This document shows positions 1 to 64,000 of a stretch of 64,000 bases of DNA, piece by piece (positions within the stretch are counted from its first letter, which is position 1; every line of letters starts with the position of its first letter). The stretch is from Candidatus Omnitrophota bacterium. GTDB taxonomy: Bacteria > Omnitrophota > Omnitrophia > Omnitrophales > JACROU01. The notes under the pieces were generated by a model. The model made no database searches. It had not been told where the DNA came from and worked only from the letters and a program-made list of their open reading frames with translations. The stretch spans positions 34,313 through 98,312 of the forward strand of contig JAJDCD010000008.1 in the NCBI GenBank assembly GCA_029261035.1. The letters run 5' to 3'. The position numbers and the translations under genes were made by a program.

Positions 1-252
1 CAGCATAAGCTTGCTTTGTTTCTGAAAAAACTTCAGCCTTATCACAAGTCATTTTGACATTTTTATATGTAATTACAACAGTTCCAGTAGCAATAATCTT
101 GCTTTTCTGACGATCATACTCTAACTGATCACCCGAAACCTCAATAGGGGCATCCGTTGGTACTTCTGCCATAACATCTGGGGGAAAACTACATAAACTA
201 ATTGTTAGCACTAACATCAGAAAAGCTTTAAAGAGCTTTCTTGTTAAACGCA
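1..252 (-). CDS. LPS-transport LptD/LptA-like protein, OstA N-terminal domain; 5' portion only, gene continues past window start
   Basis: Reverse translation from ATG at 250-252 gives MRLTRKLFKAFLMLVLTISLCSF...PIEVSGDQLEYDRQKSKIIATGTVVITYKNVKMTCDKAEV. This is a signal peptide plus the OstA_N pattern (PIxIxSDxxExDxxxxxxxxTGNVxxTxxxxxIxADKAxV) of LptA/LptD. The frame is open to position 1. Confidence 0.6.
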
Positions 253-369
253 TTTTAACCTCGTTGATCAAAACAACTTACAAGTTAAAAGAAATAAACC
301 ATACCTAAATCCCGCAGATTTTATCATAATTACCTACAGGAAACCAATTCAAATAAAATAATCGAAAAT

Positions 370-1029
370 TTACGATACAGAAAGGTTTGAGACCTTTTTC
401 CAATCACTTAAAAATTTGTCCAAACCACTTTGAGTCAGAGGATGCTTTACAAGGAGATCCAGCACTTTATAAGGTAAAGTAGCTACATGAGCCCCTATTT
501 TAGCTGCTTGAAGCACATGTATTGGATGTCGAATACTTGCCGCCAATATCTCTGTTGAAAAGCCGTAATTTTCATAAATAATCTTAATATCTTCGATCAG
601 ATCCATCCCATCAGCACCTATATCGTCTATACGTCCTATAAACGGACTAATATAGGAGGCGCCAGCTTTGGCTGCAAGTAACGCCTGATTAGCTGAAAAA
701 CACAAGGTAACATTTGTCTTAATTCCTTCTTCCGAAAAGATTTTAACTGCCTTAAGGCCTTCTTTAATTAAAGGAACTTTAACTACAATATTAGGAGCAA
801 TTTTAGAAAGGCTTCTACCCTCCTCAAGAATATCAGTCATTTCCGTTCCAACAACCTCTGCACTAACAGGGCCTTTTACTTCTTGGCAAATCTCTTTAAG
901 TAATCCTAAAAAATCGGTATTTCCTTCTTTTGAAACAAGAGAAGGATTCGTAGTGACCCCATCCAAAATACCCCAACTATTTGCATCTTTAATCTCATCA
1001 AGATTAGCAGTATCAATAAAAAATTTCAT
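370..1029 (-). CDS. tal: transaldolase / fructose-6-phosphate aldolase family (short TalC/Fsa type)
   Basis: 219 aa with [13 protein letters not shown]...GVTTNPSLV, the canonical short-transaldolase N-terminus and active-site region. Confidence 0.9.
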
Positions 1030-1123
1030 TCTCTCGGCTCCCTTTCATTAATTTATAAAAAAATAATTTACACCCCTCTAAAAACTTAAGATTTTACTCT
1101 TAAAACGCTAAAAAGGCCAATGA

Positions 1124-2545
1124 TTATACCTCGAACAAAACAACCCTGTTTCGACCTTCTTCTTTCGCCTTATAAAGAGCCTGGTCTGAATGACTTAGAA
1201 GCTTCAACATTAAGTCCTGAGCAACCCCAGGGGCTTCTTTCGAATCCTTAAAGTCTTCAGGATAAGCGCTTACCCCAATACTTACAGTAACCTGTGTATC
1301 CTCATCATAAACATGAAATCTGGTTTTAGCTACTCTGGAGCGAATTCTTTCAGCCACCTCAGCGCCAGCCTCCTTAGAGGTCTCAGGAAGAACAATTGCA
1401 AATTCTTCTCCACCATATCTGGCAATAATATCTACCTTTCGTACCGTTTGCTTAATTAATGCCGAAACCTCTTTTAAAGTCATGTCTCCAACTAAATGAC
1501 CAAATGTATCGTTATAAGTCTTAAAGTGATCAATATCTAACATCAAAACACATAAATTATAGTCATACTTCATAGAACGCTTTAATTCTTCTGAAAAGCG
1601 TTCTAAAAAATGTCTTCTTACAAAAACCTTTGTTAACCCATCAACAATAGAAAGCTCTTTAACGGTTTCATACAATTTAATTTTTTTCACTTGCAAAGCA
1701 AGTTGAGCAGAAACAATTTCATATTTTGGATAATCATCACATTTTGCATTTTCAACGATAAAAGCAGCAATCATTTTTTCTTCAACAAACAAAGGAAAAA
1801 CCCAAAAAGGAAACTCTGTTCTTTCTTGAATAAAAACAAATTCCTGAGATACATCTTCTATAGTGTCCCACCGGATAACATAGGGTTTCTTATCCAAATA
1901 ATCCGCTATCTGAGCTTGCTCACTATTTTCTACTATTTCATCAAAGTATTCATAAATACCTTCAATTCCATTAATTTGATAAAAAGATGAAACTTTAGAA
2001 TCTGAATCCAATAAAACCATTGTTGCTTTTGAAAAAGAAACTTCTTTAAGAACTTTCTTAACAACCACACCCATCAAATCATCATAAGCTAAACACTCAT
2101 TAAACTCCTTTGCAATTTCAAACAATTTAGCTATATCAGAAACCTGACGTTCTAATCTTTTAACACTTTCTTCTTTTGATTCAAACTTTTCTTTCAAAGC
2201 TTGAATTTCACTTGATGAACGGCTCTTTTTTTCATGACTTAATTTTGATTTTGATTTCCAGAAAAAATAATCCAAAAAAGAAAATAGCAATATGACAAAA
2301 ATAAGAGAGAAAAGCCAAATATAATTTTTTTCCGAAGAAAAAGATATCTTAACAACTAAATTAACTCCTAAAAGAAAAAGAGCTAAAAAGAAAGAAATGG
2401 TATCATCCAAGAAATAAAAATAAAGAACAAACACAGCAAGAAGAGTGAAAAGTAGAGGGTAATACATACTAGACTCTCCAGACAAAGCCCCTGAGAGGAG
2501 AAAAAAAACTAAAAATATTGCAAACCCTAAGATTCGTTTGAACAT
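1124..2545 (-). CDS. membrane-anchored diguanylate cyclase (GGDEF, GGEEF active site, RxxD I-site present)
   Basis: N-terminal multi-TM segment. C-terminal LDIDHFKTYNDTFGHLVGD...RKVDIIARYGGEEFAIVLPETS is a GGDEF domain with an RKVD I-site 5 residues upstream of GGEEF. Confidence 0.85.
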   Translation of the reverse strand: MFKRILGFAIFLVFFLLSGALSGESSMYYPLLFTLLAVFVLYFYFLDDTISFFLALFLLGVNLVVKISFSSEKNYIWLFSLIFVILLFSFLDYFFWKSKSKLSHEKKSRSSSEIQALKEKFESKEESVKRLERQVSDIAKLFEIAKEFNECLAYDDLMGVVVKKVLKEVSFSKATMVLLDSDSKVSSFYQINGIEGIYEYFDEIVENSEQAQIADYLDKKPYVIRWDTIEDVSQEFVFIQERTEFPFWVFPLFVEEKMIAAFIVENAKCDDYPKYEIVSAQLALQVKKIKLYETVKELSIVDGLTKVFVRRHFLERFSEELKRSMKYDYNLCVLMLDIDHFKTYNDTFGHLVGDMTLKEVSALIKQTVRKVDIIARYGGEEFAIVLPETSKEAGAEVAERIRSRVAKTRFHVYDEDTQVTVSIGVSAYPEDFKDSKEAPGVAQDLMLKLLSHSDQALYKAKEEGRNRVVLFEV

Positions 2546-3966
2546 ACCTGATTTCGCCCTTGTTTTTTAGCAACATACAATCTTTCATCTGCTACACGTA
2601 TCAATTCTTCCTCTTCAAGAGTATCTTGAGGAAAGGTACTAACCCCTAGCGAGGCTGTTACTTTTGTCATTTCATTTCTTAACATAAATTTTCTTGAATC
2701 AATTTGAGAACGAATAAGCTCCGCCATCTTAACCGCCTGTTCTTTATTCGTATTAGGGAGTAATACAGCAAACTCTTCCCCTCCATAGCGCGCTACCATA
2801 CCATCTTCTTTCACAATCTCCTTTAATGTGTTTGATATTTCTTTCAATACTATATCTCCTGCAGCATGCCCAAAACGATCATTGTAAGTCTTAAAAAAAT
2901 CTAAATCGCACATCAAAAGAGAAAGAGATGATTTACTTAAAAGTGCTCTTTTATGTTCTTCCTTCAAACGTTCTTTAAAATATCGATGGATAAATAATGA
3001 GGTTAATGAATCTCTTATAGCAAGTTCTTCTGTCTGTTGGTACAAAAGAGAGTTAGCCAATGCTGAAGCTGCTAATCCTGATATCAGATCTAGCAATCTA
3101 AGGTCATCTGTAGAAAACACATTTTTATCCTTTGAATTCATCCTCAAAACACCAATCACTCGACCATGAGAAAGCAATGGGGAAATCATCACCCCTTTAA
3201 CATCCTCTAAAGCTTCTTCCTTTACATCAAACCTATAATCACTATCAACATCTGGGACAACAAGGTGCTGTCTATTTTTAACAACCCACCAGTCAAAAAC
3301 ATCTCCTCGTTTCATCTTAGGCTTTTCTCCCTCAATCAAAGATTTAGAAGAAATTAAAGATAACTGAACCCCATCCGAATTTAAAACATACAACAAACAC
3401 ACATCTCCTTTTCGAACAAAGCTCAATGATCGCTCAACAATTACTCTGCCTAAATTCTCAATTTGTAGAGATGTAGCGAAGTCTTCGGCCACACGTCTTA
3501 AATTATAAAAACGACTATAGCGATCAAAATAAGAATTTACAGCTTCTGATTTTTCCTTCAATGCCAATTCAAGCTCATTCTTTCTTTGAATATTCTTTTC
3601 CATCTCAACATCATGAGACAAAAGAATATCTTCTTTTCTCTTATCCCCCCACCAAATTAAAAGAAGAAAAACAAGACATACTAAAGGTATGATAAAGAAC
3701 AGTAAATAGCCTGTCACAGCAGTTTCTAAAATTAGTACTAGAAAAATAAGAAAAATAAGAACAGATGTAGAAATAATACCTAATGTGGTCCCAAAAATAA
3801 TAACAGGAATTAAATATAAAGAGGATAATACAGACAGCAGTATTAAGATATCTTCTTGATTTCTAAGCTCCGGATTCTTTAGATAATAAATGAGAAGATA
3901 GGTAATCAGTAGATAAGAGGCTACAGCAAAGGAAGCCAAGAGCTGTTTTAAACGATGAGAAGGCAT
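2527..3966 (-). CDS. membrane-anchored GAF-GGDEF diguanylate cyclase (GGEEF), paralogue of downstream gene, no RxxD I-site
   Basis: N-terminal TM helices, a central GAF-like segment (RVIGVLRMNSKDKNVFSTDDLRLLDLISGLAA) and CDLDFFKTYNDRFGHAAGD...ARYGGEEFAVLLPNT. It overlaps the next DGC by 19 nt, so they are probably co-transcribed. Confidence 0.85.
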   Translation of the reverse strand: MPSHRLKQLLASFAVASYLLITYLLIYYLKNPELRNQEDILILLSVLSSLYLIPVIIFGTTLGIISTSVLIFLIFLVLILETAVTGYLLFFIIPLVCLVFLLLIWWGDKRKEDILLSHDVEMEKNIQRKNELELALKEKSEAVNSYFDRYSRFYNLRRVAEDFATSLQIENLGRVIVERSLSFVRKGDVCLLYVLNSDGVQLSLISSKSLIEGEKPKMKRGDVFDWWVVKNRQHLVVPDVDSDYRFDVKEEALEDVKGVMISPLLSHGRVIGVLRMNSKDKNVFSTDDLRLLDLISGLAASALANSLLYQQTEELAIRDSLTSLFIHRYFKERLKEEHKRALLSKSSLSLLMCDLDFFKTYNDRFGHAAGDIVLKEISNTLKEIVKEDGMVARYGGEEFAVLLPNTNKEQAVKMAELIRSQIDSRKFMLRNEMTKVTASLGVSTFPQDTLEEEELIRVADERLYVAKKQGRNQVCSNES

Positions 3967-3994
3967 AATTCTTCATAGTTTCGTTTAATAACGA

Positions 3995-5098
3995 TTAGAC
4001 AATAGTTTCTTCAGTTTGGGTGTCAAAAAAGTGTGCTCGCGTCATATCAAAGACAACTTGCAAATCTTGATTTACTTGCGCCGTATCATGAGCATTTACT
4101 CTTGCCACGAAAGAATTAGATCCAGACTTAAGATACAAAAATATCTCCGCCCCCATTGGCTCAACAACATCAACGGTAGCTGTAGAGGTAAACTCCTCTC
4201 TCGCATTCTGGGCAAATAATTTATCATATATATTTTCTGGTCTAATTCCAAAAACAACTTCTTTTCCTTCATAAGCACTTATTTTTTCATAATGCTGATC
4301 AAATAATTTAGTTTTCAATTCCTGATCCTGAAAGTAAAAATCACCATCTTTGCGAATGATTTTTCCATTTAAGAAATTCATAGGTGGCGACCCTATAAAT
4401 CCAGCAACAAACTTATTACACGGATTTTCATATAGCTCAATAGGAGGGGCTACTTGTTGTATCAAACCATCTTTCATAACAACAATTCTATCCCCCATTG
4501 TGAGAGCTTCTACTTGATCATGGGTCACATAGATCATTGTTGTCTGAAGTCGATCATGTAATTTTTGAAGTTCCATTCTCATCTGAACACGTAACTTTGC
4601 ATCTAAATTACTTAAGGGTTCATCAAAAAGAAATACTTTTGGCTTTCTTACAATAGATCTCCCCACAGCGACTCTTTGGCTCTGCCCACCTGATAGTTCT
4701 TTTGGTTTACGATGAAGTAATTTTGAAATCCCTAAAATTTCCGCAGCTTCATTAACTCTTCGTTCGATTTCAATCTTTGGGTATTTTCTCAACTTAAGTC
4801 CAAAAGACATATTATCCGCAACAGACATATGAGGATATAAAGCATAGTTTTGAAACACCATTGCAATATCTCTATTTTTAGCGGGTGTATCATTCACCAA
4901 ATCATCCCCAATAAAGATCTCGCCTTTTGTAATCTCTTCCAGTCCAGCAACCATTCTTAGAGTTGTTGATTTTCCACAACCCGAAGGGCCAACAAAAACT
5001 ATAAACTCTTTGTCTTTTATTTCTAGGTTTACATCATTAACAGCAAGAACGTCTTCACCATAAACTTTAAATAGATTTTTTAAAGAAACATTTGCCAC
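3995..5098 (-). CDS. ABC transporter ATP-binding protein, MalK/UgpC/MsmK type with C-terminal regulatory (TOBE-like) domain
   Basis: Walker A GPSGCGKSTTLRMVAGLE, ABC signature LSGGQSQRVAVGRSIV, Walker B FLFDEPLSNLDAKLR, 367 aa. No permease or binding-protein gene is adjacent in the window. Confidence 0.85.
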   Translation of the reverse strand: MANVSLKNLFKVYGEDVLAVNDVNLEIKDKEFIVFVGPSGCGKSTTLRMVAGLEEITKGEIFIGDDLVNDTPAKNRDIAMVFQNYALYPHMSVADNMSFGLKLRKYPKIEIERRVNEAAEILGISKLLHRKPKELSGGQSQRVAVGRSIVRKPKVFLFDEPLSNLDAKLRVQMRMELQKLHDRLQTTMIYVTHDQVEALTMGDRIVVMKDGLIQQVAPPIELYENPCNKFVAGFIGSPPMNFLNGKIIRKDGDFYFQDQELKTKLFDQHYEKISAYEGKEVVFGIRPENIYDKLFAQNAREEFTSTATVDVVEPMGAEIFLYLKSGSNSFVARVNAHDTAQVNQDLQVVFDMTRAHFFDTQTEETIV

Positions 5099-5119
5099 CG
5101 CGAATCTCCTTCAGTAGTA

Positions 5120-6085
5120 TTAAGCCAAGTATTTAAGAAGCCGAGATAAACAATCCTTCATCTCTTTTCTTGACGAAACAATATCAATTAAACCATGTTC
5201 TAGTAAAAATTCAGATGTTTGAAAATCTTTAGGCAATTTCTGTCTTATCGTTTGTTCAATAACTCTTGGACCCGCAAAACCAATCAACGCCTTAGGCTCA
5301 GCAACAATCAAGTCTCCCAAAGCCGCAAAACTAGCCATAACGCCCCCCATCGTGGGGTTTGTTAAAACGGAAATAAAAGATAACCCAGCCTTATCCAATT
5401 TAGATAAAGCAGCAGAAGTTTTAGCCATCTGCATCAAACTCAAAGCGCCTTCATACATCCTAGCTCCACCCCCGGAACCAGAAACAATAACTAAAGGCAG
5501 TTTTTCTTTAATAGCATATTCTATAATACGCGTTAATTTCTCACCAACTACAGAACCCATTGAGCCCATTATAAATCGTGAATCCGTAACACCAAAAGCT
5601 ATTTTTTTATTGTTTAATTTTCCATGCCCTACAATACAAGCTTCGTCTAAGCCTGTTATTTTTTGACTTTGTTTCAATTTTTCTGTGTAAGATTTACTTC
5701 CTTTAAACTGAAGAGGGTCTTTCGATCTTAGCTTTTCATACAGCTCTGTAAAGGAGCCCTTATCAATAATCTGAGCTAGACGGTCTTTAGCACCGATAAT
5801 AAAATGATAGTCGCATTTATCACAAACCTGCATATTCTCTTCTAATGTCTTATTAAAGAGAACGTTTCCACAATCGGGACACTTAGTCCATAAACCGGAA
5901 GGGAAACTTTTCTTTCTGGCAATATTCGCAGAAACATCTTGTTTGGGAGCTTGTAAGCTCTTTTTAATAGGCGTCTTTCTTTTCGACTTATTTGAAGATT
6001 TTTTAGGTGATTTAGGCATGATTTTCGTATTTTGTTCTAAAGTTAAATTTACAGGTTTTGACTGAGTAATTAAAGTGCTATTCAT
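5120..6085 (-). CDS. accD: acetyl-CoA carboxylase carboxyltransferase beta subunit with lysine-rich N-terminal extension
   Basis: Zinc ribbon CPDCGNVLFNKT...CDKCDYHF and carboxyltransferase core GSMGSVVGEKLTRIIEYA...VIVSGSGGARMYEGALSLMQMAK. Confidence 0.9.
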   Translation of the reverse strand: MNSTLITQSKPVNLTLEQNTKIMPKSPKKSSNKSKRKTPIKKSLQAPKQDVSANIARKKSFPSGLWTKCPDCGNVLFNKTLEENMQVCDKCDYHFIIGAKDRLAQIIDKGSFTELYEKLRSKDPLQFKGSKSYTEKLKQSQKITGLDEACIVGHGKLNNKKIAFGVTDSRFIMGSMGSVVGEKLTRIIEYAIKEKLPLVIVSGSGGGARMYEGALSLMQMAKTSAALSKLDKAGLSFISVLTNPTMGGVMASFAALGDLIVAEPKALIGFAGPRVIEQTIRQKLPKDFQTSEFLLEHGLIDIVSSRKEMKDCLSRLLKYLA

Positions 6086-6248
6086 AAGTCCCTAAGTTAG
6101 TCAGAGCATTATATAAGCGTCCATAATTAAGTCAATTATTTTGAGGTGTAATAATTGATTTTATAGATTATAATTACTTACGGAAGCATATATCATGCCA
6201 ATTCAAAGGTGTAATTTAACATTTTTTTAGTAACTTTGCAGTAAAAAA

Positions 6249-7733
6249 ATGATTTCAAATAATAAGAAAGCGAGTTCAATGGACTTTAACTTATCGCAAA
6301 CTCAATCCCAAAAGCTTATTCTATCTCCTCAAGTTAGGCAATATTTAAAATTCCTACAGCTTCCCATTCAACAATTATCAAATGCTATTGAACAAGAAGT
6401 AACAGAAAATCCTGCTTTAGAAGAAACAACTCTCTTAAATGATGATCTAAATTCAGATGAAGAATTTAACCAGAATCAAGATTCTGAAGAGTCTAATAAG
6501 GATTCTACTTCTGAACTAGACTTTCAAGAAAAATTAGAAACTTTAGATAAATTAGATGAAAATTTAAAAGATTCCTTTTATCCAGATTTATCTAAATCTT
6601 CTTTTAGTAGTAGTAAAGATGAAGATGAAAAAAGAGACTACCAACAATCTTTAATTACTCAAGAAGAAACTCTAATTGATTTTTTAACTTTTCAAATTAA
6701 CACACTAACTATTTCTGATAAAGAACGCGCTCTCGCATTTGAAATTATAGGCTACCTAAATGAAGATGGCTATCTAACAACACCCATTGCTGAAATTGCT
6801 ACAGAAATTAATAATAGTTCTGAGAATATTGAAAAATGTTTGATTCATCTGCAAAACTTTGACCCTCCTGGAGTTTGCGCTCGTAATTTAAAAGAATGTC
6901 TGTTGATTCAGATCAACAGAATGAACACAGACACTCATTTAGCGAAAGTCATTGTTGAAGAATACATTTCTCTCTTAGAAAAAAAAGATTACATTAAATT
7001 ATCTAAAAAAACAAAAGCCTCTATTGGAAAAATAAAAGAAGCCTGTCTTCTTATTCAAAATTTAGAACCAAAACCAGGTCGAAGCTTTTATAAAAACGAA
7101 ACCCTTTCCGTCATTCCAGACGCTAATATATATATAGATTCTGAAACCGACGAACTAGTCATTGAAATGAATGAGGAGAGTTTACCTCAAATAAGAGTCA
7201 ATCATGATTTTAAAAGAATGCTCAAAGACAAGAATCTTGATGAAAAAACTAAAGATTACATTAAAAATAAAGTAAATGCTGCTTTTTGGACCATCAAAGC
7301 CCTTAGCCAACGTCAATCTACTTTAAAACAAATTACACACCAAATAGTAGAATCCCAAAAAGAGTTTTTAGAGAAAGGCTTCTCTGCTTTAAAGCCTCTT
7401 CGACTAAAAGACATAGCTAAGTTAATTGGAGTTCACGAATCAACAGTATCTAGAGCAATACAAGGAAAATACATTCGGACAACTCAAGGAACAATTCCAT
7501 ACAAAAGCTTTTTTTCGACCCGAATGGAAAGTCTAGAAGGGTCAGAATCTCAAAAAAGTGTCTTAGAAAAAATTAAACGTATCGTTCAAAAGGAAAACCC
7601 ATCCAAACCTTTCAGCGACGAGCAATTAGTAGAATTACTTAAAAGCGATGGGATTAAAGTGGCGAGAAGAACTATTGCTAAATATAGAGGGATCCTAAAA
7701 ATACTCCCTTCATACCTTAGAAAACATCATTAA
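6249..7733 (+). CDS. rpoN: RNA polymerase sigma-54 factor
   Basis: Q/L-rich region I (LSQTQSQKLILSPQVRQYLKFLQLP), an acidic region II, an HTH (HESTVSRAI) and the C-terminal RpoN box ARRTIAKYRG. Confidence 0.9.
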   Translation: MISNNKKASSMDFNLSQTQSQKLILSPQVRQYLKFLQLPIQQLSNAIEQEVTENPALEETTLLNDDLNSDEEFNQNQDSEESNKDSTSELDFQEKLETLDKLDENLKDSFYPDLSKSSFSSSKDEDEKRDYQQSLITQEETLIDFLTFQINTLTISDKERALAFEIIGYLNEDGYLTTPIAEIATEINNSSENIEKCLIHLQNFDPPGVCARNLKECLLIQINRMNTDTHLAKVIVEEYISLLEKKDYIKLSKKTKASIGKIKEACLLIQNLEPKPGRSFYKNETLSVIPDANIYIDSETDELVIEMNEESLPQIRVNHDFKRMLKDKNLDEKTKDYIKNKVNAAFWTIKALSQRQSTLKQITHQIVESQKEFLEKGFSALKPLRLKDIAKLIGVHESTVSRAIQGKYIRTTQGTIPYKSFFSTRMESLEGSESQKSVLEKIKRIVQKENPSKPFSDEQLVELLKSDGIKVARRTIAKYRGILKILPSYLRKHH

Positions 7734-9646
7734 TTGCTCGGCTTAAGGAAAACCTTTCCTAATTGATTTCTTCCTTCATCATCAATATCAAAAAATAAGA
7801 TTAATTTGGCCTCAGTACCGTCTTGGTCTTTATCATGTACCGCTAGAGAAAGTTTGAAATTCTTGTTAAGATTAGGGTCTACATTTATTAAATCCCAAGG
7901 GATTCTTGCTTCAACAATGTAACCTTCTTGATTCTTTAGAACAGAAGCTTTAAATCTAGATTTTTCTAACCTACGTATACCATGAGGCCACAACCATGTT
8001 TTAGGCTGGTCTCCAAATTCACTGACAGCGAAGCCAAACTGAAAGTCTTTTTTACTTCCCCACTCAAACCCATTTCCATCGGGATCAATAAAAAGTTCCA
8101 ACAGGTCATCTTTGTGAATATTTTCTTTAGATTCTAATGCAAGCACATTTTGATCCACAACGTCAGCATAGACATATAAAAACTCCCAGTCCCAAGAAAA
8201 TGAATAATTAAGATTAAGATCCTTTTCGTCCGTTATTGTCCCAAATTCAAGATGAGTTTCTTTATCTAAAGAAAACCCGACTACACCTTTCCAGTCAGAA
8301 GCATCACCATCTATTTTCTTTTTACCTCCGTAAGAGATTTCCATTTGAGTAGCACTAAAATCTTGCGCCTCCAACTCAATACTTCCTTCAGAAAAACCAA
8401 TTAAATTTAAAGCTTTTTGGATAAAATTCAGTTGCATAAAATTATTCCAGACAAATTGATCTTTATAGTTCTGTATCATAATTAACATAGGGCCTAAATC
8501 AATAGCTAAAACGTAATCAGACCTCCAGTTTATCTCCAAATTGAAAGAATCTGAAAAACCATACCTTCCCCAGAGTAACTTTTTATAATTCTGATATAGT
8601 TCTTGAGCAAATTCAATAGACAAATCAGGAGTAAAGACAATGGAACTAATAGCTGCAGTAGGAGCAACAGTACCATCATGAAGTGCTTTTCCAGGTCTAG
8701 CGCCATAAGCTTGGTACCCCGAAGGCCCATCAGAAGCTGTTAACCCCCATATTTTAGAAGAGTAAGTTTTGTAACTATTACTTTGCTCTATGCAAAACTC
8801 TCTATTTGCTAAAGTAGCTAATCGTGAATTTTCAAAATAGTCTGCAAAACCATCATTTTTATTTCTAAAATCAATCCAACAATGAGAGTACTGGTGAGTA
8901 AATAGAGGAGGTGATGCAATTAAAGTGTAATCTTTATATGTCCTTACTTTTCTTTTTATTCCCTTCCATACAGATGGATCAACATTCATCGTTGGAGATG
9001 AAATCGCTAAAAAGTATAAAATCATGTTCTCATCGTAATGAGACCACCTTTCTTTCAAGAAGCCACTTCTAGGCTTCCACCCCATAGACAGAGCATTCCC
9101 TGAATTCAACATCCATGAGAAGTCCACACGGCGATAAATTTCATTCGCGATTTCTTCAACTTCAGTTCCTTTAAAATATTCGGAAGAGAATAGAGCCCCT
9201 GCTAAGAATAAAGCGGTATCAATACTTGATAATTCACAATTCCATAGCCTCTTACCTGTTTTCATATCCACAAAATGATAATAAAAACCATGTACATTTT
9301 CCATATCATCTTTAAAAAATTTAAGAGTTTTTAATGTTCTATCATAAGCTTCATTTTTTGTAATCCAGCCATTTTCAACCCCAATAGGGTACGCCGTTAA
9401 AGCAAATCCAACCGCAGCGATACTTGCAACACTAAAGGTTCCAGCCTTAAAGTTATAAGCACGATCAGGAATTAAACCATTTTCAGTGTTAGCTTCATGC
9501 CAAAAATAATTGAATGATTTTTTCTGGATTAAGTTGAGCAACTCATCATTTGATAGTTCTTGAGCATAAGCACAGGGGAGCAAAATGTTAAAAGAGAAGA
9601 GAAGGAAAAAAAATGAGAGAAGTATCCGCTTGCTAATATAATTCAT
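7730..9646 (-). CDS. secreted glycoside-hydrolase-like protein (six-hairpin glucoamylase-like/DUF3131-like N-domain) with C-terminal CBM9-like domain
   Basis: Signal peptide (MNYISKRILLSFFFLLFSFNILLPCAYAQ). N-domain resembles the putative-glucoamylase family (FNYFW...NGLIPD). The C-terminal about 200 aa (DGDASDWKG...LYVYADVVD...IDPDGNG) resembles CBM9/DOMON-like modules. The CDS call is solid; the function is a guess. Confidence 0.45.
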   Translation of the reverse strand: MNYISKRILLSFFFLLFSFNILLPCAYAQELSNDELLNLIQKKSFNYFWHEANTENGLIPDRAYNFKAGTFSVASIAAVGFALTAYPIGVENGWITKNEAYDRTLKTLKFFKDDMENVHGFYYHFVDMKTGKRLWNCELSSIDTALFLAGALFSSEYFKGTEVEEIANEIYRRVDFSWMLNSGNALSMGWKPRSGFLKERWSHYDENMILYFLAISSPTMNVDPSVWKGIKRKVRTYKDYTLIASPPLFTHQYSHCWIDFRNKNDGFADYFENSRLATLANREFCIEQSNSYKTYSSKIWGLTASDGPSGYQAYGARPGKALHDGTVAPTAAISSIVFTPDLSIEFAQELYQNYKKLLWGRYGFSDSFNLEINWRSDYVLAIDLGPMLIMIQNYKDQFVWNNFMQLNFIQKALNLIGFSEGSIELEAQDFSATQMEISYGGKKKIDGDASDWKGVVGFSLDKETHLEFGTITDEKDLNLNYSFSWDWEFLYVYADVVDQNVLALESKENIHKDDLLELFIDPDGNGFEWGSKKDFQFGFAVSEFGDQPKTWLWPHGIRRLEKSRFKASVLKNQEGYIVEARIPWDLINVDPNLNKNFKLSLAVHDKDQDGTEAKLILFFDIDDEGRNQLGKVFLKPSN

Positions 9647-9655
9647 ATATGTATA

Positions 9656-9728
9656 AGCCCACGAGCGGAGTCGAACCGCTGACCTACGCTTTACGAGAGC
9701 GTTGCTCTACCAACTGAGCTACGTGGGC
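9656..9728 (-). tRNA. tRNA-Thr (anticodon CGU)
   Basis: The reverse complement folds as a canonical 73-nt cloverleaf. It has a 7-bp acceptor stem GCCCACG/CGTGGGC, D-arm GCTC-AGTTGGTA-GAGC, anticodon stem ACGCT/AGCGT with loop CTCGTAA (anticodon CGT), and T-arm AGCGG-TTCGACT-CCGCT. CCA is not encoded. Confidence 0.85.
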
Positions 9729-9763
9729 GTAACCCTTCTTATATTATTTTATAAATCCTAAAA

Positions 9764-10564
9764 TTATGAAATTTTAGAAGCAAAATCTGACGGAGGTGCT
9801 CCCATGATAGAGTAGCCACAATCAACATGAATCACTTCACCCGTTACTCCACTTGATAAATCAGAAGCTAAATAAAGAGCCGTCTTACCAACTTCACTTC
9901 CTTCAACATTACGTTTTAAAGGAGAAACTTTAGAGGAATATTCAATCATCATATCAATATCTCCAACTACAGAAGCCGCTAATGTTTTCTGAGGGCCTGC
10001 TGAAATAGTATTCACGCGTATCTTCTGTTCTCCTAAATCATATGCCAAATATCGAACGGATGCTTCCAAAGCAGCTTTAGCAACTCCCATTACATTATAA
10101 TTAGGCACCACTTTCTCCCCGCCAAGATAACTCAAAGAAAGAATAGAACCTCCGTCACGCATAAGCTGAGAAGCGTACTTAGTCATAGAGACTAAACTAA
10201 AGGTACTAACATTCAAAGCTTGTTGAAAACCTGCTTGTGAGGTATCCAGAAACCTACCTTTCAAATCTTCAATATTTGCAAAAGCTATAGAATGGATAAA
10301 AAAATCAAGATCTCCAAAATCTTTCTCAACAATTTCAAAACCACTTCGAATTGACTCTTCACTCGAAGCATCCATTGGGACCAAAAAGGGGATGTTCAGC
10401 TCTTCTCCTATGCGCTTAACTCTTCTTTCCACCGCCTTAGCTGGTAAATAAGATAAGCCAACTTCTGCCCCCTCACTTAAAAAACTTTGCAGTATATGAT
10501 AAGCATACGAGAATTCATTCACTACCCCTGTAATAATTCCCTTTTTACCTTTTAAAAGTCCCAT
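9764..10564 (-). CDS. fabI: enoyl-[acyl-carrier-protein] reductase (NADH), FabI type
   Basis: MGLLKGKKGIITGVVNEFSYAYHILQSFLSEGAEVGLSY matches the FabI N-terminal dinucleotide-binding region, followed by an SDR core. The start is placed at the internal Met; the 22-aa upstream extension in the 9764..10630 ORF would overlap the preceding gene's stop. Confidence 0.85.
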   Translation of the reverse strand: MGLLKGKKGIITGVVNEFSYAYHILQSFLSEGAEVGLSYLPAKAVERRVKRIGEELNIPFLVPMDASSEESIRSGFEIVEKDFGDLDFFIHSIAFANIEDLKGRFLDTSQAGFQQALNVSTFSLVSMTKYASQLMRDGGSILSLSYLGGEKVVPNYNVMGVAKAALEASVRYLAYDLGEQKIRVNTISAGPQKTLAASVVGDIDMMIEYSSKVSPLKRNVEGSEVGKTALYLASDLSSGVTGEVIHVDCGYSIMGAPPSDFASKIS

Positions 10565-10565
10565 G

Positions 10566-13301
10566 TTATTTCTCAATTTTCTCAGTTTTTTCTGAATAAG
10601 CTTTTTTAGCAAAATGTACAAGATCTCCAAGAATTTTATCAGAAAATTCTTTCTGCAAACTAGACTCGGTCAAAAGATCTTTCAAACCACACCTTCCCAT
10701 CAACACAATGCTACTGATACCATTCCAAAGATTTTTTGAGATAAAAATACTTTTTAACATTTCCTCAAATTTCAAATCCGTCCAAGAGTAATCTTTGATA
10801 CCTTGCTTGTGTATATTACTAACAGATTCAGCTCCATCCAAAACAGACAAAACAGGCTTCCTTAATTTAGGTTCTAACAAATTATCCAAAAGCTCAATTG
10901 CATTAGCTCGAATATAATCATTTTCATCAGTAAAACCCTGAAAAACGATTCGGATGTCTTCAGGTTCACATAAGAGCCCTAATAGAAGAAAAATTCGATG
11001 CACAATCTCATCCAACCTTTTTTCCTGAGCAATCTGAAAAGCATCCGTATCACTAAAAGTTTTCTCCATTTTCCACTGATAGCCACTCAAAAATTTAAGT
11101 ATGTTTTCATATTCATTAATCTGAGCTAATATTTCCTTTTTTATAGTCTTTTCGTTAAAAACTAATTCCAAATTCTCTACACGTACTTTATTCATTGTTT
11201 CTAAAGTTGAGTTTTTTAACTTTCCACTCACCTGAGTTAGTAGATTTTCTAAAATTGATACAATTTTTTGTTTGGGAATCATGCCTGCAATCTTAAATAA
11301 TTTTACGCGACAAGATGTAGTTAATTCATTATCTTTTAATAATTTTTCAATTTCTTGCACAAATAATTCTTCATCTAAAATTAGATCCTCCATCACTTCC
11401 ATAACTCCATCTGAAGCATCCACTGATATATAAGCTCTTAATTTATCTTCTATCGCTTGTCTTTTTACATCGTTTGCATTCTTAGAATTCGTTACTTGAT
11501 CGATAGATGAAAAATCACTTTTAATCCTCTTATAATTTTTCCTCAAACCTTCAAACTCTTCCACAGACATACTTTCAGCATTTAAAACTAAAAATAAAAA
11601 GGCTACTTTTTGGATTAATGGGTATCGACTAGATAAATATTCTTTCATATCTGCTTCATTTGATTTTTTTGTACAATCTTCAAGGAACTGCATGTAAACT
11701 TCAATATCAATTAAATTTATTGCTTTTATTAAAATTCTTAACTCTTCTTCAATCTGAAGATCAAGCGGGTCCAAATCGTTAGGCTTAACAATAAGTTTCA
11801 GTTCCTTTTTTGCAACATCAAGCCTTTCTAGATCAAGCGAAACAAACAATTCACTGTTTTTACTGCTCTTAACATAATTTAAGAGTTTCAACACAAGGAA
11901 CCGGTCAGATAACTCAGAAGAAAGAAAAGTGTTCATATAACTATTAAGCAAAGCTGATTCACTTGATTTAACATCAATATGAGATATTTCCGTTTTCTCA
12001 CGATAGAGTTGTTTTCTTAACTCTTTTAAGTACTCCTTCTTCATCACAAAAGCAACAAACAACCAAACTCCAATCAAGAAAACAGTTAGGTAACTTAAAT
12101 TTTTCAAATCAGTAATTAAAAACCCCGTTACAAGCAATATCAACAGACTTCCAAATGCCTTAGCTGATCGATATCCAACCATATCTATAAATGGTTTAAC
12201 CTTATATCTAATTTCTCGGCTAATTGGCAAATACAGAACTTCTTTAGTTGCCTGATTTAGGGAGTAATTCAAACTACCGTCATACATCATAGTGAAAACA
12301 GCTGACCATAGTAACGGATGAATTAATATAGCAATATTTCCAAACAAAAGTCCTAGAGGTAAAATTAATAGTGCAACCTTCACTCCCAAATGTCGTAAGA
12401 CTTTGCTCGTTAGAAAAAACTGTATGGAAAAGGAAATCATATTTAACGTTCCCCAAAACCAACCAAAAAAAGCAGTCTTTCCCTCCAACCCAATAAAAGA
12501 AGTTTGAACTATTCCGTTAAACTGATATTCCACTAACGTTGAAACAAGTTTAGCTAAGAAAACAACGGAAAGAAGCATAATTAAATATTTAGATTTCCAT
12601 AAATCTTTAAATAAAACCTTCTCCCCTTTTTGCTCCTTCTTTTCATTTTCTTCTACTTCAATATCGTGATGCAACTTACTTTCAGGACTTGAATTTTCTC
12701 TTTTCCATACCCACTGAATTAGTATTACAGAAAAAAACAGAACGCACGCGGCTACAAGTAGCAAATTTATGGTTCCTACAGACTTCACCAAAATTCCAGT
12801 GACATACCCCCCCGTCATCCCGCCTAAAATGCCCCCACTACCTATAAAACCGAAAAGACGCTTCGCCTCTCTCGTATTAAAAATGTCATTCGACAGTGTC
12901 CAGAATTGTGTCACACTCATTATAGAAAAAATAGATACCCAAATATAAAAAATAGCTGGAAGAGCCCAAAAGTTCACATATGTCAACAACCACCAGAATG
13001 CAAAAATATTAGAAATAAAGAACAGAACTGTTCCTATCAATAACCTATTTTTTCTTTTTTTATTAGTAAAGCGAACATAAACAGAAACAACGCCCATAAG
13101 TACTAGAATTGTTATAAACCATACATACGGAAGGTTCTCAAACCCTGATTTTTCAAGAAAGATAGCACTGCGGATAGGCTTTAGGATATAAAGACAGGTA
13201 ATGGTAATGAAGAAATACACAAACATAAGAAGAGTTTTACCCCACTCTTCTCTTCTTATCTTAATAATTGGTTGAACTAGACGTGTAATTAAATTAAGCA
13301 T
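10566..13301 (-). CDS. TLC-family (ATP/ADP translocase-like, NTT-like) membrane transporter fused to a C-terminal HEAT-like repeat domain
   Basis: The N-terminal about 430 aa has roughly 12 TM helices with TLC-family landmarks (IIKIRREEWGKTLLMFVYFFITITCLYILKPIRSAIFL; FWTLSNDIFNTREAKRLFGFIGSGG, cf. Rickettsia Tlc EAKRFYSMFGLL). The C-terminal about 480 aa is soluble and helical-repeat-like. Confidence 0.65.
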   Translation of the reverse strand: MLNLITRLVQPIIKIRREEWGKTLLMFVYFFITITCLYILKPIRSAIFLEKSGFENLPYVWFITILVLMGVVSVYVRFTNKKRKNRLLIGTVLFFISNIFAFWWLLTYVNFWALPAIFYIWVSIFSIMSVTQFWTLSNDIFNTREAKRLFGFIGSGGILGGMTGGYVTGILVKSVGTINLLLVAACVLFFSVILIQWVWKRENSSPESKLHHDIEVEENEKKEQKGEKVLFKDLWKSKYLIMLLSVVFLAKLVSTLVEYQFNGIVQTSFIGLEGKTAFFGWFWGTLNMISFSIQFFLTSKVLRHLGVKVALLILPLGLLFGNIAILIHPLLWSAVFTMMYDGSLNYSLNQATKEVLYLPISREIRYKVKPFIDMVGYRSAKAFGSLLILLVTGFLITDLKNLSYLTVFLIGVWLFVAFVMKKEYLKELRKQLYREKTEISHIDVKSSESALLNSYMNTFLSSELSDRFLVLKLLNYVKSSKNSELFVSLDLERLDVAKKELKLIVKPNDLDPLDLQIEEELRILIKAINLIDIEVYMQFLEDCTKKSNEADMKEYLSSRYPLIQKVAFLFLVLNAESMSVEEFEGLRKNYKRIKSDFSSIDQVTNSKNANDVKRQAIEDKLRAYISVDASDGVMEVMEDLILDEELFVQEIEKLLKDNELTTSCRVKLFKIAGMIPKQKIVSILENLLTQVSGKLKNSTLETMNKVRVENLELVFNEKTIKKEILAQINEYENILKFLSGYQWKMEKTFSDTDAFQIAQEKRLDEIVHRIFLLLGLLCEPEDIRIVFQGFTDENDYIRANAIELLDNLLEPKLRKPVLSVLDGAESVSNIHKQGIKDYSWTDLKFEEMLKSIFISKNLWNGISSIVLMGRCGLKDLLTESSLQKEFSDKILGDLVHFAKKAYSEKTEKIEK

Positions 13302-13445
13302 GTCCTAGGTTTCCATAGAGTAGCTATAAAATTTAGTAAAATAATCAGGTAGTTTCTCATGTAATAACTTAAGTTTCAATAAAAAACCCTTATATGTTTT
13401 ACGAAATAGGTGCAGGTTCAGATTTAAAGTAATTAAAAGGTAGGA

Positions 13446-15128
13446 TTACTTACTTTGATGCCGGATTCCGGATAGTTTGTAAGCCCCCGTCTCAGAGGAT
13501 TTCTCAAAACTTAAATCTACAGAAGGGTTCCACTTTGATTCTTTTTGATTCCATTTACTAATTTCAGCTATTAGCGACTCAGATGATAAGGCAAAATCAA
13601 TGGCAGATGAAGCAAAATCCATAGAAGAAACTAACTTTCTCTTCTTAGAAGAAGCATCCCAAATTTGAAGTTTATATTTAACAGGTTCAGAACTCAATTC
13701 ATAAAACTTCTCTAAATCCGTAAAAGAGACACTTAATGAATCCCCGCTAACAGAGACTTTAAAATCATCCAAAGGAGAAACTACAGAAAACCAATACGCT
13801 CCAATTAAACGTTGCCTTTCTAACAATGTCTTTAACAAATAAGCTTCCGCATCTGGATTAGAATACTTTGCCACCGAAACTAACTGCTCAAGATCTTTAG
13901 GTTTAAATTTCATTAAAATCTTAGCAGCCCAAAAAGCATCAGACAAATCCATATCTTGAAAAGAATAATGCTGAAATGCAGGCTTCCAATCAGCTGGATC
14001 AAATTCAATATTGTCATAATAACCTATTGAAGGGTACTTCACTAAGGGCTCCGAAGATGCCAATCTTTTCTCCCAGCGTCTTTTATAAAGACCCAAACTC
14101 AAAATTCTTTTTGAAATCACTTCATAATCAAAGAAGAATTCATTCCCCAAATTAGCTTCCTTTTCACGCGTTCCAGCGCTTCCAAAAGCTGAGCCAAAGT
14201 CCAAAAAGTAATACTTTAAATATTTTTCGCCATTTTTTTCAATCAAAGTAGATAAAGTATTTCCCTTCCTTAAGTCCACATTATTGACCCAACTGCTTAA
14301 TACAGGAAGAGCTCTAAATTCCCTTCTATTTATATGACGATAAAAATCATTAGGGTCATCTTTTCGGTAAAAATCATAGGGCATAACTCCCTTTATATCT
14401 CCCCCTATTTTAAGGCTTGCAGAAGCTCTAACAGTACCGTCAGCCAGTCTCTCAATTTTATTCATCAAATCTCTAATTCCAGCATCGGTTAATTTCATTT
14501 TAAATCCGTCACTGTTATAAAACTGAGCATCTTCAGCTGCTGTTAAAATAGATGGGTCGAAGTAAACAACCCGATACTGAGGAACATTATAACCAGCAGC
14601 ATGGTAAATTCTACTCGCAATAGCTTCAGCTCCTGAAGCAAGCTCATTATTTCCAATGGGATCAAATTTAATTAAATACTCATCTCCTTTAGAATCTCTC
14701 ATAAAAAATCCAGGGTTAATTCCATCTACCTTACCCTTTGTAATAACCCAAGGCCCTTTAGTTTCGGGTCCGTCATTTATTTCAGGACCTTGCAATAAGT
14801 CAGAAACAGAATAACCATTTTTTCCAATTCTATTTTCAAAAAACTGCGAGTCTGTCACTTCATCATAAATGTTCACATTCAGAGCCGAAGCATCTCTGCC
14901 TAGTAATTTGTTAGCTGTTCTACCTAAATAAAACCACTGTATCAGCCTATCATAAAATCCATCATTAAAGAAATCTGAATACATACTTGTTTTATAATTC
15001 TTTAAATTATCAACTTCTTGAGTCGACAATGCGTGAATGTGTTCTTTTGCCAGAGCAGAAGGAACCCCACTAGTAAATACAAATACAGCTAATAAAAATG
15101 AAATTGTAAAATTTTTAATTTTCGTCAT
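13446..15128 (-). CDS. secreted hypothetical protein with protein-kinase-like catalytic motifs
   Basis: Signal peptide (MTKIKNFTISFLLAVFVFTSGVPSALA). Motifs YLIKF (Lys154), NELASGAEAIASRIY (possible alphaC Glu), VDLRKGN (286-291, HxDLKxxN-like catalytic loop) and FLDFGSAFG (DFG at 310-312) sit at kinase-compatible spacing. Inference only. Confidence 0.35.
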   Translation of the reverse strand: MTKIKNFTISFLLAVFVFTSGVPSALAKEHIHALSTQEVDNLKNYKTSMYSDFFNDGFYDRLIQWFYLGRTANKLLGRDASALNVNIYDEVTDSQFFENRIGKNGYSVSDLLQGPEINDGPETKGPWVITKGKVDGINPGFFMRDSKGDEYLIKFDPIGNNELASGAEAIASRIYHAAGYNVPQYRVVYFDPSILTAAEDAQFYNSDGFKMKLTDAGIRDLMNKIERLADGTVRASASLKIGGDIKGVMPYDFYRKDDPNDFYRHINRREFRALPVLSSWVNNVDLRKGNTLSTLIEKNGEKYLKYYFLDFGSAFGSAGTREKEANLGNEFFFDYEVISKRILSLGLYKRRWEKRLASSEPLVKYPSIGYYDNIEFDPADWKPAFQHYSFQDMDLSDAFWAAKILMKFKPKDLEQLVSVAKYSNPDAEAYLLKTLLERQRLIGAYWFSVVSPLDDFKVSVSGDSLSVSFTDLEKFYELSSEPVKYKLQIWDASSKKRKLVSSMDFASSAIDFALSSESLIAEISKWNQKESKWNPSVDLSFEKSSETGAYKLSGIRHQSK

Positions 15129-15138
15129 ATCTTATATC

Positions 15139-16470
15139 CTAAAAAGCTGTCTTTGTTTTAAAGTAAAATTCTGTTCCTTCACCACTTTTAGCCACTTCTA
15201 TATTTAAGAAGGTTTTGCTTGCTACTCTAAATCTAAAAGCGCTTCCATAACTGAGTTTGGAGTTTGATATTTCAAAGTCGTCTCCCTCACCAAATACAGA
15301 CCCTAAATCCAAAAATGGGGCCATATCTAATCTGAAAATACGGTACTTCCAAATATTGTACCGATACTCCATATTCATCCAAAGGGCATTATTATCGAAA
15401 AAACGATTATATTGGTACCCTCTTATTGTTTCAGAGCCCCCTAAGCGAGCCATATCAAAAAATGGCAATGTCCCATTAGCAACCTTATCATTAAATTCCC
15501 CACCCACTTTTAAACCGATAACACTATCCGTCTTATATACCTTAAAATACTGCGCCGCACTGAACTTATATTTCATGTACTCATAATCAGCCCCATCAAC
15601 TCCTTTGTTGTAATAAACGGATGCAGACCTAACACCGCCACGAGTTGGAAAACCTTTGTTATCTCTATCATCATGAACAATTTCTAAACCGACAGTATGA
15701 TAATCGCCTCCATTAACACCCGATAAGTTTTGCTCAATGAAAAAGTCCTGTATATCCCTTTTTCCCGTATCTTGTCCATTTGATATTTTAACATCGTTAA
15801 ATGCATACATTGCTTCGACATTTAAAGAACCCCAGATCAAGTCGAATTCCTTACCTACTTTGGTATCGTACAGCATTCTCTGATAATCATAAGTAAAACT
15901 ATTGGCTCTCGAAGACCTTCGTCCAACCCCAAAAAAATCTTCTTGAGGTCTGCTTTCGAATAGAAATGTTTGATTAGCATAAACACCTGTATTCAAAATA
16001 TTCTTTAAAACAAGCTGGCCTGCGTTTTCATTGTAAAGCTGAGAACTAAGCCCTGTCCAAGCTTTAAATCCAGCGCTCTCCACAAAAGGAGATAATTTAA
16101 TCAAATCATCTTTTACGACAGTAACTCTGCCCCCAAGACCACCCGAATGCTTAGATGCTTTCCCTGATAAATAGATTCCCTTATCGGTTAATTCTTTCAC
16201 TAGCCAGATAGTTTTATCTTCAACATGATACTTATCTACCCAATTCAATACATTATCCGCTAAATATTTGGTTAATTCTAAGGGGTAAGCTGGAAGAGAA
16301 AGGATTCTTTCTGTTAAAGTTATTTTTTGTTTTTGATATGTCCCTGTTCGCAGATCCTCTGTATAGCGATCATAAGTTAAATCTTGCGCGAATACAGAAA
16401 CTGAAGGCAGAAATATAGATATGAACAAAATACAAAATAATTTAGTCCATTTTTGCAAATAATTCGTCAT
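15139..16470 (-). CDS. Omp85-family (bacterial surface antigen) outer-membrane beta-barrel protein
   Basis: Signal peptide, LGGSETIRGYQYNRF (Omp85 GGxxxxRGY motif), alternating beta-strand pattern and C-terminal ...FYFKTKTAF ending in Phe. Confidence 0.7.
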   Translation of the reverse strand: MTNYLQKWTKLFCILFISIFLPSVSVFAQDLTYDRYTEDLRTGTYQKQKITLTERILSLPAYPLELTKYLADNVLNWVDKYHVEDKTIWLVKELTDKGIYLSGKASKHSGGLGGRVTVVKDDLIKLSPFVESAGFKAWTGLSSQLYNENAGQLVLKNILNTGVYANQTFLFESRPQEDFFGVGRRSSRANSFTYDYQRMLYDTKVGKEFDLIWGSLNVEAMYAFNDVKISNGQDTGKRDIQDFFIEQNLSGVNGGDYHTVGLEIVHDDRDNKGFPTRGGVRSASVYYNKGVDGADYEYMKYKFSAAQYFKVYKTDSVIGLKVGGEFNDKVANGTLPFFDMARLGGSETIRGYQYNRFFDNNALWMNMEYRYNIWKYRIFRLDMAPFLDLGSVFGEGDDFEISNSKLSYGSAFRFRVASKTFLNIEVAKSGEGTEFYFKTKTAF

Positions 16471-16559
16471 TAAAATTTCCTATTGGTATATCTGGGGTCA
16501 ATAATTAATATTAGGGTGCACATTGTACATATAAAGAGGAATGAATTCCAACTTTTTTT

Positions 16560-17252
16560 TTACATAGCTCCAGGACCCTGAATCTGGCTTTCTTTATGCT
16601 TTAAATAAAAGGATTTTATTTCCTTTACCACATTAACAGGATCGTCAATTACTTTGAATAGTTTTAAATCTGATCTATCAATATTCTTTTCTTTTAGCAT
16701 GGAGTCCTCAATCCACTCCAACAAACCTTGCCAGTATTCACTGCCGACAAGAATAACAGGAAATTTGTGTATTCGTTTTGTCTGAATCAACGTTAGAGCT
16801 TCAAAGAACTCATCCAACGTTCCGAAACCACCTGGCATAATAATAAAAGCCGTAGAATGCTTCACAAACATCACTTTTCTACAAAAGAAATATCGAAAAT
16901 TAAACAAGTGAGTAATAAACTTATTTGAGGACTGTTCCAAAGGCAATTCAATATTTAAACCTATAGAAATTCCTTTTTTTTCTTTAGCTCCTCTATTGCC
17001 AGCTTCCATCATCCCAGGCCCACCGCCTGTAATAACTCCAAAACCCGCTTCTACTAATAAACCTGCTATTTTCCTTCCTAATTTATAATACTTATTTTTA
17101 GCATTCGTACGAGCTGAACCAAAAATGGACACAGCAGGTGTTAAATGAGGCAAACTCTCTAAACCATCCACAAATTCAGATAGAATTCTAAATAAGCGCC
17201 ATGGCTCTGCTGCTAATACGTCGTTCTTCGTCTCTTTGGATTTCTTTTTCAT
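16560..17252 (-). CDS. LOG-family (TIGR00730) Rossmann-fold nucleotide 5'-monophosphate nucleosidase
   Basis: VSIFGSARTNAKNKYYKLGRKIAGLLVEAGFGVITGGGPGMMEAGNRGA...IIMPGGFGTLDEFFEALTLIQT, with the GGGxGxMxxxxxGA and PGGxGTxxE motifs. Confidence 0.85.
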   Translation of the reverse strand: MKKKSKETKNDVLAAEPWRLFRILSEFVDGLESLPHLTPAVSIFGSARTNAKNKYYKLGRKIAGLLVEAGFGVITGGGPGMMEAGNRGAKEKKGISIGLNIELPLEQSSNKFITHLFNFRYFFCRKVMFVKHSTAFIIMPGGFGTLDEFFEALTLIQTKRIHKFPVILVGSEYWQGLLEWIEDSMLKEKNIDRSDLKLFKVIDDPVNVVKEIKSFYLKHKESQIQGPGAM

Positions 17253-17260
17253 AAAACCCC

Positions 17261-17722
17261 CTAGTTTCTAGATAAACTAAACTCTCTTCGTTCTTTAGCT
17301 TCAGCGTTTCGTCTTCGTTCTTCATCTGAATCAAGAATCAACTCGGGAACTCGTTTCTTGTGCCCTTTCTCATCTGTAGCAACCATAGTAAAGTAGCAAG
17401 AATTCGTATGTCGAACAGTTCCGTGCAACAAATCTTCAGCAAAAATCTTAATTCCAACCTCAACAGAGGTCTTCCCAACATAATTTACGGATGCCTTAAA
17501 CTGGACTAATTCCCCAACGCGAATAGGCTTTTTAAATAAAACCTGATCCACAGACATAGTCACACATAACGACTCCGCATGCCTAGAGGCACAAACATAA
17601 GCTACTTTGTCAGCAATACTAAGTATAACACCTCCATGGACAAACCCTGCGTGATTGGCATCATTAGGCATCATCAGCTGGCCCATTTCTGTTTTGGATT
17701 CCCTTACTTTTTTAGGTTTCAT
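17261..17722 (-). CDS. acyl-CoA thioesterase, hotdog fold (YciA/4HBT-like)
   Basis: MPNDANHAGFVHGGVILSIADKVAYVCASRHA, the hotdog thioesterase signature, in 153 aa. Confidence 0.8.
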   Translation of the reverse strand: MKPKKVRESKTEMGQLMMPNDANHAGFVHGGVILSIADKVAYVCASRHAESLCVTMSVDQVLFKKPIRVGELVQFKASVNYVGKTSVEVGIKIFAEDLLHGTVRHTNSCYFTMVATDEKGHKKRVPELILDSDEERRRNAEAKERREFSLSRN

Positions 17723-17784
17723 ATCAATCTCCTTGAATATTAAATATCGTCGAAAGTGTTAATTCGCTGAAGTAAGAAGAATTT

Positions 17785-18315
17785 CTACCTCTTGGATAAA
17801 TAAAGAGCTGCCAATATAGTTTTCCCATCCTTAATCTTGCCCGACCGAATCATTGTGTTCACTTGATTTAGTGAGAAAGCTTGAACCTCCAGAAACTCAT
17901 CCTCATCCGGCTGACCTTGTTTAGGATATAGATCTGTTGCCAAAAATAAGTGCATATGCTCTGTGCTGATCCCTGGTGTAGGATAAAATGAAAGCAGTTT
18001 TTTAAAACTTTTAGCAGAATGGTTTGTTTCTTCCACAAGTTCTCTTTTAGCACACGTCAGAGGCTTTTCCTTACCATCACATGTCCCCGCAGGAAACTCC
18101 CAAAAATACTTATTTACAGCATATCTATGTTGCCGAACCAAAATCAATTTTTTGTTTTTAAATTGAGGAACAATAACAGCCACATCAGGATGCTTAATCA
18201 CTTCTCTTTTTAATGTTTTTTTATGGTCTTTAACTTGTATCTCTTCCACTAATAGCTGAATTCGCGAGCCTTTATATACTGTTTTACTTTTTTTTATTTT
18301 TATAAAACTTCTCAT
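17785..18315 (-). CDS. Nudix hydrolase (ADP-ribose pyrophosphatase-like)
   Basis: Nudix box GTCDGKEKPLTCAKRELVEETNH (GX5EX7REUXEEXGU). Confidence 0.8.
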   Translation of the reverse strand: MRSFIKIKKSKTVYKGSRIQLLVEEIQVKDHKKTLKREVIKHPDVAVIVPQFKNKKLILVRQHRYAVNKYFWEFPAGTCDGKEKPLTCAKRELVEETNHSAKSFKKLLSFYPTPGISTEHMHLFLATDLYPKQGQPDEDEFLEVQAFSLNQVNTMIRSGKIKDGKTILAALYLSKR

Positions 18316-18327
18316 ATTATTCCTTTT

Positions 18328-19119
18328 TTATTTTACAATTACAGATAATTTATCACCCAATCTTACTTTCAAATTCTTAGCTGCATCACCTTGATTTATA
18401 GCAACCTCCAATAACCCCAAGCTATTCCAAAGACAAAGAGACTTGCCTTGCTTTACATCAGAAAAACACTGAGAGATCTCTTTGAATTCATTTTTCTTTA
18501 TTTTTATAATTAAATCTTCACCCAAAAAGCTTTTAACATCTTCTTCAGTAATATTCGATATGATATTACCAAACCGATCTATACTTACAACAGAACCCTG
18601 AACTCGTCTCTTTTCCACAAACACCTTCTCCCAACCTATCTCATTCCATTTTTTCATTTTAGGTCCGACATTCGAAAAATTCCCTGCTTTAGATAAATAA
18701 GCAGCTACAGGAGACATAATGTCTCTTCCGTGAAAAGTGCTGCTCACTTTTGACAAAAATAATTTCTTATTTTCAACACTTCTTACAATTGGATTTTCTT
18801 CTCTCTCCAATACAGGGGACAGAAGGCCGTTATCCGGAGCTATAAAAAAACCTTTACTTGTCTTTGCACATAGAATTTTTCTCCCCGCACCGACAGTAGG
18901 ATCAATTACGGAAATACAAATAACACCCTTAGGGAAATAAGCATAATTTGCAAGCAAAGTAAACGCAGCTTCATTTATATTTTGAGGAGATACTTGATGG
19001 GTTACATCCAAAAATTGAATATTTGGATTTTGAGAAAGTAAAACACCCTTCATTGAAGAAACATATCCGTCTCGATCTCCAAAATCCGTCAATAAAGCAA
19101 CAACAGGTCTTTTTATCAT
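18328..19119 (-). CDS. SAM hydrolase / SAM-dependent halogenase-like protein (DUF62, S-adenosyl-L-methionine hydroxide adenosyltransferase family)
   Basis: N-terminus VVALLTDFGDRDGYVSSMKGVLLSQNPNIQFLDVTHQVSPQNINEAAF matches the LTDFGxxDxYVGxMKGV signature. Confidence 0.8.
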   Translation of the reverse strand: MIKRPVVALLTDFGDRDGYVSSMKGVLLSQNPNIQFLDVTHQVSPQNINEAAFTLLANYAYFPKGVICISVIDPTVGAGRKILCAKTSKGFFIAPDNGLLSPVLEREENPIVRSVENKKLFLSKVSSTFHGRDIMSPVAAYLSKAGNFSNVGPKMKKWNEIGWEKVFVEKRRVQGSVVSIDRFGNIISNITEEDVKSFLGEDLIIKIKKNEFKEISQCFSDVKQGKSLCLWNSLGLLEVAINQGDAAKNLKVRLGDKLSVIVK

Positions 19120-19134
19120 TAAAAATACGCTTTC

Positions 19135-19602
19135 TTAGATTTTATGGTAAGGCCCCTCATTGATCATATCAAAGGAGCGATAAAGCGCTTCTATTAAAAA
19201 CAGCCTTACTAATCGGTGAGGCAAAGTAAGCTCGGACAAGGCCCAAACCCAATCTGCTTTTTTCTTTAAACTGTCAGAGACTCCCTGTGGCCCTCCAATT
19301 AAAAAACATAAATTTTTAGTTCCTCTTTGCATTTGGTCTTCGAAATATGAGCTTAAATCTTTGGATGATTTTTGCTTCCCCCGCTCATCTAATACAATGA
19401 GCAAACTATTCGAATCCAACTCCTTTAAGATCAACTTTTCTTCTTGTTCCAATGTTCTTTCCTTGTTCCGAGCATCCGTCTTTGGTCTTATTGTGACAAT
19501 CTCGCATTTTAAAAATCGCTCAAGACGTCTAAAGTAATCTTGCTCTAACGCTTCAACTTCTTTCTGAGAATGTCTTTGAACTGAAATTATTTTTACATTC
19601 AT
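19135..19602 (-). CDS. rlmH: 23S rRNA (pseudouridine1915-N3)-methyltransferase, SPOUT class
   Basis: 155 aa with ...LIVLDERGKQKSSKDL...NLCFLIGGPQGVSDSLKKKADWVWALSELTLPHRLVRLFLIEALYRSF, the RlmH C-terminal SPOUT knot region. Confidence 0.85.
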   Translation of the reverse strand: MNVKIISVQRHSQKEVEALEQDYFRRLERFLKCEIVTIRPKTDARNKERTLEQEEKLILKELDSNSLLIVLDERGKQKSSKDLSSYFEDQMQRGTKNLCFLIGGPQGVSDSLKKKADWVWALSELTLPHRLVRLFLIEALYRSFDMINEGPYHKI

Positions 19603-19637
19603 GAGGCTCGGGTCTTTCAGGTATTATCTTTAAACTA

Positions 19638-20714
19638 CTAATTTTTTAAAAAATAACTTACAACTTTTTCTTTTAACTCTTTAACCCCTATATTTTTCAA
19701 TGATGAAACCTGAAAAGCTTCTGGGAATAAAACCCGAAAGCCTTCTCTTTCTTTGGAAGAAAGAAGGTCCACTTTATTCAATATCAACCATTGTTGAATT
19801 TGGTCACATTTAATTTCTTTCAACACCGCTCGAGTTACTTCATATTGATTCTGAAAATCAGGATTAGAAACATCTAAAACGTGAAAAATAAGTTTCGAAT
19901 CTTGAATTTCTTCTAAGGTGGCTTGAAATGACTCAACAAGACCATGCGGTAAATCCATTAAAAATCCAACGGTATCTGTGATAACAACATCTCTTCCTTC
20001 CACCCCTTTCATATTTCTAGCGCAAGAATCCAAGGTTGCAAATAATTTATCTTGAACGTAAACATCAGAACCTGTGAGCTGATTCATTAAAGTTGATTTC
20101 CCAGCGTTGGTATAACCCAACAAACTTATAAGAGACAAGTTATTTCTTATTCTATTTTTTCTTAGCAGCGCTCTGTGTGTTTTTAGTTTCTTTAAATCCT
20201 TTTTTAGTTTAGAAATACGGTTTCTAATTTGGCGTCGGTCCACCTCCAACTTTTGTTCTCCGGGACCCCGGGTCCCAATTCCACCGCCAAGTCGGGACAT
20301 CACAACACCTCTTCCTACCAGACGAGGCAAAAGATAACTCATTTGAGCCAACTCAACTTGTAGTTTCCCCTCTCTGGAAGTTGCTCTCTTAGCAAAAATA
20401 TCTAAAATCAACCCCGTTCTATCAACAACACGAACGTCAATTTGATTCTCAATATTTCTCGACTGAGTCGGTTGTAAATCTACACCAAAAATACAAACAT
20501 TAGCTTTTTTCTTAACAATTTCCTCCGCTATTTTTTCAACGCCACCTTTACCCAAATAGCTTACAGAAGTAGGTTTTTCAATATTAAATTCCGCATACCC
20601 AACACACTTTCCCCCCGCTGAACGAATCAACTCCATCATCTCGTTTAATCGCTCTTGACGATAGCGGAGAGAATGTTTTTTACTATAAGGCGCTACTAAA
20701 AAAACATGTTCCAT
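19638..20714 (-). CDS. hflX: GTPase HflX
   Basis: HflX N-domain followed by G-domain LISLLGYTNAGKSTLMNQLTG...ATLD...ITDTVGF...LNKVDL. Confidence 0.9.
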   Translation of the reverse strand: MEHVFLVAPYSKKHSLRYRQERLNEMMELIRSAGGKCVGYAEFNIEKPTSVSYLGKGGVEKIAEEIVKKKANVCIFGVDLQPTQSRNIENQIDVRVVDRTGLILDIFAKRATSREGKLQVELAQMSYLLPRLVGRGVVMSRLGGGIGTRGPGEQKLEVDRRQIRNRISKLKKDLKKLKTHRALLRKNRIRNNLSLISLLGYTNAGKSTLMNQLTGSDVYVQDKLFATLDSCARNMKGVEGRDVVITDTVGFLMDLPHGLVESFQATLEEIQDSKLIFHVLDVSNPDFQNQYEVTRAVLKEIKCDQIQQWLILNKVDLLSSKEREGFRVLFPEAFQVSSLKNIGVKELKEKVVSYFLKN

Positions 20715-20715
20715 G

Positions 20716-21645
20716 CTACAGCCAATCTTTTAACTTTAACTGCATTTGTGAATACATTTGCCCTAAAGTTTTATTATTCGCATCTATCCAACTCACTTTA
20801 GATTGATGTCTAAACCAAGTAAGCTGTCTTTTTGCATAATGCCGCGAATTTTTTTTAAGCTCTTCCAATGAGTTCTCTAAGGAATTTTCTTTCTTTAAGA
20901 AACTCTGAATTTCTTTAAAATAAATAGACTTACGTGCTGTTGAAGACAGCTTTTTTTTGCCCAAACTCTTTACCTCAGGAATCAAACCATTCAAAACCAT
21001 TTGATCGACTCTCGCATTAATTTTTTGATAAAGAGCATCCCTGTCTAATTGTATTCCAATAACCTTACTAGCATAACCTAATTGTGATAAGGAGATTTTT
21101 TTTGAAATAAAATCCGTTCTACTTGTTCCTGTAGTTTCACATATCTCTAATGCTCTAATAATGCGTTTTTCATCATTCTCATGAATGCGTTTAGCGCTTT
21201 TAGGATCTTTGGAACACAATCGCTTATAAAGGTGTGCAATTCCTTTTTTTTCCTTCACTCGCTCTAACTTCTTTCTCGCTTCCTTATCCATCAGATTCTC
21301 TTCCGAAAGACCTTCTATTAAAGATTTAATATAAAAACCTGTTCCGCCAACTACTATAGGAAAACGGCCCGCAGAGAATATATCATCTACAGCTTCTAAA
21401 GCATCTTGTCTCCATTGATGAGCTGAATAAGTTTGGGTGGGTGGAATTACATCTAAAAGATAATGAGGGATAGAGCCTCTTTCTTCAACTGAAGGCTTGG
21501 CTGTTCCAACATCCATTCCCTGATAAACCTGCATTGAATCTGCAGAAATAATACTCCCTTTTAGCCTTCTAGCTGCATAAAGAGCAAATCTCGATTTACC
21601 AGAACCCGTAGGGCCAACGATAAAAAGGATTTTCTTTTTTTTCAT
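20716..21645 (-). CDS. miaA: tRNA dimethylallyltransferase
   Basis: ILFIVGPTGSGKSRFALYAARRLKGSIISADSMQVYQGMDVGTAKPS, P-loop plus the SADSMQVY motif. Confidence 0.9.
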   Translation of the reverse strand: MKKKKILFIVGPTGSGKSRFALYAARRLKGSIISADSMQVYQGMDVGTAKPSVEERGSIPHYLLDVIPPTQTYSAHQWRQDALEAVDDIFSAGRFPIVVGGTGFYIKSLIEGLSEENLMDKEARKKLERVKEKKGIAHLYKRLCSKDPKSAKRIHENDEKRIIRALEICETTGTSRTDFISKKISLSQLGYASKVIGIQLDRDALYQKINARVDQMVLNGLIPEVKSLGKKKLSSTARKSIYFKEIQSFLKKENSLENSLEELKKNSRHYAKRQLTWFRHQSKVSWIDANNKTLGQMYSQMQLKLKDWL

Positions 21646-21653
21646 AGTTTTAA

Positions 21654-23315
21654 TTACATTTTATCAGGAGCATGAACTCCTAATAAGTGCAATCCGTTTT
21701 GAAGGACAATTTGACAGCATTTAATTAAATAGAGTCTAGATTGAGTTAATTTCTCATCATCCCCAATCACACGATGAACAGAATAAAATTTATGAAACTT
21801 CGTTGCAAGATCTCTCAGATAATCCACTAAACGGTAAGGTTCTAAATGTTCCGAAGATTGATTTAAAATTTCAGGAAAGTTCAATAAATGCTTAACCACA
21901 TCAAGCTCTTTTTCTTCCTGTATCAAACTTAAATCACAACCCTCGCTCGGTTGAACTTCCGAAGTTCTTAAAAGACTAGAGATCCTAGCGTGTGCATACT
22001 GTACATAATACACTGGGTTTTCTTGTGATTTTTCTTTCGCTAATTCAAGATCGAAGTCAAGGTGGCTTTCAATTTTTCTCATTAAAAAGAAAAATCGAGT
22101 GGCATCTGAGCCAACTTCATCCATCAATTCTCGAAGAGAAACAAATTCTCCTGCTCGAGTTGACATCCGAACAGGCTCTCCTTTTCTATATAGTGTTGTT
22201 AATTGAACTAATAAAACTACGAGTTGATTCGCTTCATGCCCTAAAGCTTCACAAGCAGCCCTAAGACGAGCCACATACCCATGATGATCCGGGCCCCAAA
22301 AATTAATCAGCATATTAAAGCCACGTTTAAATTTCTCTTCATGATAAGCAATGTCGGGGGTTAAGTAGGTATAATCTCCTGTCGACTTAATTAAAACTCG
22401 ATCTTTATCATCTCCATAATCTGTAGAACGAAACCAAGTAGCTCCGTCTTTTTCGTAAGCATGCCCTTTTTCTTTAAGGCGAGCAACAACCTCTGTCACC
22501 TTATCCCCATCGTCTAGAGATTTTTCTGAGAAATATTGATCAAAATGTACTTTTAAATCCTTGAGATCGCTCTCGATTCCTTTCAGAATTCCAGAAGCCG
22601 CATATTCAGAAAAAAAAGCAATCGCTTCGGCCTCTTCTAAAACCTTAAACCGATCTCCTTCTTTATCTAAAACTTCTTGAGCTATATCTTTAACATAAGC
22701 CCCTTGATAACCTTGTTCTGGAAACTCTTTATCAACACCCAACAATTCGAGATAACGAATATAAGTACTTAGTCCAAGAATCTGAATCTGCACACCTCGG
22801 TCATTTAAATAATATTCTCTATGGACTTTATGCCCTGTAGCATACAAAAGATTTGCCAAAGCATCTCCAACAACAGCCTGTCGGCCATGAGCAATGGTTA
22901 AGGGCCCTGTAGGGTTAGCGCTTACATATTCCAATACTACAGACTTCCCAGATCCTAATTGAGTCTGACCAAATTTATCACCCTCTTCCCATATTTGCTT
23001 CAGGGATAAAGAAATAGAGTGTGCCTCAATAAAAAAATTCAAAAACCCTGGGCCAGCAACCTCAATGTTTTTAATCCCAGCATTCGACTCAGCAATTTTG
23101 GACATCAACAAATCTCTTGTCTTCTGAGCAGCATCTACCGGATTCGTTTTAGCCAATTTAGCTATTCGAAAAGCAACATTACAGGAAACATCTCCATGTT
23201 CAATTTTCTTAGGTTGGTTAATGTCATAAACAAAGTCATCTGGCAATTTTACGCCTAAATCATCTGCTATTTCCTCTAATAAATTATCAATAAAATTTCG
23301 CACATTCGATTTCAT
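21654..23315 (-). CDS. argS: arginine--tRNA ligase
   Basis: 553 aa with ANPTGPLTIAHGRQAVVGDALANLL (class I HIGH region), the ArgRS anticodon-binding C-terminus and a terminal Met. Confidence 0.9.
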   Translation of the reverse strand: MKSNVRNFIDNLLEEIADDLGVKLPDDFVYDINQPKKIEHGDVSCNVAFRIAKLAKTNPVDAAQKTRDLLMSKIAESNAGIKNIEVAGPGFLNFFIEAHSISLSLKQIWEEGDKFGQTQLGSGKSVVLEYVSANPTGPLTIAHGRQAVVGDALANLLYATGHKVHREYYLNDRGVQIQILGLSTYIRYLELLGVDKEFPEQGYQGAYVKDIAQEVLDKEGDRFKVLEEAEAIAFFSEYAASGILKGIESDLKDLKVHFDQYFSEKSLDDGDKVTEVVARLKEKGHAYEKDGATWFRSTDYGDDKDRVLIKSTGDYTYLTPDIAYHEEKFKRGFNMLINFWGPDHHGYVARLRAACEALGHEANQLVVLLVQLTTLYRKGEPVRMSTRAGEFVSLRELMDEVGSDATRFFFLMRKIESHLDFDLELAKEKSQENPVYYVQYAHARISSLLRTSEVQPSEGCDLSLIQEEKELDVVKHLLNFPEILNQSSEHLEPYRLVDYLRDLATKFHKFYSVHRVIGDDEKLTQSRLYLIKCCQIVLQNGLHLLGVHAPDKM

Positions 23316-23325
23316 GAAAAATACC

Positions 23326-23685
23326 CTATTTTTGAGTCTTTAATGATTTTGCATCAATTAGTTTACCTTCTCCCCATAAACGCTCCAAACCATAAAAATC
23401 ACGCATTTCTGGGTGAAATAAATGAATCATAACATCCCCGTAATCTAAAAGTACCCATCGGCAATCGCTTAAACCCTGAGAGTGGATTACAGGTTCATCT
23501 TTTTTGTCGAGTTCATCTATAACATTATCCGCCAATGCCTTAACATGACGATCAGATGTTCCGGATCCAATGACAAAGTAGTCAACAACCGCAGATAGTT
23601 TTTTAACATCCAAAATTAAAACATCAACCCCTTTTTTATCCTCAATTGCTTGACCTGCTAATAATGCTAATTGTTTTGTTCTCAC
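23326..23685 (-). CDS. rsfS: ribosomal silencing factor RsfS (Iojap family)
   Basis: VDVLILDVKKLSAVVDYFVIGSGTSDRHVKALADNV...LLDYGDVMIHLFHPEMRDFYGLERLW. Confidence 0.85.
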   Translation of the reverse strand: MRTKQLALLAGQAIEDKKGVDVLILDVKKLSAVVDYFVIGSGTSDRHVKALADNVIDELDKKDEPVIHSQGLSDCRWVLLDYGDVMIHLFHPEMRDFYGLERLWGEGKLIDAKSLKTQK

Positions 23686-23722
23686 AAGAGTTTCCTTTTT
23701 TTATAAAAACCAAAAAGGTTTT

Positions 23723-24232
23723 TTATTTTTGAATTCCTTCTAAATTTAAAATTTTCTTCTTCACATCAAGTCCTTTAGCATAGCCTCCCAAAGACCCATC
23801 TTTACGTATAACGCGATGACATGGAATAATAATCGGAAACGGGTTCTTGTTCATTGCATTTCCAACAGCTCTTGCCCCATGATTTACTTTTACCTTTCGA
23901 GACAAACCCTGATAAGTTACAAGTTCACCTCGCTTAACTTTCAATAATTCTTTCCAAATTTTCCTAAAAAAAGGAGGAGCTTTTGATAACTCTAGTGGAA
24001 CATCATTAAACAAAACATCTTTTCCTTCAAAATATTTCTCTAATCGCTTTTTTAATTCAAAAACATATTTGGGTGCTGTTTTTAAATTTGAAGAGCTCTT
24101 GTTTTTTAGTGTTTTTTTAATCGGAGCAAAATCAAGCAAATGAAGCGATTCAGAATCCCCTTCTAGTCGAACAAACCAATCCCCAGAAAGGCTACTCGAA
24201 ATACAAAATTGATATTGTTTATTTGCAGTCAT
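23723..24232 (-). CDS. ogt: methylated-DNA--protein-cysteine S-methyltransferase
   Basis: TYQGLSRKV...NPFPIIIPCHRVIRKDGSLGGY, with the PCHRV active-site motif. Confidence 0.85.
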   Translation of the reverse strand: MTANKQYQFCISSSLSGDWFVRLEGDSESLHLLDFAPIKKTLKNKSSSNLKTAPKYVFELKKRLEKYFEGKDVLFNDVPLELSKAPPFFRKIWKELLKVKRGELVTYQGLSRKVKVNHGARAVGNAMNKNPFPIIIPCHRVIRKDGSLGGYAKGLDVKKKILNLEGIQK

Positions 24233-24447
24233 TAGAAAGGTATACGCAACTGCTTTTCATCAGCCAAAGATATCTTAGATTTGACTCCTGCAGTTTTTAC
24301 TTCTTTTTCTTTTACAATTCCTTGAATCGCACTATCAATAGGTGCCGTAAATGGGGCTAAAGGCTGAGCCACCCTTTCAGTAGGTGCACAACCTAAAACG
24401 GAAACACTCCAAACAATAAAACTTGCTACAACTATCCCTCTCAACAT
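24232..24447 (-). CDS. small hypothetical secreted/lipoprotein (71 aa)
   Basis: MLRGIVVASFIVWSVSVLGCAP, a signal peptide with a possible lipobox Cys. Its stop overlaps the ogt start. Support is weak. Confidence 0.35.
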   Translation of the reverse strand: MLRGIVVASFIVWSVSVLGCAPTERVAQPLAPFTAPIDSAIQGIVKEKEVKTAGVKSKISLADEKQLRIPF

Positions 24448-24520
24448 AAAACCTCCAAATTCTTAATTATATAGTGTAATCCAAAGACTTCAAAATTTCC
24501 ACAGTTTAAGCTTATTTCTA

Positions 24521-25708
24521 CTAAGAACCTTCATGCAACATATTATGAGCTTTAGCAACCTCGACACACAGAATTCTACCATTAGAAACATTCAAACCAG
24601 TCTTAAGCTCTGGATACTGCTTAAAAGCGCTTTCAAGCCCTTGAGATAAAGCTAGAACATAGGGTAAAGAAATTTTTTCTAGAGCTTTTGTGGCATACTG
24701 TGGGCAAAGAGTCGGTATATTCGTAACTCCAAACCGCAAGTTACCATAAGAATCGATATAAACAGGATCATCATAAGTAGTAGGATGCGTTCCAAAAACA
24801 TTACCGCCTTGATCTACAGCAACATCTACAATAACCTTTCTTTTCTCAACATAACGAGAAACAGCATCCTCATCAATCAAAACTGGCGCACGACGCCCTA
24901 GTAAATAAACAGAACCAATGACAATATCTGCCTTATCATACAATGAGGTAACACTTCTATCTTGTGCATCGACTACAATCATATTTATTTTTTGTTTTTG
25001 GACCAGCTGTTTAAGTTCTTTTTGACGAACCAAGTTTTTTTCCGTAATCCAAATATGGGCTTTTGTATTTGCAAAATCCATAGCGGCTTCATACCCCACA
25101 GTCCCTCCCCCTAATATCAGAACATTACCCTCAAATTTTGGGTATTTGATTTTAGGAAAATCGGAAGCGAGCTTCTCTAAATCTTTCTTATAAGTTTTAG
25201 GATAAACAACTTCCCCAGCTCTTATCTTAAGTTTACTCGCACAGTAGATAGCAAAATAGCCCGCAAGTTTCCCTGCAATCACAGACATGGGTTTCAAAAG
25301 AGGAGTCCCTTCTTCACTTCCAACAGTCTCAAAAGCAATTGCTGCGGCTTTAGACTTCATAAACGTTTTAACTAAATGGCTTTCATCATGGGAAGATAAA
25401 TGTAAAAAAGAAAATACCGTATGTTTTTTCTTAATAAAATCAAACTCTTCCGGTTGAGGCTCTTTCACTTTAACGATTACATCAGAATTTTTCCATATAT
25501 CAGAAGATGTCTCTAAGATTTCTGCACCCGCATTGATATACATTCGGTCCGTAAAACCACAGCCCACTCCAGCCGACTTCTCAACAAAAACAGGTATCTT
25601 TTCCCCACATAGCTTTTTAACTGCTTGTGGAGACAAAGCAACCCTAACTTCTCCAGACTTAACTTCTTTAGGTATTCCTATATTGAGTAATTTGGATTTT
25701 GAGCTCAT
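24521..25708 (-). CDS. ald: alanine dehydrogenase (AlaDH/PNT family)
   Basis: LNIGIPKEVKSGEVRVALSP...VIVKVKEPQPEEF...LILGGGTVGYEAAMDFA...IVDVAVDQGGN, collinear with Bacillus Ald (IGVPKEIKNNENRVALTP / VKVKEPLPEEY / VDVAIDQGG). Confidence 0.75.
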   Translation of the reverse strand: MSSKSKLLNIGIPKEVKSGEVRVALSPQAVKKLCGEKIPVFVEKSAGVGCGFTDRMYINAGAEILETSSDIWKNSDVIVKVKEPQPEEFDFIKKKHTVFSFLHLSSHDESHLVKTFMKSKAAAIAFETVGSEEGTPLLKPMSVIAGKLAGYFAIYCASKLKIRAGEVVYPKTYKKDLEKLASDFPKIKYPKFEGNVLILGGGTVGYEAAMDFANTKAHIWITEKNLVRQKELKQLVQKQKINMIVVDAQDRSVTSLYDKADIVIGSVYLLGRRAPVLIDEDAVSRYVEKRKVIVDVAVDQGGNVFGTHPTTYDDPVYIDSYGNLRFGVTNIPTLCPQYATKALEKISLPYVLALSQGLESAFKQYPELKTGLNVSNGRILCVEVAKAHNMLHEGS

Positions 25709-27402
25709 TATTCCTCCAACTCAAATCGATTTGTTATAGGCATTCTTCTCCCGAACCATGCCTTTTGAGTTACTCGTAAAATAGGAGCAGATTGTCTTCT
25801 TTTGTATTCATTGTGATCAATTTTCCTAATAATCTGCTTTATTTCATCCAGTCTCATCTTAGACTGAATCAAATCTCTAATTTCCTGAATCGTCTTACTT
25901 TCTTCTAAATGATAATAAAGAACCTGGTCTAATAGTTCATAGGACGGTAATGAATCTTCATCTTTCTGGTCCGGTCTCAACTCAGCAGAAGGTGGCTTTT
26001 CTATCGTTTCCTTAGGAATCGATGGAGACAAACCCGCTCTATATTGGGACAATCGGAATACTTCCGATTTATACAAATCTCCCAAAACACACAGCCCCCC
26101 ACACATATCTCCATAAATCGTGCAATACCCCATAGCAAGCTCTGATTTATTGCCTGTAGACAACAACATTCTACCTTCGTCATTTGAGGTATACATTAAT
26201 TCTAATCCTCTCAGTCTTGCTTGCAAATTCTCCATTGCTAAACTAATCTGAGTCTCTTCTTTAGCTTCCTGTTTTTCGTTTTTCTTATTCTTAACAATTT
26301 CTTTTATTTTAAACTCATATTGATCCTTAATAGAACGAACACGACACTCCATTCCTAGATTCTTCGCCAAAGCGAGCGAATCATCTACACTCCCTTCGGA
26401 TGAGTAAGGGCCGGGCATCGTGATCCCTAATACATTCTCAGCACCAATAGCATCACACGCAATCGCTGCAGTAAGAGCCGAGTCAATCCCACCACTCAAA
26501 CCTAAAAGAACTTTTTTAAATCCATTCTTAGTAATATAGTCTCTCACACCTAAAACCAATGCCTCATACATCTCCTGGGTAATTTGAGGACCTCTTTCGT
26601 CTTTAACTTCTGGCATTTCTGCTTTTGTGTCTAATTCAAAGACATAAAGGCCTTCTTTAAACATTTCACCCTCATATATAATTCTACCACTTGGATCGGC
26701 TATCAAACTGCGACCATCAAAAATAAGTTCATCTTGAGCCCCTACCTGATTGCAATAAATCACATACACACCGTATTCTTTCGCTTTGCTCGCAATCAAA
26801 TCTTCTCTTAACTGGCCTTTATTTTGATGATATGGAGATGCTGAAATATTAACAATAAACTGAGCTCCTTTTTCCTTCAGCTTCCGGATAGGTTTATGCT
26901 CGTAATCATCTTCCCACAAATCCTCACAAATACTCATTCCCCACTCTGCCCCAAACAAAGATAGCGTCTGAACCTCTTTCGCTGATTCAAAAAATATTTG
27001 CTCTAAAAACACATCATAATTTGGCAATAAAAACTTATGCTGCTGATGCAGAACCTTCCCCTTATGAATCACACATAAAGCATTACAGCTTTTCTTCTTT
27101 TGCTCCTCCCCCTTTGCGACATACCCACAAACAATGACAAGATTTTTATCTTCAGACTCCTTAATAATTAAATTTAAATACTCTTCATTTTTTTGAATAA
27201 AAGACTCTTTATTTGCCAGATCCCATACGGGATAACCAGAAATAACCAATTCGGGAAAAACGAGCAAATCGACAGATTGCTGCTCTGCAGATTGTATACA
27301 GTCTTTGATTTTCTTAAAATTAAGCTCAAACGCTCCCACCGTAGGATTTAACTGAGCAAGCCCAATCTTAATTTTTTCATTTTCAGAAGATTTCTGTTGC
27401 AT
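25708..27402 (-). CDS. nadE: glutamine-dependent NAD+ synthetase (nitrilase domain + NAD synthase domain)
   Basis: N-terminal CN-hydrolase domain (ELVISGYP...CEDLW) and C-terminal PP-loop LLGLSGGIDSALTAAIACDAIG. Confidence 0.9.
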   Translation of the reverse strand: MQQKSSENEKIKIGLAQLNPTVGAFELNFKKIKDCIQSAEQQSVDLLVFPELVISGYPVWDLANKESFIQKNEEYLNLIIKESEDKNLVIVCGYVAKGEEQKKKSCNALCVIHKGKVLHQQHKFLLPNYDVFLEQIFFESAKEVQTLSLFGAEWGMSICEDLWEDDYEHKPIRKLKEKGAQFIVNISASPYHQNKGQLREDLIASKAKEYGVYVIYCNQVGAQDELIFDGRSLIADPSGRIIYEGEMFKEGLYVFELDTKAEMPEVKDERGPQITQEMYEALVLGVRDYITKNGFKKVLLGLSGGIDSALTAAIACDAIGAENVLGITMPGPYSSEGSVDDSLALAKNLGMECRVRSIKDQYEFKIKEIVKNKKNEKQEAKEETQISLAMENLQARLRGLELMYTSNDEGRMLLSTGNKSELAMGYCTIYGDMCGGLCVLGDLYKSEVFRLSQYRAGLSPSIPKETIEKPPSAELRPDQKDEDSLPSYELLDQVLYYHLEESKTIQEIRDLIQSKMRLDEIKQIIRKIDHNEYKRRQSAPILRVTQKAWFGRRMPITNRFELEE

Positions 27403-27533
27403 CTTAAGCCTTTTCTTATTAAATTACTTACCTTCGCTAACTTGTTTACGCTCTATATTATACAGAAAATTTCCTATATAAGAATCATTGAATTTTTGAC
27501 CAAATATGCTAACTTTAATAAAAGGGTCACAAT

Positions 27534-27899
27534 ATGAGTAAAAAAATACTAATCGTGGACGACGAAATCGAGATATTAGAGACTCTCAAAGACTACCTCA
27601 CAGAGGAAGGCTTTGATGTTTTACTGGCTAAGAATAGAGAAGAATTCTTTAACCACGCTCAAAACACGCCTCCAGATTTGATCATCCTAGACATCGTTAT
27701 TGGCCCAGAAAATGGCCCGCAAATGTACAACGAATTAGTCCACAAGGGCTTCGATCCCGAAATTCCCGTCATATTCCTATCTGGGCTCTTAGAAGACCGG
27801 CCACCTTCTTACAGTTACGAAGGCCGAAAAACATCTCTCCTCGGAAAACCCTTTGACCCCAAAAAGCTAGTAGAAGAAATCAATAACCTAATCAAATAG
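27534..27899 (+). CDS. stand-alone response-regulator receiver domain (CheY-like), no output domain
   Basis: 121 aa: KILIVDDEIEILETLKDYL...PDLIILDIVIGPENGPQMY...IPVIFLSG, with receiver acidic pocket DD and phospho-acceptor Asp in LIILD. Confidence 0.8.
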   Translation: MSKKILIVDDEIEILETLKDYLTEEGFDVLLAKNREEFFNHAQNTPPDLIILDIVIGPENGPQMYNELVHKGFDPEIPVIFLSGLLEDRPPSYSYEGRKTSLLGKPFDPKKLVEEINNLIK

Positions 27900-27904
27900 A
27901 CTCT

Positions 27905-28235
27905 AGCTTTCAGCTGTTAGCCATTAGCTTATAGCTAAAACAAATTCTAATTCCGTCATTGCAAGGTATCGAGTCAAGGAGCCGTGGCAATCTCAGAGTT
28001 AGGATTCATATTCTTAAACTTATCCCGAGATTGCCACGACTCACTTGTATACGCCTCGCAATGACAAAATAATAATACGAGCTGTCATTCCCGAAATCTT
28101 TTGTCGGGAAACCATAACACTTACATATTACAGCACCTTTAGCCAAAAACCTGGATCCCCGACACAAACATTCGGGGATGACAATTCCATTTAAAATGTT
28201 CTTTAGTTAAAAGCTAACGGCTATTAGCTGATTGC
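27905..28235. repeat. nested inverted-repeat element filling the convergent intergenic gap (MITE-like or structured RNA or compound terminator)
   Basis: Outer imperfect IR: CAGCTGTTAGCCATTAGCTTATAGCT (27910-27935) vs reverse complement of 28206-28232 (CAGCTAATAGCCGTTAGCTTTTAACT). Inner hairpin 1: CCGTGGCAATCTC (27982-27994) / GAGATTGCCACGA (28027-28039). Inner hairpin 2: GTCATTCCCGAAATCTTTTGTCGGG (28084-28108) / CCCCGACACAAACATTCGGGGATGAC (28157-28182). GC content is higher than the flanks. Confidence 0.5.
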
Positions 28236-28238
28236 TAT

Positions 28239-31200
28239 TTACGCTGCTTGTGCAACAAGTCGTTCTGCTTCAATAGATAATCTTAAATTTTCTAGCAAAT
28301 CAAAAACAAGATGACTTCCCTCTAATCGAATACCCTTAACACCTAAAGTATCTTCAAACCACTCAGGATGAATCACAACACCATCGCTAGCAACTTTGGC
28401 TCTAGCTAAAACTAATTTAAATACAAAGGCAGCTAAACCTTCCCTGATTTCCCCATCCGCCTTTGAGTAACTCGCTGTCATATACTCTTCAGGTATTTTA
28501 GATTCCATCTCTCCCCATACGCCCTCAGTCATTATTCCAATTTTCAGACTATCAGAACGATCACTAAAAGTTTGTCTTCTAGCTTGTTTTTTAACAAAGC
28601 GAATATTAGTTTTTCCGTGAAGAACAGATCCTTTCCTCATCCATTCTGAAGCTTTAATCCTCTCATCATGATCTCTGGGGTTATATAGAATATATAACTG
28701 ATCTCTCTCTTTCATTTGCTGTATCCATTCTGGAAACGACTTCATGAGCCCTTCAAAAGAACTTAAATCTAAAATCACATCTACAACCTGATCCCCTATA
28801 AAAATATCTGAGTAATTCACCTTAATCTGATCCAAATCTCTTCTATCAACACTCCACATCAAAGTTGCTATCTCCATCGCACGAGTGAGAACCTCAGGCA
28901 TTTCCCGAGTAGATTGATATAACTGCCAAAAAGAACGTTTATACTCCTTACTTAGCTGAACTCCAAGAGCTGTTTCCAAATATTCAGCCAATAAAACTTC
29001 AGAAGAAAAATCTTCTTGCAGCAAGTGCGTTAACACAACATCCAATGAGAGAGTTTCACCTAAACTTCTGGCCAAGACTTCTCTATCAAGCCAAGGAGAT
29101 TCATCTTCTGGCACCACAAGTGTTTCAGAGGATTGACTCACTGCAAAAAATAGCTTGTTCAGTTGTTGAAACAAAACCTCCCAATCATCAGCACCATGTC
29201 TCTCAAAAACTTCTAATACCTCTTCAATTTTTCTAAAATCTTTATTCATTCCAATCTTTCCCAGAACTAACATCATTTTTCTTTTAGCTTCTTCAGAAAT
29301 ATCGTTTCTACTAAAGATTATCGTTAGAACCTCTTTTATTTGGGTCTCAATATTTTTTATTTGATTTTCATTAAACTCTAAAGGAATTTGGTATAAAAAG
29401 AAATAAGCTAAAAACAACCATTCTTTTGCTGTAGTGAACAAGTTTAAAAGATCCATACGGATGATATTTCCATTCAATCTTCCCTTACTAATACCGCTAC
29501 TTAAACTATTAAGAATATTTAAATAATTCCCTGGTAAGAATAAAAGAGCCCACTCTTTCTTAAAAAAATAATTATTTAACTCTGAATCGGATAATAGATA
29601 AAATTGGTTTAAAGCATACATCCAATTTTCTTCATTTAAACCTACAAATAATTCTATTAAATCAATATCCGCAAAGAGATTTTTTTCTGGGTTACTAATA
29701 GCCTCAGTAATAATCTTTTTAAATTCTAATGCTTCAAAATGAACAGGCGTTGATCGGGGCATTTTTCGAATCATTTCTAAGTAAATCATGATCCAACGTT
29801 CTATAAATTTTTCATCCATATTGGGATTTGCTTCTAAAAATGAAAAGAAAACATCCTTATAAACAGCCTGTGTCACAACGGGGTATTTCAGTTCAAACTC
29901 TTCAAATGAGAGTCCTAAACGTTCTGGTAAAATAGACGCTTCATAATCTTCTTCAAACCCTAAACTTTGACCTTGAATAGTTTCAAGATTGTTTTTGGTC
30001 AATTCAGCTGAAACTCCAATAACCCCGCCCAAACTAGTGGCATCCACAATTTCCCGACCCGATCCACTTAAGCTAGAACTTCCTCCTCTGGCTCCAGGAG
30101 AATAAACACCTTGTATAATATTGGATAAAACTTTCTTCATTGTTTCTGGCAATTTTGAAAGCTCGTTGTCTTTGAGTGAAAAGGAGAATTGAGACCCATA
30201 CACTTCTATCACATCCTCTGTTCCGGTCCCTAAACCTATACCAACATAATCCACAACAGAACCACCGACTCTTCCATTCTTCTTTCTTAACTCTTCCAAA
30301 AAGGCCATTACTTGATCTCTTGTACCCATACCATCTGTAATGACAAATACGTAGTGACGCTCTCCACCTACTTTTTGAATATCTTCCATTGATTTAAGAA
30401 TCGCGCTAAAGTCATCAGTGCCTCCATGAGCACCAATAGATCGGTATAAATCTTCTATTAAATATTCTTTTTCTCTTCGCGTTCCGTAAGACTGAGGCAC
30501 CGCATCAGCACCCTCTCTTAAGTCTTCTGGCTCTGTTTTTTGTCCCTTAAAACGCTTATGAAGGTGCGTTGAGCTACCAAAGCCTCGAACGGCAAAATCA
30601 ATACCAAGGTTTTGCAACGTTTCCATAAACACCACAGCTCCTTTAAGGGCGTTGTAACCCGCCATCCCTGCATGGGTGGGTTTATTGGCCTCAGAGTCTG
30701 CTGGAGTCCCTGACATACTGCCACTTTGGTCAATGAGCAGGGTGAATTTAATATCCTTCTTCTGTGGTAACACCTTTTGCTTATAGAACCTCATGTCCAC
30801 AAAGCCTCGAGCCATCGAATTCATTAACCGCCTAATATCAATGCGGCCTTTTTTCATTCCCGTAACTTCTTTAGGTCTTAAGGAGTTTTGAATCAAATCT
30901 CTTAAGTAGCCCGTTAAAGTCATAATAGTTCCTCCTAACCAACCCATCAGGTTGTCTCTTAGAGACCTAGGCTCGTTAATAGAAGCATCTTTCATAGCAT
31001 CTTGGTAATCTGTAGAATCTTCTTTAGTTCTATCTTTGGCATTTCCTGCAGCACCTTTTTTAATTTCATCTACTATCTTTGATTTATCTTTTTCTCCCAA
31101 AGCTTCCCAAATCTTTTTCCAATCCTTATCTGAAATTTTCTTTTTGCGCTTATCTTTAATTTTCCCTTCCACTGTCGCTCCCTCGCCTGAAGAATCTCCT

Positions 31201-34200
31201 GTAGAAGGTTGCTCAGGCATATCCCCTTCAATAATTAAATCTCCTTTAATTGTGATCTTTCCTTTGCTCGGTTTCCCTCCAGGAGGAGCTCCTGGCCCTA
31301 TATGAACATCTCCTTCGATAATAAGGTCTCCATCCCCAGACTCTCCTTCACCCTCTCCCTGCCCTTGCCCTTGACCTTGACCTTGACCCTGCCCTTGACC
31401 ACCCTTACCTTTATCTTTTTTCTGATTTTCCTGAGCATCTCGAACAGCCCATTTATAAACAACGGGCATAACAATGTCTTTGATCATCTCACCTTGTTCA
31501 CGAGCTAATTCTATTATTTTCACGTCCCCCTCTCTAAGTTCCGACTGAAAACGAGGAAGTCCTACATCGTCAAAGGTAACCGGAATCTTCGCGAATACAC
31601 TTCTCATTTGTGCTCGTTGATATTTACCTAGAATTTCATCTCTGTCTCCACCTTTATAGTGGTATCGATCCTTATCCCATGTCCCAAAAACTCCCGTAGC
31701 CAACAATTTCTCAACATCCTTTCTAAGGTCCGCATCCTTCTCACCAATAATTTCTAAAATTCTTGGGAACTTATCCTTAGAATCATCAAAATCTCCTCTT
31801 TTTGCTAACCACAACATTAGATTACTTAAGATGGATGAATAACTATGGTCTGTCTTAAATAGCTGTTCAACATCTTCCGTCCTAAACACAGCCTCATCAT
31901 TCATTCGTTTCAAAAAACGTGCGGCTCCTTTAAAACGTAATTTTGCCCAGTTCTCTATTCGACCATCTTCAATTATGTTGAATACGGTAGCTCCTAAAGA
32001 TGTATCTTTTAGAAATTCATAAAAAAGAGAAGAGTACCAAGTAGCATAGCGATGCATTGCTTCATGAATCGCTGTTCCTAGTACAGACTCTAAACTTTCC
32101 TCCATTAGAGCGCTTGCCGGAACAATCACCATGTTTTTACCTCTGTTAAATGCCCAATTCGCATCTTTTCCTGTTCTCACTTCTACATTCACTGTTCCTT
32201 TACTTACAGTTTCAAATGCTTGAACAAATATTTCAGCACGCTGTTCAGCACCCATCAACTTCCACCGACTGTCATCCGGTAAATCTTCTAATTCATCTGC
32301 ATTTTCTAATTCTTGGAAGGGGCGGTCACTCAAGACATCCATAGAAGCCATAAGCACCTCTTCTGGGTCCTTTAATGAACTCGATTCTGAATCTAATGAA
32401 GTCATAGAAGGCTGAATCATTTGAGGCTCTAATTCCGATCTCTGTTCAGGACTTTTAGGATCTGAAGGCTCTTCTAAAAGAACAACATCTTCTTGCTCAT
32501 CCAAATTAATTTCTTTGGACTGAACCAGTTTAAGTACACGTCCCACCAAAGACTGAATTCCTCCTAACATTATTTGATACATCTCATCCCTTCTTCGTTG
32601 ACTCCGAACCCAAACTTCTCTAAAACGACTCCTTAAAGCTGGAGACAACCCTACGCGCCCTGCATTCATCCCTGTACGACCTTCTGCAGGGTTCATTGTC
32701 CCAAACAATCTAAAATTAGGGTGGATATTTACATAAACACCTCCTTTTTCCAATATGCTCATCGTCCCACGATCAAAATATTCATTCAAAACTTCAATAA
32801 CACCTGCATCAGCCATGTTAATTTCTTCTAATACAAGAGCATACCCTCTTTCCATTGCTTGAATTAATACTCCTTTTTTAAATTCCATAGTCCCTGTGGA
32901 TTCATCTAAAACAAAACTCCCTATCAAACTTTCAATCGTAGCCGCTCCTAAGGATACGGACATATAAGGCCAATAAAGTTCACGAGCAATGTCCCCAATC
33001 ATTTCTGTTTTTCCACCACCCGAATGCCCTGTTAGGAGTACAGGCTTTGATTTATGAATCTCCACAGTCGAACCTTCACTATCTCTTACCTTTACAGTGC
33101 CTCCATCTCTAAAACCTTTTAATATTTGAGACCTCACATTACCCATAGATTTAATTTCCACCAATTTATCAATACGCTCTGCTTGAGAACGGAAATACTT
33201 GTCTATAACAGATTCTAAAATCAATTTATTCTCAGGAAGGTTTTGCAACATACCACCATAGAACTCTGAAATTATTTTTTTGTACCTTTCCTTCAAAGGA
33301 AGGTCACTATCCCTATCACGAACGGCTTCATCCATGACACGAGTCATAGAGCTGTCATCAATGGGGTTTAATCGGCCGCCTTCGTTTGAAACAAAAACCC
33401 CTTCCTGAATTAAAGCATTCACCTCAATATGGAAGGAATTTAACATATCATTTAAGTCTAATTTCTTTACCTTTACTCCATTTAACTCAATCCACTCCCC
33501 TAAATCATTTTGAGTTTGTCGAATTTTATAACCATCTATGTAAATATCTTCAAAAGCAACAACAGGCTTCAGATTACTAGTGACCGCTTTAGATGCTCTG
33601 CGAAAATCACTCATTTCAAGGGTTTTTGAACCCCTTTCAAAAAACAGTCTATTCCCTTCAATTAACTCTAAGCTGAAAGTTTGAAACCTTTCTAAAAAAG
33701 TCTTTTCATCCCCATCTCCACTAGACTCTTTTCGAAACATCAATCCAAAAGCTTGATTCGTTGAAAGAAAAAAGTCAGGGTTGACTGCTCTTAATTTCTC
33801 CTCCTGACTTTCAAGGTACCGAAATTTTAAATCTGGATCAACATCACTTTTTGAGTCATCCCATTCAATACTTCTTAGTAAATTCAAGGCCCCTTCTACT
33901 TCTAACGCAAAATTAGCTGCTTGTTTTTCAATAATTTCTTCAATTGATACTTCAGCTCTACCATCATCCGATTTCATTACTTCTTGAAAAGCATTATTAT
34001 TTTCTAAACTTTCATCGAAAGACTGAATTAAGAAACGCTCAAATAAAGCATTAAGTTTATTGATATTATTATTGCGGAACGGGTCATCTGAATTTGTTTG
34101 TGATAATAATCCATAATATTCTTGATATCCTGTCTTAAGAATTAAATCAAACAAAGACTCTTCTTCAGACCCTTCTTTAGAATATTGCAAAGCATCATGA

Positions 34201-37200
34201 ATAATTCTTTCTAAATTGCGAATAGAAAAACGGTATGATTGATCTGCATTAAAAGAGTCAAAGTACCCCTGCATACTCTTTTTATTCAACTCTATTTGAA
34301 ATTTCACAAACTCCCCTAATTGACGATATCGAATACCTTTTTTTGATAAATCATACTTTTTCATTAAAATTATGGTCATTTCTTCAACGCTCATGTCTCT
34401 AACGTGATGAATCTCAAAACGATTCATAAACGCTTCACTCATTCGATTTCGCCCCACATAATTAGACGGATTTCCACTCACAATAAGCTGAAACCCTTCA
34501 CCTGGATAAATCTTCTTACCTTGAAACTCCACATACCCTAATGTTAATAGCTGATAAAGCACTCCTATAGATTCTTCATTCGCTAAATTTACTTCATCTA
34601 ATAAAACAACATCTCCACGCTCGTACGCCTCCAAAAAAGCTCCTTTTTTAAAAATTAGCTCAATTCCAGTCAGCCCGTTAATAAGTAAAACAGAAAGGTC
34701 CAAAAGCTTTTTCTTAGCATTTAAATCAATTCCTCTAACCCCTGATCTCAGCAAATACTTTAAAATATACAACTCAATCAATTGCTCACTAGTGGTTTCT
34801 TTGGGTATCAAATCTCTTAAATGAAGCCTCATTTCATCTTCTGATATTTTAAGTTTTTTTAACGCCCTTTCTAAGCGGACATACTCTTTCTTCTCTAAGG
34901 CTTCCAGCAACACTTCCGTTGCTTTCCCTTCATCCATATCTATTTCTACAGGATGAAAACTACCGAACAAGTCATATTCATCCGTACGTCGGTTCATCTG
35001 AATTCTTGTCAGACGATTTCCTGACACATGAGCCACCAACTCAGCCATGGTCGATTTTCCACCAGCAGTTTCCCCCAACAACATGAGCGGATGATATTTT
35101 TTTCCATTAAATTTCGTTATAGTGACGCCGCTTCCGTGCTCCATCACATCCATTATTTGCGACATCAAAGCCTTACTTTCCTCTGTTAAAATAAATCCCC
35201 TTTCTTTTAAGACAACTTTTTCAAGACGGGCAACGACTTTGGAGCCACGAGAAACAACCCAAACATCACCTTCATCCTTCCATTCAAAAAAAGGAGAACC
35301 CAAATCTAAATCAGATGCAACATCCTTTTTAAAGACACTCCTATCGTCATCGTTGTTTAGCCTTAAATAATAGATTCTATTAACAGCATGTCTCAAGGCT
35401 TCGTCTTCAGAAACTCCATTTTGAATATCTCTAGAAATTACATCCACAATCCTGGAGACATCTCTTAAACTAGTAACATACCCTTCATTATTTTGAGTCC
35501 CTATCCTTCCTTCTTCCAAAGCTTTTTCAAATCCAGAGTAAATAGTGTAAATACGATTAACAATAGAGGAACTCACATTCGTTTGCCGATTGGAGAATTT
35601 TTTAAGAATAATATCTTGAACTTCTTTTTTAGATTTTTTATGAGAAACCCACACTTCATTAAATCGACTGCGAATAGCAGGCGACAAACCTACACGACCG
35701 CCACTAGCACTACTAATTCCCTGTTCCGGATTCATTGTTGCAAATAATCGGAAATTAGGATGTATCTTTACTTTTTCACCTGTCAAAGGATTTGTAAAAG
35801 TACCTTCATCAAAATATTCATTTAAAATTTCAATTAATCCAGACGTAGCCATATTCACTTCTTCAATAACAAAAATCGCACCCTCTTCCATTGCCTGAAT
35901 CAAAGCTCCAGGAACGTAATGCATTCTTTTAGTGTCTTCCTCCATTTCAAAGCCACCCACCAAACTTTCTAAATTAGCATTACCAAAAGAAATACTTCGG
36001 TACTTCCAACGCAAGCGGCGAGCCAAATCTCCAATCATTTCCGTCTTTCCACCTCCTGTTTGTCCCACGAGCATCACTGTAGACTTAGGGTCCATAAGTC
36101 CTTTAGCAATTGCATATTGAATTCGGTTCGTTTCTTTGCCTTCAGCAAGCTCTTCAATAATATCCGCCTCACTCGAGCCCTTTGGAAGATCATCATAAGA
36201 TCTTGTAGGAATAAATAGATCACCCATCCTTAACCCTTTGGGTGTATTTTCTTTCTGAGGAGATTCTGGCACTTCAAATTTAGGGAAATATTCTGCGGAA
36301 GTAAATAATACTTCAAGACGTTTAATATCTTCATCATCTCGACCTAAGATACTGCGGTAATTCATATAAGCTTCTCTTAGTAAAATCTGAGGCGAAGGAG
36401 GGGATGAATCGCTAGAAACCAATACCATCTGAGTATCTTTAACGATTTTCTTTATATTTCTTAATGTAAATTGATATGCTTTAGATGGATCCGAAGAATC
36501 CATATTAGAAAACTCCCCTTCCCGTATAGCTCTATTTACTTCCTTTTGAAATAAAGCTAAACGCTTAAAAGCACTTTCTAAACCCAAACTATATTGCTCC
36601 CATTCCCAGACGCTCGTGTTTTTAATTTCACTCGATATAATTTCCGTCATCTCTTCAGGTGTCATATTCGGAATATGATGAATTTCAAATCGGTTCATCA
36701 TAGCCTCTCCTAACTGATTTCTACCTGCATAGGTTGCTGGATTTGCAGTTGCAATAAATTTAAAACCCTTAGCCGGTCTGATTTTTTGAATTTTCTTAGT
36801 TTGCCTATCATAATACTCCACATAGCCCAAGGTTAATAATTGATACAAAACACCCAACACTTCAGGGCTAGCCAAATTGATCTCGTCTAAAACGACAACA
36901 TCTCCATTTTTGATAGACTTAAGCAAACGACCTTCTCTAAATTCAAGGTCTATATTCATAGACCCATTTTTTAAAATAAATGCGACATTCATAACCTTTC
37001 TTCTAGCAGCTTTTTTCTCTTGTGACTCTGTTCCAGATAAAGCATTTCCCAACCAACCTTTAAGCTCCTCCATCGTCTCCATATCAATTTCGTCTTTAGC
37101 CTGATACAAAGCTGTTTTAGATGAAGCTCTTCTAATTTGATCTACATCCATCTCCCCATGTTTCAATAGACTCATACTTTTTCTTAACTTCACCCAATCC

Positions 37201-40200
37201 TTGCGACTCATTGAGTTCATCAATATTCTATACGCTTCCTCAAAAGACAAGTCCACTTCTCTTGGCTCATAACTTCCAAAAAGATCCAATTCATCTATTC
37301 GCTCATTCATCTGAATTCGGGTATAACTCTGCCCCAAAAGATTGACAGCTGCATATTTCGCTAGAGAACTTTTACCTCCTGCAGTTTCTCCCATCAAAAG
37401 AGTTGGATTAAATTTATGAGCCTCAACGTCATTCGATGAAAGAGATAGTGTGGCTAAAAGACTCATTAAATTAGCTTTTGTTTGTGGACTTTCAACTAAT
37501 TGAGAATCTTTCACAATCACATTCAACCTTCTTTCAATCTCTTCCTCTGATAACGCAACATCGCTTTCTTCTATAATTTGTTGCCTCAAACTTTTGCTTA
37601 ATTGACTCAAATCAAATTGAGCAACTTTTACTCTTACTTTATTGTGAATTCCATAAACATTAAGAGCTCTATTCTCCCCACTCTCCACTACTTCATAATT
37701 CAACGAGTCTAAATTAACATTCTCTATACCTATGTTTGGGAATAAGGTTTCCAAGAGTTCTCCATCACTTTTTTCAAAAATACGGGACTGGTACACTCTT
37801 TTAATCGCTAAGGATAATGCCACATTCTCAGATTGGTTGAGCTCTTGAATCCCGTAGCTCATACCATAGATAATTCTTGTTAAATCTCTAATACTTGTAT
37901 AGTAAATATCAGATAAACGATTGCCGAAGAATCTTTTGTAATTTAAATAAAAATCAACAATACGTTCCACGGTTTTCTTTTCAATATTCTGAATCGCATT
38001 TTCACCCATGAGACCTTTTTGCTGAAACCTACCCTCAACAATTTCAATCAATTCTGAGCGAGTTTTTTCATGAGGAACCCAAACTTCTCTAAATCTATTT
38101 CTTAATGCCGGAGATAAGCTCACCCTTCCCGTATTCTCTCCAGAAACTCCTTCGATCGGATTCATTGTTGCCATCAACCTAAAATTATGATGGATATTAA
38201 CTCGCTCTCCTGTAAAAGGATTTGTAAAAGTCCCTTCATCAAAATACTCGTTTAAAATTTCTAATATGCCAGACTTAGCCATATTTAACTCTTCCAGAAC
38301 AAGTATATTCCCTTCTTCCATTGCTTGAATTAAGATCCCTGGACGATAAATAAATCGATGTTCCGCACGATCATATTCCATGGTTCCTATTAAGGTTTCT
38401 AAAGTAGCATCTCCCAAAGATACAGAGATATAATCCCAATTTAACTTATAAGCCAAATCGGCTATCATTTCACTTTTTCCACCTCCCGATTGCCCCACCA
38501 TTAAAACGGGCTCATTACGCCTAAGACCCTTTGCAATTTGGTACTGAATAGCCTTTGTAGATGACGTCTGGATCAAAGGTGGCACGACTCTTTCCGTTGG
38601 CTCTTCTGAATTAACCTGCGTAGAAATTCCTCCAATAACGAGTGATTCCGACTCTATATACTCGTAATCATCAAATTGAGTTAAGGAAGTCTCAATCATT
38701 TCATCAAAATCCTTAATCGTAAGGCCCAAATGAACCGAAAAAATAGTACGAATATTCTGAAAATCCGAATCTCCAGGAATTAGCCTCTGTCTTTTCCCTC
38801 CTTCAACTTCAGGATCTTCAATTTCTATTGTCTTACCCGAAAGATCTTCCATGCTATCTAAGTACCGTGGAGAACGAATTAAAATATTGGCATACTCACG
38901 ATAAGCAGCAGTAATCCATACCTGTTCATCAATGACAACTCCTTGCTCCTTTAGCTCTTTAACATCTTGATAAATTCTCAACAAATTTCTCATAGTAAAA
39001 ACATAATTAGCATCCCTACCCATCCTAGGAAAGGAACCACTTAGCAATTTGCTGTTAATTGTATTTTGTATAGCCGCTAAATATTTAATTAAATCTTGGT
39101 TGACTCCAAATTCTTCCTTTAAAACCTGGTCAGGATCTCTGCCAAGATAATCTCGACTCACTAAGCCTTTAATAATATTTGCCATCTCATAATCAGGTAT
39201 GGAGTCAATATTTAATATTTCAAAACGGTTCATAAATGCTTCACTCATTCTATTTCTACCTTCATAACTAGATGGGTTTGCTGTAGCCATAAGACGAGCT
39301 ATCTTACCAGCCTCACCTTCTATAACCTTTCCATTGTATTCAATATATCCTAAAGTTAACATTTGATACAAAACACCCAACATTTCTTCATTCGCCAAAT
39401 TAACTTCATCCAACAGAATCAAATCGCCCCTTCGATAAGCATCTAAAAATCTTCCTTCTTGATAAACAAGTCCTACTTCATTGTTTAATATATAAGCTAA
39501 TGATTTAATTTTTCTTATTTCATCCCAAGCTTTTGTTCCTTTTTTAATACTGTCTTCACCTTGTTTTAAGTAATGAGAGCTTTGTCCAGTATAAATTGAA
39601 AGTAATTTTTTTATTTTATTAACCACCCACTCATTTTGATCTTTTAAACTCAGAGTTGTGATTCGCTCTCTTTCTAAAGGACTGGATACAAACGCTTGAA
39701 TAAAATCACCTCTTTTGCCTATCTTCATTCGAACCAAAGCATCCTCTAATGCATTTAGGTTATTACTCTCTAAGGCTTCTCTAATTACTTTATCCGCATC
39801 CTGTAAAGAAATTTTTATTTCTCTAGGTTGAAACGAGCCAAACAAATCAAATTCATCCGTTCTCTGATTCACCTGAATTCGAGTAAAGCCCACATTTAAA
39901 ATATGAGAAACAATACTCGCCACGGTTGTCTTTCCCCCCGAAGTGACACCAAACTCCAAAACGGGATTAAACTTCTCATCTTCTCCACCGTCTAGACCTT
40001 GAAGAACATGGGCAATTTGTCTTTTTGTTGTTTCATTCAAAATCACTTGGGGAAAAGCCTCTGATATAGGAACGGATATCATTCCAGAGTAAAGTAAGCG
40101 CTTCTCTTTTGGGACAATTTCACGCACTTCAAAACGATACTGATCATTACCCTCATCATCTTGATCAACGATTCGCACTGTTTTTTGGTAGGGGCGCCTA

Positions 40201-43200
40201 CGTTCATATATTTTAATCCGTACTTCACCTTCAATGATTTCTTCTTCAAAATCATAGATAAAATCCAAAGGGTCGTCCTCCGTTATCAATCGATGCTTAA
40301 TCATCAAATTTCTCACCTTTTGCTTATCATCCAAATTTAAGCGATTATAATATCGACGTCGTACAGCAGCAGATACTGCTTCACTAATATTCCCATCATC
40401 TTTGTAATAACTTTGAACCATACTCATGGTTTTTTTCAAATCTCTAAGACTCACAAAGAGTGTTTCATTGTTCTCCAAACCTATATCACTTCTCTCTAAA
40501 GCTTTTTCATAATCCACATGAAAATTCACAATAGAAATAAAATAACGAAACGTATAAAGTAGATCTTTTAAATTCTTTATAGAATCCCCTACCATTCCTT
40601 TATAAAGATCCATCGCTTCTCTTAATAAAGCAGACGTTCCATCTTTTGCTGTTCTTGAAATTTGGGAAATGATTTGTAAAATCTCTGTTTCTTCAGCACT
40701 TCCTTCTTCAATTTTGAAAAAATTTCTAAGACCACTTAAAGGAAGTCGGACAAAGTCTTCGACACCCATATTGGCCAGAATTACACCTAAAGTTCTAAAG
40801 CGCTCAATATCATTATGCACCATCCCTTTATAATCTTTTAAAATACGCATGAGCATCGTCTTCAACTTAATATCACCTAGCTTCCCAAATGGCAAATCCA
40901 CTCCATACGTTGATTTTGATATATCAGCAATAGCAGTTAACAATTGAAAATCTGTAGCATCTGGAAACATTTTTGATTTTATATAACTTAAACTGTTTTC
41001 GTAACCCTCTGGCCCTCTATTCATTAACCAATCAAACTCTTCCTTAGATCCAAATAGATAGATATAAGTTAATACTTTAAACCCTTCCATCCCATGCTCG
41101 TCTAAAACTTTTCTGAATTTAGTTCTTAATTTTTCATCATTAGCCCCACTTTCCTCTTTACCAAACAAAAATAGAGATATGACTTTTTGAAGCTCATAAA
41201 ATACATGATACAATTCCTTCTGAGATGCTCCTGAAGAAGTTAGAATTGCCGCTTTGGTTACATCGCGTAAGGCTAAAATATCAGGTTGAGGCCCCCATTT
41301 AGCTTCTACATCATCCGCCCAACCTTTTAGCATGTTTGGTAGCGGCTGATTGACACTGGTACTTTCTAAGTAATCTAAAAGGTAAAATTTATCTTTAATA
41401 ACATAATTCACAAGCAACTCAACATAAGGCTTTTGATACAAAAGATCTAAGTCATGAACAATATGTTTTTCAACTCTACGCAGAGAGTCTAACTTTCCTA
41501 AAAACATTTGATTCTCTGTATTAGCTAATTTATTTATATGAACAATTTTACTTAATGCAAAATCAATAATTTTAGAATGATACTGACTCACGTACCCACT
41601 TTTTTCATACTCATCCATATAAGTTCGTCCTAATATCGTTTTTATTAGAGCTACCACAGCCTCTTCTTGAGAAGAAGACATCTCAGAAATCACTTCACCA
41701 CCTTGAAAAAGCTCTATTAATAGAAAAAGGTTATCCCCAGCACTAAGGATTAACTTAAAAAAATGATCTTCCTTAGAAAAAATAGACTCCTCTGCTTCTG
41801 CAGATTGATAAAAGAGAAGTGTTTTTGAGAAAATATCGGGAAATTCTGAGTGTTGTTTAGATAAAGATACAATAATGCTCAAGACTTCATCCTTTCGGCT
41901 AGCAGGTACCCTATCCTTCGTTATCTCATTCAGTAATAATAGAGCATCCACATTTTGAGCTAGAACCTCTCTCAATTCCCCATCCAAATCTTCCCAAGCA
42001 ATATAAAGTCGCCCGGCACTCGAAATCCCTAATTCATCATATTTTTCTTTAGCTCCTAAACTTTGAGCTTCAGCATCTGCAACTGAAGACAATGAGAGCC
42101 AATCATCTTCACTTCGGACAGAAACTGTAGCTACTTGATTCTCTACTTCTGAGACCCATATTTGAGAAAGTTGAAATAATTTTTCATTCACGCTCACTAA
42201 CCCTATCTTGTCAATTTCTTCCAAAACACCCAACACTTCCATTGATTTTTTACGTGCTAGGAAATAGGGGTAACGGCCACCCTCTTCTTCATCCGTCTCT
42301 ATAGATTTGATGTTTTCATTTGTTAACAAGAACAATCTTTCCAATCTAACCAAATTTATAGGCACTTTTGATTCTCTAGTCTCAATAACATATTTTTCAT
42401 ATGCTTGATACACACGTTCTAATAAATTCAACAATTCTTCTTGAGACACATTAAAATTAATCCCTCCAAGCAAATGAGAAAATAAGAATCTGAAGAACGA
42501 CCTATTTTGCTCTGATAATTTCAACATAACCTTAGGGTTATTCTCATTGAATCTCCTCTGTAAATTCAATAAATGATTCAAAACTACTTGAGAATCCCAC
42601 CCTATATCCATATTTTGATTTGCTAATTCTAGTAAAAATGATTGAGGAAGACTCAGGGGGTGAAACTCTTGATACACTTCCTTAATTTGTTCAGGAGTAT
42701 ATGTAATGGCCTTCAAACGACCTTGGGTGTAAAGTTCAAATAAATTCACCAAAAACTCTGATTTTAAACGTGAACCGAATATCAAAATAAGGAATTGGAT
42801 ATCCATATATCCATCCATTAAAGATTCATAATCACCAACACTTTCAATTTTTTCTAACAAATCCAAAACAAGAGGGCCGTTTTCTGCATAGTCATCACCA
42901 AGTAATTTTCGCAAGTCATCCCAAAAGGTATTTTCAACAACCTCATCCATATCAACAAAGTACTCTATCATTTTTTTAAAATCCAGAATTCCAGTTCCGA
43001 AGTTATTTATAAATACATCAAACACTTTCATTTCAAACAAAATATCGAATCGAGAATCCTCATCAACCAAACTTTCAAGTATGCGAACATCCTCTAAAAT
43101 CTTATAAAAATGCCGTATTACATCTGTGTTAATATTTTCCGACACTGGAATTTTTTTATTTCTGTTTAATTTAGATTTTAAAGATTTTATATATTTAAAA

Positions 43201-46200
43201 ATACCCGTTGCTCTTAGCAAAAGATCTCGCCAACGATCCAATTTTTCATCAGAACCCTTACCTGAAATATCATTACGCACTAAGATTTCTAATATCTCAA
43301 AAACAGAAGGCCCTTCCGAGGAAACGGTAGGCTCTAAAACCAATGCTTCCTCCAAAAAAACTAAGTCCTTATATTTATCACTAAACATATCCCAAGGCAT
43401 TCCAAGAGTTTCCTCTAGCCCTGACCTATCATAAGAATCATTCCCACCTAAACTTTTAGCTTCAATCAGAACAGGAGCCCGAGATAACCAATCTCCATCT
43501 TTAGCTTTTGGTTCTTCCTCAAGACTCTCTTTCTGCATGTTTAAATCATCTTCCCACTCTCTATCTAAATTCAGCAATAATTGATAAACATCATCAACAG
43601 GAATATGATCTAGCCGTTCCAGAACTTCGATCAACTCAGGCCCCTTTAAGGTATCAACAAAATAAGGGATTTCGGTAAGTTCCAATGTTGTTGTATTGAC
43701 ATAGCCCTTTTCCTCCATCATTCCTAGAAGCTTTGGATAAAACACATTCAAAAAAACAAGCGAGTCTATTTTTTTCAACAATTCCATAACGTTGTTAAGA
43801 CGATCTACAATAGAGGAGAGCTCAGCTTGATTCATATTAGGATCTAATCCTTCTATTAATTTTAAAATAATTCGACCATTCCCCGTACTCACCCCTACAT
43901 TTCTCAAAAAATGCAAAAGGTGCCCCTCCGTTAAAAAAGAAGGATTTACTCTCCCTTCAATAACCGAATCCAAAAATCCAATAATTAAACTATGATCATC
44001 TTCAGTCAATGCTATTTCAATATCAAAAATTTGTTCTAAATATCTATCAACACCACTAATAACTCCTTTCTCTTTCAAGAGGAGTAATCGAAATAAAATT
44101 TTATTAGCTAAAAATATATGAGGACCATACAACTGATTAAATCGAATAAAGTCTTCTTTTGAATACTCCGATCGATCAATTTGATTGTTCTTAAGGAGCT
44201 CCCCCAACTCTCTGAGTGCCTTAAAAACAGATATTTGTATGTGCTTTTTTCCTAACGGGGTCTGTTTTTCTAACATGTTTTTGATTAAAGGAAAGTCTAG
44301 AACAAATGGATCAATTAATTCTTTTTCCACCAAATTCAATAAAAGATCTATTTCTTTTGTAACTAAATACACCCCCCCTGGTTCCATTTTTTGAAGGAGA
44401 TAAACAAAAAGGCTAAGATTAAAATATCTTTCTCCATCAACCTTTTTTAATTTCTGCAGCAATAGAGTGAAACGCTCTAAAAACTCATCTTCGTGCCCCT
44501 CATAAAGCTGCCTTCCGATAAGCCTTCCTATTAAAATTAAATCATCTTTTAGTTTCATGAATTCAGCCCCAGATCTTTCTTGCCCCTCTTCATCAAGAAG
44601 ACCTAAAACTGCATCTAAAAACATGCTGTACTCTTCTCCAAATACAAAAGAAAAGAAATAACGAAATTCTGCCGGCAAATCTTCCCATTCCCAACCCAGA
44701 CTCTCTTTCAATGAAGAATTATCATAAATTTCTCTCCCCCCTAAACTTTTAGCTGAAATTAAAGCTTTTCCTCTCTCTAACCATTCCCCTTCTTCACTAA
44801 TTTCTTCACTTCTCCCTCCTGCCCCTTTCTGAATTTCAACGCGCCATACTTTACGTAGGTTTTCTATTTTTTCTATAGCAGCATCCTCTCCCACTTCACT
44901 TGCAGATTCTAATATTTCTAAAACCGTTTCTATATGATAGTTATTTAAATAATAACTTTGTAACTCTTTATCCTCTACAAGAAAGCCTTCCATGTATTCA
45001 AATAACAAGCTGTAGTAAAATTCATCATCCAAAACACGCTCAATCCGCATCAACAACTCTTCAACTTCATTTCCATCCATAGTTGGAGAAATTCCCGAAA
45101 TCAATAATAGCCCCAACTTTCCATTTCCACTCATAACTCCCAAATCTTTGTACAACTCAACAATTCTCCAATTATGAATTAAATAAGTATGAGAGACTCC
45201 GTCCAAGACTCTTTTCAACAGATTTGCTAAATCAAGATAACTCCCACCATTTAGAGCCGAAAGGTTCGGTGGGAAAAACTGTTTAGCAGCATCTTTATAG
45301 CTCTTAACTTTTTCTTGAAACTGCAATTGAATTAAATGAACTATAATTTTAAAAAAGTTTTGGGCTCTCATGTTGCTTTGAGACAGTAAAGCAACCAAAT
45401 ACTCATCCTTTAAAACCCGTCGCACCTCTTCATTTTCCTTTGCCATCACACCCAAAATCTCCAGAGAATCAAAGCCTATATCTTCATTTTCATCCCTTTC
45501 ATTAACAATCAAAGCTTTGATTAGTTCAGGGTTCAATACGGATGCATCTAGTTTGCCATTACGCACATCCAGAATAAGTCGATTAATACGAGATAAACTT
45601 ACGTACGTATTAGTTTCACTCATCATAAAGAAAAAGAAATCAGAATTAAATTTTTGAGCAATGTTCTCATCTTTTAAGGAGTCTAATAAGGTTAAAGTTT
45701 CTGAAATCACCTCAGCAATGTGATTATGCCTAGACATCCCATTCTTGAAGCCAAGATCATTTAAAATGATAATATCTTTCCATTTCATTAATTCTTTTTT
45801 ATATCCCTCTACTGAGGATTCACCAACAAAATTAATTACCGCATCAAACAACCTTAACATTGAACTTTGAATCACCCGAACACTAAAACCATATTGCATT
45901 TCCTCATCGAGATCTTCCCACTTTAACCCCGTTCTCTCTTCAATCCCTGAAGCTTCAAAAAACTCTTTAGCTTCTACAAGACCTAAGCTTTTAGCTGTTG
46001 CATTAGTATTCACTTCAATTTTTTCGAGTTCCCCCTTCATCTTTACGACATCTGGCCAATGAACAATCTCTCTCACCATCCCATTCATCTCAGCAGGAGA
46101 GATCGTTCCCTGTGAAGCCATTCTACGAATCAACGATAATCCCCATTCAACAAGAGCTGCTTTCCCCTGCACACCATCCAAAAACCGAGCTTCAGCTTCA

Positions 46201-47642
46201 GCTCTTAAATTAGCAATAGACAAGACAGATGCTTCTTTTAAGGTCGCCTGGATTGCCAAATAATTGTCCATTCTTTTTTTGTAAGAAACGCTTTTGTTTT
46301 GGAATTCAAAACTAGGCTTAACAACCTGAATACCCCATCCTCTTTCTTCAAACTCTTCCTTGAGGCGGCTCGTATGAAAACCTCCCATATGAATCACCAT
46401 TCTACGATTCCCACCTTTAACTTCTTGATTTATCTTCTTCATAAAGCCCGATTCCCTTTGAATTGCTAATTCATAGTATTCCTCTATAGGTTGAGGTAGT
46501 TTTAAACCCAACACTTGAATCAACTCCCATTCTTTTCGAATTAGTTTTAGATCAAAAGCTTTTGTTTTTAGCTCCATTTCTTTTGATTTTAAAAACAATG
46601 CTTTTTGGGCTTCTGTAATCAATAAATTATTCTTTATTTCATCTACATATTTTTTTAAATCATAGAGTATTTGAATGGATAGGGCTGGAGGAGACGTTTT
46701 TAAATCCTTTTCTTCTTTCATCAATCTATTGGGTCCGAGAATCATCTTCATACTATGAAGGTACTCTCTTGGGCTAATCAAAGAGCTCATCCATTGTTGT
46801 TGAGTCGATCCCCACTGTTTAGAAACTTCTTTAGATAAACGCTCATTCTTGATTCTTTTCTCAACCAAAGGGATTTGCTTTTCTACATAAGGCTCCATTT
46901 CCCTTTGATAGGTTTCCCAATCCCACAACAACCTTAACTCTCCAGAAGCTTCCACTTCCTGAAACTTCTTTATGTATGTTAGCCAAACATCAATAACACC
47001 ACTTTTTTGATACATTCTTTCCTTTTCTTCCAATTCCAAAACCTCTTCGGGATAAATTTCCAACTTCTTTTGATTTAACTCTTCTAATTCTTGGGCTAAC
47101 ACCATTCGAGCATCCTTCAATAGAACACTGTTCTGTACGTCAAAATAGGCTTTAACGTTCTTTTGATATAAAGATTCTTGATCCAATCCTTTAAATTGAG
47201 TTATAAGCTCTCTATTCAACGCTGCAACCTCAGCGCCGTTCAAACGGCCTTCTTCTAATTCTTGAAGTAAATACGCTTGCTTTTCTAATCTATTCGGGTA
47301 ACTCTCAATTAATACACTCTCTAAAGGATGAGAAGCCCCTTCGATGAGAAATGCATGATAATCATATTGTTTTTCTAGTTGATTAAAGAGAGAAAGTATA
47401 GACTTCTGAGCCGCTATGTATCCATGAGCGTCTTCAACAATAACAACATCTACCTCAGAGCCTTTATGATAAAAACTTACTTCACCCTGATCTAACTGTA
47501 ATTGTTTGTAATTTAGTGTTGGTTTTGAAGGTGAAAAAAAAGAAGGATTAGCGAAACCCTCAGGTAGTAGCGTCCCCTGAGAGCAGAGAAAGAAAAATAA
47601 AACAAAAGTTGAAATGAGCCTATTTGTTTTTTTCATAATCAT
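28239..47642 (-). CDS. giant (6467 aa) midasin-like protein: signal peptide, about 2450-aa helical N-region, six MoxR/midasin-type AAA+ (AAA_5) modules, acidic linker, HExxH motif, GQ/GE low-complexity tract, VWA/MIDAS domain, about 620-aa C-terminal region
   Basis: One uninterrupted ORF of 19,404 nt. Six Walker-A sites lie at nt ~39945 (GVTSGGKTT), ~38490 (GQSGGGKSE), ~37375 (GETAGGKSS), ~36060 (GQTGGGKTE), ~35070 (GETAGGKST) and ~33030 (GHSGGGKTE). Odd modules carry TRIQMNxRTDExDLFGS, cf. MoxR RIQFTPDLLPSD and midasin RINNHEHTDLQEYIGSY. Acidic stretch EQEDVVLLEEPSDPKSPEQRSELEPQ...ENADELEDLPDD. HEAMH at 32053-32067. GKGGQGQGQGQGQGQGEGEGE at ~31350-31400. MIDAS motif LLIDQSGSMSG at ~30707-30745. 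Confidence 0.85.
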   Translation of the reverse strand: MIMKKTNRLISTFVLFFFLCSQGTLLPEGFANPSFFSPSKPTLNYKQLQLDQGEVSFYHKGSEVDVVIVEDAHGYIAAQKSILSLFNQLEKQYDYHAFLIEGASHPLESVLIESYPNRLEKQAYLLQELEEGRLNGAEVAALNRELITQFKGLDQESLYQKNVKAYFDVQNSVLLKDARMVLAQELEELNQKKLEIYPEEVLELEEKERMYQKSGVIDVWLTYIKKFQEVEASGELRLLWDWETYQREMEPYVEKQIPLVEKRIKNERLSKEVSKQWGSTQQQWMSSLISPREYLHSMKMILGPNRLMKEEKDLKTSPPALSIQILYDLKKYVDEIKNNLLITEAQKALFLKSKEMELKTKAFDLKLIRKEWELIQVLGLKLPQPIEEYYELAIQRESGFMKKINQEVKGGNRRMVIHMGGFHTSRLKEEFEERGWGIQVVKPSFEFQNKSVSYKKRMDNYLAIQATLKEASVLSIANLRAEAEARFLDGVQGKAALVEWGLSLIRRMASQGTISPAEMNGMVREIVHWPDVVKMKGELEKIEVNTNATAKSLGLVEAKEFFEASGIEERTGLKWEDLDEEMQYGFSVRVIQSSMLRLFDAVINFVGESSVEGYKKELMKWKDIIILNDLGFKNGMSRHNHIAEVISETLTLLDSLKDENIAQKFNSDFFFFMMSETNTYVSLSRINRLILDVRNGKLDASVLNPELIKALIVNERDENEDIGFDSLEILGVMAKENEEVRRVLKDEYLVALLSQSNMRAQNFFKIIVHLIQLQFQEKVKSYKDAAKQFFPPNLSALNGGSYLDLANLLKRVLDGVSHTYLIHNWRIVELYKDLGVMSGNGKLGLLLISGISPTMDGNEVEELLMRIERVLDDEFYYSLLFEYMEGFLVEDKELQSYYLNNYHIETVLEILESASEVGEDAAIEKIENLRKVWRVEIQKGAGGRSEEISEEGEWLERGKALISAKSLGGREIYDNSSLKESLGWEWEDLPAEFRYFFSFVFGEEYSMFLDAVLGLLDEEGQERSGAEFMKLKDDLILIGRLIGRQLYEGHEDEFLERFTLLLQKLKKVDGERYFNLSLFVYLLQKMEPGGVYLVTKEIDLLLNLVEKELIDPFVLDFPLIKNMLEKQTPLGKKHIQISVFKALRELGELLKNNQIDRSEYSKEDFIRFNQLYGPHIFLANKILFRLLLLKEKGVISGVDRYLEQIFDIEIALTEDDHSLIIGFLDSVIEGRVNPSFLTEGHLLHFLRNVGVSTGNGRIILKLIEGLDPNMNQAELSSIVDRLNNVMELLKKIDSLVFLNVFYPKLLGMMEEKGYVNTTTLELTEIPYFVDTLKGPELIEVLERLDHIPVDDVYQLLLNLDREWEDDLNMQKESLEEEPKAKDGDWLSRAPVLIEAKSLGGNDSYDRSGLEETLGMPWDMFSDKYKDLVFLEEALVLEPTVSSEGPSVFEILEILVRNDISGKGSDEKLDRWRDLLLRATGIFKYIKSLKSKLNRNKKIPVSENINTDVIRHFYKILEDVRILESLVDEDSRFDILFEMKVFDVFINNFGTGILDFKKMIEYFVDMDEVVENTFWDDLRKLLGDDYAENGPLVLDLLEKIESVGDYESLMDGYMDIQFLILIFGSRLKSEFLVNLFELYTQGRLKAITYTPEQIKEVYQEFHPLSLPQSFLLELANQNMDIGWDSQVVLNHLLNLQRRFNENNPKVMLKLSEQNRSFFRFLFSHLLGGINFNVSQEELLNLLERVYQAYEKYVIETRESKVPINLVRLERLFLLTNENIKSIETDEEEGGRYPYFLARKKSMEVLGVLEEIDKIGLVSVNEKLFQLSQIWVSEVENQVATVSVRSEDDWLSLSSVADAEAQSLGAKEKYDELGISSAGRLYIAWEDLDGELREVLAQNVDALLLLNEITKDRVPASRKDEVLSIIVSLSKQHSEFPDIFSKTLLFYQSAEAEESIFSKEDHFFKLILSAGDNLFLLIELFQGGEVISEMSSSQEEAVVALIKTILGRTYMDEYEKSGYVSQYHSKIIDFALSKIVHINKLANTENQMFLGKLDSLRRVEKHIVHDLDLLYQKPYVELLVNYVIKDKFYLLDYLESTSVNQPLPNMLKGWADDVEAKWGPQPDILALRDVTKAAILTSSGASQKELYHVFYELQKVISLFLFGKEESGANDEKLRTKFRKVLDEHGMEGFKVLTYIYLFGSKEEFDWLMNRGPEGYENSLSYIKSKMFPDATDFQLLTAIADISKSTYGVDLPFGKLGDIKLKTMLMRILKDYKGMVHNDIERFRTLGVILANMGVEDFVRLPLSGLRNFFKIEEGSAEETEILQIISQISRTAKDGTSALLREAMDLYKGMVGDSIKNLKDLLYTFRYFISIVNFHVDYEKALERSDIGLENNETLFVSLRDLKKTMSMVQSYYKDDGNISEAVSAAVRRRYYNRLNLDDKQKVRNLMIKHRLITEDDPLDFIYDFEEEIIEGEVRIKIYERRRPYQKTVRIVDQDDEGNDQYRFEVREIVPKEKRLLYSGMISVPISEAFPQVILNETTKRQIAHVLQGLDGGEDEKFNPVLEFGVTSGGKTTVASIVSHILNVGFTRIQVNQRTDEFDLFGSFQPREIKISLQDADKVIREALESNNLNALEDALVRMKIGKRGDFIQAFVSSPLERERITTLSLKDQNEWVVNKIKKLLSIYTGQSSHYLKQGEDSIKKGTKAWDEIRKIKSLAYILNNEVGLVYQEGRFLDAYRRGDLILLDEVNLANEEMLGVLYQMLTLGYIEYNGKVIEGEAGKIARLMATANPSSYEGRNRMSEAFMNRFEILNIDSIPDYEMANIIKGLVSRDYLGRDPDQVLKEEFGVNQDLIKYLAAIQNTINSKLLSGSFPRMGRDANYVFTMRNLLRIYQDVKELKEQGVVIDEQVWITAAYREYANILIRSPRYLDSMEDLSGKTIEIEDPEVEGGKRQRLIPGDSDFQNIRTIFSVHLGLTIKDFDEMIETSLTQFDDYEYIESESLVIGGISTQVNSEEPTERVVPPLIQTSSTKAIQYQIAKGLRRNEPVLMVGQSGGGKSEMIADLAYKLNWDYISVSLGDATLETLIGTMEYDRAEHRFIYRPGILIQAMEEGNILVLEELNMAKSGILEILNEYFDEGTFTNPFTGERVNIHHNFRLMATMNPIEGVSGENTGRVSLSPALRNRFREVWVPHEKTRSELIEIVEGRFQQKGLMGENAIQNIEKKTVERIVDFYLNYKRFFGNRLSDIYYTSIRDLTRIIYGMSYGIQELNQSENVALSLAIKRVYQSRIFEKSDGELLETLFPNIGIENVNLDSLNYEVVESGENRALNVYGIHNKVRVKVAQFDLSQLSKSLRQQIIEESDVALSEEEIERRLNVIVKDSQLVESPQTKANLMSLLATLSLSSNDVEAHKFNPTLLMGETAGGKSSLAKYAAVNLLGQSYTRIQMNERIDELDLFGSYEPREVDLSFEEAYRILMNSMSRKDWVKLRKSMSLLKHGEMDVDQIRRASSKTALYQAKDEIDMETMEELKGWLGNALSGTESQEKKAARRKVMNVAFILKNGSMNIDLEFREGRLLKSIKNGDVVVLDEINLASPEVLGVLYQLLTLGYVEYYDRQTKKIQKIRPAKGFKFIATANPATYAGRNQLGEAMMNRFEIHHIPNMTPEEMTEIISSEIKNTSVWEWEQYSLGLESAFKRLALFQKEVNRAIREGEFSNMDSSDPSKAYQFTLRNIKKIVKDTQMVLVSSDSSPPSPQILLREAYMNYRSILGRDDEDIKRLEVLFTSAEYFPKFEVPESPQKENTPKGLRMGDLFIPTRSYDDLPKGSSEADIIEELAEGKETNRIQYAIAKGLMDPKSTVMLVGQTGGGKTEMIGDLARRLRWKYRSISFGNANLESLVGGFEMEEDTKRMHYVPGALIQAMEEGAIFVIEEVNMATSGLIEILNEYFDEGTFTNPLTGEKVKIHPNFRLFATMNPEQGISSASGGRVGLSPAIRSRFNEVWVSHKKSKKEVQDIILKKFSNRQTNVSSSIVNRIYTIYSGFEKALEEGRIGTQNNEGYVTSLRDVSRIVDVISRDIQNGVSEDEALRHAVNRIYYLRLNNDDDRSVFKKDVASDLDLGSPFFEWKDEGDVWVVSRGSKVVARLEKVVLKERGFILTEESKALMSQIMDVMEHGSGVTITKFNGKKYHPLMLLGETAGGKSTMAELVAHVSGNRLTRIQMNRRTDEYDLFGSFHPVEIDMDEGKATEVLLEALEKKEYVRLERALKKLKISEDEMRLHLRDLIPKETTSEQLIELYILKYLLRSGVRGIDLNAKKKLLDLSVLLINGLTGIELIFKKGAFLEAYERGDVVLLDEVNLANEESIGVLYQLLTLGYVEFQGKKIYPGEGFQLIVSGNPSNYVGRNRMSEAFMNRFEIHHVRDMSVEEMTIILMKKYDLSKKGIRYRQLGEFVKFQIELNKKSMQGYFDSFNADQSYRFSIRNLERIIHDALQYSKEGSEEESLFDLILKTGYQEYYGLLSQTNSDDPFRNNNINKLNALFERFLIQSFDESLENNNAFQEVMKSDDGRAEVSIEEIIEKQAANFALEVEGALNLLRSIEWDDSKSDVDPDLKFRYLESQEEKLRAVNPDFFLSTNQAFGLMFRKESSGDGDEKTFLERFQTFSLELIEGNRLFFERGSKTLEMSDFRRASKAVTSNLKPVVAFEDIYIDGYKIRQTQNDLGEWIELNGVKVKKLDLNDMLNSFHIEVNALIQEGVFVSNEGGRLNPIDDSSMTRVMDEAVRDRDSDLPLKERYKKIISEFYGGMLQNLPENKLILESVIDKYFRSQAERIDKLVEIKSMGNVRSQILKGFRDGGTVKVRDSEGSTVEIHKSKPVLLTGHSGGGKTEMIGDIARELYWPYMSVSLGAATIESLIGSFVLDESTGTMEFKKGVLIQAMERGYALVLEEINMADAGVIEVLNEYFDRGTMSILEKGGVYVNIHPNFRLFGTMNPAEGRTGMNAGRVGLSPALRSRFREVWVRSQRRRDEMYQIMLGGIQSLVGRVLKLVQSKEINLDEQEDVVLLEEPSDPKSPEQRSELEPQMIQPSMTSLDSESSSLKDPEEVLMASMDVLSDRPFQELENADELEDLPDDSRWKLMGAEQRAEIFVQAFETVSKGTVNVEVRTGKDANWAFNRGKNMVIVPASALMEESLESVLGTAIHEAMHRYATWYSSLFYEFLKDTSLGATVFNIIEDGRIENWAKLRFKGAARFLKRMNDEAVFRTEDVEQLFKTDHSYSSILSNLMLWLAKRGDFDDSKDKFPRILEIIGEKDADLRKDVEKLLATGVFGTWDKDRYHYKGGDRDEILGKYQRAQMRSVFAKIPVTFDDVGLPRFQSELREGDVKIIELAREQGEMIKDIVMPVVYKWAVRDAQENQKKDKGKGGQGQGQGQGQGQGQGEGEGESGDGDLIIEGDVHIGPGAPPGGKPSKGKITIKGDLIIEGDMPEQPSTGDSSGEGATVEGKIKDKRKKKISDKDWKKIWEALGEKDKSKIVDEIKKGAAGNAKDRTKEDSTDYQDAMKDASINEPRSLRDNLMGWLGGTIMTLTGYLRDLIQNSLRPKEVTGMKKGRIDIRRLMNSMARGFVDMRFYKQKVLPQKKDIKFTLLIDQSGSMSGTPADSEANKPTHAGMAGYNALKGAVVFMETLQNLGIDFAVRGFGSSTHLHKRFKGQKTEPEDLREGADAVPQSYGTRREKEYLIEDLYRSIGAHGGTDDFSAILKSMEDIQKVGGERHYVFVITDGMGTRDQVMAFLEELRKKNGRVGGSVVDYVGIGLGTGTEDVIEVYGSQFSFSLKDNELSKLPETMKKVLSNIIQGVYSPGARGGSSSLSGSGREIVDATSLGGVIGVSAELTKNNLETIQGQSLGFEEDYEASILPERLGLSFEEFELKYPVVTQAVYKDVFFSFLEANPNMDEKFIERWIMIYLEMIRKMPRSTPVHFEALEFKKIITEAISNPEKNLFADIDLIELFVGLNEENWMYALNQFYLLSDSELNNYFFKKEWALLFLPGNYLNILNSLSSGISKGRLNGNIIRMDLLNLFTTAKEWLFLAYFFLYQIPLEFNENQIKNIETQIKEVLTIIFSRNDISEEAKRKMMLVLGKIGMNKDFRKIEEVLEVFERHGADDWEVLFQQLNKLFFAVSQSSETLVVPEDESPWLDREVLARSLGETLSLDVVLTHLLQEDFSSEVLLAEYLETALGVQLSKEYKRSFWQLYQSTREMPEVLTRAMEIATLMWSVDRRDLDQIKVNYSDIFIGDQVVDVILDLSSFEGLMKSFPEWIQQMKERDQLYILYNPRDHDERIKASEWMRKGSVLHGKTNIRFVKKQARRQTFSDRSDSLKIGIMTEGVWGEMESKIPEEYMTASYSKADGEIREGLAAFVFKLVLARAKVASDGVVIHPEWFEDTLGVKGIRLEGSHLVFDLLENLRLSIEAERLVAQAA
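30100..30780 (-). other. von Willebrand factor A (VWA) domain with intact MIDAS DxSxS motif
   Basis: KDIKFTLLIDQSGSMSG (nt 30707-30745), then downstream T and D positions (ITDGMG) consistent with a complete MIDAS. Confidence 0.7.
31348..31402 (-). repeat. in-frame hexanucleotide SSR (CCYTGM)n encoding (GQ)6(GE)3 low-complexity linker
   Basis: + strand ccctgcccttgcccttgaccttgaccttgaccctgcccttgacc; protein GKGGQGQGQGQGQGQGEGEGESGDGD, flanked by the duplicated motif GDLIIEGD. Confidence 0.8.
32053..32067 (-). other. HExxH zincin-like motif (AIHEAMHRY) between acidic linker and VWA domain
   Basis: The reverse complement of ATGCATTGCTTCATG encodes H-E-A-M-H. A possible third ligand Glu lies about 30 aa downstream (NIIEDGRIEN). 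Its position N-terminal to the VWA mirrors the putative-metallopeptidase+VWA partners of MoxR ATPases. Confidence 0.4.
32300..40150 (-). other. array of six tandem AAA+ modules (ABABAB) inside the giant ORF
   Basis: Walker-A positions listed under the giant CDS. Modules alternate between a GxT(S/A)GGK(T/S) class followed by RIQMNxRTDExDLFGS and a GQ(S/T)GGGK(S/T)E class followed by xGxAxLExLIG and NILVLEExNMAxxGxxExLNEYFDxGTF. Confidence 0.75.
47544..47642 (-). other. predicted Sec signal peptide of the giant protein (MIMKKTNRLISTFVLFFFLCSQGTLLPEGFA|NP)
   Basis: Lys-rich n-region, a 13-residue hydrophobic core and a small-residue c-region ending GFA. By eye only. Confidence 0.5.
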
Positions 47643-47691
47643 CAGTTTAATTCAGTGTATGTTATTGATAAACTTCAAGTTACCTACATTA

Positions 47692-47720
47692 AATATACCT
47701 GGAATACACACCCTTTACAA
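47692..47720 (-). promoter_or_regulatory. candidate sigma-70-type promoter for the giant gene (-35 TTGTAA, 17-nt spacer, -10 TATATT), with adjacent palindrome CTGTTA-tt-TAACAG / AAAACAGCG upstream
   Basis: Minus-strand reading: AACAGCGTTGTAAAGGGTGTGTATTCCAGGTATATTTAATG, about 45 nt upstream of the ATG at 47642. Hexamers were matched by eye only. Confidence 0.25.
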
Positions 47721-47869
47721 CGCTGTTTTAAAAACTGTTAAATAACAGCGCAAACATAAACTGATTCATAAAGGTTATATGATAGATAAGTGTTTATTAT
47801 ATATGTAGATAGGGTAATTTGAATGATTATTATGAATATACGAATACTTGTTCGACTAGATTAAGAAAA

Positions 47870-48886
47870 TCACAGGTCTCTTCCCAGTGCCTGAGCAATG
47901 CTCTTTAACTCAACCATAAGCTCGTCATACATCTTGGGCAACAAAGCTTGAGGACCATCACAAACAGCTTCTTCTGGCTTATCATGAACTTCTACGATAA
48001 TACCATCGGCACCTGCCGCAATAGCCGCCCTGGAAATAGCTGAAACATAAGCACGCTTTCCAGCAGCGTGAGAAGGATCAATAATTACCGGAAGATGTGT
48101 TTTTTCTTTTAGAACAGGAATTGAACCAATATCTAAAGTAAAACGCGTGGATGTTTCGAAAGTACGAATACCTCGTTCACAAAGCATCACTTGATGATTT
48201 CCTTGAGAATAAATATATTCAGCGGCCATCAAGAAATCCTTGATCGTATTCGCCATCCCTCTTTTTAACAAAACAGGCTTTTTACTTTTACCCACCTCTT
48301 TGAGTAAATTATAATTTTGCATGTTACGAGCACCAATTTGAATCACATCTGCATATTTTTCAAACAAAGGTAAATCTCGAACATCCATCATTTCTGTGAC
48401 GACAAGAAGTCCTGTAGCTTTTTTAGCTTGAGCTAAATACTTAAGACCTTCCTCCCCTAAACCTTGAAAGTCATAAGGAGAAGTTCTTGGCTTATATGCG
48501 CCTCCACGAAGAAACTTTGCCCCTTTTTTCTTTACATGCTTTGCCAAATACATCAAACGCTCTTTACTTTCAATCGTACAAGGCCCCGCCATTACAACGA
48601 TTTTCTTTCCCCCAACAACAATATTTTTTCCTAATTTGATCTCACTGGGTTTGTTATGAAATTCTTTAGAAACCATTTTGTATGGTTCTTGAACTGCAAT
48701 AACCTTCTCAACTCCAGGATAAACTTCTAACGGCTGAGTTCTAAGTTTAGCCTCATCTCCAATAACACCAATAACGGTTCTCTCAATTCCTTGAGACACT
48801 TTAGGCTCCAACTTCAATTCTTTTAGTTTCTCTAAAATATGATCAATTTCTTTTTTTGATGCTTTAGGTTTAAAAATGATAACCAT
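47870..48886 (-). CDS. 3-deoxy-D-arabino-heptulosonate 7-phosphate synthase, type I-beta with N-terminal ferredoxin-like regulatory domain (KDO8PS-like fold)
   Basis: 338 aa, the same length as Thermotoga-type DAHPS. About 70-aa N-terminal extension, then [13 protein letters not shown]...[23 protein letters not shown]...[13 protein letters not shown]. Confidence 0.75.
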
Positions 48887-48960
48887 TTCGACAACTCCTT
48901 TAGAACCCTAATTTTTATAAACTCAAATACTAACTCGCAAAATCGGATAAATCAAATTTT

Positions 48961-49545
48961 CTACTTTTTAACAGCAGACTTTTTAGTCGCCATCTTTTTA
49001 AAAATGGCCTTTTTGTAGTATTTCAACTCTTGTACCGACTCATAAATATCCGGCAAAGCTCTATGTTTATTGCTTTTAACAGGTTGTTTATCATACTTTT
49101 TAGCATACCACAATTCGACAAGAACTTTAATGGTGCTTACATCAATTAAACGATAATGAAAAAACTTATGTAATCTTGGCATATATTTAGCCATAAAACG
49201 TCTGTCGTGATGAACCACATTGCCACAAAGGTACGCTTCACCAGCGGTGCAGTACTTCTTAACAAATTGAAGCGTTTTATCTTCTGCTTGTTTTAAAGTA
49301 ACCTTAGAATTTTTTACTTTATCCACCAAACCCGATTTTGTATGTTGACCTGTATTCCAAGCGTCCATACGATTCAAATAGCGTGCACTTTGCTTAACAA
49401 CCAACTCAGGGCCTTCAGCAATAACATTTAAATCCTTATCTGTTACTAAGGAAGCGATTTCTAGAACCACTTCTTTTTCAGGATCCAGACCTGTCATTTC
49501 CATATCAATCCAAGCCAAATGGTTTTTTTTGATAGATTTCCCCAT
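48961..49545 (-). CDS. orn: oligoribonuclease (DEDDh 3'-5' exonuclease)
   Basis: LAWIDMEMTGLDPEKEVVLEIASLVTDKDLNVIAEGPELVV...; DEDDh motifs, 194 aa. Confidence 0.85.
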   Translation of the reverse strand: MGKSIKKNHLAWIDMEMTGLDPEKEVVLEIASLVTDKDLNVIAEGPELVVKQSARYLNRMDAWNTGQHTKSGLVDKVKNSKVTLKQAEDKTLQFVKKYCTAGEAYLCGNVVHHDRRFMAKYMPRLHKFFHYRLIDVSTIKVLVELWYAKKYDKQPVKSNKHRALPDIYESVQELKYYKKAIFKKMATKKSAVKK

Positions 49546-49585
49546 CTCACATGCTTTCTAATTCAAATTGAATTTAGGTAAATGA

Positions 49586-49837
49586 TTAGTTAATGACGAA
49601 AGGTAAAAGACCAGCAAAACGTGATTTTTTAATTACACGTGTAATTTGTCTTTGATCTTTTGCACTAAGGCGAGTGATTCTTCTTGGAAGAATTTTTCCC
49701 TTTTCAGTTACAAATTTCGACAAAAGCTCTGTGTCAGAAATATCTAAAACAGTAGGCAACGTTCTTTTAGGCAATTTTCTAAAAGTCTTCTTTTTACCTT
49801 TTCTAATAGGTCTACGTGCTGATGTTTCTCTTGGCAT
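49586..49837 (-). CDS. rpsR: 30S ribosomal protein S18
   Basis: ...[49 protein letters not shown], the canonical S18 core. No rpsF, ssb or rplI is adjacent. Confidence 0.9.
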
Positions 49838-50036
49838 ATTAAAGTAACTCCTTTAGCTTCTATTAATAAAAAATGCTTCTCTCAAAAATTACTAAGATCT
49901 ATCCTGTTAAAGACTTAGAAAATCCAAGCAGAAAAGTGTGACATATTACTCATTTACACCTAATTAATCAAGCTATTTGTTAAAAAGAGAAGTGTGTTAA
50001 AAATCTTTAAGACACCACTATCAAATGACTTATATC

Positions 50037-51044
50037 TTATTTTATATTCAGTTGCTCAAACGCTTCTTTAGTAGCTTCTAAAAGCTTAGGATGAAGGTGG
50101 CCATTAGTCGCTACGACCCCCGTATTTTTAGATAATTTTACACCACAGGAAAAATCTAGCTTGTTACCGTAAACATCTGTCACTTTACCACCCGCTTCTT
50201 CAACAATAAGTGCCCCAGAAGCAATATCCCAAATATTTTCCTTATAATTCTGTTTTTTAGGGGATGGAAAACGACATAACAAATCCCCTATTCCTTCTGC
50301 TACCAAAGCAAATTTAGCAAGACTATCCAAACAAATTGCGGGTTGATGGATATTTAATATTTCTAAAATTTTATCCGTAATGGAAATATTTGTATGTCTT
50401 TGCTCAAAAGACCGTAGAACAATTCCTTTTGAAGCATCTTCCTTATCTGAAACCTTCAACAAATGCCATGAACTCAAATCTGAAAGAGGGGCTTTCCAAG
50501 AACCAAAGTCTTTAAAGGCAATCACGATACTTGCAGGATGAGACCTCCCTAAAACATCTGTCTTTAAATCTGGATAACCAACAATGCTCGCTTTCACTTC
50601 TCCTTCATGTATCCAGGCTAGAGCGACAGCAAAACAATCTCCTCGCACAAATCCTCGCGTCCCATCAATAGGATCCAAAGTCCAAAATGAATGATTCGGT
50701 TTAGAAGAACCTTTTTGAACTAAATTAATAATTTCTTCATCGCTTAATGTTCCAAGTTCTGGTTTTAAAATTTCTTTAATAGATGAAAGGGTTTCCAGCC
50801 CTTTCTCCGATTGAAGAAAATAAACCCCTTCCTCTGCAAGCAAAACACCTTCTGGGAGCTCTTTGGCCATACAAGAAGCTATGAGTGTTTGAATAGAAAA
50901 ATCAGCCACTGTCACAGGTGAATCATCTTGTTTCTGCAAGCTCTCTACATTTTTTGAACTCTGAATCTGAATTCCTAATTCAGTAGCTCGTCTGACAGCA
51001 TCTACTGCCCAACGTATTTCCAATGGCAATTCTTTGTAATTCAT
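50037..51044 (-). CDS. inositol monophosphatase family protein / 3'(2'),5'-bisphosphate nucleotidase (CysQ/HAL2-like)
   Basis: WTLDPIDGTRGFVRGD (IMPase DPIDGT motif) and downstream WDIASGALIVEEAGG. Confidence 0.75.
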   Translation of the reverse strand: MNYKELPLEIRWAVDAVRRATELGIQIQSSKNVESLQKQDDSPVTVADFSIQTLIASCMAKELPEGVLLAEEGVYFLQSEKGLETLSSIKEILKPELGTLSDEEIINLVQKGSSKPNHSFWTLDPIDGTRGFVRGDCFAVALAWIHEGEVKASIVGYPDLKTDVLGRSHPASIVIAFKDFGSWKAPLSDLSSWHLLKVSDKEDASKGIVLRSFEQRHTNISITDKILEILNIHQPAICLDSLAKFALVAEGIGDLLCRFPSPKKQNYKENIWDIASGALIVEEAGGKVTDVYGNKLDFSCGVKLSKNTGVVATNGHLHPKLLEATKEAFEQLNIK

Positions 51045-51066
51045 ATTTTTACCCTGACTCCTAAAT

Positions 51067-51732
51067 TTATTTAATTACAAACGGAACTTCAACATTAAAA
51101 GCTTCTTCACTTCCCACTGTTTGAATGTTTTCGATTAATAATCGAAAGGGCTCTTCAAAATACTCTTTACTCCCTAAATCAAAAAATAAAAAACCTTGGA
51201 ATAAAGCTTGTTGTTCTATAACCCCTTGTTTGAATGACTTCTCATTTAAATCAGACTTTATCTTCTTATTCGCTTGATAGGAGTCAATCCCTGCACCTAC
51301 CGCAAATGGAACTGTAAAAAAAATAAACGCCGAACCAACAGCACCAAAACTAACCATTCGAGCGAATGTATTTTTAAATATTTTTTTTGAAATCTGGCCA
51401 TCAGACAAAGGTTGGTAAATTTCCCCAGAGAAAGATCGGAGTTGAATTTGAACGGAACTCAAGTCCAACGCATCTATCCCCTTATTCCATATTATTATAT
51501 GCAAAGGCAAAACCCCTTTTTTAATCATATCGACATTAAACATGTACTCTACTTTTGAAGGGGCTACATAAGGGTCAACAACCACATCCATATCATCTGA
51601 CTCTACCTTGTAATCATAGAAAGAGGGTATTTTAATGATAGGAACCAACTCGGGGTGATAAGCGCAAGAATATAGAAAAAAAACAGCCAAGGTCACTATA
51701 AGAGAAATAAATTTTTGTCTAAAAAGAACCAT
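51067..51732 (-). CDS. hypothetical membrane/lipoprotein
   Basis: MVLFRQKFISLIVTLAVFFLYSCAY, a signal peptide with Cys, plus a second hydrophobic segment near the C-terminus. No recognised motif. Confidence 0.5.
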   Translation of the reverse strand: MVLFRQKFISLIVTLAVFFLYSCAYHPELVPIIKIPSFYDYKVESDDMDVVVDPYVAPSKVEYMFNVDMIKKGVLPLHIIIWNKGIDALDLSSVQIQLRSFSGEIYQPLSDGQISKKIFKNTFARMVSFGAVGSAFIFFTVPFAVGAGIDSYQANKKIKSDLNEKSFKQGVIEQQALFQGFLFFDLGSKEYFEEPFRLLIENIQTVGSEEAFNVEVPFVIK

Positions 51733-52584
51733 TTAATTTTCCTTCGTATTCGAATACTTTTTCAAGAAACTACGGACAACGTTATACACTTCACCCGAAT
51801 TAGACTCTCTTAAAATCTCATGGTAAAACTGAGGGTAAATCTTTATTATTTTTTCTAAACTTGAAACCTTGTCGTAAAACTGCTTTGAAGACTTTAAATG
51901 AACAACCCGATCTGTTCCTGATAAAACCATCAATAATGGATTTTTAAATTCCTCAGCCCGCTTAACTGTTTCTGGCATAATTTTCAGCATATCTTTCAAT
52001 AACTTCAAACCTAGTCTGTTATGTATTAAAGGGTCATTTCTATGCATTTCCCACTCATTTGGATCATGAGAAAGAGATTCCCTAACCACTGCTGATCCTA
52101 TATCCTTCTTTGGGAAAACACAAGAAAGTTCTGCCAAAATATATTCTAAATAAGGAATAGGACTTTTAATAGCAAAACATGGAGAAGAAAGTACAAGTGC
52201 TTTAACTTTATCCGGATGGTCTAAAGCAAAACGAGACGCTAACAAACCTCCAAAACTATGCCCAAGCCAAATTAGATTGCCTTGCGGCATTTGAGGGTAT
52301 TTTGCTTTGATATATTCTAGAAAGGCATTTATATCTAACAAAAATTCGTTAATCGAATGAGCAAAACCACGACGTCCTAAAGATGTACCATGACCTCTTA
52401 AATCAAATGAAAAAAATGAGAACTCTGGCAAATCTATAGCTTTTACTATTTTGTCATACCGAGCGGAGTGTTCATGTAAACCATGAATCAATATAACAGG
52501 ATGTGAAAAGTTATTTCCAAGCCAGAATCGATAGGAAAGACTCAAACCATCAAATGTTTGAAAATTACCTTCTTCAATCTTCAT
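51733..52584 (-). CDS. alpha/beta-hydrolase lysophospholipase / monoacylglycerol lipase-like
   Basis: HPVILIHGLHEHSARY...LGHSFGGLLASRF (GHSxG nucleophile elbow), 283 aa. Confidence 0.8.
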   Translation of the reverse strand: MKIEEGNFQTFDGLSLSYRFWLGNNFSHPVILIHGLHEHSARYDKIVKAIDLPEFSFFSFDLRGHGTSLGRRGFAHSINEFLLDINAFLEYIKAKYPQMPQGNLIWLGHSFGGLLASRFALDHPDKVKALVLSSPCFAIKSPIPYLEYILAELSCVFPKKDIGSAVVRESLSHDPNEWEMHRNDPLIHNRLGLKLLKDMLKIMPETVKRAEEFKNPLLMVLSGTDRVVHLKSSKQFYDKVSSLEKIIKIYPQFYHEILRESNSGEVYNVVRSFLKKYSNTKEN

Positions 52585-52585
52585 A

Positions 52586-54430
52586 CTAACTACTATTTAC
52601 TTTTGGGTTCTTATCAGAAACTTTATACATCTCATCTATCGTCTCTTTATACTTCTCAAAAACTTTTTTTCTTTTCATTTTAAGAGTGGGTGTCAAATCG
52701 CCTTTTTCTAAACTCATCTCTTCTTGCAAAAAAGAAAAATATTTAATCTGTTCATAAGAAGACAAAGCGCTCAATCTCTTAGCAAGCCTCTGCTCTGTTA
52801 GTCGATAGAGAGTCTGATTATTTAGCAACTCTTCTCTGGTTGAAAATTGAATACCCTTCTCTTTTGCTACTTCTTCTAATTTTTTATATTCAGGAACAAT
52901 AAGAGCCACAATATACTTTTTCTTATCTCCATAAACAAAAACCTGCTGAACCCAATCATCTGCTATCAGTAAGCCCTCTATATTTTGAGGCGAGATATTT
53001 TTTCCACCTGCAGTTACAATAATGTCTTTTTTTCTATCCGTAATAAACATAAAACCATCTTCAGCTATATGTCCTACATCCCCCGTATAAAACCATCCAT
53101 CTCGTATGACCTCTTTCGTTGCTTTATCATCTTGATAGTAACCCTTCATTATCCCTGGACCACGGGCACATATTTCTCCATCATCAGCAATTCTAATCTC
53201 CACGCCTTGAACAGGAACTCCTACACTGCCAAAACAAAATTTATTTTCCCTATTAGCAGACAATACGGGAGATGTCTCCGTAAGGCCATATCCTTCTAAA
53301 ATAAGAATCCCACAAGCATGAAAAAATTCTGCAATATGCTGTGATAGAGGCGCTCCACCGGAAATAAAGAATCGAATTTGACCGCCCATTTTTTTCTTTA
53401 ATTTAGAAAACACGAGTAATTTTGCTATAGAATAAGATAAAGACAATCCAATTGAAGGTCTTTTTCCATTACATATAGTTTTTGAATATTTTTCCCCAAC
53501 TTTTAAAGAGGCGTAAAATAATCTTTTTCTTAATCCTCCTCTCACATCAACTTGCTCTATAATTTTTTCATGAAATTTTTCAAGAAACCGCGGAACCACT
53601 GTCATAATTGTAGGTTTAATTTCCAACATATTCTCTGCAACTGTAGTCATATCCTCAGCAAAAGCAATGGAAACAAGGTTATACATTTGAAGATAATAGC
53701 CTCCCATACGCTCAAAAACATGGCTTAACGGCAACATAGACAAAAATACGTCTGTAGGACCCATCAGGATAGCTTCAGAGCACGCAATGCAATTAGAAAG
53801 AAAATTATTATGCGTTAGCATTACACCTTTTGGATTCCCTGTAGTTCCCGAAGTGTAAATTATAGACGCCAAGCACTCTGAATTAATACTTGAAGCATTT
53901 GCTTCTATGGTTTCTTTCAATTTATAAACAGAATTGGCAGATTCCTTTAAAAGAGATTCGAAAGAAGTGTAATCAGAATTATCTTCAACAGAGTCAAAGA
54001 TAAAAATATGTTTTAAAGATTTGCATTTACTAATTTCTGGCAATATACGATTCAAATGCTCTTTTGAGGAGAGAAAAAGAACTTTTGCTTCACTATGATT
54101 AATAACATAAGCAACTTCAGTAGATGAGTTTGTTTGATAAATAGGAACCGTAACACAACCCAATGCTAAACTACCTAAATCTGAAAAAAACCATTCAGGT
54201 CGACTTTCAGATAAAATACAAACACGATCGCCTTCAACAACCCCTCTACTTTTGAGAGCAACAGCTGTAGCAATCACAGATTTTCGGAAAGTGTGAAAAG
54301 CAATCGACTGATACTCCCCATCCACCTTGTATCTTAAAGCAATTTTTTCAGGGAAGCTTTTTGCACGATTCAAAAACATATCGACTAAATTTGAATCTCT
54401 AAATGTGAGTGAGCTCTTTTTTTGGTTCAT
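52586..54430 (-). CDS. long-chain fatty acid--CoA ligase (AMP-binding superfamily)
   Basis: IIYTSGTTGNPKGVMLTHNN (AMP-binding motif I), GYGLTETS, ...ITDRKKDII.... Confidence 0.85.
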   Translation of the reverse strand: MNQKKSSLTFRDSNLVDMFLNRAKSFPEKIALRYKVDGEYQSIAFHTFRKSVIATAVALKSRGVVEGDRVCILSESRPEWFFSDLGSLALGCVTVPIYQTNSSTEVAYVINHSEAKVLFLSSKEHLNRILPEISKCKSLKHIFIFDSVEDNSDYTSFESLLKESANSVYKLKETIEANASSINSECLASIIYTSGTTGNPKGVMLTHNNFLSNCIACSEAILMGPTDVFLSMLPLSHVFERMGGYYLQMYNLVSIAFAEDMTTVAENMLEIKPTIMTVVPRFLEKFHEKIIEQVDVRGGLRKRLFYASLKVGEKYSKTICNGKRPSIGLSLSYSIAKLLVFSKLKKKMGGQIRFFISGGAPLSQHIAEFFHACGILILEGYGLTETSPVLSANRENKFCFGSVGVPVQGVEIRIADDGEICARGPGIMKGYYQDDKATKEVIRDGWFYTGDVGHIAEDGFMFITDRKKDIIVTAGGKNISPQNIEGLLIADDWVQQVFVYGDKKKYIVALIVPEYKKLEEVAKEKGIQFSTREELLNNQTLYRLTEQRLAKRLSALSSYEQIKYFSFLQEEMSLEKGDLTPTLKMKRKKVFEKYKETIDEMYKVSDKNPKVNSS

Positions 54431-54457
54431 TCGATGTAGGGTATAATTTTGGGTTAG

Positions 54458-54925
54458 CTATTTTTTTATATTTTGTCTGCTAGTTCTAAGTGATTGTAGA
54501 ATTTCTTGATTTCTTCTTGCTTGATCTGCAATAAGTTTAACCTTTTCCTGGCGAATCACATCTTCAATTGCGCTTGTCTCAGGAGTGTCTTGAGAACGGA
54601 TTTGGTCCAAAATTTGTTGATGAATTTTTGCTTGTGTGGATATGGCTCTGATTTTTTGCATCCGTCTTAAATAATCTTCTTGCAACCTTTGATTTGCTAA
54701 CAAAACATTATTTAGTTGATTCTGAATTTTAGCAAGATCTTCATTCTCAGAAATCTTCTCTTTTTGATTTGAGTCCATTACATTCAAAGATGATCCAGAC
54801 AACGTATTCTGCAATGAAGCTATATCGGAACTTGTAGACACATCTTTAGATTGTGTCATACCAAGATGAGAGAAAGACATAAATAGAAAGGAAAACAATA
54901 ATAATTTTAAAGTCCAGACCGACAT
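54458..54925 (-). CDS. hypothetical secreted coiled-coil protein
   Basis: Signal peptide MSVWTLKLLLFSFLFMSFSHLGMTQS, then a Q/E/R-rich helical sequence. No recognised motif. Confidence 0.45.
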   Translation of the reverse strand: MSVWTLKLLLFSFLFMSFSHLGMTQSKDVSTSSDIASLQNTLSGSSLNVMDSNQKEKISENEDLAKIQNQLNNVLLANQRLQEDYLRRMQKIRAISTQAKIHQQILDQIRSQDTPETSAIEDVIRQEKVKLIADQARRNQEILQSLRTSRQNIKK

Positions 54926-55032
54926 GAACCCTCCTTAGAATTTCTGAAGATCATTCATTACAATTATAGCATCAAAACATGATCTAAGATCAATATTATC
55001 ATACTATTAGAACCTGTAATCTATATTCTATC

Positions 55033-56010
55033 TTAAGATCCTGATTTATTCAAAACCTTCTTGAGCTCCTCTGTTAAGGCCGGCAGCACCTTAAAGACAT
55101 CCCCTACGATACCCAAATCACAATGAGAGAAAATAGGAGCTTCTCTATCCTTATTTATAGCAACAACATATTTAGATGAAGACATTCCTACAAGATGTTG
55201 AACAGCCCCACTCAAAGCACATGCAAAATAGAGTTTAGGGGTAACCACTTTTCCTGTCTGACCTATTTGTTCCGTATAAGGTCTCCAACCCAAGTCTACT
55301 ACAGCTCTAGTTGCACCCACGGTTCCACCTAAAACATGTGCCAAATCCTCTATTATAGAAAAATTTTCAGGAGAACCTAACCCACGTCCTCCCGTAACTA
55401 TAATTTCCGCATCTGTCAGATCTACGGCCTTTTTCCCCGAAATAGACATCTCATTCACAATCACATTCTTTAGATCTTCCACTACTTGTATTTGTTGTAA
55501 ATCGGGTTCCTTATTTTTTTCCTGAACCTTATCCACTATTCCATTTCTAAAGCTCATATATATTTGATCATCTATACCTTTATAAAATGCCTCTATTTTT
55601 CCGGCATAGATAGGCCTCTGTATTTCTAGAGAGTCATCAGACATTAAAATGCTAGTAACATCATTAAATAATTCTTTTCCTTTTTTAGCAGCTAGTCGAG
55701 AAAGTAATTCTTTTTCAATATAGCTCGCCCCTGAAAAAACGTATTTTGGCTTTATTTCATCTACTAACTTTAAAACAGTTTTAAATACACTTAAAGGATT
55801 AGCTAACACCAATTGATCATCATCTGAATGATATATATGATCTGCACCATACTTCTGAAGCTTTAGAGTCAGGTCATCGTTTATTCGTCCAATAACAAAA
55901 CAAGAAATCTGAACTTCTCTATCTAAACTATTTACCCATGTTAGGATTTCCAAAACTACGGAGTGAATTTTCTCTTCCAAACCATTAACGATCAATAATA
56001 CATGAGCCAT
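55033..56010 (-). CDS. etfA: electron transfer flavoprotein alpha subunit
   Basis: ...IVTGGRGLGSPENFSIIEDLAHVLGGTVGATRAVVDLGWRPYTEQIGQTGKVVTPKLYFACALSGAVQHLVGM, the FAD-binding C-terminal signature. Confidence 0.9.
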   Translation of the reverse strand: MAHVLLIVNGLEEKIHSVVLEILTWVNSLDREVQISCFVIGRINDDLTLKLQKYGADHIYHSDDDQLVLANPLSVFKTVLKLVDEIKPKYVFSGASYIEKELLSRLAAKKGKELFNDVTSILMSDDSLEIQRPIYAGKIEAFYKGIDDQIYMSFRNGIVDKVQEKNKEPDLQQIQVVEDLKNVIVNEMSISGKKAVDLTDAEIIVTGGRGLGSPENFSIIEDLAHVLGGTVGATRAVVDLGWRPYTEQIGQTGKVVTPKLYFACALSGAVQHLVGMSSSKYVVAINKDREAPIFSHCDLGIVGDVFKVLPALTEELKKVLNKSGS

Positions 56011-56780
56011 TAAATAATCCTTGTTTCTTTAGATAAAAAATTCAGTATTTCTTTCACTTGAGAATCGATATCGTCATCAAAAAGAAGACACTCTCTCTGA
56101 ACCTTCTGTTCTTTCATCTTCACCAAAGAATAAGATGATTTAGTTAAATCAAAGTCTGTTGCTTGCAATACTTTGATTTCTTTTTTCTTGGCTTTCATTA
56201 TTCCAGGCAATGTAGCAAAACGAGGATTGTTGATTCCTTTTTGGCAAGAGAGTACACAGGGAAAATTTAATGTCATACTCTGTTTTCTACCCGACTCCAA
56301 AACCCTTTGCACTTGAAGAGATTTTTCATCAGAACTTACCTCTATCTTACTCACAACAGAACAAATAGAAGCTTCTAAATATAAAGAAAGAGCTCCAGGT
56401 ACTTGAAAAGCATCGTCATCCACTGCCTGTCTACCACATAAAATGATATCCACTTTCAATAGTTTGATGATTTCCGACAATATTTTAGCTGAATTTAAAG
56501 CATCTAGAGGTAAAGAAGTTACGACATGAGTAGCACTATCAACTCCTAAAGCTAAAGCATTTCTAAGAACCTCTACTGCTTTTTCTTCTCCAACAGTAAT
56601 TGCCGTAATATAAACTTCGGAATATTTTTCTTTAAGTAGAAGGGCTGCTTCTAATGCGTATTCATCATAGGGATTCAACACATAAGATATCTGACTCTTA
56701 TCTATATCCGTACAATCAACATTCGTTCTAATTTTTGAATTTGTATCAGGAACTTGCTTAAGGCAAACCACAATATTCAT
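56010..56780 (-). CDS. etfB: electron transfer flavoprotein beta subunit
   Basis: MNIVVCLKQVPDTNSKIR, the ETF-beta N-terminus, in 256 aa. Confidence 0.9.
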   Translation of the reverse strand: MNIVVCLKQVPDTNSKIRTNVDCTDIDKSQISYVLNPYDEYALEAALLLKEKYSEVYITAITVGEEKAVEVLRNALALGVDSATHVVTSLPLDALNSAKILSEIIKLLKVDIILCGRQAVDDDAFQVPGALSLYLEASICSVVSKIEVSSDEKSLQVQRVLESGRKQSMTLNFPCVLSCQKGINNPRFATLPGIMKAKKKEIKVLQATDFDLTKSSYSLVKMKEQKVQRECLLFDDDIDSQVKEILNFLSKETRII

Positions 56781-56832
56781 TCAATAACCCTTTGTCAAAA
56801 TTGAATCATAAAACCTAAACCAAACCTACCCT

Positions 56833-57618
56833 TTATTCGTCCACAAACTGAGGCTGTCTTTTCTCAACAAAAGCTTTCAACCCTTCTTTCATATCTTTCG
56901 TTTCACAAACCTCACCAAAGAGCTCCGCTTCTTTTGAAAACCCCTTCTCAGTACTAGATTCCATACCTTCTCGCATTGCTTGTAGAATAAGAGAAATACT
57001 TCCCGCAGATTTAGATGCTATTTTTCTAGCCATCCCCAACGAATGCTTCATTAAATCACTGTCTGGAACAACTTGATTAACTAATCCTATTCTTAACGCT
57101 TCTTGAGAGGAAATAATGTCTCCAGTCAAATTAAGCTCACAAGCTTTCGCTGCTCCACATATCCTCGTTAATCGTTGAGTCCCACCAAAACCGGGTATGA
57201 TTCCTAAATTAATTTCAGGTTGCCCAAACCTAGCTTTATCAGAAGCTATTCTAATATGACAAGCCATAGCTAACTCATTCCCCCCGCCTAGACAAACTCC
57301 GTTAATTGCGGCAATTACAGGTTTATCAAGGTTCTCTAGACGGGACAAAATCACTTGACCTCTCCGAGCCATAGCTTCTCCTGTTTTTTTATCATTTATT
57401 TTTATAATCTCTCGAATATCTGCCCCAGCAACAAAAGCAATAGCTCCTTCTCCAGTCAAAATCATTACTTTGACTTCCTTATTTAATTCATATTCTTCGA
57501 GCAACTGCTCTAACTCACTCATTAATTTTGTAGATAACGTGTTTGCTGGCGGATGATTAATCGTTACAATCAAAACATCCTCTTCTTGAGTTGATTTTAA
57601 ATACTTAAATGTTGCCAT
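56833..57618 (-). CDS. enoyl-CoA hydratase (crotonase family)
   Basis: FVAGADIREI...AINGVCLGGGNELAMACHIRIAS.... Confidence 0.85.
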   Translation of the reverse strand: MATFKYLKSTQEEDVLIVTINHPPANTLSTKLMSELEQLLEEYELNKEVKVMILTGEGAIAFVAGADIREIIKINDKKTGEAMARRGQVILSRLENLDKPVIAAINGVCLGGGNELAMACHIRIASDKARFGQPEINLGIIPGFGGTQRLTRICGAAKACELNLTGDIISSQEALRIGLVNQVVPDSDLMKHSLGMARKIASKSAGSISLILQAMREGMESSTEKGFSKEAELFGEVCETKDMKEGLKAFVEKRQPQFVDE

Positions 57619-57653
57619 ATTCTTATCTCCTTATATAAATAGCTAAATTCAAA

Positions 57654-58865
57654 TTAATGATATTCATAAAAACCTTTTCCTGATTTTCGCCCTAAACACT
57701 CCCCATGAACCATTCTTTGAATTAAAGGGGCTGGCCAGAATCTCTCACCATGCTCTCTATACAACTCTTGTAATTTGCCATACACGTGATCCAGTCCAAT
57801 ACTATCTGCATATCTTAAAATTCCTACCTTTTCTTGAGGGAACCCAATACCAGCCAAAACTCCTAAATCAATATCAGAAGCCTTAGAAACTTGTTCTTGC
57901 AAACATAGAGCTGCCTCATTAATCATTGAGAAAACAAGTCTTTCCTGCGAAAAAGCAGATTTTTTATTACCCTGCTCTTTCTGTACTTTTAAAACGAGCT
58001 CGTTTACAGTAGGGTCATCTTCATCTTCAAAATTATAGAAGCCTTTGCCCACCTTTTTACCGTACCGTTTTAAAGAGGTCATTTCTTTCCAAATCTCCGC
58101 AGGTTTCATTCGTTGCCCATATTCGTCCAATAATACTTCAACAACATCAGCACAAATATCTAAACCTACATTATCTACCAAAGTGAACGGCCCCATAGGG
58201 AATCCAAACTCCACCATTGAAGCATCAATTTCTTTAATACTAGATCCTTCCTGCAAACAATATGCTGCTTCGTTAAGATAAGGCATAAGTAATCGGTTAA
58301 TTAAAAACCCAGCGCATTCATTTACACGAATAGGGATTTTTCTCAATGACTCAGAAAACTGTATCATTTGCTGAACGACAGCCTCATCCGTTTGAAGCCC
58401 TGGAATCACCTCAACCAACTTCATTACATGTGCAGGCAAAAAGAAATGAAGTCCCACAACTTTATCAGGACGATTCGTAGCAGATGCAATCGCCGATATC
58501 GATAGACTAGATGTGTTGGTCGCCAAGATGGCATGTTCAGGTAAATTCTGATCTAATTCTTTAAATATAGACTTCTTTAATTCCATTTTTTCAGGAACCG
58601 CTTCAATAACCAAATCGACATCTTTCAAATCATCAAAAGAAGTTGTTCCGGTAACACCACTCATCTTTTTTTCCATATCTGCAGGGGACATTTTTCCAGC
58701 ATCAACTCTTTTTTGATAAATCGATCGTATTTTAACCAAACCTTTTTGAACAAAACTATCTTCAATATCTTTTAAAACGACCGGTATATTTGAATAAGAA
58801 ACAACTTGGGCAATCTCCGCCCCCATTGCGCCCGCACCAATCACAGCAACTTTATATATATACAT
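57654..58865 (-). CDS. 3-hydroxyacyl-CoA dehydrogenase (NAD-binding domain + duplicated C-terminal domain)
   Basis: KVAVIGAGAMGAEIAQVV (Rossmann), a HADH catalytic region, 403 aa. Confidence 0.85.
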   Translation of the reverse strand: MYIYKVAVIGAGAMGAEIAQVVSYSNIPVVLKDIEDSFVQKGLVKIRSIYQKRVDAGKMSPADMEKKMSGVTGTTSFDDLKDVDLVIEAVPEKMELKKSIFKELDQNLPEHAILATNTSSLSISAIASATNRPDKVVGLHFFLPAHVMKLVEVIPGLQTDEAVVQQMIQFSESLRKIPIRVNECAGFLINRLLMPYLNEAAYCLQEGSSIKEIDASMVEFGFPMGPFTLVDNVGLDICADVVEVLLDEYGQRMKPAEIWKEMTSLKRYGKKVGKGFYNFEDEDDPTVNELVLKVQKEQGNKKSAFSQERLVFSMINEAALCLQEQVSKASDIDLGVLAGIGFPQEKVGILRYADSIGLDHVYGKLQELYREHGERFWPAPLIQRMVHGECLGRKSGKGFYEYH

Positions 58866-58879
58866 TAAATTTCCTTTCT

Positions 58880-60970
58880 TTATCGTTCTTCTAACAAAGC
58901 TTTAATCTCATCTAATTTTTCTCTAGCTTTTTCTTCACCAATTTCTATAAATTTCTTTGGCTCATAAAACTCTGCCCAATAACCATCAGAAACCACAGGA
59001 TTAATTTGCACATCTGATTCCTGTTCTGCGGTGGAAGAAATTTTATATTCCATAAATTGAATTGTATTCATCAATACATTGAAAATGTTATCCATATATT
59101 TCTTTTCTGTATTTATCTTAAATTGAAGCCAGAGCCGCCCAAAAAAGTTTTTTTCTTTCTTTCGCCTCTCTATAAGATCAACCATTTTTTTTCTGTACAT
59201 ATCTTTTCTTTCTTCAAATTGAGAAGGTCTAGAAAGAACATTCACTGAAATAATTTTAGAAACCCCCTCCTTAGCCAAAACTTTAACAGGAAGAGGATCG
59301 ACAACTCCTCCATCTATATAATATTTTCCTCTTAACTTATAAGGCCTTAATATACCAGGAACCGAAATGCTAGCTCGCAAAGCTGTAGCAACATCCCCTT
59401 CGCTAAAAACTACTTCTTCTGATGAAAATAAACTAGTAGCAACTATTCTCATAGGGGTTCTTAATTCCTGAAATGTTTTATCTTCTATCAAAGAACGCAT
59501 ATATTTTAATAAACGGTTCCCTTTAAAAAAGCCTCTGTGAGCCACAGAGAAATCTCTAATTCCTAACAACTTCATAAAAGCCTTACTCTTAGAGTTTAAT
59601 CCATATGCAATTTTAACAAGACCATCTGCGTCATACCCTGCAGCCCACATCGTCCCAACAAAAGCACCTATACTGGAACCTGCTATGATATCAATAGGAA
59701 TATTCTCTTCTTCAAGAACTTTAATAACACCTATATGAGCCAATCCAAAAGCTGCACCACTTCCCAAAACAAGCCCAACCAAAGTACCCGTTATTTCACG
59801 AGAAAGGTACCGAACCACCCGACTATAAGGAGATTTTGGATTTTCATTTGCATAAACTACTTCACCGCTAAGAGGGTATTTCCCCATTTCAGGAACATCG
59901 GGAAACAATGCAAATATTTTAGCCAAAAGAATCCGTTCCATTTGTTTCTTGTTTAGAAAAGACGCTTTTTTATTTTGAGTCACCAAAACTCGAATATCAT
60001 TTTTTCCAAATTTAAAAGATTCTTCAAATTCACAGTGTAAAGCTTTCGCTTTTTCTAGATTCTCCCTTTCTCCAGTCGTCAACATATAAACACAATCAGA
60101 TTGAGTTAAAATTTTCAAAGACAGATCCTTTAACTCCATAGACATATCCACCAAGACCACATCATAATGAATTAACAAAAATGTTAAAAGAGAGATTACT
60201 TTCTGATCTAGAGTATCTCTTGTCTCATTTTCCATATACAAAAAGTCAAAGCCTGCACGATGTTTATAGATATGTTCTCTCATAGCTTTTTCGTGATTAA
60301 AATCAGCCGTATGTAAATCAAATGCTTTTGCTTTAGTTTTATCAGATTTTTCCAAGATACCCTGCGCTACTTCAACCGCTCGCTCACTTAAATCAACCAC
60401 AACTACTTTTTTTCGAGCGTAATGGCAGAGACTTGCAGCAAAGTTCACCAAAAACGAAGTTTTGCCTATTCCTTCAGCAACACTAAAAACAGAAATAATT
60501 TTACTTCCTGAAACCTTCTCGACATCATATTTTTTCTTTAATCGGTGCCCTAACGAACGAGTCAAATGTAATGACAAGGCAGACATCTCTTTCATCATAG
60601 TTAAAAAATCTTGCTTATCGATCTTAAAAAGCAACGCATCATTCATCGCTTCAACATAAACGGAATGAGGCTTTTCTGTTAATATAGATATTTCCCCAAA
60701 ATAATCCCCTCGATGAAAATAAGCTACGGTCTTTTTTATCTCATCTTCCTCTTTCTGAAAAACTCTAAACCGTCCAGAAATGACAACATAAAAAGCATCA
60801 CCAGATTGACCTTTCTTATAAATCTGGTCGCCTTTTTTACATTCAATTAAACGAGATAATTTTTGAATTGTTTTCAATTCAGATGGGGAAAGAGATGAAA
60901 ATAAAGGGATATTCTCTAAAGAATACTCCTTATTAAAGTCTGTTTTTCTGCCGAACAATGAAAAACCCAT
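58880..60970 (-). CDS. cyclic-nucleotide-binding / degenerate ParA-like P-loop / patatin-like phospholipase three-domain protein (NTE-like)
   Basis: cNMP domain (FHRGDYFGEISILTEKPHSVYVEAMNDALLF); middle SVFSVAEGIGKTSFLVNFAASL...YDVVLVD (deviant Walker A/B of ParA/MinD type); patatin domain LVLGSGAAFGLAHIGVIKVL (GxGxxG), AGSSIGA (GxSxG), DGGVVDPLP (catalytic Asp). Confidence 0.75.
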   Translation of the reverse strand: MGFSLFGRKTDFNKEYSLENIPLFSSLSPSELKTIQKLSRLIECKKGDQIYKKGQSGDAFYVVISGRFRVFQKEEDEIKKTVAYFHRGDYFGEISILTEKPHSVYVEAMNDALLFKIDKQDFLTMMKEMSALSLHLTRSLGHRLKKKYDVEKVSGSKIISVFSVAEGIGKTSFLVNFAASLCHYARKKVVVVDLSERAVEVAQGILEKSDKTKAKAFDLHTADFNHEKAMREHIYKHRAGFDFLYMENETRDTLDQKVISLLTFLLIHYDVVLVDMSMELKDLSLKILTQSDCVYMLTTGERENLEKAKALHCEFEESFKFGKNDIRVLVTQNKKASFLNKKQMERILLAKIFALFPDVPEMGKYPLSGEVVYANENPKSPYSRVVRYLSREITGTLVGLVLGSGAAFGLAHIGVIKVLEEENIPIDIIAGSSIGAFVGTMWAAGYDADGLVKIAYGLNSKSKAFMKLLGIRDFSVAHRGFFKGNRLLKYMRSLIEDKTFQELRTPMRIVATSLFSSEEVVFSEGDVATALRASISVPGILRPYKLRGKYYIDGGVVDPLPVKVLAKEGVSKIISVNVLSRPSQFEERKDMYRKKMVDLIERRKKEKNFFGRLWLQFKINTEKKYMDNIFNVLMNTIQFMEYKISSTAEQESDVQINPVVSDGYWAEFYEPKKFIEIGEEKAREKLDEIKALLEER

Positions 60971-61076
60971 ATAAACTAAGCCTTCATATGAAATATCAAT
61001 GGTTTATTATATAAGTCAAAAATGAAATTCTAGGGTATATATATCGACTTAAAAAGGTAAAAACTATAGGGTAGCT

Positions 61077-61793
61077 CTAAGAGGATTTTAAGACTTTTTC
61101 AGGACAGTCCGTGATTACACCATCAAACTTCAACCGTTTCCATTTCGCTACTTCCAAAGGATTATTCACAGTCCAAACATATCTCTTCAATTTAGAAACA
61201 ATCAAACATTGTCTCGCAATACTTGAATGGGGGTGAATGGAGTGAAATTGATTTTTTATCGCTTTTTTGGTATTGGTTTTAGGTTTATTTTTAAACAAAA
61301 AACCTAAACGAATTTTAGGATCTATTTTTTGAATTTCTATTAATAGTTTCTCAGAAAATGAACTCACAATAAACATAGAATAAGGAATCTTCTTTTTTGT
61401 TATTATGGCAACAAGAGCTTTTGTTATTTCAATATGCTTATTCTGATTTTCCTTTATTTCCAACATCAGCTTTACTTTTGGAAGTAAAATACTTATAGCT
61501 TCCTCTAATGTAAGGATTCTTTCAAACGATTTTTTATGAAAGGAATTAGCATAATTGAACTTTTTCAAATACTTCAAAGTAGAATCATGCACTTTAGCAT
61601 TTCCATTTGAAAGATGCTTGATGTTTAAGTCATGAATAACAACCAGTTTATTATCTTTTGTAATACGAGCGTCAAATTCAACCATCGGCAAAGATAACTC
61701 TACTGCTTTTTTAAAACTACTTGCTGAGTTCTCTTGAGCTAAAGAAGGGACCCCTCGATGCCCTATAATTAAAAAATTAGATCTATTCCCCAT
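61077..61793 (-). CDS. glycerophosphodiester phosphodiesterase
   Basis: FLIIGHRGVPSLAQENSASSFKKAVELSLPMVEFDARITKDNKLVVIHD, the GDPD HRG...E.D...HD motifs. Confidence 0.85.
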   Translation of the reverse strand: MGNRSNFLIIGHRGVPSLAQENSASSFKKAVELSLPMVEFDARITKDNKLVVIHDLNIKHLSNGNAKVHDSTLKYLKKFNYANSFHKKSFERILTLEEAISILLPKVKLMLEIKENQNKHIEITKALVAIITKKKIPYSMFIVSSFSEKLLIEIQKIDPKIRLGFLFKNKPKTNTKKAIKNQFHSIHPHSSIARQCLIVSKLKRYVWTVNNPLEVAKWKRLKFDGVITDCPEKVLKSS

Positions 61794-61805
61794 CCCACTT
61801 AAGCC

Positions 61806-63299
61806 CTATTTTTCCGAGGAACTAAAAACTCTTTTGACTTGGCTCTGCCAATAAGAATATTGTTCTTCTCTTTTTTTCTTTAACATCTTAGGATGATATG
61901 TATTAAAACCTACTTTTAAATCTAAAGCTTTAGCACTCTTCCAGATTCCAGCTTTTATACCTGCCAATTTAGCAGTCCCCCAAGCAGTACTTTCAATCGT
62001 ATTTGACCTCAAAACGGGGATCCCCAAAATATCAGATTGATATTGCATTAAGAAATTATTTTGACTCACTCCACCATCTACTTTTAATGTTTTAATTGGG
62101 TTCTTGAATTCTTTGTTAATTAAATTGACCAAATCTTTAGTCTGAAATGCAATCGACTCCAAACTCGCCCTTATAATATGTTCTCGCTTAACCCCTCGAG
62201 TTAGCCCTAAAATAGCTCCTTTAGCCGCAGAGTCCCAATAAGGAGCTCCCAAACCTACAAACGCAGGAACAACGGTCACACCCATCGAATCAGGAACAGA
62301 CAATGCTTTACTCTCTGTTTCTCTCGCTTCTTTAATGAACCCTAATGAATCTCTGAGCCACTGAACTAAAGCTCCAGCAACAAAAATAGCTCCCTCTAAA
62401 GCATAAGCTGGTTTTCCAGAGGAATCACAGGCCATGGTGGTCAAAAGGCCTGATTTTGAAATTATTGCACGCCTTCCTGTATTCATTAAAAGAAAACAAC
62501 CTGTTCCATAGGTGTTTTTCATACTTCCTTTTTCATAACACCCCTGACCGTATAAAGCAGATTGCTGATCTCCAATAATCGACATCACAGGAATTCCGTC
62601 TGGAAGTACTTTAAAACCATCCGTCTTTCCAAATAAACCTCCTGAATCACAAACCTTTGGCTGTAAACCTGCGGGAACTTTAAATAACTTAAAAAGCTCC
62701 TTGCTCCATATTTTTTTCTTAATATCAAATAAAAGAGTTCTAGAAGCATTCGTGTAATCTGTTGCATGAACACCCGTAAGATTCCAAAGCAACCAACTGT
62801 CAATCGTTCCCCAAATTAGAGAGCCCTTTTTAATGGCTTCTTTACATTTAGAAGAATTTTGAAAAAGCCAAGTCAATTTAGTTCCTGAAAAATACGGATC
62901 GAGTAAAAGGCCTGTCTTTCGGTGAATAGCATTTTCTTTTCCAGCTTTTTTCAATCTCTCACAGATGGGAGAAGATCTTCTATCCTGCCATACAATAACT
63001 CGATGATAGGGCTTTCCTGATTTCTTATTCCAGACAACCACAGACTCACGTTGATTGGTTATCCCAATTGAAACGATTTTATTTTTGCTAATTTTTGATA
63101 TGGAGATAGCTCTTTGAATACTCCATTGAACGGATTCTAAGATATTTAAGGGGTCTTGTTCAACCCAACCAGGATGGGGGTAGTATTGTTTAATCTCACG
63201 ATATGCCTGGCCGACAACCTTTCCTTTCGAGTCGTAAATAATCGCACGACTTCCAGTAGTTCCTTGATCGATTGAAAGGACATAAGCAGATTGCTTCAT
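61806..63299 (-). CDS. glpK: glycerol kinase
   Basis: YVLSIDQGTTGSRAIIYDSKGKVVG...HPGWVEQDP...; FGGY kinase, 497 aa. Confidence 0.9.
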   Translation of the reverse strand: MKQSAYVLSIDQGTTGSRAIIYDSKGKVVGQAYREIKQYYPHPGWVEQDPLNILESVQWSIQRAISISKISKNKIVSIGITNQRESVVVWNKKSGKPYHRVIVWQDRRSSPICERLKKAGKENAIHRKTGLLLDPYFSGTKLTWLFQNSSKCKEAIKKGSLIWGTIDSWLLWNLTGVHATDYTNASRTLLFDIKKKIWSKELFKLFKVPAGLQPKVCDSGGLFGKTDGFKVLPDGIPVMSIIGDQQSALYGQGCYEKGSMKNTYGTGCFLLMNTGRRAIISKSGLLTTMACDSSGKPAYALEGAIFVAGALVQWLRDSLGFIKEARETESKALSVPDSMGVTVVPAFVGLGAPYWDSAAKGAILGLTRGVKREHIIRASLESIAFQTKDLVNLINKEFKNPIKTLKVDGGVSQNNFLMQYQSDILGIPVLRSNTIESTAWGTAKLAGIKAGIWKSAKALDLKVGFNTYHPKMLKKKREEQYSYWQSQVKRVFSSSEK

Positions 63300-63427
63300 C
63301 GAAACCTCTTCTTAGATTATATAAAAAATGTTACTCAATAGTTTTTTAATATTGTAAATAAGATTTCATTAAATTTTTTTTTGGAATTTTTTTTTGAAAA
63401 TTAAGTGGTAGGATAAGAAACAATTGA

Positions 63428-63823
63428 TTAAAGACCTTTTAATTCTGGTATCTCTTCAGGGTCTGCAAAATCATTGATTTTATCTTCAAGCCAATTATTA
63501 TAAGCAAAGTCTAGAGCTCGAAACTTATCTACCGGATCGATACTTATAAAACGCAAACCATATTCATTGCCAGCATTTTTCTCTTTAAGTTTTTTAGCCC
63601 ATACAACTTCAACGCTTACTTCTATTGGTCTGGGATCATCAGGGATACGAACTTCAATATCCATATTCGAATTTACTTTTAAAGCTTCATTTGTTGAGAT
63701 TTTAATACCATCACGTGAAACGTCATGAGTCAGACATGTGACTTTCTTATCTGATTTAGAAGATAAAAATTTAACTGTCATATAAGCATCAAATCTTTTA
63801 AATCTTCTTTTTTCTTTATTCAT
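63428..63823 (-). CDS. PilZ-domain c-di-GMP-binding protein
   Basis: RRFKRFDAYMTVKF (RxxxR) and THDVSRDGIKI (DxSxxG) at PilZ spacing, 131 aa. Confidence 0.7.
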   Translation of the reverse strand: MNKEKRRFKRFDAYMTVKFLSSKSDKKVTCLTHDVSRDGIKISTNEALKVNSNMDIEVRIPDDPRPIEVSVEVVWAKKLKEKNAGNEYGLRFISIDPVDKFRALDFAYNNWLEDKINDFADPEEIPELKGL

Positions 63824-64000
63824 CCTATTCCTCCTTTCATCAATTATTAATCATAGAACTATAAAAATAGAACTTTTTTTCATAAGTTGAAGGAAGTATA
63901 ACACACGTATTTATACAATACAAGAAAAGCACTTATTTATTTATAACCCATTTTATATCATGGGTTTACAGATATTATCTATTAATTATTTCCTGGATTT

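Follow-up and report, generated by a model that had tools for sequence, protein, structure and literature searches.

In the usual view the periplasm contains no ATP, and the inner membrane marks the limit of kinase-type regulation. What would a Sec-exported protein with kinase-like catalytic motifs do beside an outer-membrane barrel, and from where would it obtain its nucleotide? The locus that raises this question lies in a 64-kb window, the whole stretch of Omnitrophota DNA that was analysed. It joins an exported enzyme with a predicted complete kinase active site, here termed KIN, to a private barrel and a nucleotide exchanger and, in related loci, to exported phosphatases. Such a combination is suggestive of a bacterial system, so far undescribed, in which nucleotides would be used beyond the cytoplasm; no description of a KIN/Omp85 system was found in the searchable literature. 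The preferred reading, to which a probability of roughly 0.45 was assigned, is an envelope kinase that an Omp85 barrel would hold in place and an ATP/ADP exchanger of the inner membrane would fuel.

Organization of the locus and export of KIN

The preliminary description gave the correct coordinates for the KIN and Omp85 open reading frames, both of which are on the minus strand. The KIN gene (positions 13446-15128) encodes a Sec-exported kinase-like protein of 560 amino acids that belongs to an unannotated family; the Omp85 gene (15139-16470) encodes 443 amino acids. The Omp85 gene is transcribed first and KIN follows in the same operon, with a spacer of 10 nt (15129-15138, minus strand, from sequence reading) between the stop codon of the former and the start codon of the latter. 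An AGGA Shine-Dalgarno-like sequence before KIN overlaps the Omp85 stop codon, which makes co-transcription and coupled translation of the two genes likely, and there was no terminator-like site between them. A giant open reading frame is also present in the same window.

The signal peptide that had been noted in KIN was read from the sequence as MTKIKNFTISFLLAVFVFTSGVPSALA, followed by KE (residues 1-27; positions 15048-15128, minus strand), with cleavage predicted between ALA and KE. A signal-like N-terminal hydrophobic segment was present in 82 of 94 near-full-length homologues, and approximately 25 of these 82 signal-bearing proteins had a lipobox. The other 12 appear to be mostly N-terminally truncated gene calls.

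The family is large, with no fewer than 563 species genomes and 4567 clusters at 50% identity. Its members are named 'hypothetical' in every source, and Pfam and NCBIfam have no model for it. A second profile search, carried out against a word-indexed protein database, recovered no remote relative that was either new or annotated. One protein in which a GT4 glycosyltransferase is joined to KIN (P0240) has a lipobox in mid-protein; it is probably a read-through gene call and was given no value as evidence.

KIN is predicted to have a protein-kinase-like fold

The AlphaFold2 model of KIN (pLDDT 90.6, pTM 0.90) proceeds from strands beta1-beta3, which carry K154, through a helix at residues 163-178, further beta strands and a helix at 274-281 to a loop (283-290), a beta hairpin (291-308) and D310-F-G. 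When the model was compared to the PDB with Foldseek, the best matches were kinases, in agreement with the fold that had been proposed. Fam20C (4kqa/4kqb) was the top match (E approximately 4e-5, precisely 3.6e-5; probability 1.0), Helicobacter pylori CtkA (3akk/3akj) was matched with an E value of 4e-5, a TM-score of 0.51-0.55 on the target and a probability of 1.0, and DrFam20C1 was also among the best matches. The viral matches included PI3K/PI4K and Ser/Thr kinases. For the region of the kinase-like core (residues ~120-450; positions 13779-14771, minus strand), which was delimited from the model, Foldseek and HipA_2 matches, no competing fold was found in the PDB by Foldseek. Residues 453-557 (positions 13458-13772, minus strand) form a separate, all-beta, FnIII-like sandwich in the model, with many Foldseek matches to FnIII and cytokine-receptor domains (TM-scores of 0.6-0.7 on the target).

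Profile matches to HipA were recurrent and sub-threshold. HipA_2 matched 10 of 40 family members (best E value 7e-5) and HipA_C matched six of 40; the best scores were 22.6 bits for HipA_2 (PF20613; P0012) against a gathering threshold of 27 and 20.3 bits for HipA_C (PF07804; P0016) against a threshold of 30.5, and the KIN protein of the window scored 13.7 bits. The HipA_2 and HipA_C matches fell into two collinear blocks, residues 128-199 on profile positions 4-75 and residues 254-310 on positions 100-157, which cover the Lys region of the N-lobe and the catalytic loop with the DFG of KIN. Alignment of the family profile to Escherichia coli HipA (MG1655) with hhalign gave only noise (probability 0.4%), for which a single-sequence template may be too weak, and nothing useful was obtained from PDB sequences searched with the single KIN sequence or the family profile. 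Given the sub-threshold scores and the negative hhalign result, KIN is a distant relative of HipA at most, and not a member of that family.

The motifs YLIKFD (K154), VDLRKGN and FLDFGSAFG (D310) are all present in KIN, and their conservation was determined in an alignment of 173 non-identical homologues. The putative beta3 lysine in YLIKF, K154, was retained in 169 sequences and the DFG aspartate at 310 in 171. The catalytic-loop residues were numbered one too high in the preliminary description, as D286 and N291; they are D285 (171/173) and N290 (167/173), in the pattern D285-x-[RK]-x-x-N290 with D-x4-N spacing, and in the window the codons for D285-L-R-K-G-N290 occupy positions 14259-14276 (minus strand). 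Residues 287 (R or K, 163/173) and D156 (170/173) were also conserved. Thus K154, D285, N290 and D310 are each found in at least 96% of the 173 sequences; the exception is the proposed helix-C glutamate, for which conservation was only moderate to poor (E162 in 136 and E168 in 116 of the 173). Because they are conserved across so many non-identical homologues, the KIN motifs are far beyond chance. The alignment also revealed a family-specific N-terminal motif, N-V-N-x-x-D-E-V-P-x-S-x-[WF]-F-x-N-R (residues 86-100; positions 14829-14873, minus strand), in which E90 was conserved in 167 and R100 in 171 of the 173 sequences and which was modelled with a pLDDT of approximately 92.

On the evidence of the model, KIN has a protein-kinase-like superfold of the HipA/PI3-4K/Fam20 type with conserved catalytic residues. 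It may bind nucleotide and transfer phosphate.

The partner is a POTRA-less Omp85 barrel with an obligate gene pairing

Assignment of the neighbouring gene to the Omp85 family was borne out by Pfam (PF01103, E = 8e-18, 65 bits against a cut-off of 24) and by the top Foldseek matches of its AlphaFold2 model, which were the BamA and TamA barrels (E approximately 2e-12). In this model (pLDDT 78) helices are followed by 16 strands. Ahead of the barrel lie a signal peptide with cleavage after VFA, a tail modelled with low confidence and, at residues ~52-96, a helical hairpin; no POTRA unit (beta-alpha-alpha-beta-beta) was present in the model. The lid-lock motifs, RGY in loop 6 (R350) and FxDxG (D388/G390), were found together with a C-terminal Phe; among 93 partner proteins R350 was conserved in 100%, D388 in 89% and G390 in 93%. 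The BamA model TIGR03303 gave 48 bits, compared to its cut-off of 297. A YDxY motif in the N-terminal tail, which 15 sequences had suggested as a docking or acceptor site, was only 48-77% conserved in the 93 proteins and was dropped.

Loci were collected by a search with a 10-sequence KIN alignment, and many of them came from related Omnitrophota MAGs. The Omp85 gene directly adjoined KIN in 85 of 87 copies, in several phyla, and the remaining two copies were at contig ends. It was immediately upstream and on the same strand in 84 of the 87; in Sandaracinus (L004) and in L086-L088 it was downstream. The gene pairing is obligate. The fold, motif and neighbourhood results together support the earlier proposal of an exported kinase-like protein with an outer-membrane partner.

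It is very improbable that this adjacency is merely inherited synteny without function and that the kinase-like motifs are a chance resemblance. Relatedness among the many Omnitrophota MAGs would favour such an explanation, but the pair was also found in Zixibacteria, KSB1, Calditrichia, Latescibacterota, Ignavibacteria, Poribacteria, Gemmatimonadota and one myxobacterium, and, amid differing flanking genes, it was kept where the gene order is inverted, where the pair is duplicated in tandem and in a fusion. The fold and the motif conservation of KIN are, in addition, independent of synteny. The pairs were duplicated as units in L061, L072 and L084, and pairwise distances between KIN proteins were correlated with those between their Omp85 partners (r = 0.87). 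A nearest-neighbour comparison of the tandem duplicates gave the same partner for one of six copies, the sampled relatives being too distant. In the fusion protein (P0250) KIN occupies residues 35-581 and a partner-type Omp85 domain residues 599-999 (hhalign probability 97.8%); it is the sole example and could be a frameshift or gene-calling artefact.

An obligate, co-inherited pairing would also be expected if KIN were a pseudokinase scaffold, a non-catalytic or regulatory accessory to a specialised Omp85 machine for the assembly or export of other proteins or lipoproteins of the envelope. Lipoproteins are the partners of BAM-type barrels, the BamA-RcsF entry 6t1w was among the structural matches of the Omp85 model, and the weak conservation of the helix-C glutamate is in keeping with this explanation. 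However, pseudokinases usually lose the catalytic Asp, the Asn or the DFG Asp, each of which is present in at least 96% of KIN sequences, and the linkage to nucleotide-transporter and phosphatase genes described below would be left unexplained. This explanation was judged to be quite improbable.

A nucleotide transporter and exported phosphatases recur near KIN

A third recurrent partner, missed in the preliminary description, is a TLC/NTT-type nucleotide transporter of 911 amino acids, the gene for which (positions 10566-13301, also on the minus strand) follows KIN downstream at a distance of 144 nt. It was identified by PF03219 (E = 1e-19, 71 bits against a cut-off of 21), with an additional match to MFS_1, and has approximately 10 hydrophobic segments in residues 1-420 and none after. 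Its place among the NTT-HEAT fusions (Major, Embley and Williams 2017), which join a TLC/MFS membrane domain to a C-terminal HEAT-repeat domain, is indicated by full-length homology to the Pfam-confirmed NTT-HEAT protein of L002 (27% identity over 790 amino acids, E = 6e-75), in which HEAT_2 was matched at E = 8e-25. Its C-terminal soluble region is homologous to the HEAT-repeat domain of that protein; Pfam detected no HEAT repeats in the window transporter itself at E < 0.1.

A TLC gene was encoded in 60 of 85 loci, which differed in gene order and in phylum. It was adjacent to the KIN-Omp85 pair for 47 of the 87 copies and within 10 kb for 61. For the other 26 it was not found in the locus, and several of these had full 10-kb flanks; the transporter is therefore not obligatory in cis. 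In L002 and L026 the transporter gene was followed by a cNMP-binding gene, an arrangement already described for NTT-HEAT transporters (PMC5381601). NTT-HEAT proteins are widespread in free-living bacteria, have no known role and also occur in cyanobacteria and Chlamydiae (PMC5381601); no KIN was seen in either of the latter groups. The same paper reported no function for them and no link to a kinase or Omp85 protein, and linkage to KIN and Omp85 is a new context for the family.

Exported phosphatases of the PAP2, Metallophos and PF04185 families also recurred near KIN. A Metallophos protein with a lipobox (LSGC) was encoded in 10 loci, in 15 loci the first or second gene downstream of KIN encoded PAP2, and the gene order in L086 was PAP2 - TLC - PF04185 - PAP2 - KIN - Omp85. 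A gene of 413-423 codons between KIN and PAP2 was considered as a diverged Metallophos gene and rejected (BLASTP E = 1). PADLOC gave no hits for KIN, Omp85 or the transporter, and a defence-system interpretation was rejected.

These neighbours would also fit a scavenging pathway, in which the barrel admits nucleotides or organophosphates from outside, KIN serves mainly as a nucleotide-binding or trans-phosphorylating protein of the periplasm, the phosphatases free phosphate and the NTT imports nucleotides. No Omp85 barrel is known to serve as a solute channel, and this counts against such a pathway. PAP2, Metallophos and PF04185 proteins are typical phosphate-scavenging enzymes and nucleotide import is the canonical NTT activity (PMC5381601, PMC10066038), but the phosphatases were found in a minority of loci only and the full catalytic set of KIN, including the base D285, is conserved, which is more than a binding protein needs. 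Scavenging was considered improbable.

Comparison with known systems

HipA-like kinases, CtkA included, share with KIN a D-x-x-x-x-N catalytic loop and a downstream Mg-binding Asp. In contrast to HipA-like kinases, KIN has a Sec signal or lipobox, its own N-terminal motif, an FnIII-like domain and an Omp85 partner, and there was no toxin-antitoxin context at KIN loci. Fam20C, the Golgi casein kinase, resembles KIN in having a kinase fold and a non-cytosolic workplace; it works in a compartment that must obtain its ATP via a transporter. It differs in being eukaryotic, in its low similarity (10-12% identity, TM-scores of 0.25-0.33) and in having no barrel partner, and homology beyond the shared superfold is not claimed.

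In two-partner secretion (FhaC/FHA), as here, an Omp85-superfamily barrel gene lies beside the gene for a Sec-exported partner in an operon, and the lid-lock motifs, RGY in loop 6 and FxDxG, are retained in the barrel described here. A TpsB protein carries two POTRA domains, and its TpsA cargo an N-terminal TPS domain (NPNL/NPNGI motifs). By a two-partner or type V-like route the barrel could translocate KIN across the outer membrane; KIN would then be exposed at the surface or released and would act as an effector kinase on a host, on prey or on a neighbouring cell, while the NTT separately imported host ATP in the manner of an 'energy parasite', as proposed for Omnitrophota. This was regarded as rather unlikely. 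The barrel gene precedes that of the exported partner, as in tpsB-tpsA operons, but the barrel lacks the POTRA domains that TpsB proteins use to recognise cargo, and KIN has no TPS-like domain, there being no Pfam match to a TPS or haemagglutination domain. CtkA, one of the two best structural matches of KIN, is reported to act as an effector kinase of this kind for H. pylori, the passenger-then-barrel order of the fusion P0250 resembles that of type Va/Vd proteins, and the giant open reading frame of the window also counts in favour of this route. Omnitrophota have been proposed to be host-dependent, with their translocases read as ATP scavengers (PMC10066038). The KIN family, however, is also found in free-living lineages such as Sandaracinus and Gemmatimonadota, approximately a quarter of its members are lipoproteins that have no obvious acidic surface-export signal after the Cys, and the tight linkage to exported phosphatases and the transporter argues for one shared local pathway.

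A precedent for an Omp85-linked enzyme that stays in the periplasm is provided by PlpD (type Vd), in which a 16-strand Omp85 barrel follows an enzyme domain in the same passenger-then-barrel order as in P0250 and the patatin-like domain has been demonstrated to lie in the periplasm (PMC11116518). PlpD, a lipase, consists of one polypeptide that includes a POTRA domain, whereas the present system has a kinase fold, lacks a POTRA domain and is nearly always encoded by two genes. The 'noNterm' Omp85 proteins form a subfamily (Heinz and Lithgow 2014). In Leptospira (LIC12252/12254/12258) the gene for such a POTRA-less 16-strand barrel likewise precedes one that encodes an exported protein or lipoprotein (PMC11358297, PMC4104836). 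There, the partners belong to the adhesin-like lipoproteins, and the barrels carry DUF5982; the Omp85 protein of the window had no Pfam hit to DUF5982 and has an N-terminal helical hairpin.

Proposed role of KIN in the envelope

In the preferred reading, the kinase held on the barrel, Sec would export the KIN of this window in soluble form and roughly one in four of the homologues as a lipoprotein. The HipA/CtkA/Fam20-like kinase domain of KIN, with beta3 Lys, catalytic Asp and Mg-binding Asn and Asp, would be followed by the FnIII-like domain, and the barrel would most likely dock or anchor the protein on the periplasmic face of the outer membrane rather than at the cell surface, much as the PlpD barrel does its patatin domain. 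The TLC/NTT(-HEAT) exchanger at the inner membrane would run outward, exporting ATP and taking back ADP; this direction is proposed because kinase-fold enzymes need nucleotide and the periplasm makes none. Characterised NTTs import ATP, and none is known to export it. The exported phosphatases of related loci (PAP2, the Metallophos lipoprotein and PF04185) may reverse or process the modification. Linkage to PAP2 and tethering to the membrane speak for a lipid or glycolipid of the envelope, rather than a protein, as the putative target of phosphorylation.

If KIN is active, nucleotide-dependent chemistry in the bacterial envelope becomes directly testable, and NTT-HEAT transporters and POTRA-less Omp85 proteins, both of them orphans, would acquire a first functional context. 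The findings also bear on how host dependence is deduced from 'ATP/ADP translocase' genes in uncultured phyla. A broader and somewhat doubtful extension is that many diderms run a periplasmic ATP economy, in which the NTT exports ATP and retrieves ADP to fuel KIN, tethered at the outer membrane, while periplasm-facing PAP2 and Metallophos enzymes oppose the modification that KIN makes to a lipid or protein of the envelope. If so, this would be a bacterial counterpart of Golgi Fam20C and its ATP carrier, NTT-HEAT would gain a function, and in candidate phyla, Omnitrophota among them, 'ATP/ADP translocase' genes would not on their own be markers of energy parasitism. One KIN member is encoded by Sandaracinus amylolyticus, a cultured organism, and experiments are therefore feasible.

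Gene organization of the locus

Three successive genes on the minus strand were found to encode a 443-aa Omp85-type barrel protein (15139-16470; PF01103, E 8e-18), the 560-aa kinase-like protein KIN (13446-15128), which starts 10 nt downstream, and, 144 nt downstream of KIN, a 911-aa TLC/NTT-type nucleotide transporter (10566-13301; PF03219, E 1e-19). The spacer between the Omp85 and KIN genes contained an AGGA Shine-Dalgarno-like sequence that overlapped the Omp85 stop codon, and a search for a terminator-like site between these two genes gave none. The G+C content of the window was approximately 35%, and its character is Omnitrophota-like: the nearest KIN homologues, with 45-54% identity, came from Omnitrophota MAGs.

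Motifs, export and predicted fold of KIN

KIN is an exported protein. As suggested in the preliminary description, a classical Sec-type signal peptide (ALA/KE) was found at its N-terminus; a signal-like N-terminus was present in 82 of the 94 near-full-length homologues, approximately 25 of the 82 with a lipobox, and the other 12 appear to be mostly truncated gene calls. An extracytoplasmic location is very likely. Conservation was scored in an alignment of 173 non-identical homologues. The proposed Lys in YLIKF (K154, within YLIKFD) and the proposed DFG Asp (D310, in FLDFGSAFG) were retained in 169 and 171 sequences, respectively. The predicted catalytic loop, VDLRKGN, was also present, but its key residues are D285 (171/173) and N290 (167/173) and not D286 and N291 as originally numbered; all four positions were kept in at least 167 of the 173 homologues. 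The helix-C Glu that had been postulated was much less conserved (E162, 136/173; E168, 116/173). Other conserved positions were D156 (170/173) and R/K287 (163/173). The family is further defined by near-invariant positions in three segments: an N-terminal motif, NVNxxDEVPxSxWFxNR (E90, R100), an RKDDPND...H265xxRRE segment just ahead of the catalytic loop and a DAxWAAK motif, in which D397 and W400 were each found in 173/173 sequences.

An AlphaFold2 model of KIN, based on a 40-sequence alignment, was confident (pLDDT 90.6, pTM 0.90). Its secondary-structure order was kinase-like: three strands of the N-lobe, the last reaching K154, were followed by a long helix (163-178), more strands, a helix (274-281), the loop with D285 and N290, a beta hairpin and D310. 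A separate beta-sandwich was formed by residues 453-557. Consistent with the fold that had been suspected, the best PDB matches in Foldseek were kinases, namely Fam20C/Golgi casein kinase (4kqa/4kqb, E ~4e-5) and the Helicobacter pylori kinase CtkA (3akk/3akj, E 4e-5, TM 0.51-0.55 on the target), with zebrafish Fam20C1 also among the top matches. The other PDB matches were FnIII domains, fitting the C-terminal sandwich, and PI3K/PI4K and Ser/Thr kinases were in the match list obtained with viral models. Judged from the model, a kinase-like fold is highly probable, and KIN combines this fold with a complete catalytic set.

Both the sequence and the structure of KIN were modestly similar to those of known kinases. 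None of the Pfam and NCBIfam models reached its threshold with KIN. Sub-threshold matches to HipA_2 (10 of 40 family members, best E 7e-5) and HipA_C (6 of 40) were collinear and fell in two blocks, KIN 128-199 (N-lobe) on profile positions 4-75 and KIN 254-310 (catalytic loop and DFG) on positions 100-157. The KIN family profile matched no PDB sequence, and hhalign gave no meaningful match to Escherichia coli HipA. KIN can at most be distantly related to the HipA/CtkA group, and it lies outside every curated family.

All 96 word-indexed homologues were named hypothetical and had no Pfam domain. In a full HMMER scan over 1.84 billion representatives, 4567 clusters were matched at E <= 1e-3, of which 1642 reached E <= 1e-30. 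Relatives are encoded in no fewer than 563 GTDB species genomes. These taxa include Omnitrophota, Zixibacteria, KSB1, Calditrichia, Latescibacterota, Ignavibacteria, Poribacteria and Gemmatimonadota, together with a cultured carrier, the myxobacterium Sandaracinus amylolyticus. In one 955-aa family member (P0240), a GT4 glycosyltransferase domain (residues 82-396) was joined to KIN; it was rejected as a fusion because a lipobox is still present in mid-protein, and it is probably a read-through gene call.

Pairing of KIN with a POTRA-less Omp85 barrel

The claim that the neighbouring gene encodes an Omp85-family barrel was upheld by the PF01103 match and by BamA and TamA barrels as the best structural matches (E 2e-12). 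Three Omp85 hallmarks were kept, a loop-6 RGY motif (R350 in all 93 sequences), an FxDxG motif (D388, G390) and a C-terminal Phe. In the model (pLDDT 78), a signal peptide and a low-confidence tail precede a helical hairpin (52-96) and 16 strands. No POTRA unit was present in this model, and the protein was therefore grouped with the POTRA-less "noNterm" Omp85 proteins. Proteins of this class are uncharacterised; in Leptospira their genes, too, are followed by lipoprotein genes (PMC11358297).

To assess neighbourhood conservation, 85 loci were collected with flanks of up to 10 kb where the contig allowed, and all ORFs were searched with HMMs of the window proteins. Since L002 duplicates L037, pairing was counted on 84 loci with 87 KIN genes. 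An Omp85 gene was adjacent to KIN in 85 of these 87 copies; in 84 it directly preceded KIN on the same strand, and in many of these it overlapped the KIN start; in Sandaracinus it was immediately downstream. The other two copies were at contig ends. Three divergent loci outside this set (L086-L088) likewise had the Omp85 gene directly downstream. The genes flanking the pair varied among lineages. Pairwise distances of KIN and Omp85 were correlated (r = 0.87), and in three loci (L061, L072 and L084) the pairs were duplicated as units, giving tandem Omp85-KIN-Omp85-KIN arrays. The tandem pairs of L061 and L072 were very divergent (KIN 60%, Omp85 75-77% different), which points to old paralogous pairs kept side by side. 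A 999-aa protein (P0250) joined KIN (residues 35-581) to a region (residues 599-999) whose match to the partner-Omp85 profile extended from the helical hairpin as far as the C-terminal Phe (hhalign probability 97.8%, E 1e-12). This fusion could be an assembly artefact; it belongs to a clade with the gene order KIN then Omp85. KIN is genetically inseparable from the POTRA-less barrel, and in all likelihood the two form a functional pair. That their synteny is meaningless is extremely improbable.

Linked transporters and phosphatases

A third partner, not recognised in the preliminary description, was the TLC/NTT transporter, whose gene occurred in 60 of the 85 loci. It directly adjoined the pair for 47 of the 87 KIN copies and lay within 10 kb for 14 more; for the remaining 26, no transporter gene was found in the collected locus. 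Its position, 5' of the Omp85 gene or 3' of KIN and at times on the opposite strand, is evidence against simple inherited synteny. The L002 NTT-HEAT fusion is a full-length homologue of the 911-aa transporter (E 6e-75), whose hydrophobic segments all lie in residues 1-420. NTT-HEAT fusions are widespread in free-living bacteria and are often followed by a cNMP-binding gene, as was also seen in L002 and L026; they have no known function, and a link to a kinase or Omp85 was not mentioned (Major et al., PMC5381601). NTT-HEAT proteins are known in cyanobacteria and Chlamydiae, where KIN was not seen. In several loci (L041:12856-17118, L071, L055, L081 and L027), two transporter genes followed KIN in tandem, encoding an NTT-only protein of ~440 aa and then an NTT-HEAT protein of ~940 aa.

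In 20 loci (for example L007:1194-1718 and L009:8184-8651) a DUF5329 protein (PF17263, ~175 aa) was encoded directly after the transporter gene, regardless of the side of the Omp85-KIN pair on which the transporter lay. This order held throughout the Omnitrophota loci. The window has no DUF5329 gene. The protein looks like a fixed transporter accessory; no mention of it was found in the searchable literature.

A PAP2 gene lay directly or one gene 3' of KIN in 15 loci, and a lipobox-bearing Metallophos protein was encoded in 10. In L086 the order was PAP2, TLC, PF04185 phosphoesterase, PAP2, KIN and Omp85, with overlapping start and stop codons. Genes for a nucleotide exchanger and for phosphatases that face the periplasm are frequently linked to KIN. 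Such linkage to a transporter, like the intact active site, argues against a role of KIN as a non-catalytic accessory in a specialised Omp85 machine, a reading that is distinctly improbable.

Between KIN and PAP2, Zixibacteria and Ignavibacteria loci encoded an unannotated protein of 413-423 aa (L026:11548-12789, L046:11548-12819) with an N-terminal hydrophobic segment and no Pfam match. It proved unrelated to the Metallophos protein that occupies this position elsewhere. Canonical Hanks-type Ser/Thr kinase genes (Pkinase) were found a few kb from KIN in three unrelated loci (L003:1947-3491, L046:15998-17386 and L089:3680-5359), one fused to an AhpC/TSA domain; this may be coincidence.

Proposed function

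The reading that we favour, with a probability of about 45%, is that of an active envelope enzyme held on its barrel, supplied by the NTT and opposed by phosphatases. KIN would be a nucleotide-dependent transferase docked on its own barrel, on the periplasmic side of the outer membrane. A precedent is PlpD, in which the enzyme domain linked to an Omp85 barrel has been shown to lie in the periplasm (PMC11116518). The NTT would act as an ATP(out)/ADP(in) exchanger, a direction that high cytosolic ATP makes thermodynamically natural. ATP supply to KIN by this route is put forward tentatively; we know of no demonstration of ATP export by any NTT. The phosphatases would reverse or process the KIN product. 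The substrates of PAP2 enzymes are lipid phosphates on the outer side of the inner membrane, and this activity, together with membrane tethering, tilts our guess towards a lipid or glycolipid substrate. Counting against the favoured reading are the modest similarity of KIN to known kinases, the 26 KIN copies whose loci gave no transporter gene, and the NTT-HEAT proteins of cyanobacteria and Chlamydiae, groups in which KIN was not seen. The more far-reaching idea of a system dedicated to periplasmic ATP-dependent phosphorylation is less likely than not.

Omnitrophota translocases have been read as host-ATP scavengers (Seymour et al., PMC10066038). TPS-like secretion, with KIN as a surface or released effector and the NTT importing host ATP, is unlikely: POTRA and TPS domains are missing, KIN also occurs in free-living lineages, and phosphatase genes are linked to it. 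Scavenging of nucleotides or phosphate is an improbable role, as the catalytic base of KIN is fully conserved.

In agreement with the novelty originally claimed, no description of the family or gene set was found in the searchable literature, including a 2026 structure-based census of bacterial kinase-like families, and the gene set matched no PADLOC model. The envelope system proposed here joins two known kinds, the atypical kinase and the Omp85 barrel with a partner.

Other features of the window

Among ORFs of 200 aa or more, 30 of 31 were on the minus strand. GC skew was negative throughout (-0.07 to -0.36), and this lack of a sign change indicates that the whole window lies on one replichore with strongly co-oriented genes. 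A giant gene (28239-47642, minus strand) encodes 6467 aa in a single ORF. Between residues ~3400 and ~5050, Pfam matched no fewer than seven AAA_5 ATPase modules of the dynein/midasin type together with an MCM-like P-loop region, and the first ~3000 residues had no match; giant ORFs are a published feature of Omnitrophota (PMC10066038; bioRxiv 10.1101/2023.11.21.568195). A gene at 7730-9646 (minus strand) encodes a secreted protein of 638 aa that has a CBM9 domain and a putative glucoamylase domain (PF10091); synteny of this gene with the KIN locus was seen in L001, the closest relative.

Follow-up and report, generated by a model that had tools for sequence, protein, structure and literature searches.

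Midasin (Rea1/Mdn1) and dynein are the textbook single-polypeptide AAA+ hexamers, and the known ligands of midasin are the UBL domains of Rsa4 and Ytm1, in eukaryotic ribosome (pre-60S) assembly. Such single-chain hexamers have been described as eukaryotic and traced back to MoxR-like ancestors at an early stage of eukaryote history (PMC3495828, PMC5100056). In the MoxR-class AAA+/VWA pairs (NorQ-NorD, CobS-CobT, CbbQ-CbbO, and RavA-ViaA), the ATPase is a single-module protein of ~30 kDa that forms a homohexamer, and the VWA domain is a separate protein, encoded beside the target enzyme. Such pairs provide a template for how the two parts can engage, with a finger of the VWA protein inside the ring pore (PMC13036017).

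Omnitrophota have been described as host-dependent nanobacteria, and a role in attachment or predation has been proposed for their giant ORFs (PMC10066038; bioRxiv 10.1101/2023.11.21.568195). The published giants are defined by a length above 20 kb or 30,000 residues, have many transmembrane helices, and carry adhesion or carbohydrate-active domains and SecA-like helicases (PMC10066038; bioRxiv 10.1101/2023.11.21.568195). AAA_5 is named among frequent giant-protein domains in a supplementary legend of the preprint (bioRxiv 10.1101/2023.11.21.568195), and the words midasin, MoxR, and vWA occur in neither paper, nor is the ordered enzymatic core of the present giant described there.

The giant gene analyzed here lies in a 64,000-nucleotide stretch of an Omnitrophota contig (hereafter the window). 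Like the published giants it is a very large, poorly annotated gene of this phylum, in a small host-dependent genome, but it is 19.4 kb long, has no internal transmembrane-like segment, and has no adhesion or carbohydrate-active Pfam domains. Its ATPase modules belong to the same AAA+ clade as the MoxR-class pairs (AAA_5, AAA_3), and it likewise pairs a ring with a MIDAS-bearing VWA partner; unlike in those pairs, two module types and the VWA domain are fused in one 720-kDa chain, with no partner or target gene adjacent. Six midasin-type modules, two putative hydrolase domains, and a MIDAS domain are joined in one bacterial chain, an arrangement that the literature consulted gives for eukaryotes alone (PMC3495828, PMC5100056), although Iyer et al. 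2004 may mention prokaryotic multi-module relatives.

An Intact 19.4-kb Reading Frame

The gene occupies positions 28239..47642 on the minus strand of the window, the strand on which all features described below also lie. Translation gives an ATG start, 6,467 codons, and a terminal stop, with zero internal stops. The continuous ORF of the original prediction therefore stands, and open orthologous frames of more than 21 kb are present on five independent Omnitrophota MAG contigs (L005, L007, L011, L013, and L016). GC is ~35% at the locus, and both GC content and GC skew match the remainder of the window. By our own arithmetic, stops at this composition have an estimated frequency of ~0.07 per random codon, so the chance of a 6,467-codon open run is of the order of 1e-200.

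A giant ORF from an uncultured organism could in principle be a collapsed repeat, or several genes joined by sequencing errors; internal repeats do exist, and in one relative (L008/P0007) the gene is interrupted by one stop. However, the internal AAA modules are 65%–78% identical at the DNA level over at most 273 nt. The architecture and the open frame also recur in many independent assemblies, and chance openness at 35% GC is negligible. Given the low internal repeat identity and the open frames on five independent MAG contigs, an assembly artifact is an unlikely source of the ORF, and we give artifactual joining or collapse next to no credence.

The gene is set in a bacterial chromosome, and its neighbors are unrelated housekeeping genes, including a NadE gene and, upstream, a DAHP-synthase gene, and offer no pointer to a substrate. 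A TLC ATP/ADP-translocase-like gene is also present in the window. By inspection, a hairpin (GCGCTGTT...AACAGCG) follows the DAHP-synthase gene in the intergenic region upstream of the giant (47643..47869, minus strand; 228 nt, AT-rich), and a Shine-Dalgarno sequence was not evident by eye in these 228 nt. No conserved gene neighborhood was found around the orthologs, since the orthologous loci are filled by the giant gene itself.

Six AAA_5 Modules in Long-Short Pairs

Pfam AAA_5 matches the protein over eight stretches (E = 2.6e-111) and AAA_3 does so at E = 2.3e-35. Walker A and Walker B motifs each occur six times in the chain, and profile searches with family-specific HMMs recovered six large domains in all, three of A type (E = 1e-111 to 1e-125) and three of B type (1e-87 to 1e-97). 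All three lines agree with the six tandem AAA_5-class modules originally predicted. There are exactly six, as three long (A)-short (B) pairs in the order A-B-A-B-A-B, delimited by motifs and family HMMs: A1 (38838..40046; Walker A at residue 2565, Walker B LILLDE at 2741), B1 with its lid (37743..38594; Walker A 3050, Walker B ILVLEE), A2 (36288..37499; 3418, VVVLDE), B2 with its lid (35328..36167; 3860, FVIEE), A3 (34023..35195; 4190, VVLLDE), and a lid-less B3 (32538..33182; 4872, LVLEE). The AAA_5 post-Walker-A signature that had been noted is found in the A-type modules. A3 and B3 are separated by an insert of ~280 residues (4541–4820; 33183..34022), in which conservation among orthologs is limited to the C-terminal third. 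Conservation relative to P0003 peaks in B3 (76% identity), followed by B2 (73%) and the VWA domain (66%).

Walker A, the sensor-1 Asn, and the NRF arginine motif are intact in all six modules. Walker B carries the canonical Asp-Glu in A-type modules and a family-invariant Glu-Glu in B-type modules, given which half of the ATPase sites may be inactive.

Ahead of the ring lies a conserved region with no detectable AAA domain (residues 2070–2369; 40536..41435), 28%–42% identical in at least 12 orthologous loci. A hidden, degenerate seventh module in this region was considered and rejected, as it gave no match to the A or B module HMMs. Between this region and A1, directly before the latter, is an orphan B-type AAA lid (residues 2370–2443, ..SLRD..A..RRYYNRL; 40314..40535). 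The equivalent lid in B1 matches Pfam DYN_lid (E = 1.7e-8) and AAA_lid_5, "Midasin AAA lid" (E = 1.2e-4).

VWA/MIDAS Domain and C-Terminal Region

A pre-VWA segment and a VWA domain with MIDAS (D5638-x-S-x-S, T5742, D5770) were delimited by family profile and Pfam at 30063..30965. The predicted MIDAS is complete, in the motifs DQSGS (5638–5642), GGTDD (5740), and ITDG (5768), and its D, S, S, T, D, and G are invariant in 10/10 relatives. As a single sequence the domain falls below the Pfam cut-off (VWA_CoxE, 23.7 versus 26.4 bits); Pfam VWA is matched by eight of ten family members, and a ten-sequence profile that includes the pre-VWA segment has the midasin MIDAS domain as its best solved match (E = 1.1e-19), followed by CobT (2.4e-12) and NorD (1e-3).

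The VWA domain is C-terminal to the ring and is followed by ~600 further residues. Chunked comparison resolves these (5868–6467; 28242..30041) into two units bounded by SLG motifs and a conserved terminal domain whose last residues are ..LVAQAA, and the final 277 residues are 37% identical to the P0003 C terminus. A word-indexed homolog search with the C-terminal 1,367 residues gave no match.

Relation to Midasin

Against solved structures, the whole ring matches midasin at E = 2.5e-88, with CobS at 3e-10 and NorQ at 2e-6. The A2 module alone matches midasin at 2.4e-66 and otherwise only CobS (5.5e-3), and its residues 30–292 are collinear with midasin D2 across the insert; the best domain match of B3 alone scores 69 bits against midasin D3 and 48 bits against CobS. 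The best midasin counterparts are D3 for the B modules and D2 for the A modules, and an A2-B2 query aligns in a single stretch of ~600–650 residues in several midasins. By these comparisons no solved structure comes closer than midasin, either to the ATPase modules or to the VWA domain.

The original prediction of a midasin domain order holds in part. Six AAA_5-type modules and a MIDAS-bearing VWA domain, tethered C-terminal to the ring on the same chain, are common to both proteins, as is the alternation of short and long modules (Walker A-to-B distances of 58–59 and 151–172 here, 58–62 and 115–163 in Mdn1). The register, however, is offset by one module (long-short three times in the giant, short-long three times in midasin), and the orphan lid ahead of A1 and the lid-less terminal B3 also set the giant apart. 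It lacks the midasin N-terminal domain and the ~1,700-residue helical linker, the distance from B3 to the VWA domain being only ~570 residues, and it lacks the D/E-rich region, which in S. pombe Mdn1 has 50% D+E over residues 3900–4417. An HExxH domain stands between ring and VWA, and is present in every prokaryotic relative examined but absent from the three midasins scanned; the VWA domain is not at the chain end; and a TIKI-like domain, a signal-like N terminus, and ~2,000 residues of repeats are added. Outside the ring, the giant gave no match to 46 midasins at the single-sequence level.

In a neighbor-joining tree (100 bootstraps) of bacterial A and B modules with midasin D1–D6, the bacterial A modules and the bacterial B modules each form a clade with 100% support, and each excludes the midasin modules. 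The six modules are therefore not, on this phylogeny, one-to-one orthologs of D1–D6. Deep nodes have 3%–24% support, so that a sister relationship to midasin and a parallel expansion are both tentative. Eukaryotic midasins are the top matches beyond the prokaryotic family, as would be seen if a true midasin ortholog with a role in ribosome assembly had been acquired from a eukaryote by horizontal transfer. Against this stand the non-orthologous modules, the missing N-terminal domain, linker, and D/E-rich region, the prokaryotic distribution of the HExxH domain, the occurrence of two-, four-, and six-module forms across several phyla, and a GC content and GC skew like those of the host window, and we regard such a transfer as extremely unlikely.

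A second reading of the same profile matches is that the giant is a fused metal-cofactor insertion chaperone of CobS-CobT or NorQ-NorD type, in which ring and VWA domain open a target metalloenzyme so that metal can be inserted, instead of remodeling or degrading proteins at large. After midasin, the solved structures closest to the B modules are those of CobS, NorQ, CbbQ, and BchI; CobT ranks second for the VWA profile, a phage CobT-like PHROG matches the VWA domain, and NCBIfam CobS, BchD, and GvpN give partial matches, each below its cut-off. All these relatives nevertheless score far under midasin. The neighborhood contains no target metalloenzyme and no cobalamin, NOR, or Rubisco genes, and the HExxH and TIKI-like domains and ~3,000 repeat residues have no counterpart in such chaperones. 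A metal-insertion role is accordingly quite improbable.

A Zincin-like Domain between Ring and MIDAS

The D/E-rich stretch of the original prediction was not recovered as a domain: after the ring there is a short, flexible Ser/Pro/acidic linker of 95 residues (residues 5036–5130; 32253..32537) with 27% D+E and 22% S+P, and D+E stays below 35% in any 60-residue span of the protein. The linker leads into a zincin-like HExxH domain of ~280 residues (31419..32252; HEAMH at 5193–5197, EDGRIENW at 5225–5232), which was detected in 14/14 orthologous loci and whose H, E, H, and D are invariant. Pfam and PDB sequence searches with its profile gave no match. Its predicted structure is confident, and the fold matches are mostly zincins, the best being minimal zincins and M48-type HExxH metallopeptidases (selecase, jannalysin, Ste24, and BepA). 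In the model, as in these, HExxH is placed on a helix after a small beta-sheet, with an invariant acidic residue ~30 residues downstream. Between this domain and the VWA domain, sequence inspection shows a GQ/GE low-complexity tract, a short Gly-rich segment, and a Lys-rich segment (31008..31409); the GQ/GE tract is coded by a 6/18-nt microsatellite (31345–31400).

MoxR-vWA cores with peptidase effectors are recurrent in conflict systems (PMC7159879), and with its two putative hydrolase domains the giant might be read as a fused MoxR-vWA biological-conflict or anti-phage defense system of the kind described by Kaur et al. 2020. We consider this very unlikely, as PADLOC defense models yielded nothing beyond generic P-loop matches (IetA, BrxF, and others; 23–35 bits, no matched stretch), the surroundings are housekeeping genes of a composition like the rest of the window, hallmarks of mobile elements are absent, and conservation is position by position across many Omnitrophota species and not sporadic.

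N-Terminal Region

The long N-terminal region with a secretion signal that had been proposed corresponds to residues 1–2530, with a Sec-type signal-like start recognized by inspection (residues 1–32; 47547..47642). By eye its parts are an n-region MIMKKTNR, an h-region LISTFVLFFFLC, and a c-region ..EGFA|NP, and comparable starts occur in the relatives P0007 and P0008. A lipoprotein signal was considered by eye and set aside, since a Leu at -1 before the Cys makes a lipobox unlikely. No other transmembrane-like segment is present in the giant protein.

The first domain (residues ~45–445; 46308..47510) is TIKI/TraB/ChaN/RRSP-like, an assignment that comes from a low-confidence model (pLDDT 61). 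It has a putative 2His/2acid site (D71-x-H73, E101, H423) and a long helical insert, and among its fold matches are two effectors, RRSP (MARTX) and HopBA1 (type III). Relative to the TIKI superfamily (Tiki, TraB/PrgY, ChaN, erythromycin esterases, RRSP, and HopBA1; PMC6254334), the first acidic residue is Asp in place of Glu in the usual 2His/2Glu, and the insert is ~250 residues long. This domain gave no significant HMM match, and a word-indexed homolog search with its alignment found nothing; the first 2,500 residues likewise had no match in Pfam, NCBIfam, or PDB. Whole-protein self-BLAST returned the identity match only; chunked comparison shows four divergent repeats of ~430–470 residues each to follow (residues 550–2069; 41436..45995), delimited by the junction motif [DE]xWLxR..A[KQR]SLG..LGxxWEDL. 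The repeat arrays are helical, variable, and little conserved in orthologs; the junction motif is conserved.

The signal-like N terminus creates a problem of topology, as export would take a machine that depends on ATP out of the cytoplasm and into surroundings that lack it. One solution would be a MARTX-like effector polyprotein, exported by the signal peptide, attached or translocated through its repeats, acting with its core in an ATP-containing host or prey cell, and possibly processed at repeat junctions. Several features fit: the Sec-like start shared with P0007 and P0008 and the lack of other transmembrane-like segments, the enzymatic core flanked by repeats with a conserved junction motif, and the TLC ATP/ADP-translocase-like gene in the window. 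So do the fold matches to RRSP and HopBA1 (PMC6254334) and the host dependence of Omnitrophota, with giant ORFs proposed for attachment or predation (PMC10066038; bioRxiv 10.1101/2023.11.21.568195). On the other side, the signal peptide was judged by eye alone, secretion-system genes are absent nearby, and internal transmembrane segments in the distant relatives P0011, P0013, and P0025 suggest membrane-anchored proteins. We know of no precedent for Sec export of a 720-kDa multi-domain ATPase, which also counts against an effector. In the preprint, AAA_5 appears only in the supplementary legend, which sorts the commonest giant-protein domains as intracellular, extracellular, or membrane (West-Roberts, bioRxiv 10.1101/2023.11.21.568195). 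Delivery into a host or prey cell is, on balance, possible but rather unlikely.

Family and Evolution

The family was found by exhaustive HMMER search, a word-indexed search with the A2-B2 unit having given two matches only; the loci were set from an alignment-driven contig scan, single-sequence patterns having found nothing. We obtained 42 loci with relatives, about 15 of them close and in Omnitrophota species representatives, where the closest homologs of the giant are found. Relatives with two, four, or six modules share the core; at least 15 Omnitrophota species have them, and more distant ones occur in other phyla. Database annotation of all relatives reads "AAA family ATPase" and nothing further. 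In the module tree, orthology to P0006 is position-wise (A1 100%, A2 97%, B1 91%, and B3 100%). The contig of a distant match, P0002, also encodes FcpB, which hinted at a spirochaete (Leptospirales) origin; this was rejected, the close homologs being those of Omnitrophota.

Most likely, though tentatively, a two-module (A-B)+HExxH+VWA ancestor gave rise to the six-module chain within the bacteria, in parallel to the expansion in midasin. A broader proposal, possible but doubtful, is that the Omnitrophota giants with their two- and four-module relatives from other prokaryotic phyla are the closest prokaryotic lineage to midasin, that a two-module long/short unit fused to a MIDAS VWA pre-existed in prokaryotes, and that six-module single-chain rings arose from it more than once, in bacteria and in the eukaryotic stem. 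If so, six-tandem AAA+ proteins would no longer be a eukaryotic invention made directly from single-module MoxR, and ring-to-MIDAS mechanochemistry would become open to experiment in a prokaryotic system.

A Proposed Capture-and-Pull Mechanism

The reading we favor, and think probable, is that the giant is a self-contained AAA+ mechano-enzyme of the MoxR/midasin (AAA_5) class, conserved in Omnitrophota, which uses ATP to capture, pull, and possibly cleave a target. The six modules would fold as one pseudo-hexameric ring, with the B-type lid preceding A1 packing on the lid-less B3 and so closing the ring. The tethered VWA domain would dock on its own ring, possibly with a finger in the pore (compare midasin and NorQ-NorD), and the MIDAS metal would bind an acidic side chain of the target protein. 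Hydrolysis of ATP, most of it probably at the A-type sites, would then pull or twist the VWA domain against the rest of the molecule, and this movement would remodel or extract the bound target. The HExxH domain, and perhaps also the TIKI-like domain, might cut the target once it is captured, or else process the giant itself, and the repeat arrays may provide scaffold or targeting surfaces. An uncharacterized remodeling or effector system, as first suggested, is still a fair summary of the function.

Implications

A conserved prokaryotic family with two-, four-, and six-module forms and a midasin-like MIDAS supplies candidate intermediates between MoxR-like ancestors and single-chain rings, and suggests that such rings can evolve repeatedly. 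The combination of a ring with zincin-like, MIDAS, and TIKI-like domains is new and points to a machine that would use ATP to capture, pull, and cleave. The giant genes of Omnitrophota are poorly understood; for one class of them, this is a first ordered domain map, and it raises the testable question of whether such a machine is exported in these ultra-small, host-dependent bacteria.

Integrity and Genomic Context of the Giant ORF

The giant ORF (window 28239–47642, minus strand) runs for 6467 codons from an ATG start to its stop with no internal stop codon, in agreement with the original prediction of one continuous frame. Stop codons would make up ~7% of random codons at ~35% GC (our own estimate), which renders a chance open frame of this length effectively impossible. 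Orthologous frames of >7000 codons are open over the full 21-kb stretch retrieved in five independent metagenome-assembled contigs (L005, L007, L011, L013, and L016; L numbers denote homologous loci in other genomes or contigs). Direct repeats inside the ORF, the best of which are 65%–78% identical and at most 273 nt long, are too diverged to have caused an assembly collapse, and the sole tandem array is a 6/18-nt microsatellite (31345–31400). The giant ORF is real and conserved, an artefact being among the less likely readings of it.

The giant gene matches its surroundings in base composition, and the window is an ordinary bacterial chromosome. One flank encodes ArgRS, Ogt, an alanine-dehydrogenase/PNT-family protein, and NadE; the other encodes DAHP synthase, an RNase T-like exonuclease, an inositol-monophosphatase-family protein, and beta-oxidation genes; sigma-54, an Omp85 protein, one tRNA-Thr, and others lie farther out. 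No functional link between the giant gene and any neighbour was found among the genes of the 64-kb window. Apart from rpoN (6249–7733), the minus strand carries every window ORF of 150 residues or more, along with all shorter genes checked except a small response regulator, and GC skew stays between −0.17 and −0.36 with the single exception of the bin covering rpoN (6001–8000, −0.07). The response regulator, one of just two plus-strand genes in the window, is a stand-alone receiver protein of 121 residues (27534–27899, plus strand; Pfam Response_reg, E = 4.8e-18), located in the 837-nt "gap" downstream of the giant gene and convergent with it. Directly after the DAHP-synthase gene, an inverted repeat seen by eye (GCGCTGTT...AACAGCG; 47700–47760, minus-strand reading) is plausibly the terminator of that gene, which points to a separate promoter for the giant gene within the AT-rich spacer of 228 nt; by eye, there is no clear Shine-Dalgarno sequence before its ATG.

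Elsewhere in the window, a 911-residue protein (10566–13301, minus strand) combines a TLC ATP/ADP-transporter domain (E = 1.1e-19) with MFS. TLC ATP/ADP translocases have been reported from two Omnitrophota classes, Omnitrophia and Aquiviventia (PMC10066038), and the gene fits both that report and an energy-parasitic, host-dependent lifestyle. Second-messenger signalling is represented by a pair of neighbouring GGDEF diguanylate cyclases, of which one carries a GAF domain, and by a cNMP-binding/patatin-like phospholipase fusion (1124–3966 and 58880–60970, both minus strand), more than would be expected if the genome is small. Three minus-strand ORFs lack a Pfam match (13446–15128, 51067–51732, and 54458–54925; 560, 221, and 155 residues), the first of which adjoins the Omp85-family gene (15139–16470).

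A Six-Module AAA Array

The AAA array (residues 2533–5035) matches Pfam AAA_5 with E = 2.6e-111 across eight stretches, and also AAA_3, dynein AAA_6/AAA_7, the dynein lid, and "Midasin AAA lid". Chunked self-comparison of the giant protein resolves three tandem two-module units, each a long module (A1–A3) followed by a short one (B1–B3). The A-type modules have 151–172 residues from Walker A to Walker B, a canonical hhhhDE Walker B, and the motif TRIQ[VM]NxRxDExDLFGS. Spacing in the B-type modules is 58–59 residues, and their Walker B is a Glu-Glu variant, VLEE[IVL]N[MF], invariant across the family. GxxxxGK[ST], the sensor-1 Asn, and the NRF arginine motif are present in all six modules, with sensor-1 of A3 and the arginine motif of A2 identified by sequence reading and not by regular expressions. 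HMMs trained on family modules (25 B-type, 21 A-type) find exactly three modules of each type in the giant protein, bearing out the six AAA_5-class modules originally proposed. They have no match in the conserved pre-ring region (residues 2070–2443; 28%–42% identity in at least 12 orthologous loci), and a hidden seventh module there is therefore rejected. A lid (..SLRD...YYxRL) follows B1 and B2 but not B3, and a lid of this B type ends the pre-ring region directly before A1. If the six modules form a ring, this lid would complete B3, and the chain break would then fall inside a module.

Relation to Midasin

Among solved structures, midasin is the best match of the whole array (E = 2.5e-88), ahead of CobS (3e-10) and of NorQ and CbbQ (~1e-6). 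Because whole-protein scores favour multi-module targets, single modules were checked. A2 alone matches midasin at 2.4e-66, residues 30–292 being collinear with D2 of the six midasin modules (D1–D6), long insert included; its sole further match is CobS (5.5e-3). For B3 the best single-domain score is 69 bits (D3) versus 48 bits for CobS. Midasin modules alternate likewise, D1/D3/D5 being short and D2/D4/D6 long, with each set grouping together, and in the exhaustive search an A2-B2 query aligns in several midasins as one stretch of ~600–650 residues. The likeness to midasin is thus specific and reaches the whole two-module unit.

The phylogeny of module cores gives a different picture of the chain as a whole. 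In a bootstrapped neighbour-joining tree the bacterial A modules form one clade and the B modules another (100% each), two- and four-module proteins included. Modules pair by position with those of P0006, an Omnitrophota homologue (A1 100%, A2 97%, B1 91%, B2 71%, B3 100%), whereas nodes linking the bacterial clades to midasin D2–D5 have 3%–24% support. Module order is long-short three times in the giant protein and short-long three times in midasin. The D/E-rich stretch of the original prediction was not found; such a domain is absent from the giant protein, unlike midasin, and at the single-sequence level the regions outside the ring have no match in 46 midasins. The six-module chain is therefore not orthologous to the midasin chain, and a horizontally acquired midasin is one of the less likely explanations. 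What survives of the midasin-like reading is the specific likeness of the modules, the two-module unit, and the VWA; the D/E-rich domain, module order, and orthology do not. Judged from its sequence, the giant protein is specifically related to midasin and to MoxR-VWA machines and would work like them, but several defining midasin features are missing and it should not be filed as a midasin orthologue.

Domains Outside the Ring

A Ser/Pro/acidic linker (residues 5036–5130) joins the array to an HExxH domain (5131–5408), which the original prediction overlooked. Its H, E, H, and a downstream D in (E/D)DxR(I/V)(E/N) are invariant in 12 of 12 relatives; the motif residues are present in all 14 orthologous loci, and none of three midasins scanned has HExxH at this position. 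Pfam and PDB sequence searches gave no match to the domain. A confident AF2 model (pLDDT 84, pTM 0.83) has a three-stranded sheet followed by the HExxH helix, and a Foldseek search with it returned weak matches (best E = 0.046) to selecase, jannalysin, ArdC, IrrE/PprI, MATCAP, a DNA-protein crosslink repair protease (6mdx), BlaR1, ZMPSTE24, lethal factor, and snapalysin. These predicted fold matches are weak but coherent, and we read the domain as a divergent zincin-like domain outside described families, a putative peptidase.

GQ/GE and Lys-rich low-complexity spacers follow, and then a pre-VWA segment with the VWA/MIDAS domain (5560–5860). As a single sequence this VWA is under the Pfam threshold, but 8 of 10 family members match Pfam VWA, and D-x-S-x-S and T-D-G of the MIDAS are invariant in an alignment of ten. 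The best match of the family profile among solved structures is the midasin MIDAS (E = 1.1e-19, in an alignment that starts in the pre-VWA segment and runs to the end), followed by CobT (2.4e-12), integrin I-domains, and NorD (1e-3), upholding the predicted MIDAS-bearing VWA. A phage CobT-like PHROG also matches. Identity to the nearest orthologue is third highest in the VWA (66%), after B3 (76%) and B2 (73%). The microsatellite, CCTTGA-type on the plus strand, codes for the GQGQGQ...GEGE tract between the HExxH domain and the VWA, likely a length-variable spacer; relatives have other low-complexity spacers here (GKGKGK in P0004, GEGEGE in P0061; P numbers denote homologous proteins).

Residues 550–2069 comprise four divergent repeats of ~430–470 residues each that are barely kept in orthologues and have no match in Pfam or PDB searches. 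They are bounded by a conserved junction motif, [DE]xWLxR...A[KQR]SLG...LGxxWEDL, which occurs in the protein at residues 951–968, 1382–1399, 1845–1863, and 6181–6195, and in weaker form at 550 and 5868 (window 28242–45995). The motif has lineage-specific variants (DWLAR..GASLG in P0003; LWH/LWL..RSEVR in P0004 and P0007) and could be a hinge, docking site, or processing site. Residues 5868–6467 comprise two further SLG-delimited units and a C-terminal domain, ending in ..LVAQAA, that P0003 also has. The post-VWA tail has ~2000–3000 residues in orthologues versus 829 in the giant protein; across orthologues the core keeps a fixed position while the repeat arrays shift between both ends.

Family and Distribution

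The exhaustive HMMER search gave 3914 protein matches (E ≤ 1e-3). Omnitrophota giants (P0003–P0010), at most 6443 residues long and all or mostly partial, form the top tier; other prokaryotic giants with HEAT-like repeats, several with TM segments, form the second (P0011, P0013, P0014, P0018, P0025, P0061), and the third is a long tail of true eukaryotic midasins (P0016 and P0019 confirmed by name). Where the sequence reaches, prokaryotic members share a core of n AAA_5 modules, then HExxH, then VWA (n = 2, 4, or 6). The nearest homologues all come from uncultured Candidatus Omnitrophota MAGs and are annotated just "AAA family ATPase" or "MoxR-like ATPase". Together with the TLC translocase gene, these homologues point to an Omnitrophota genome as the probable source of the window. 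When species-representative genomes were scanned with an alignment, 42 loci came up, ~15 of them close orthologues (42%–57% identity from B3 through HExxH) that almost all belong to Omnitrophota MAGs. More distant loci come from MAGs with the labels Planctomycetia, Elusimicrobiota, Myxococcota, Deltaproteobacteria, Sumerlaeota, and others.

Two-module (A-B)+HExxH+VWA proteins occur in Elusimicrobiota and Omnitrophota MAGs (P0025, P0061, and P0012; loci L024/L025 and relatives). Such proteins could build a hexamer only as trimers, and they resemble an ancestral form of the four- and six-module chains; P0025 has a multi-TM region at its C-terminus. In one Omnitrophota MAG (L008, JAHFHF010000016.1) a stop or frameshift within B2, at locus position ~7538, splits the orthologue; the protein P0007 (5254 residues) breaks off mid-module, with a frame of at least 4585 codons after it. 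The split is either a sequencing error or a truly split gene, whose combined length would approach 10,000 residues. The six-module+HExxH+VWA protein P0014 (MFC1753351.1; 4005 residues, ankyrin-like N-terminal repeats by eye) is labelled "Thermoproteota archaeon" and the close orthologue L010 (JACPWU010000039.1) "Chlamydiae bacterium"; these labels may reflect binning or labelling problems, or a wider distribution. P0002 (L002, Logan SRR25904939_1046), on a Turneriella-like contig that also encodes FcpB, is a smaller, distant cousin of the family, with 1016 residues, Pfam AAA_3/AAA_5 matches, and, by eye, a possible VWA-like C-terminal region without DxSxS.

A Possible Mechanism

In NorQ-NorD the VWA inserts a finger into the pore of the ring and is pulled or twisted by ATP hydrolysis (PMC13036017). 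By analogy with this system and midasin, the six modules would form one pseudo-hexameric ring onto which the tethered VWA docks; the MIDAS metal would capture an acidic residue of a target, to be remodelled by ATP turnover, probably at the canonical A-type sites, and cleavage of the target, or of the giant protein itself, may fall to the neighbouring HExxH domain. A metal-insertion chaperone or a defence system seems less likely than such a remodeller.

The main problem for the proposed remodeller is its N-terminus, conserved and signal-like, since export would deprive the ATPase of ATP. By inspection, residues 1–32 have a basic n-region, a 12-residue hydrophobic core, and ..EGFA|NP, as in a Sec-type signal, and the relatives P0007 (..NLFA|MP) and P0008 (..PSFA|LAP) begin similarly; the giant protein has no further TM-like segments. 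The secretion signal of the original prediction is thus borne out as a resemblance, but conflicts with the need for ATP. Either the segment is a membrane tether only, or the protein acts in a host cell. An effector acting inside the host is a possibility hinted at by the N-terminal RRSP/HopBA1-like (TIKI-like) domain, a low-confidence fold assignment, and by the host-dependent lifestyle proposed for Omnitrophota.

Proteins with six tandem AAA+ modules have been presented as eukaryotic (PMC3495828, PMC5100056). Neither "bacterial midasin" nor "prokaryotic midasin" appears in the literature searched, a coverage that leaves out Garbarino & Gibbons 2002 and Iyer et al. 2004. Omnitrophota giant ORFs have been called poorly conserved, with few annotated domains (PMC10066038; bioRxiv 10.1101/2023.11.21.568195); these two papers never name midasin, MoxR, or vWA, and mention AAA_5 once, in a supplementary legend (bioRxiv 10.1101/2023.11.21.568195). 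The prokaryotic architecture in which one chain joins a putative AAA+ ring with zincin-like, MIDAS, and TIKI-like domains is widespread in Omnitrophota and undescribed in the literature searched.

Follow-up and report, generated by a model that had tools for sequence, protein, structure and literature searches.

A giant reading frame and its domain layout

The window analyzed here, a 64,000-nt stretch of DNA from a Candidatus Omnitrophota bacterium, contains a single uninterrupted open reading frame (ORF) of 6467 aa on its minus strand. Judged from its sequence, the encoded protein is a bacterial midasin-like giant, and its probable function is read from the same source; the flanking genes are unrelated housekeeping genes and are uninformative as to a partner or function. 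For one neighboring gene, every named homolog comes from Omnitrophota. The Pfam family AAA_5 (PF07728) matches the ORF in eight stretches, above its gathering score (E 3e-111, 367.9 bits, cutoff 22). No Pfam or NCBIfam family was matched in the N-terminal 2500 aa or the C-terminal 570 aa, and BLAST self-comparison of these regions at 1e-3 returned no repeats. The N-terminus resembles a Sec signal peptide, both here and in the relatives, which is awkward for an ATP-dependent machine. The features of the ORF are as follows.

28239..47642, minus strand: giant ORF, opening with a signal-like N-terminus and ~2300 aa of helical repeat modules and continuing through the AAA+ array, the HExxH and VWA/MIDAS domains and a C-terminal region
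40284..40532, minus strand: lid0, a B-type AAA+ small (lid) domain upstream of module 1 (aa 2371-2453), with a sensor-2-like VSLRD
40077..40262, minus strand: beta-strand linker domain joining lid0 to module 1 (aa 2461-2522), five strands in an AF2 model (model residues 117-178), also read from sequence
38586..40040, minus strand: module 1, A-type (aa 2535-3019), Walker A GVTSGGKT, Walker B LILLDEVN
37482..38585, minus strand: module 2, B-type (aa 3020-3387), GQSGGGKS, ILVLEELN (an EE Walker B), ATMNP, RNRF
36156..37481, minus strand: module 3, A-type (aa 3388-3829), GETAGGKS, VVVLDEIN, H2 insert at aa 3463-3563
35166..36155, minus strand: module 4, B-type (aa 3830-4159), GQTGGGKT, IFVIEEVN, lid with TSLRD
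33120..35165, minus strand: module 5, A-type (aa 4160-4841), GETAGGKS, VVLLDEVN, H2 insert at aa 4234-4326
32502..33119, minus strand: module 6, B-type, large domain only and without a lid of its own (aa 4842-5047), GHSGGGKT, ALVLEEIN, RSRF
32313..32501, minus strand: acidic linker rich in Ser and Pro that follows the ring (aa 5048-5110), read from sequence
31443..32312, minus strand: conserved HExxH domain, a putative zincin-like metallopeptidase (aa ~5111-5400), HEAMH at aa 5193, then NIIEDGRIENW
30963..31442, minus strand: low-complexity linker rich in Gly, Gln, Glu and Lys, with (GQ)n and (GE)n tracts (aa ~5401-5560), read from sequence
30078..30962, minus strand: VWA domain with the MIDAS motif DQSGS at aa 5638 (aa ~5561-5855), from a family profile against the PDB

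The six GxxxxGK[ST] sites lie at aa 2565, 3050, 3418, 3860, 4190 and 4872 (nt 39950 down to 33006), and their spacing of 485/368/442/330/682 aa agrees with that given in a preliminary description of this DNA. The range assigned there to the array, 32300-40150, is incomplete, as the B-type lid (nt 40284-40532) and a beta-linker are found upstream of 40150, and module 6 ends at about nt 32502. The shared motifs that it listed are present, albeit with deviations in module 1 (GVTSGGKT, RIQVNQ) and module 6 (GHSGGGKT, a motif ending in DIA, and GTMSIL for GTFTNP).

The modules are of two types: A-type modules combine a ~100-aa helical H2 insert with a DE Walker B, and B-type modules have short hairpins and an EE Walker B. 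The Walker A to Walker B gaps of modules 1-6 (168/55/156/54/147/54 aa) follow a long-short phase. In module 1, the helical insert comprises 114 aa (aa 2609-2722, nt 39477-39818), and the module also has sensor 1 ATANP, an Arg in NRF and sensor 2 FTMRN; in module 2, H2 is a short beta-hairpin and the lid carries TSIRD. An AF2 model of lid0 and modules 1 and 2 (pLDDT 64.6) has the expected AAA+ topology, an all-helical H2 insert in module 1 and, judged from secondary structure at that modest confidence, paired strands in both modules where a helix-2 beta-hairpin insert and a pre-sensor-1 hairpin would be expected. The lids of modules 2 and 4 are each trailed by shorter beta elements. Module 5 ends in a 268-aa extension (aa 4574-4841) that is far shorter or missing in the relatives P0002, P0027 and P0029.

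Beyond the array, the W, H, E, H and D of the HExxH domain are invariant in ten sequences from several bacterial families, and the domain gave no Pfam match with single sequences and no PDB match with a profile. The best PDB match of the VWA family profile is the midasin MIDAS domain (6or5 residues 4444-4713, E 4e-18), with CobT behind it (6e-10); the Mdn1 and Rea1 MIDAS domains are its top matches overall (E 4e-18 to 5e-17). Pfam VWA_CoxE matches the domain weakly (1e-4), and DxSxS is kept in the relatives. The AF2 model of aa 5105-5900 has a pLDDT of 39.3, which is too low for use.

Alternating modules and a probable duplication history

In an all-against-all BLASTP of the six extracted modules, matches within a type are far stronger than those between types, and the six modules are not equally distant. 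Among A modules, identity is 32% for M1-M3 (395 aa, E 2e-57) and 36% for both M1-M5 (E 5e-62) and M3-M5 (E 2e-70); among B modules, it is 44% for M2-M4 (340 aa, E 1e-84), 55% for M2-M6 (E 3e-60) and 50% for M4-M6 (E 2e-59). All A-versus-B pairs reach only 23-31% over 90-250 aa, with E-values of 1e-5 to 1e-10. On these comparisons, the alternation of module types is far in excess of chance. The proposal in the preliminary description of an A-B-A-B-A-B array formed by triplication of a two-module unit thus holds up well, as A-B units are 39-43% identical across 600-700 aligned residues, neighbour-joining separates an A clade (100% bootstrap) from a B clade (99.5-100%), and a B module is split across the array ends. 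At the DNA level, the alternation can still be seen as three-copy repeats spaced by 2.3-3.0 kb with 65-78% nucleotide identity.

The split B module marks the boundaries of the repeated unit. Upstream of module 1, lid0 matches positions 204-280 of the B-module HMM (iE 1.3e-9), is 30-34% identical to the lid of module 4 and forms a helical bundle in the AF2 model. Module 6, at the other end, aligns to no more of the 359-position B HMM than its positions 21-188. The lid0 element also occurs in P0001, P0003, P0004, P0029, P0030, P0174, P0031, P0176 and P0035, module 6 also consists of a large domain only in P0001, P0002 and P0027-P0029, and both traits are kept in every relative covering those regions. 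Since a lid precedes module 1 and none follows module 6, the repeated unit would be [B-lid, A, B-large], a layout that all close relatives share, and triplication of a unit with these boundaries accounts for a B module divided over the two ends.

The family is rare and nearly confined to Omnitrophota and other PVC bacteria, where its members are labeled "MoxR-like ATPase" or "AAA family ATPase" in databases. More distant proteins (P0174/P0031, P0176/P0035, P0148 and P0042) are 25-35% identical to the window protein and have spacers between units, yet they have the same signal-like N-terminus, lid0, two alternating module types, lid-less last module, HExxH and MIDAS; P0176 has DE in both Walker B types. 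P0148 contains three two-module units that are 55-70% identical, a far more recent triplication, while P0042 contains two that are 48% identical, and together they provide a precedent for a unit-copying mechanism. Around P0001 there is just one other giant ORF, which overlaps it and probably reflects a split gene. P0057, P0036 and P0068 were considered as single-unit ancestors predating triplication and were rejected, as they are partial proteins that fill their contigs.

Our trees are neighbour-joining trees on ~165-370 columns, with poorly supported deep branches. All copies in the window-protein family form a single clade to the exclusion of the P0174 family (100% bootstrap), and the triplications appear, from these sequences, to be independent in each family. 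Among the window protein, P0001 and P0029, modules group by position, at 100% for m1, m3 and m6, 99% for m2, 96% for m5 and only 47% for m4. The order of duplication has low bootstraps (m1+m3 62%, m2+m4 35%), and the weak m1+m3 signal disagrees with lid0, which is closer by identity to the lid of module 4. Cross-family groupings of the bacterial A and B modules, the P0176 and P0148 classes and AAA1-6 were discarded, all having neighbour-joining bootstraps below 60%.

A proposed ring and the alternatives to it

All six modules retain the Walker A Lys, an acidic Walker B pair, the sensor-1 Asn and the Arg finger, as is true across six family members. The Walker B is a canonical hhhhDE in A-type modules and an unusual but invariant hhhhEE in B-type modules; we know of no characterized precedent for the latter that could be cited. 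Neither module type looks degenerate in these motifs, and the suggestion in the preliminary description that they predict which modules are catalytic is therefore not sustained.

Based upon these features, we consider it likely that this region forms the motor of a giant, midasin-like AAA+ protein of bacteria, with the following history and mechanism. The triplication itself is well supported by the module comparisons, and the most likely origin of the ring is a threefold copying of a two-module unit. The ancestral unit, [B-lid, A-large, A-lid, B-large], would have amounted to a pair of AAA+ rigid bodies, in each of which a small domain packs against the large domain that follows it. It would have triplicated in tandem within the lineage of this family, once this had separated from the related P0174 family but before divergence of the sampled members. 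Joining the copies would restore complete B modules inside the array and leave one split at both ends. The chain may then fold into a pseudo-hexameric (AB)3 ring, in which the domain order suggests that lid0 completes the ATP site of module 6 by contributing its sensor-2 Arg, thereby closing the ring; the partial model bearing on this has a pLDDT of 64.6 only. All six sites would be able to bind, and probably hydrolyze, ATP. The tethered MIDAS domain, like its counterparts in midasin and MoxR-VWA systems, would presumably bind a client protein at an acidic residue, such that ring movements could pull on or remodel the client, which the HExxH domain would possibly cleave.

Three other readings deserve consideration. 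The alternation might not be a trace of triplication at all, and could instead stem from concerted evolution (gene conversion between alternate modules) or from structural convergence imposed by an (AB)3 ring. The copies of the P0174/P0031 family, which are star-like and without positional orthology between the two proteins, are what recent homogenization or re-duplication could produce. However, the window protein, P0001 and P0029 are about 45% identical overall and their positional clades are strong, with m4 alone weak, indicating that no conversion has occurred since they diverged. The copies are also merely 32-55% identical, and their similarity is collinear over whole units, including the split B module at the ends, all of which makes this reading improbable. 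It is marginally easier to envision that no single intramolecular ring forms, the A-B pairs being separate dimers, parts of an intermolecular assembly or a scaffold of independent MoxR-like ATPases. In P0174, P0033, P0042 and P0148, spacers of 600-2400 aa do part the A-B pairs, module 5 of the window protein is followed by the 268-aa extension, and our model covers only lid0, M1 and M2. Even so, exactly six modules recur across several families, a lid0 paired with a lid-less module 6 makes sense only for a closed ring, and the model of the contiguous lid0, M1 and M2 can be superposed on arcs of the Rea1 and dynein rings; a ringless protein is thus unlikely.

The remaining reading is that the array is orthologous to eukaryotic midasin, through a six-module common ancestor or a gene acquired from a eukaryote, with the A/B pattern being no more than the odd/even pattern of midasin. 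Midasin is by far the best PDB match of both the AAA array (E 6e-88 by sequence) and the MIDAS domain, and it likewise alternates insert-bearing and insert-free modules and ends in a lid-less one. Two midasins indeed looked B-A-B-A-B-A, which would equate bacterial A with eukaryotic even and B with odd modules. This pattern did not persist when 108 eukaryotic midasins were scored with A and B HMMs, using either full modules or cores only, so the mapping was dropped, and only the insert position and the alternation itself are common to both. Moreover, the A copies are mutually closest, as are the B copies, with distances of 0.7-0.8 versus at least 1.3 to eukaryotic modules (100% bootstrap), the phase is opposite, the ~1700-aa linker of midasin is missing and an HExxH domain is there instead. 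We accordingly regard orthology as improbable and favor a triplication within the bacterial family.

Single-chain rings of six AAA modules, as in dynein and midasin, have been taken for innovations of early eukaryotes that arose from the single-module MoxR ATPases of bacteria (PMC3495828). If PVC bacteria, mainly Omnitrophota, carry six-module AAA_5 rings fused to a midasin-type MIDAS, then the ring-plus-MIDAS design would not be a eukaryotic invention. Either bacteria would have had it before or alongside eukaryogenesis, with midasin arising from that stock, or it would have evolved several times, each time through tandem triplication of a domain-swapped two-module unit and with the chain break in a different register. 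We offer this broader proposal tentatively, as one that may well prove wrong. The split B module gives a concrete picture of how such a ring could originate, from a unit of two rigid bodies copied three times, and the array provides a probable mechanochemical core for one unexplained Omnitrophota giant protein. The family may also serve as a smaller, prokaryotic system for asking how pseudo-symmetric (AB)3 AAA+ rings divide labor between module types and what role the H2-alpha insert plays.

Comparison with midasin, dynein and MoxR-VWA systems

No description of bacterial or prokaryotic midasin-like proteins, including the family presented here, was found in the literature searched. The closest counterpart is midasin, and together with dynein its rings (Rea1, Mdn1) are the top structural matches of the lid0+M1+M2 model. 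Both proteins have six tandem AAA_5 modules per chain, with helical-H2 modules alternating with insert-free ones, as well as a C-terminal MIDAS domain with DxSxS. The preliminary description held that the modules of midasin had diverged differently, but a BLAST matrix and hhalign indicate that AAA1/3/5 are mutually closer, as are AAA2/4/6, and midasin therefore alternates too. In midasin, it is AAA2/4/6 that carry the helical H2 inserts (PMC6286127), and its Walker A to Walker B gaps (58/164/55/117/58/145 aa) run short-long, opposite to the bacterial long-short. The last module lacks a small domain in both, and an N-terminal element fills its place: lid0 in the window protein and, in Rea1, an N-terminal domain in the position of the absent AAA6 small domain (PMC6286127), which raises the question of whether the midasin N-terminal domain is a relic lid. 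However, the module that the chain break divides is short-type in the window protein and long-type in midasin, and there is no module-by-module orthology with AAA1-AAA6. Ring and MIDAS are ~590 aa apart in the window protein versus ~2400 aa in midasin, whose ~1700-aa helical linker and D/E-rich region are absent; a short acidic linker, the HExxH domain and a low-complexity tract lie between module 6 and MIDAS instead. The HExxH domain, the ~2300 aa of N-terminal repeat modules, the signal-like N-terminus, the bacterial host and the EE Walker B are features that midasin does not have.

The dynein heavy chain motor is likewise a single-chain ring of six AAA+ modules from the helix-2-insert clade. 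It differs in having a stalk and microtubule-binding domain and in lacking both a VWA domain and A/B alternation, and its sequence similarity is much lower. In the literature, dynein is regarded as an AAA fusion that arose independently, even of midasin (PMC5100056).

In MoxR-VWA and chelatase-type pairs (RavA-ViaA, NorQ-NorD, CbbQ, CobS-CobT, BchI-BchD), an AAA_5/MoxR-clade ATPase works with a VWA/MIDAS protein, and BchD similarly has an acidic linker ahead of its VWA domain. CobS, NorQ and CbbQ are among the PDB sequence matches of the array, CobT and NorD among those of the VWA profile, and GvpN, CobS and BchD/BchI among the NCBIfam matches, although E-values for these systems are 1e-6 to 1e-10 versus 1e-85 for midasin. 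In these systems, each protein has one module and assembles into homo-hexamers, and the VWA belongs to a separate chain, whereas six modules and a VWA are fused in the window ORF. The bacterial family would represent a solution similar to that of midasin, in which six modules of alternating type, the terminal one split, are fused to a midasin-like MIDAS: a ring much like that of the eukaryotic ribosome-assembly motor, but apparently assembled separately.

The six-module array and its repeat unit

The whole AAA+ array is encoded within a single unbroken ORF at 28239-47642 (-), the product of which is a giant protein of 6467 aa that is matched by Pfam AAA_5 with E 3e-111. Its six GxxxxGK[ST] sites are located at aa 2565, 3050, 3418, 3860, 4190 and 4872, and the measured intervals of 485/368/442/330/682 aa agree with the Walker A spacing reported in the preliminary description. 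All-against-all BLASTP of the six modules (M1-M6) cleanly separated them into the two alternating classes that had been proposed: the A modules (M1, M3 and M5) match one another at 32-36% identity over ~380 aa (E 1e-57 to 1e-70) and the B modules (M2, M4 and M6) at 44-55% identity (E 1e-60 to 1e-85), whereas no A versus B pair scored better than E 1e-5 to 1e-10. The motifs originally quoted for each class are present as well, with minor deviations in M1 and M6. Complete A-B units are 39-43% identical across 600-700 residues, and the three-copy repeats are also evident in the DNA, where they lie 2.3-3.0 kb apart with 65-78% identity. These repeat copies are old, which rules out an assembly artefact.

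A profile of the complete B module detected an additional B-type small (lid) domain, here termed lid0, at aa 2371-2453, ~110 aa upstream of M1 (iE 1.3e-9), while M6 covers only the large-domain part of the same profile (positions 21-188 of 359). Lid0 retains a sensor-2-like VSLRD, and its identity to the M4 lid is 30-34%. The array layout is thus lid0-A-B-A-B-A-B(large only), and it recurs in every relative covering those regions (P0001, P0003, P0004, P0027-P0030 and P0176/P0035, together with the P0174/P0031 family, which is less closely related). When aa 2345-3390 were modelled with AlphaFold2 (pLDDT 64.6), lid0 was predicted as a helical bundle followed by a five-strand linker, M1 as an AAA+ fold with an all-helical ~110-aa insert in helix 2, and M2 with short hairpins only; in a structural search with this model, the best matches were the rings of Rea1 and Mdn1 and the motors of dyneins (E about 1e-15).

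Within an AAA+ ring, each module packs its small domain onto the large domain of the one that follows. Because of this packing, the segment B-lid, A-large, A-lid, B-large corresponds to two rigid bodies, and three tandem copies of it would leave the interior of the array with complete B modules and its two ends with the parts of a split one. For a triplicated two-module unit, no single line of evidence is stronger than this split B module. Together with the unit alignment and the class clades described below, it bears out the earlier suggestion of three such copies, while redefining the unit boundaries. A 268-aa extension is also found between the M5 lid and M6 at 33120-33923 (-), aa 4574-4841, which is much shorter or missing in the relatives P0002, P0027 and P0029. 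The P0174 family has its spacer, of ~580 aa, at a different place, between M4 and M5. The positions of these segments suggest that the ring tolerates large insertions at unit junctions.

Among six family members, the Walker A Lys, the acidic Walker B pair, the sensor-1 Asn and the Arg finger are kept in all six modules. The Arg finger reads NRF in A modules and R[NS]RF in B modules, sensor 2 reads FTxRN in A and TSxRD in B (that of M6 presumably being supplied by lid0), and Walker B is a canonical hhhhDE in A and an invariant hhhhEE in B. The Walker B difference had been expected to predict which modules are catalytic, but since per-module scoring finds all of these motifs in both types, no single catalytic class is marked out. 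Overall conservation is higher in B modules, and AKS replaces GKS in m1 and m3 of P0027; such sequence differences hint weakly that B sites are under tighter constraint than A sites.

Age and recurrence of the probable triplication, and distribution of the family

For both P0001 and P0002, the best match to each module is the same-numbered module. In neighbour-joining trees, which are based upon short alignments, bootstrap values are 100% for the A class and 99.5-100% for the B class, and the copies of the family are monophyletic relative to the P0174 family in 100% of replicates for A and 100% for B. By module position, clades are recovered within the family at 100% (m1), 99% (m2), 100% (m3), 47% (m4), 96% (m5) and 100% (m6). 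This monophyly and the positional clades place the triplication between the separation from the P0174 family and the divergence of the sampled members; the same trees give no supported order for the two duplications. Since then, the trace of the triplication has not been obscured by gene conversion. In P0148 (4471 aa), there are three units of ~1150 aa with 55-70% identity, each consisting of two AAA modules and a ~550-aa spacer, and P0042 (7137 aa) has two units of 48% identity ~2600 aa apart. Both are recent products of the same unit-duplication process, which thus operated at other ages too. A-B pairs are intact in P0174, P0033 and P0042, with spacers of 600-2400 aa between pairs.

When 1.84 billion representative proteins were searched exhaustively with M3+M4, 538 matched at E<1e-30, nearly all of which resemble eukaryotic midasins. 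Beyond these, there are only a handful of close bacterial relatives (42-49% identity) and about a dozen more distant multi-module proteins. A scan of 185,579 species genomes located 17 loci in 16 MAGs (two loci in one MAG), with nine named Omnitrophota, five "uncultured bacterium" assemblies, and the remainder being "Candidatus Taenariivivens baikalensis", Candidatus Theseobacter (Auribacterota) and one "Chlamydiae" MAG. Named members of the protein clusters are from Omnitrophota; Elusimicrobiota and Spirochaetia contribute partial relatives at a greater distance. The databases label these proteins "AAA family ATPase" or "MoxR-like ATPase", and no account of a midasin-like protein in bacteria turned up in full-text literature searches. 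Several of the relatives are partial sequences. On contig L018 (11562-19601), the P0001 gene is followed by an overlapping same-strand ORF of 4362 aa; the two probably belong to a single, still larger gene interrupted by a frameshift or a sequencing error.

Regions outside the ring and a proposed mechanism

The named homologues of a gene neighbouring the giant ORF are all from Candidatus Omnitrophota, which makes the host a member of this phylum. Omnitrophota are known for giant genes (bioRxiv 10.1101/2023.11.21.568195). The window has a GC content of 35% and its minus strand carries nearly all genes, including almost all ORFs of at least 100 aa, while the plus-strand GC skew is uniformly and strongly negative (cumulative -7.6), without a turning point within 1-64000. 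The giant ORF is flanked by housekeeping genes encoding DAHP synthase, an RNase T-like exonuclease, inositol monophosphatase, NAD synthase, alanine dehydrogenase and MGMT. Outside the ring, the following features were located:

31443-32312 (-), aa ~5111-5400: conserved HExxH domain, with invariant W, H, E, H and D across several families
~45998, 44720, 43463 and 42071 (-), aa 549, 975, 1394 and 1858: N-terminal copies of a recurrent motif
~30044 and 29150 (-), aa 5867 and ~6165: two copies of the recurrent motif after the VWA domain

The HExxH domain is found in all bacterial multi-AAA_5 families examined, and searches of Pfam and the PDB gave no match to it. Its HExxHR is followed ~25 aa later by FNxxEDxR[IV][EN]NW, a gluzincin-like spacing. 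In the linker before the VWA domain, there is a perfect low-complexity run, (GQ)9(GE)3, at ~31340-31410 (-), aa ~5413-5435, where relatives have Gly/Lys/Glu/Pro-rich tracts. The protein begins with a segment (aa 1-31, 47550-47642 (-), MIMKKTNRLISTFVLFFFLCSQGTLLPEGFA) resembling a Sec signal peptide or signal anchor, and a signal-like start is common to full-length relatives of other families (P0174, P0031, P0176 and P0148). Export of an ATP-dependent ring would be paradoxical.

The recurrent motif, W-L-x-[RS]-x(3-8)-A-[KQRT]-S-L-G-[GAE] with W-E-D-L or W-D-M ~20 aa later, marks four ~430-aa helical repeat modules within the first 2300 aa; in sequence, it looks similar to a double-glycine processing site. 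BLAST self-comparison of these repeat modules detected no similarity at 1e-3, and Pfam gave no match. A segment C-terminal of the ring in P0027, an Omnitrophota protein (aa 4180-5128), matches aa 849-1908 of the giant protein, N-terminal of its ring. Given their location on opposite sides of the ring, the repeat modules seem to have been shuffled around the motor.

Several suggestions can be made regarding mechanism, with moderate confidence in the ring architecture and low confidence in the function. A single chain would form an (AB)3 pseudo-hexamer closed by lid0, with three helical H2 inserts from alternate modules projecting on the same face. On a flexible tether of acidic and low-complexity sequence, the MIDAS domain could capture an acidic residue of the client and present the client to the ring, where ATP turnover would remodel or extract it. 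The putative HExxH peptidase domain may cleave the client, by analogy with MoxR-VWA-peptidase systems (PMC3495828, PMC7159879).

Comparison with midasin

Among solved structures, midasin is the best match to the array (E 6e-88, versus 3e-10 for CobS), and its MIDAS domain is the best match to the bacterial VWA-domain profile (E 4e-18, versus 6e-10 for CobT). The giant protein carries the MIDAS motif as DQSGS, and relatives retain the motif (DxSxS). The alternation had been thought to set the array apart from midasin, but midasin alternates too, with AAA1/3/5 mutually closer and AAA2/4/6 mutually closer. In one within-protein example, BLAST bits are 93, 72 and 124 for odd pairs, 102, 76 and 70 for even pairs, and ~38-83 for mixed pairs, while hhalign scores are 358 (AAA2-AAA4), 273 (AAA1-AAA3) and 290 (AAA3-AAA5) against a cross-class mean of ~195. 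Walker A to Walker B gaps in 108 midasins likewise alternate at 58/164/55/117/58/145 aa. An early impression that the A and B HMMs correspond to even and odd midasin modules was dropped, as there was no consistent mapping across the 108 midasins.

According to the published view, MoxR gave rise to the six-AAA chain at an early stage of eukaryotic evolution (PMC3495828); dynein and midasin are regarded as independent fusions (PMC5100056). In the Rea1 structure, AAA2, AAA4 and AAA6 have helical H2 extensions, and the AAA6 small domain is absent, its position being taken by the N-terminal domain (PMC6286127). The phase of midasin is opposite: the bacterial array opens with an insert-bearing module and midasin with a short one, and the chain break lies inside a short module in the former, but inside an insert-bearing module in the latter. 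Neighbour-joining trees reveal no positional orthology between bacterial and midasin modules. Furthermore, the ring-to-MIDAS distance is ~590 aa in the giant protein as compared to ~2400 aa in midasin, and, unlike in midasin, this stretch includes the conserved HExxH domain. The giant protein is midasin-like in architecture and departs from midasins proper on two counts, its linker and its module orthology.
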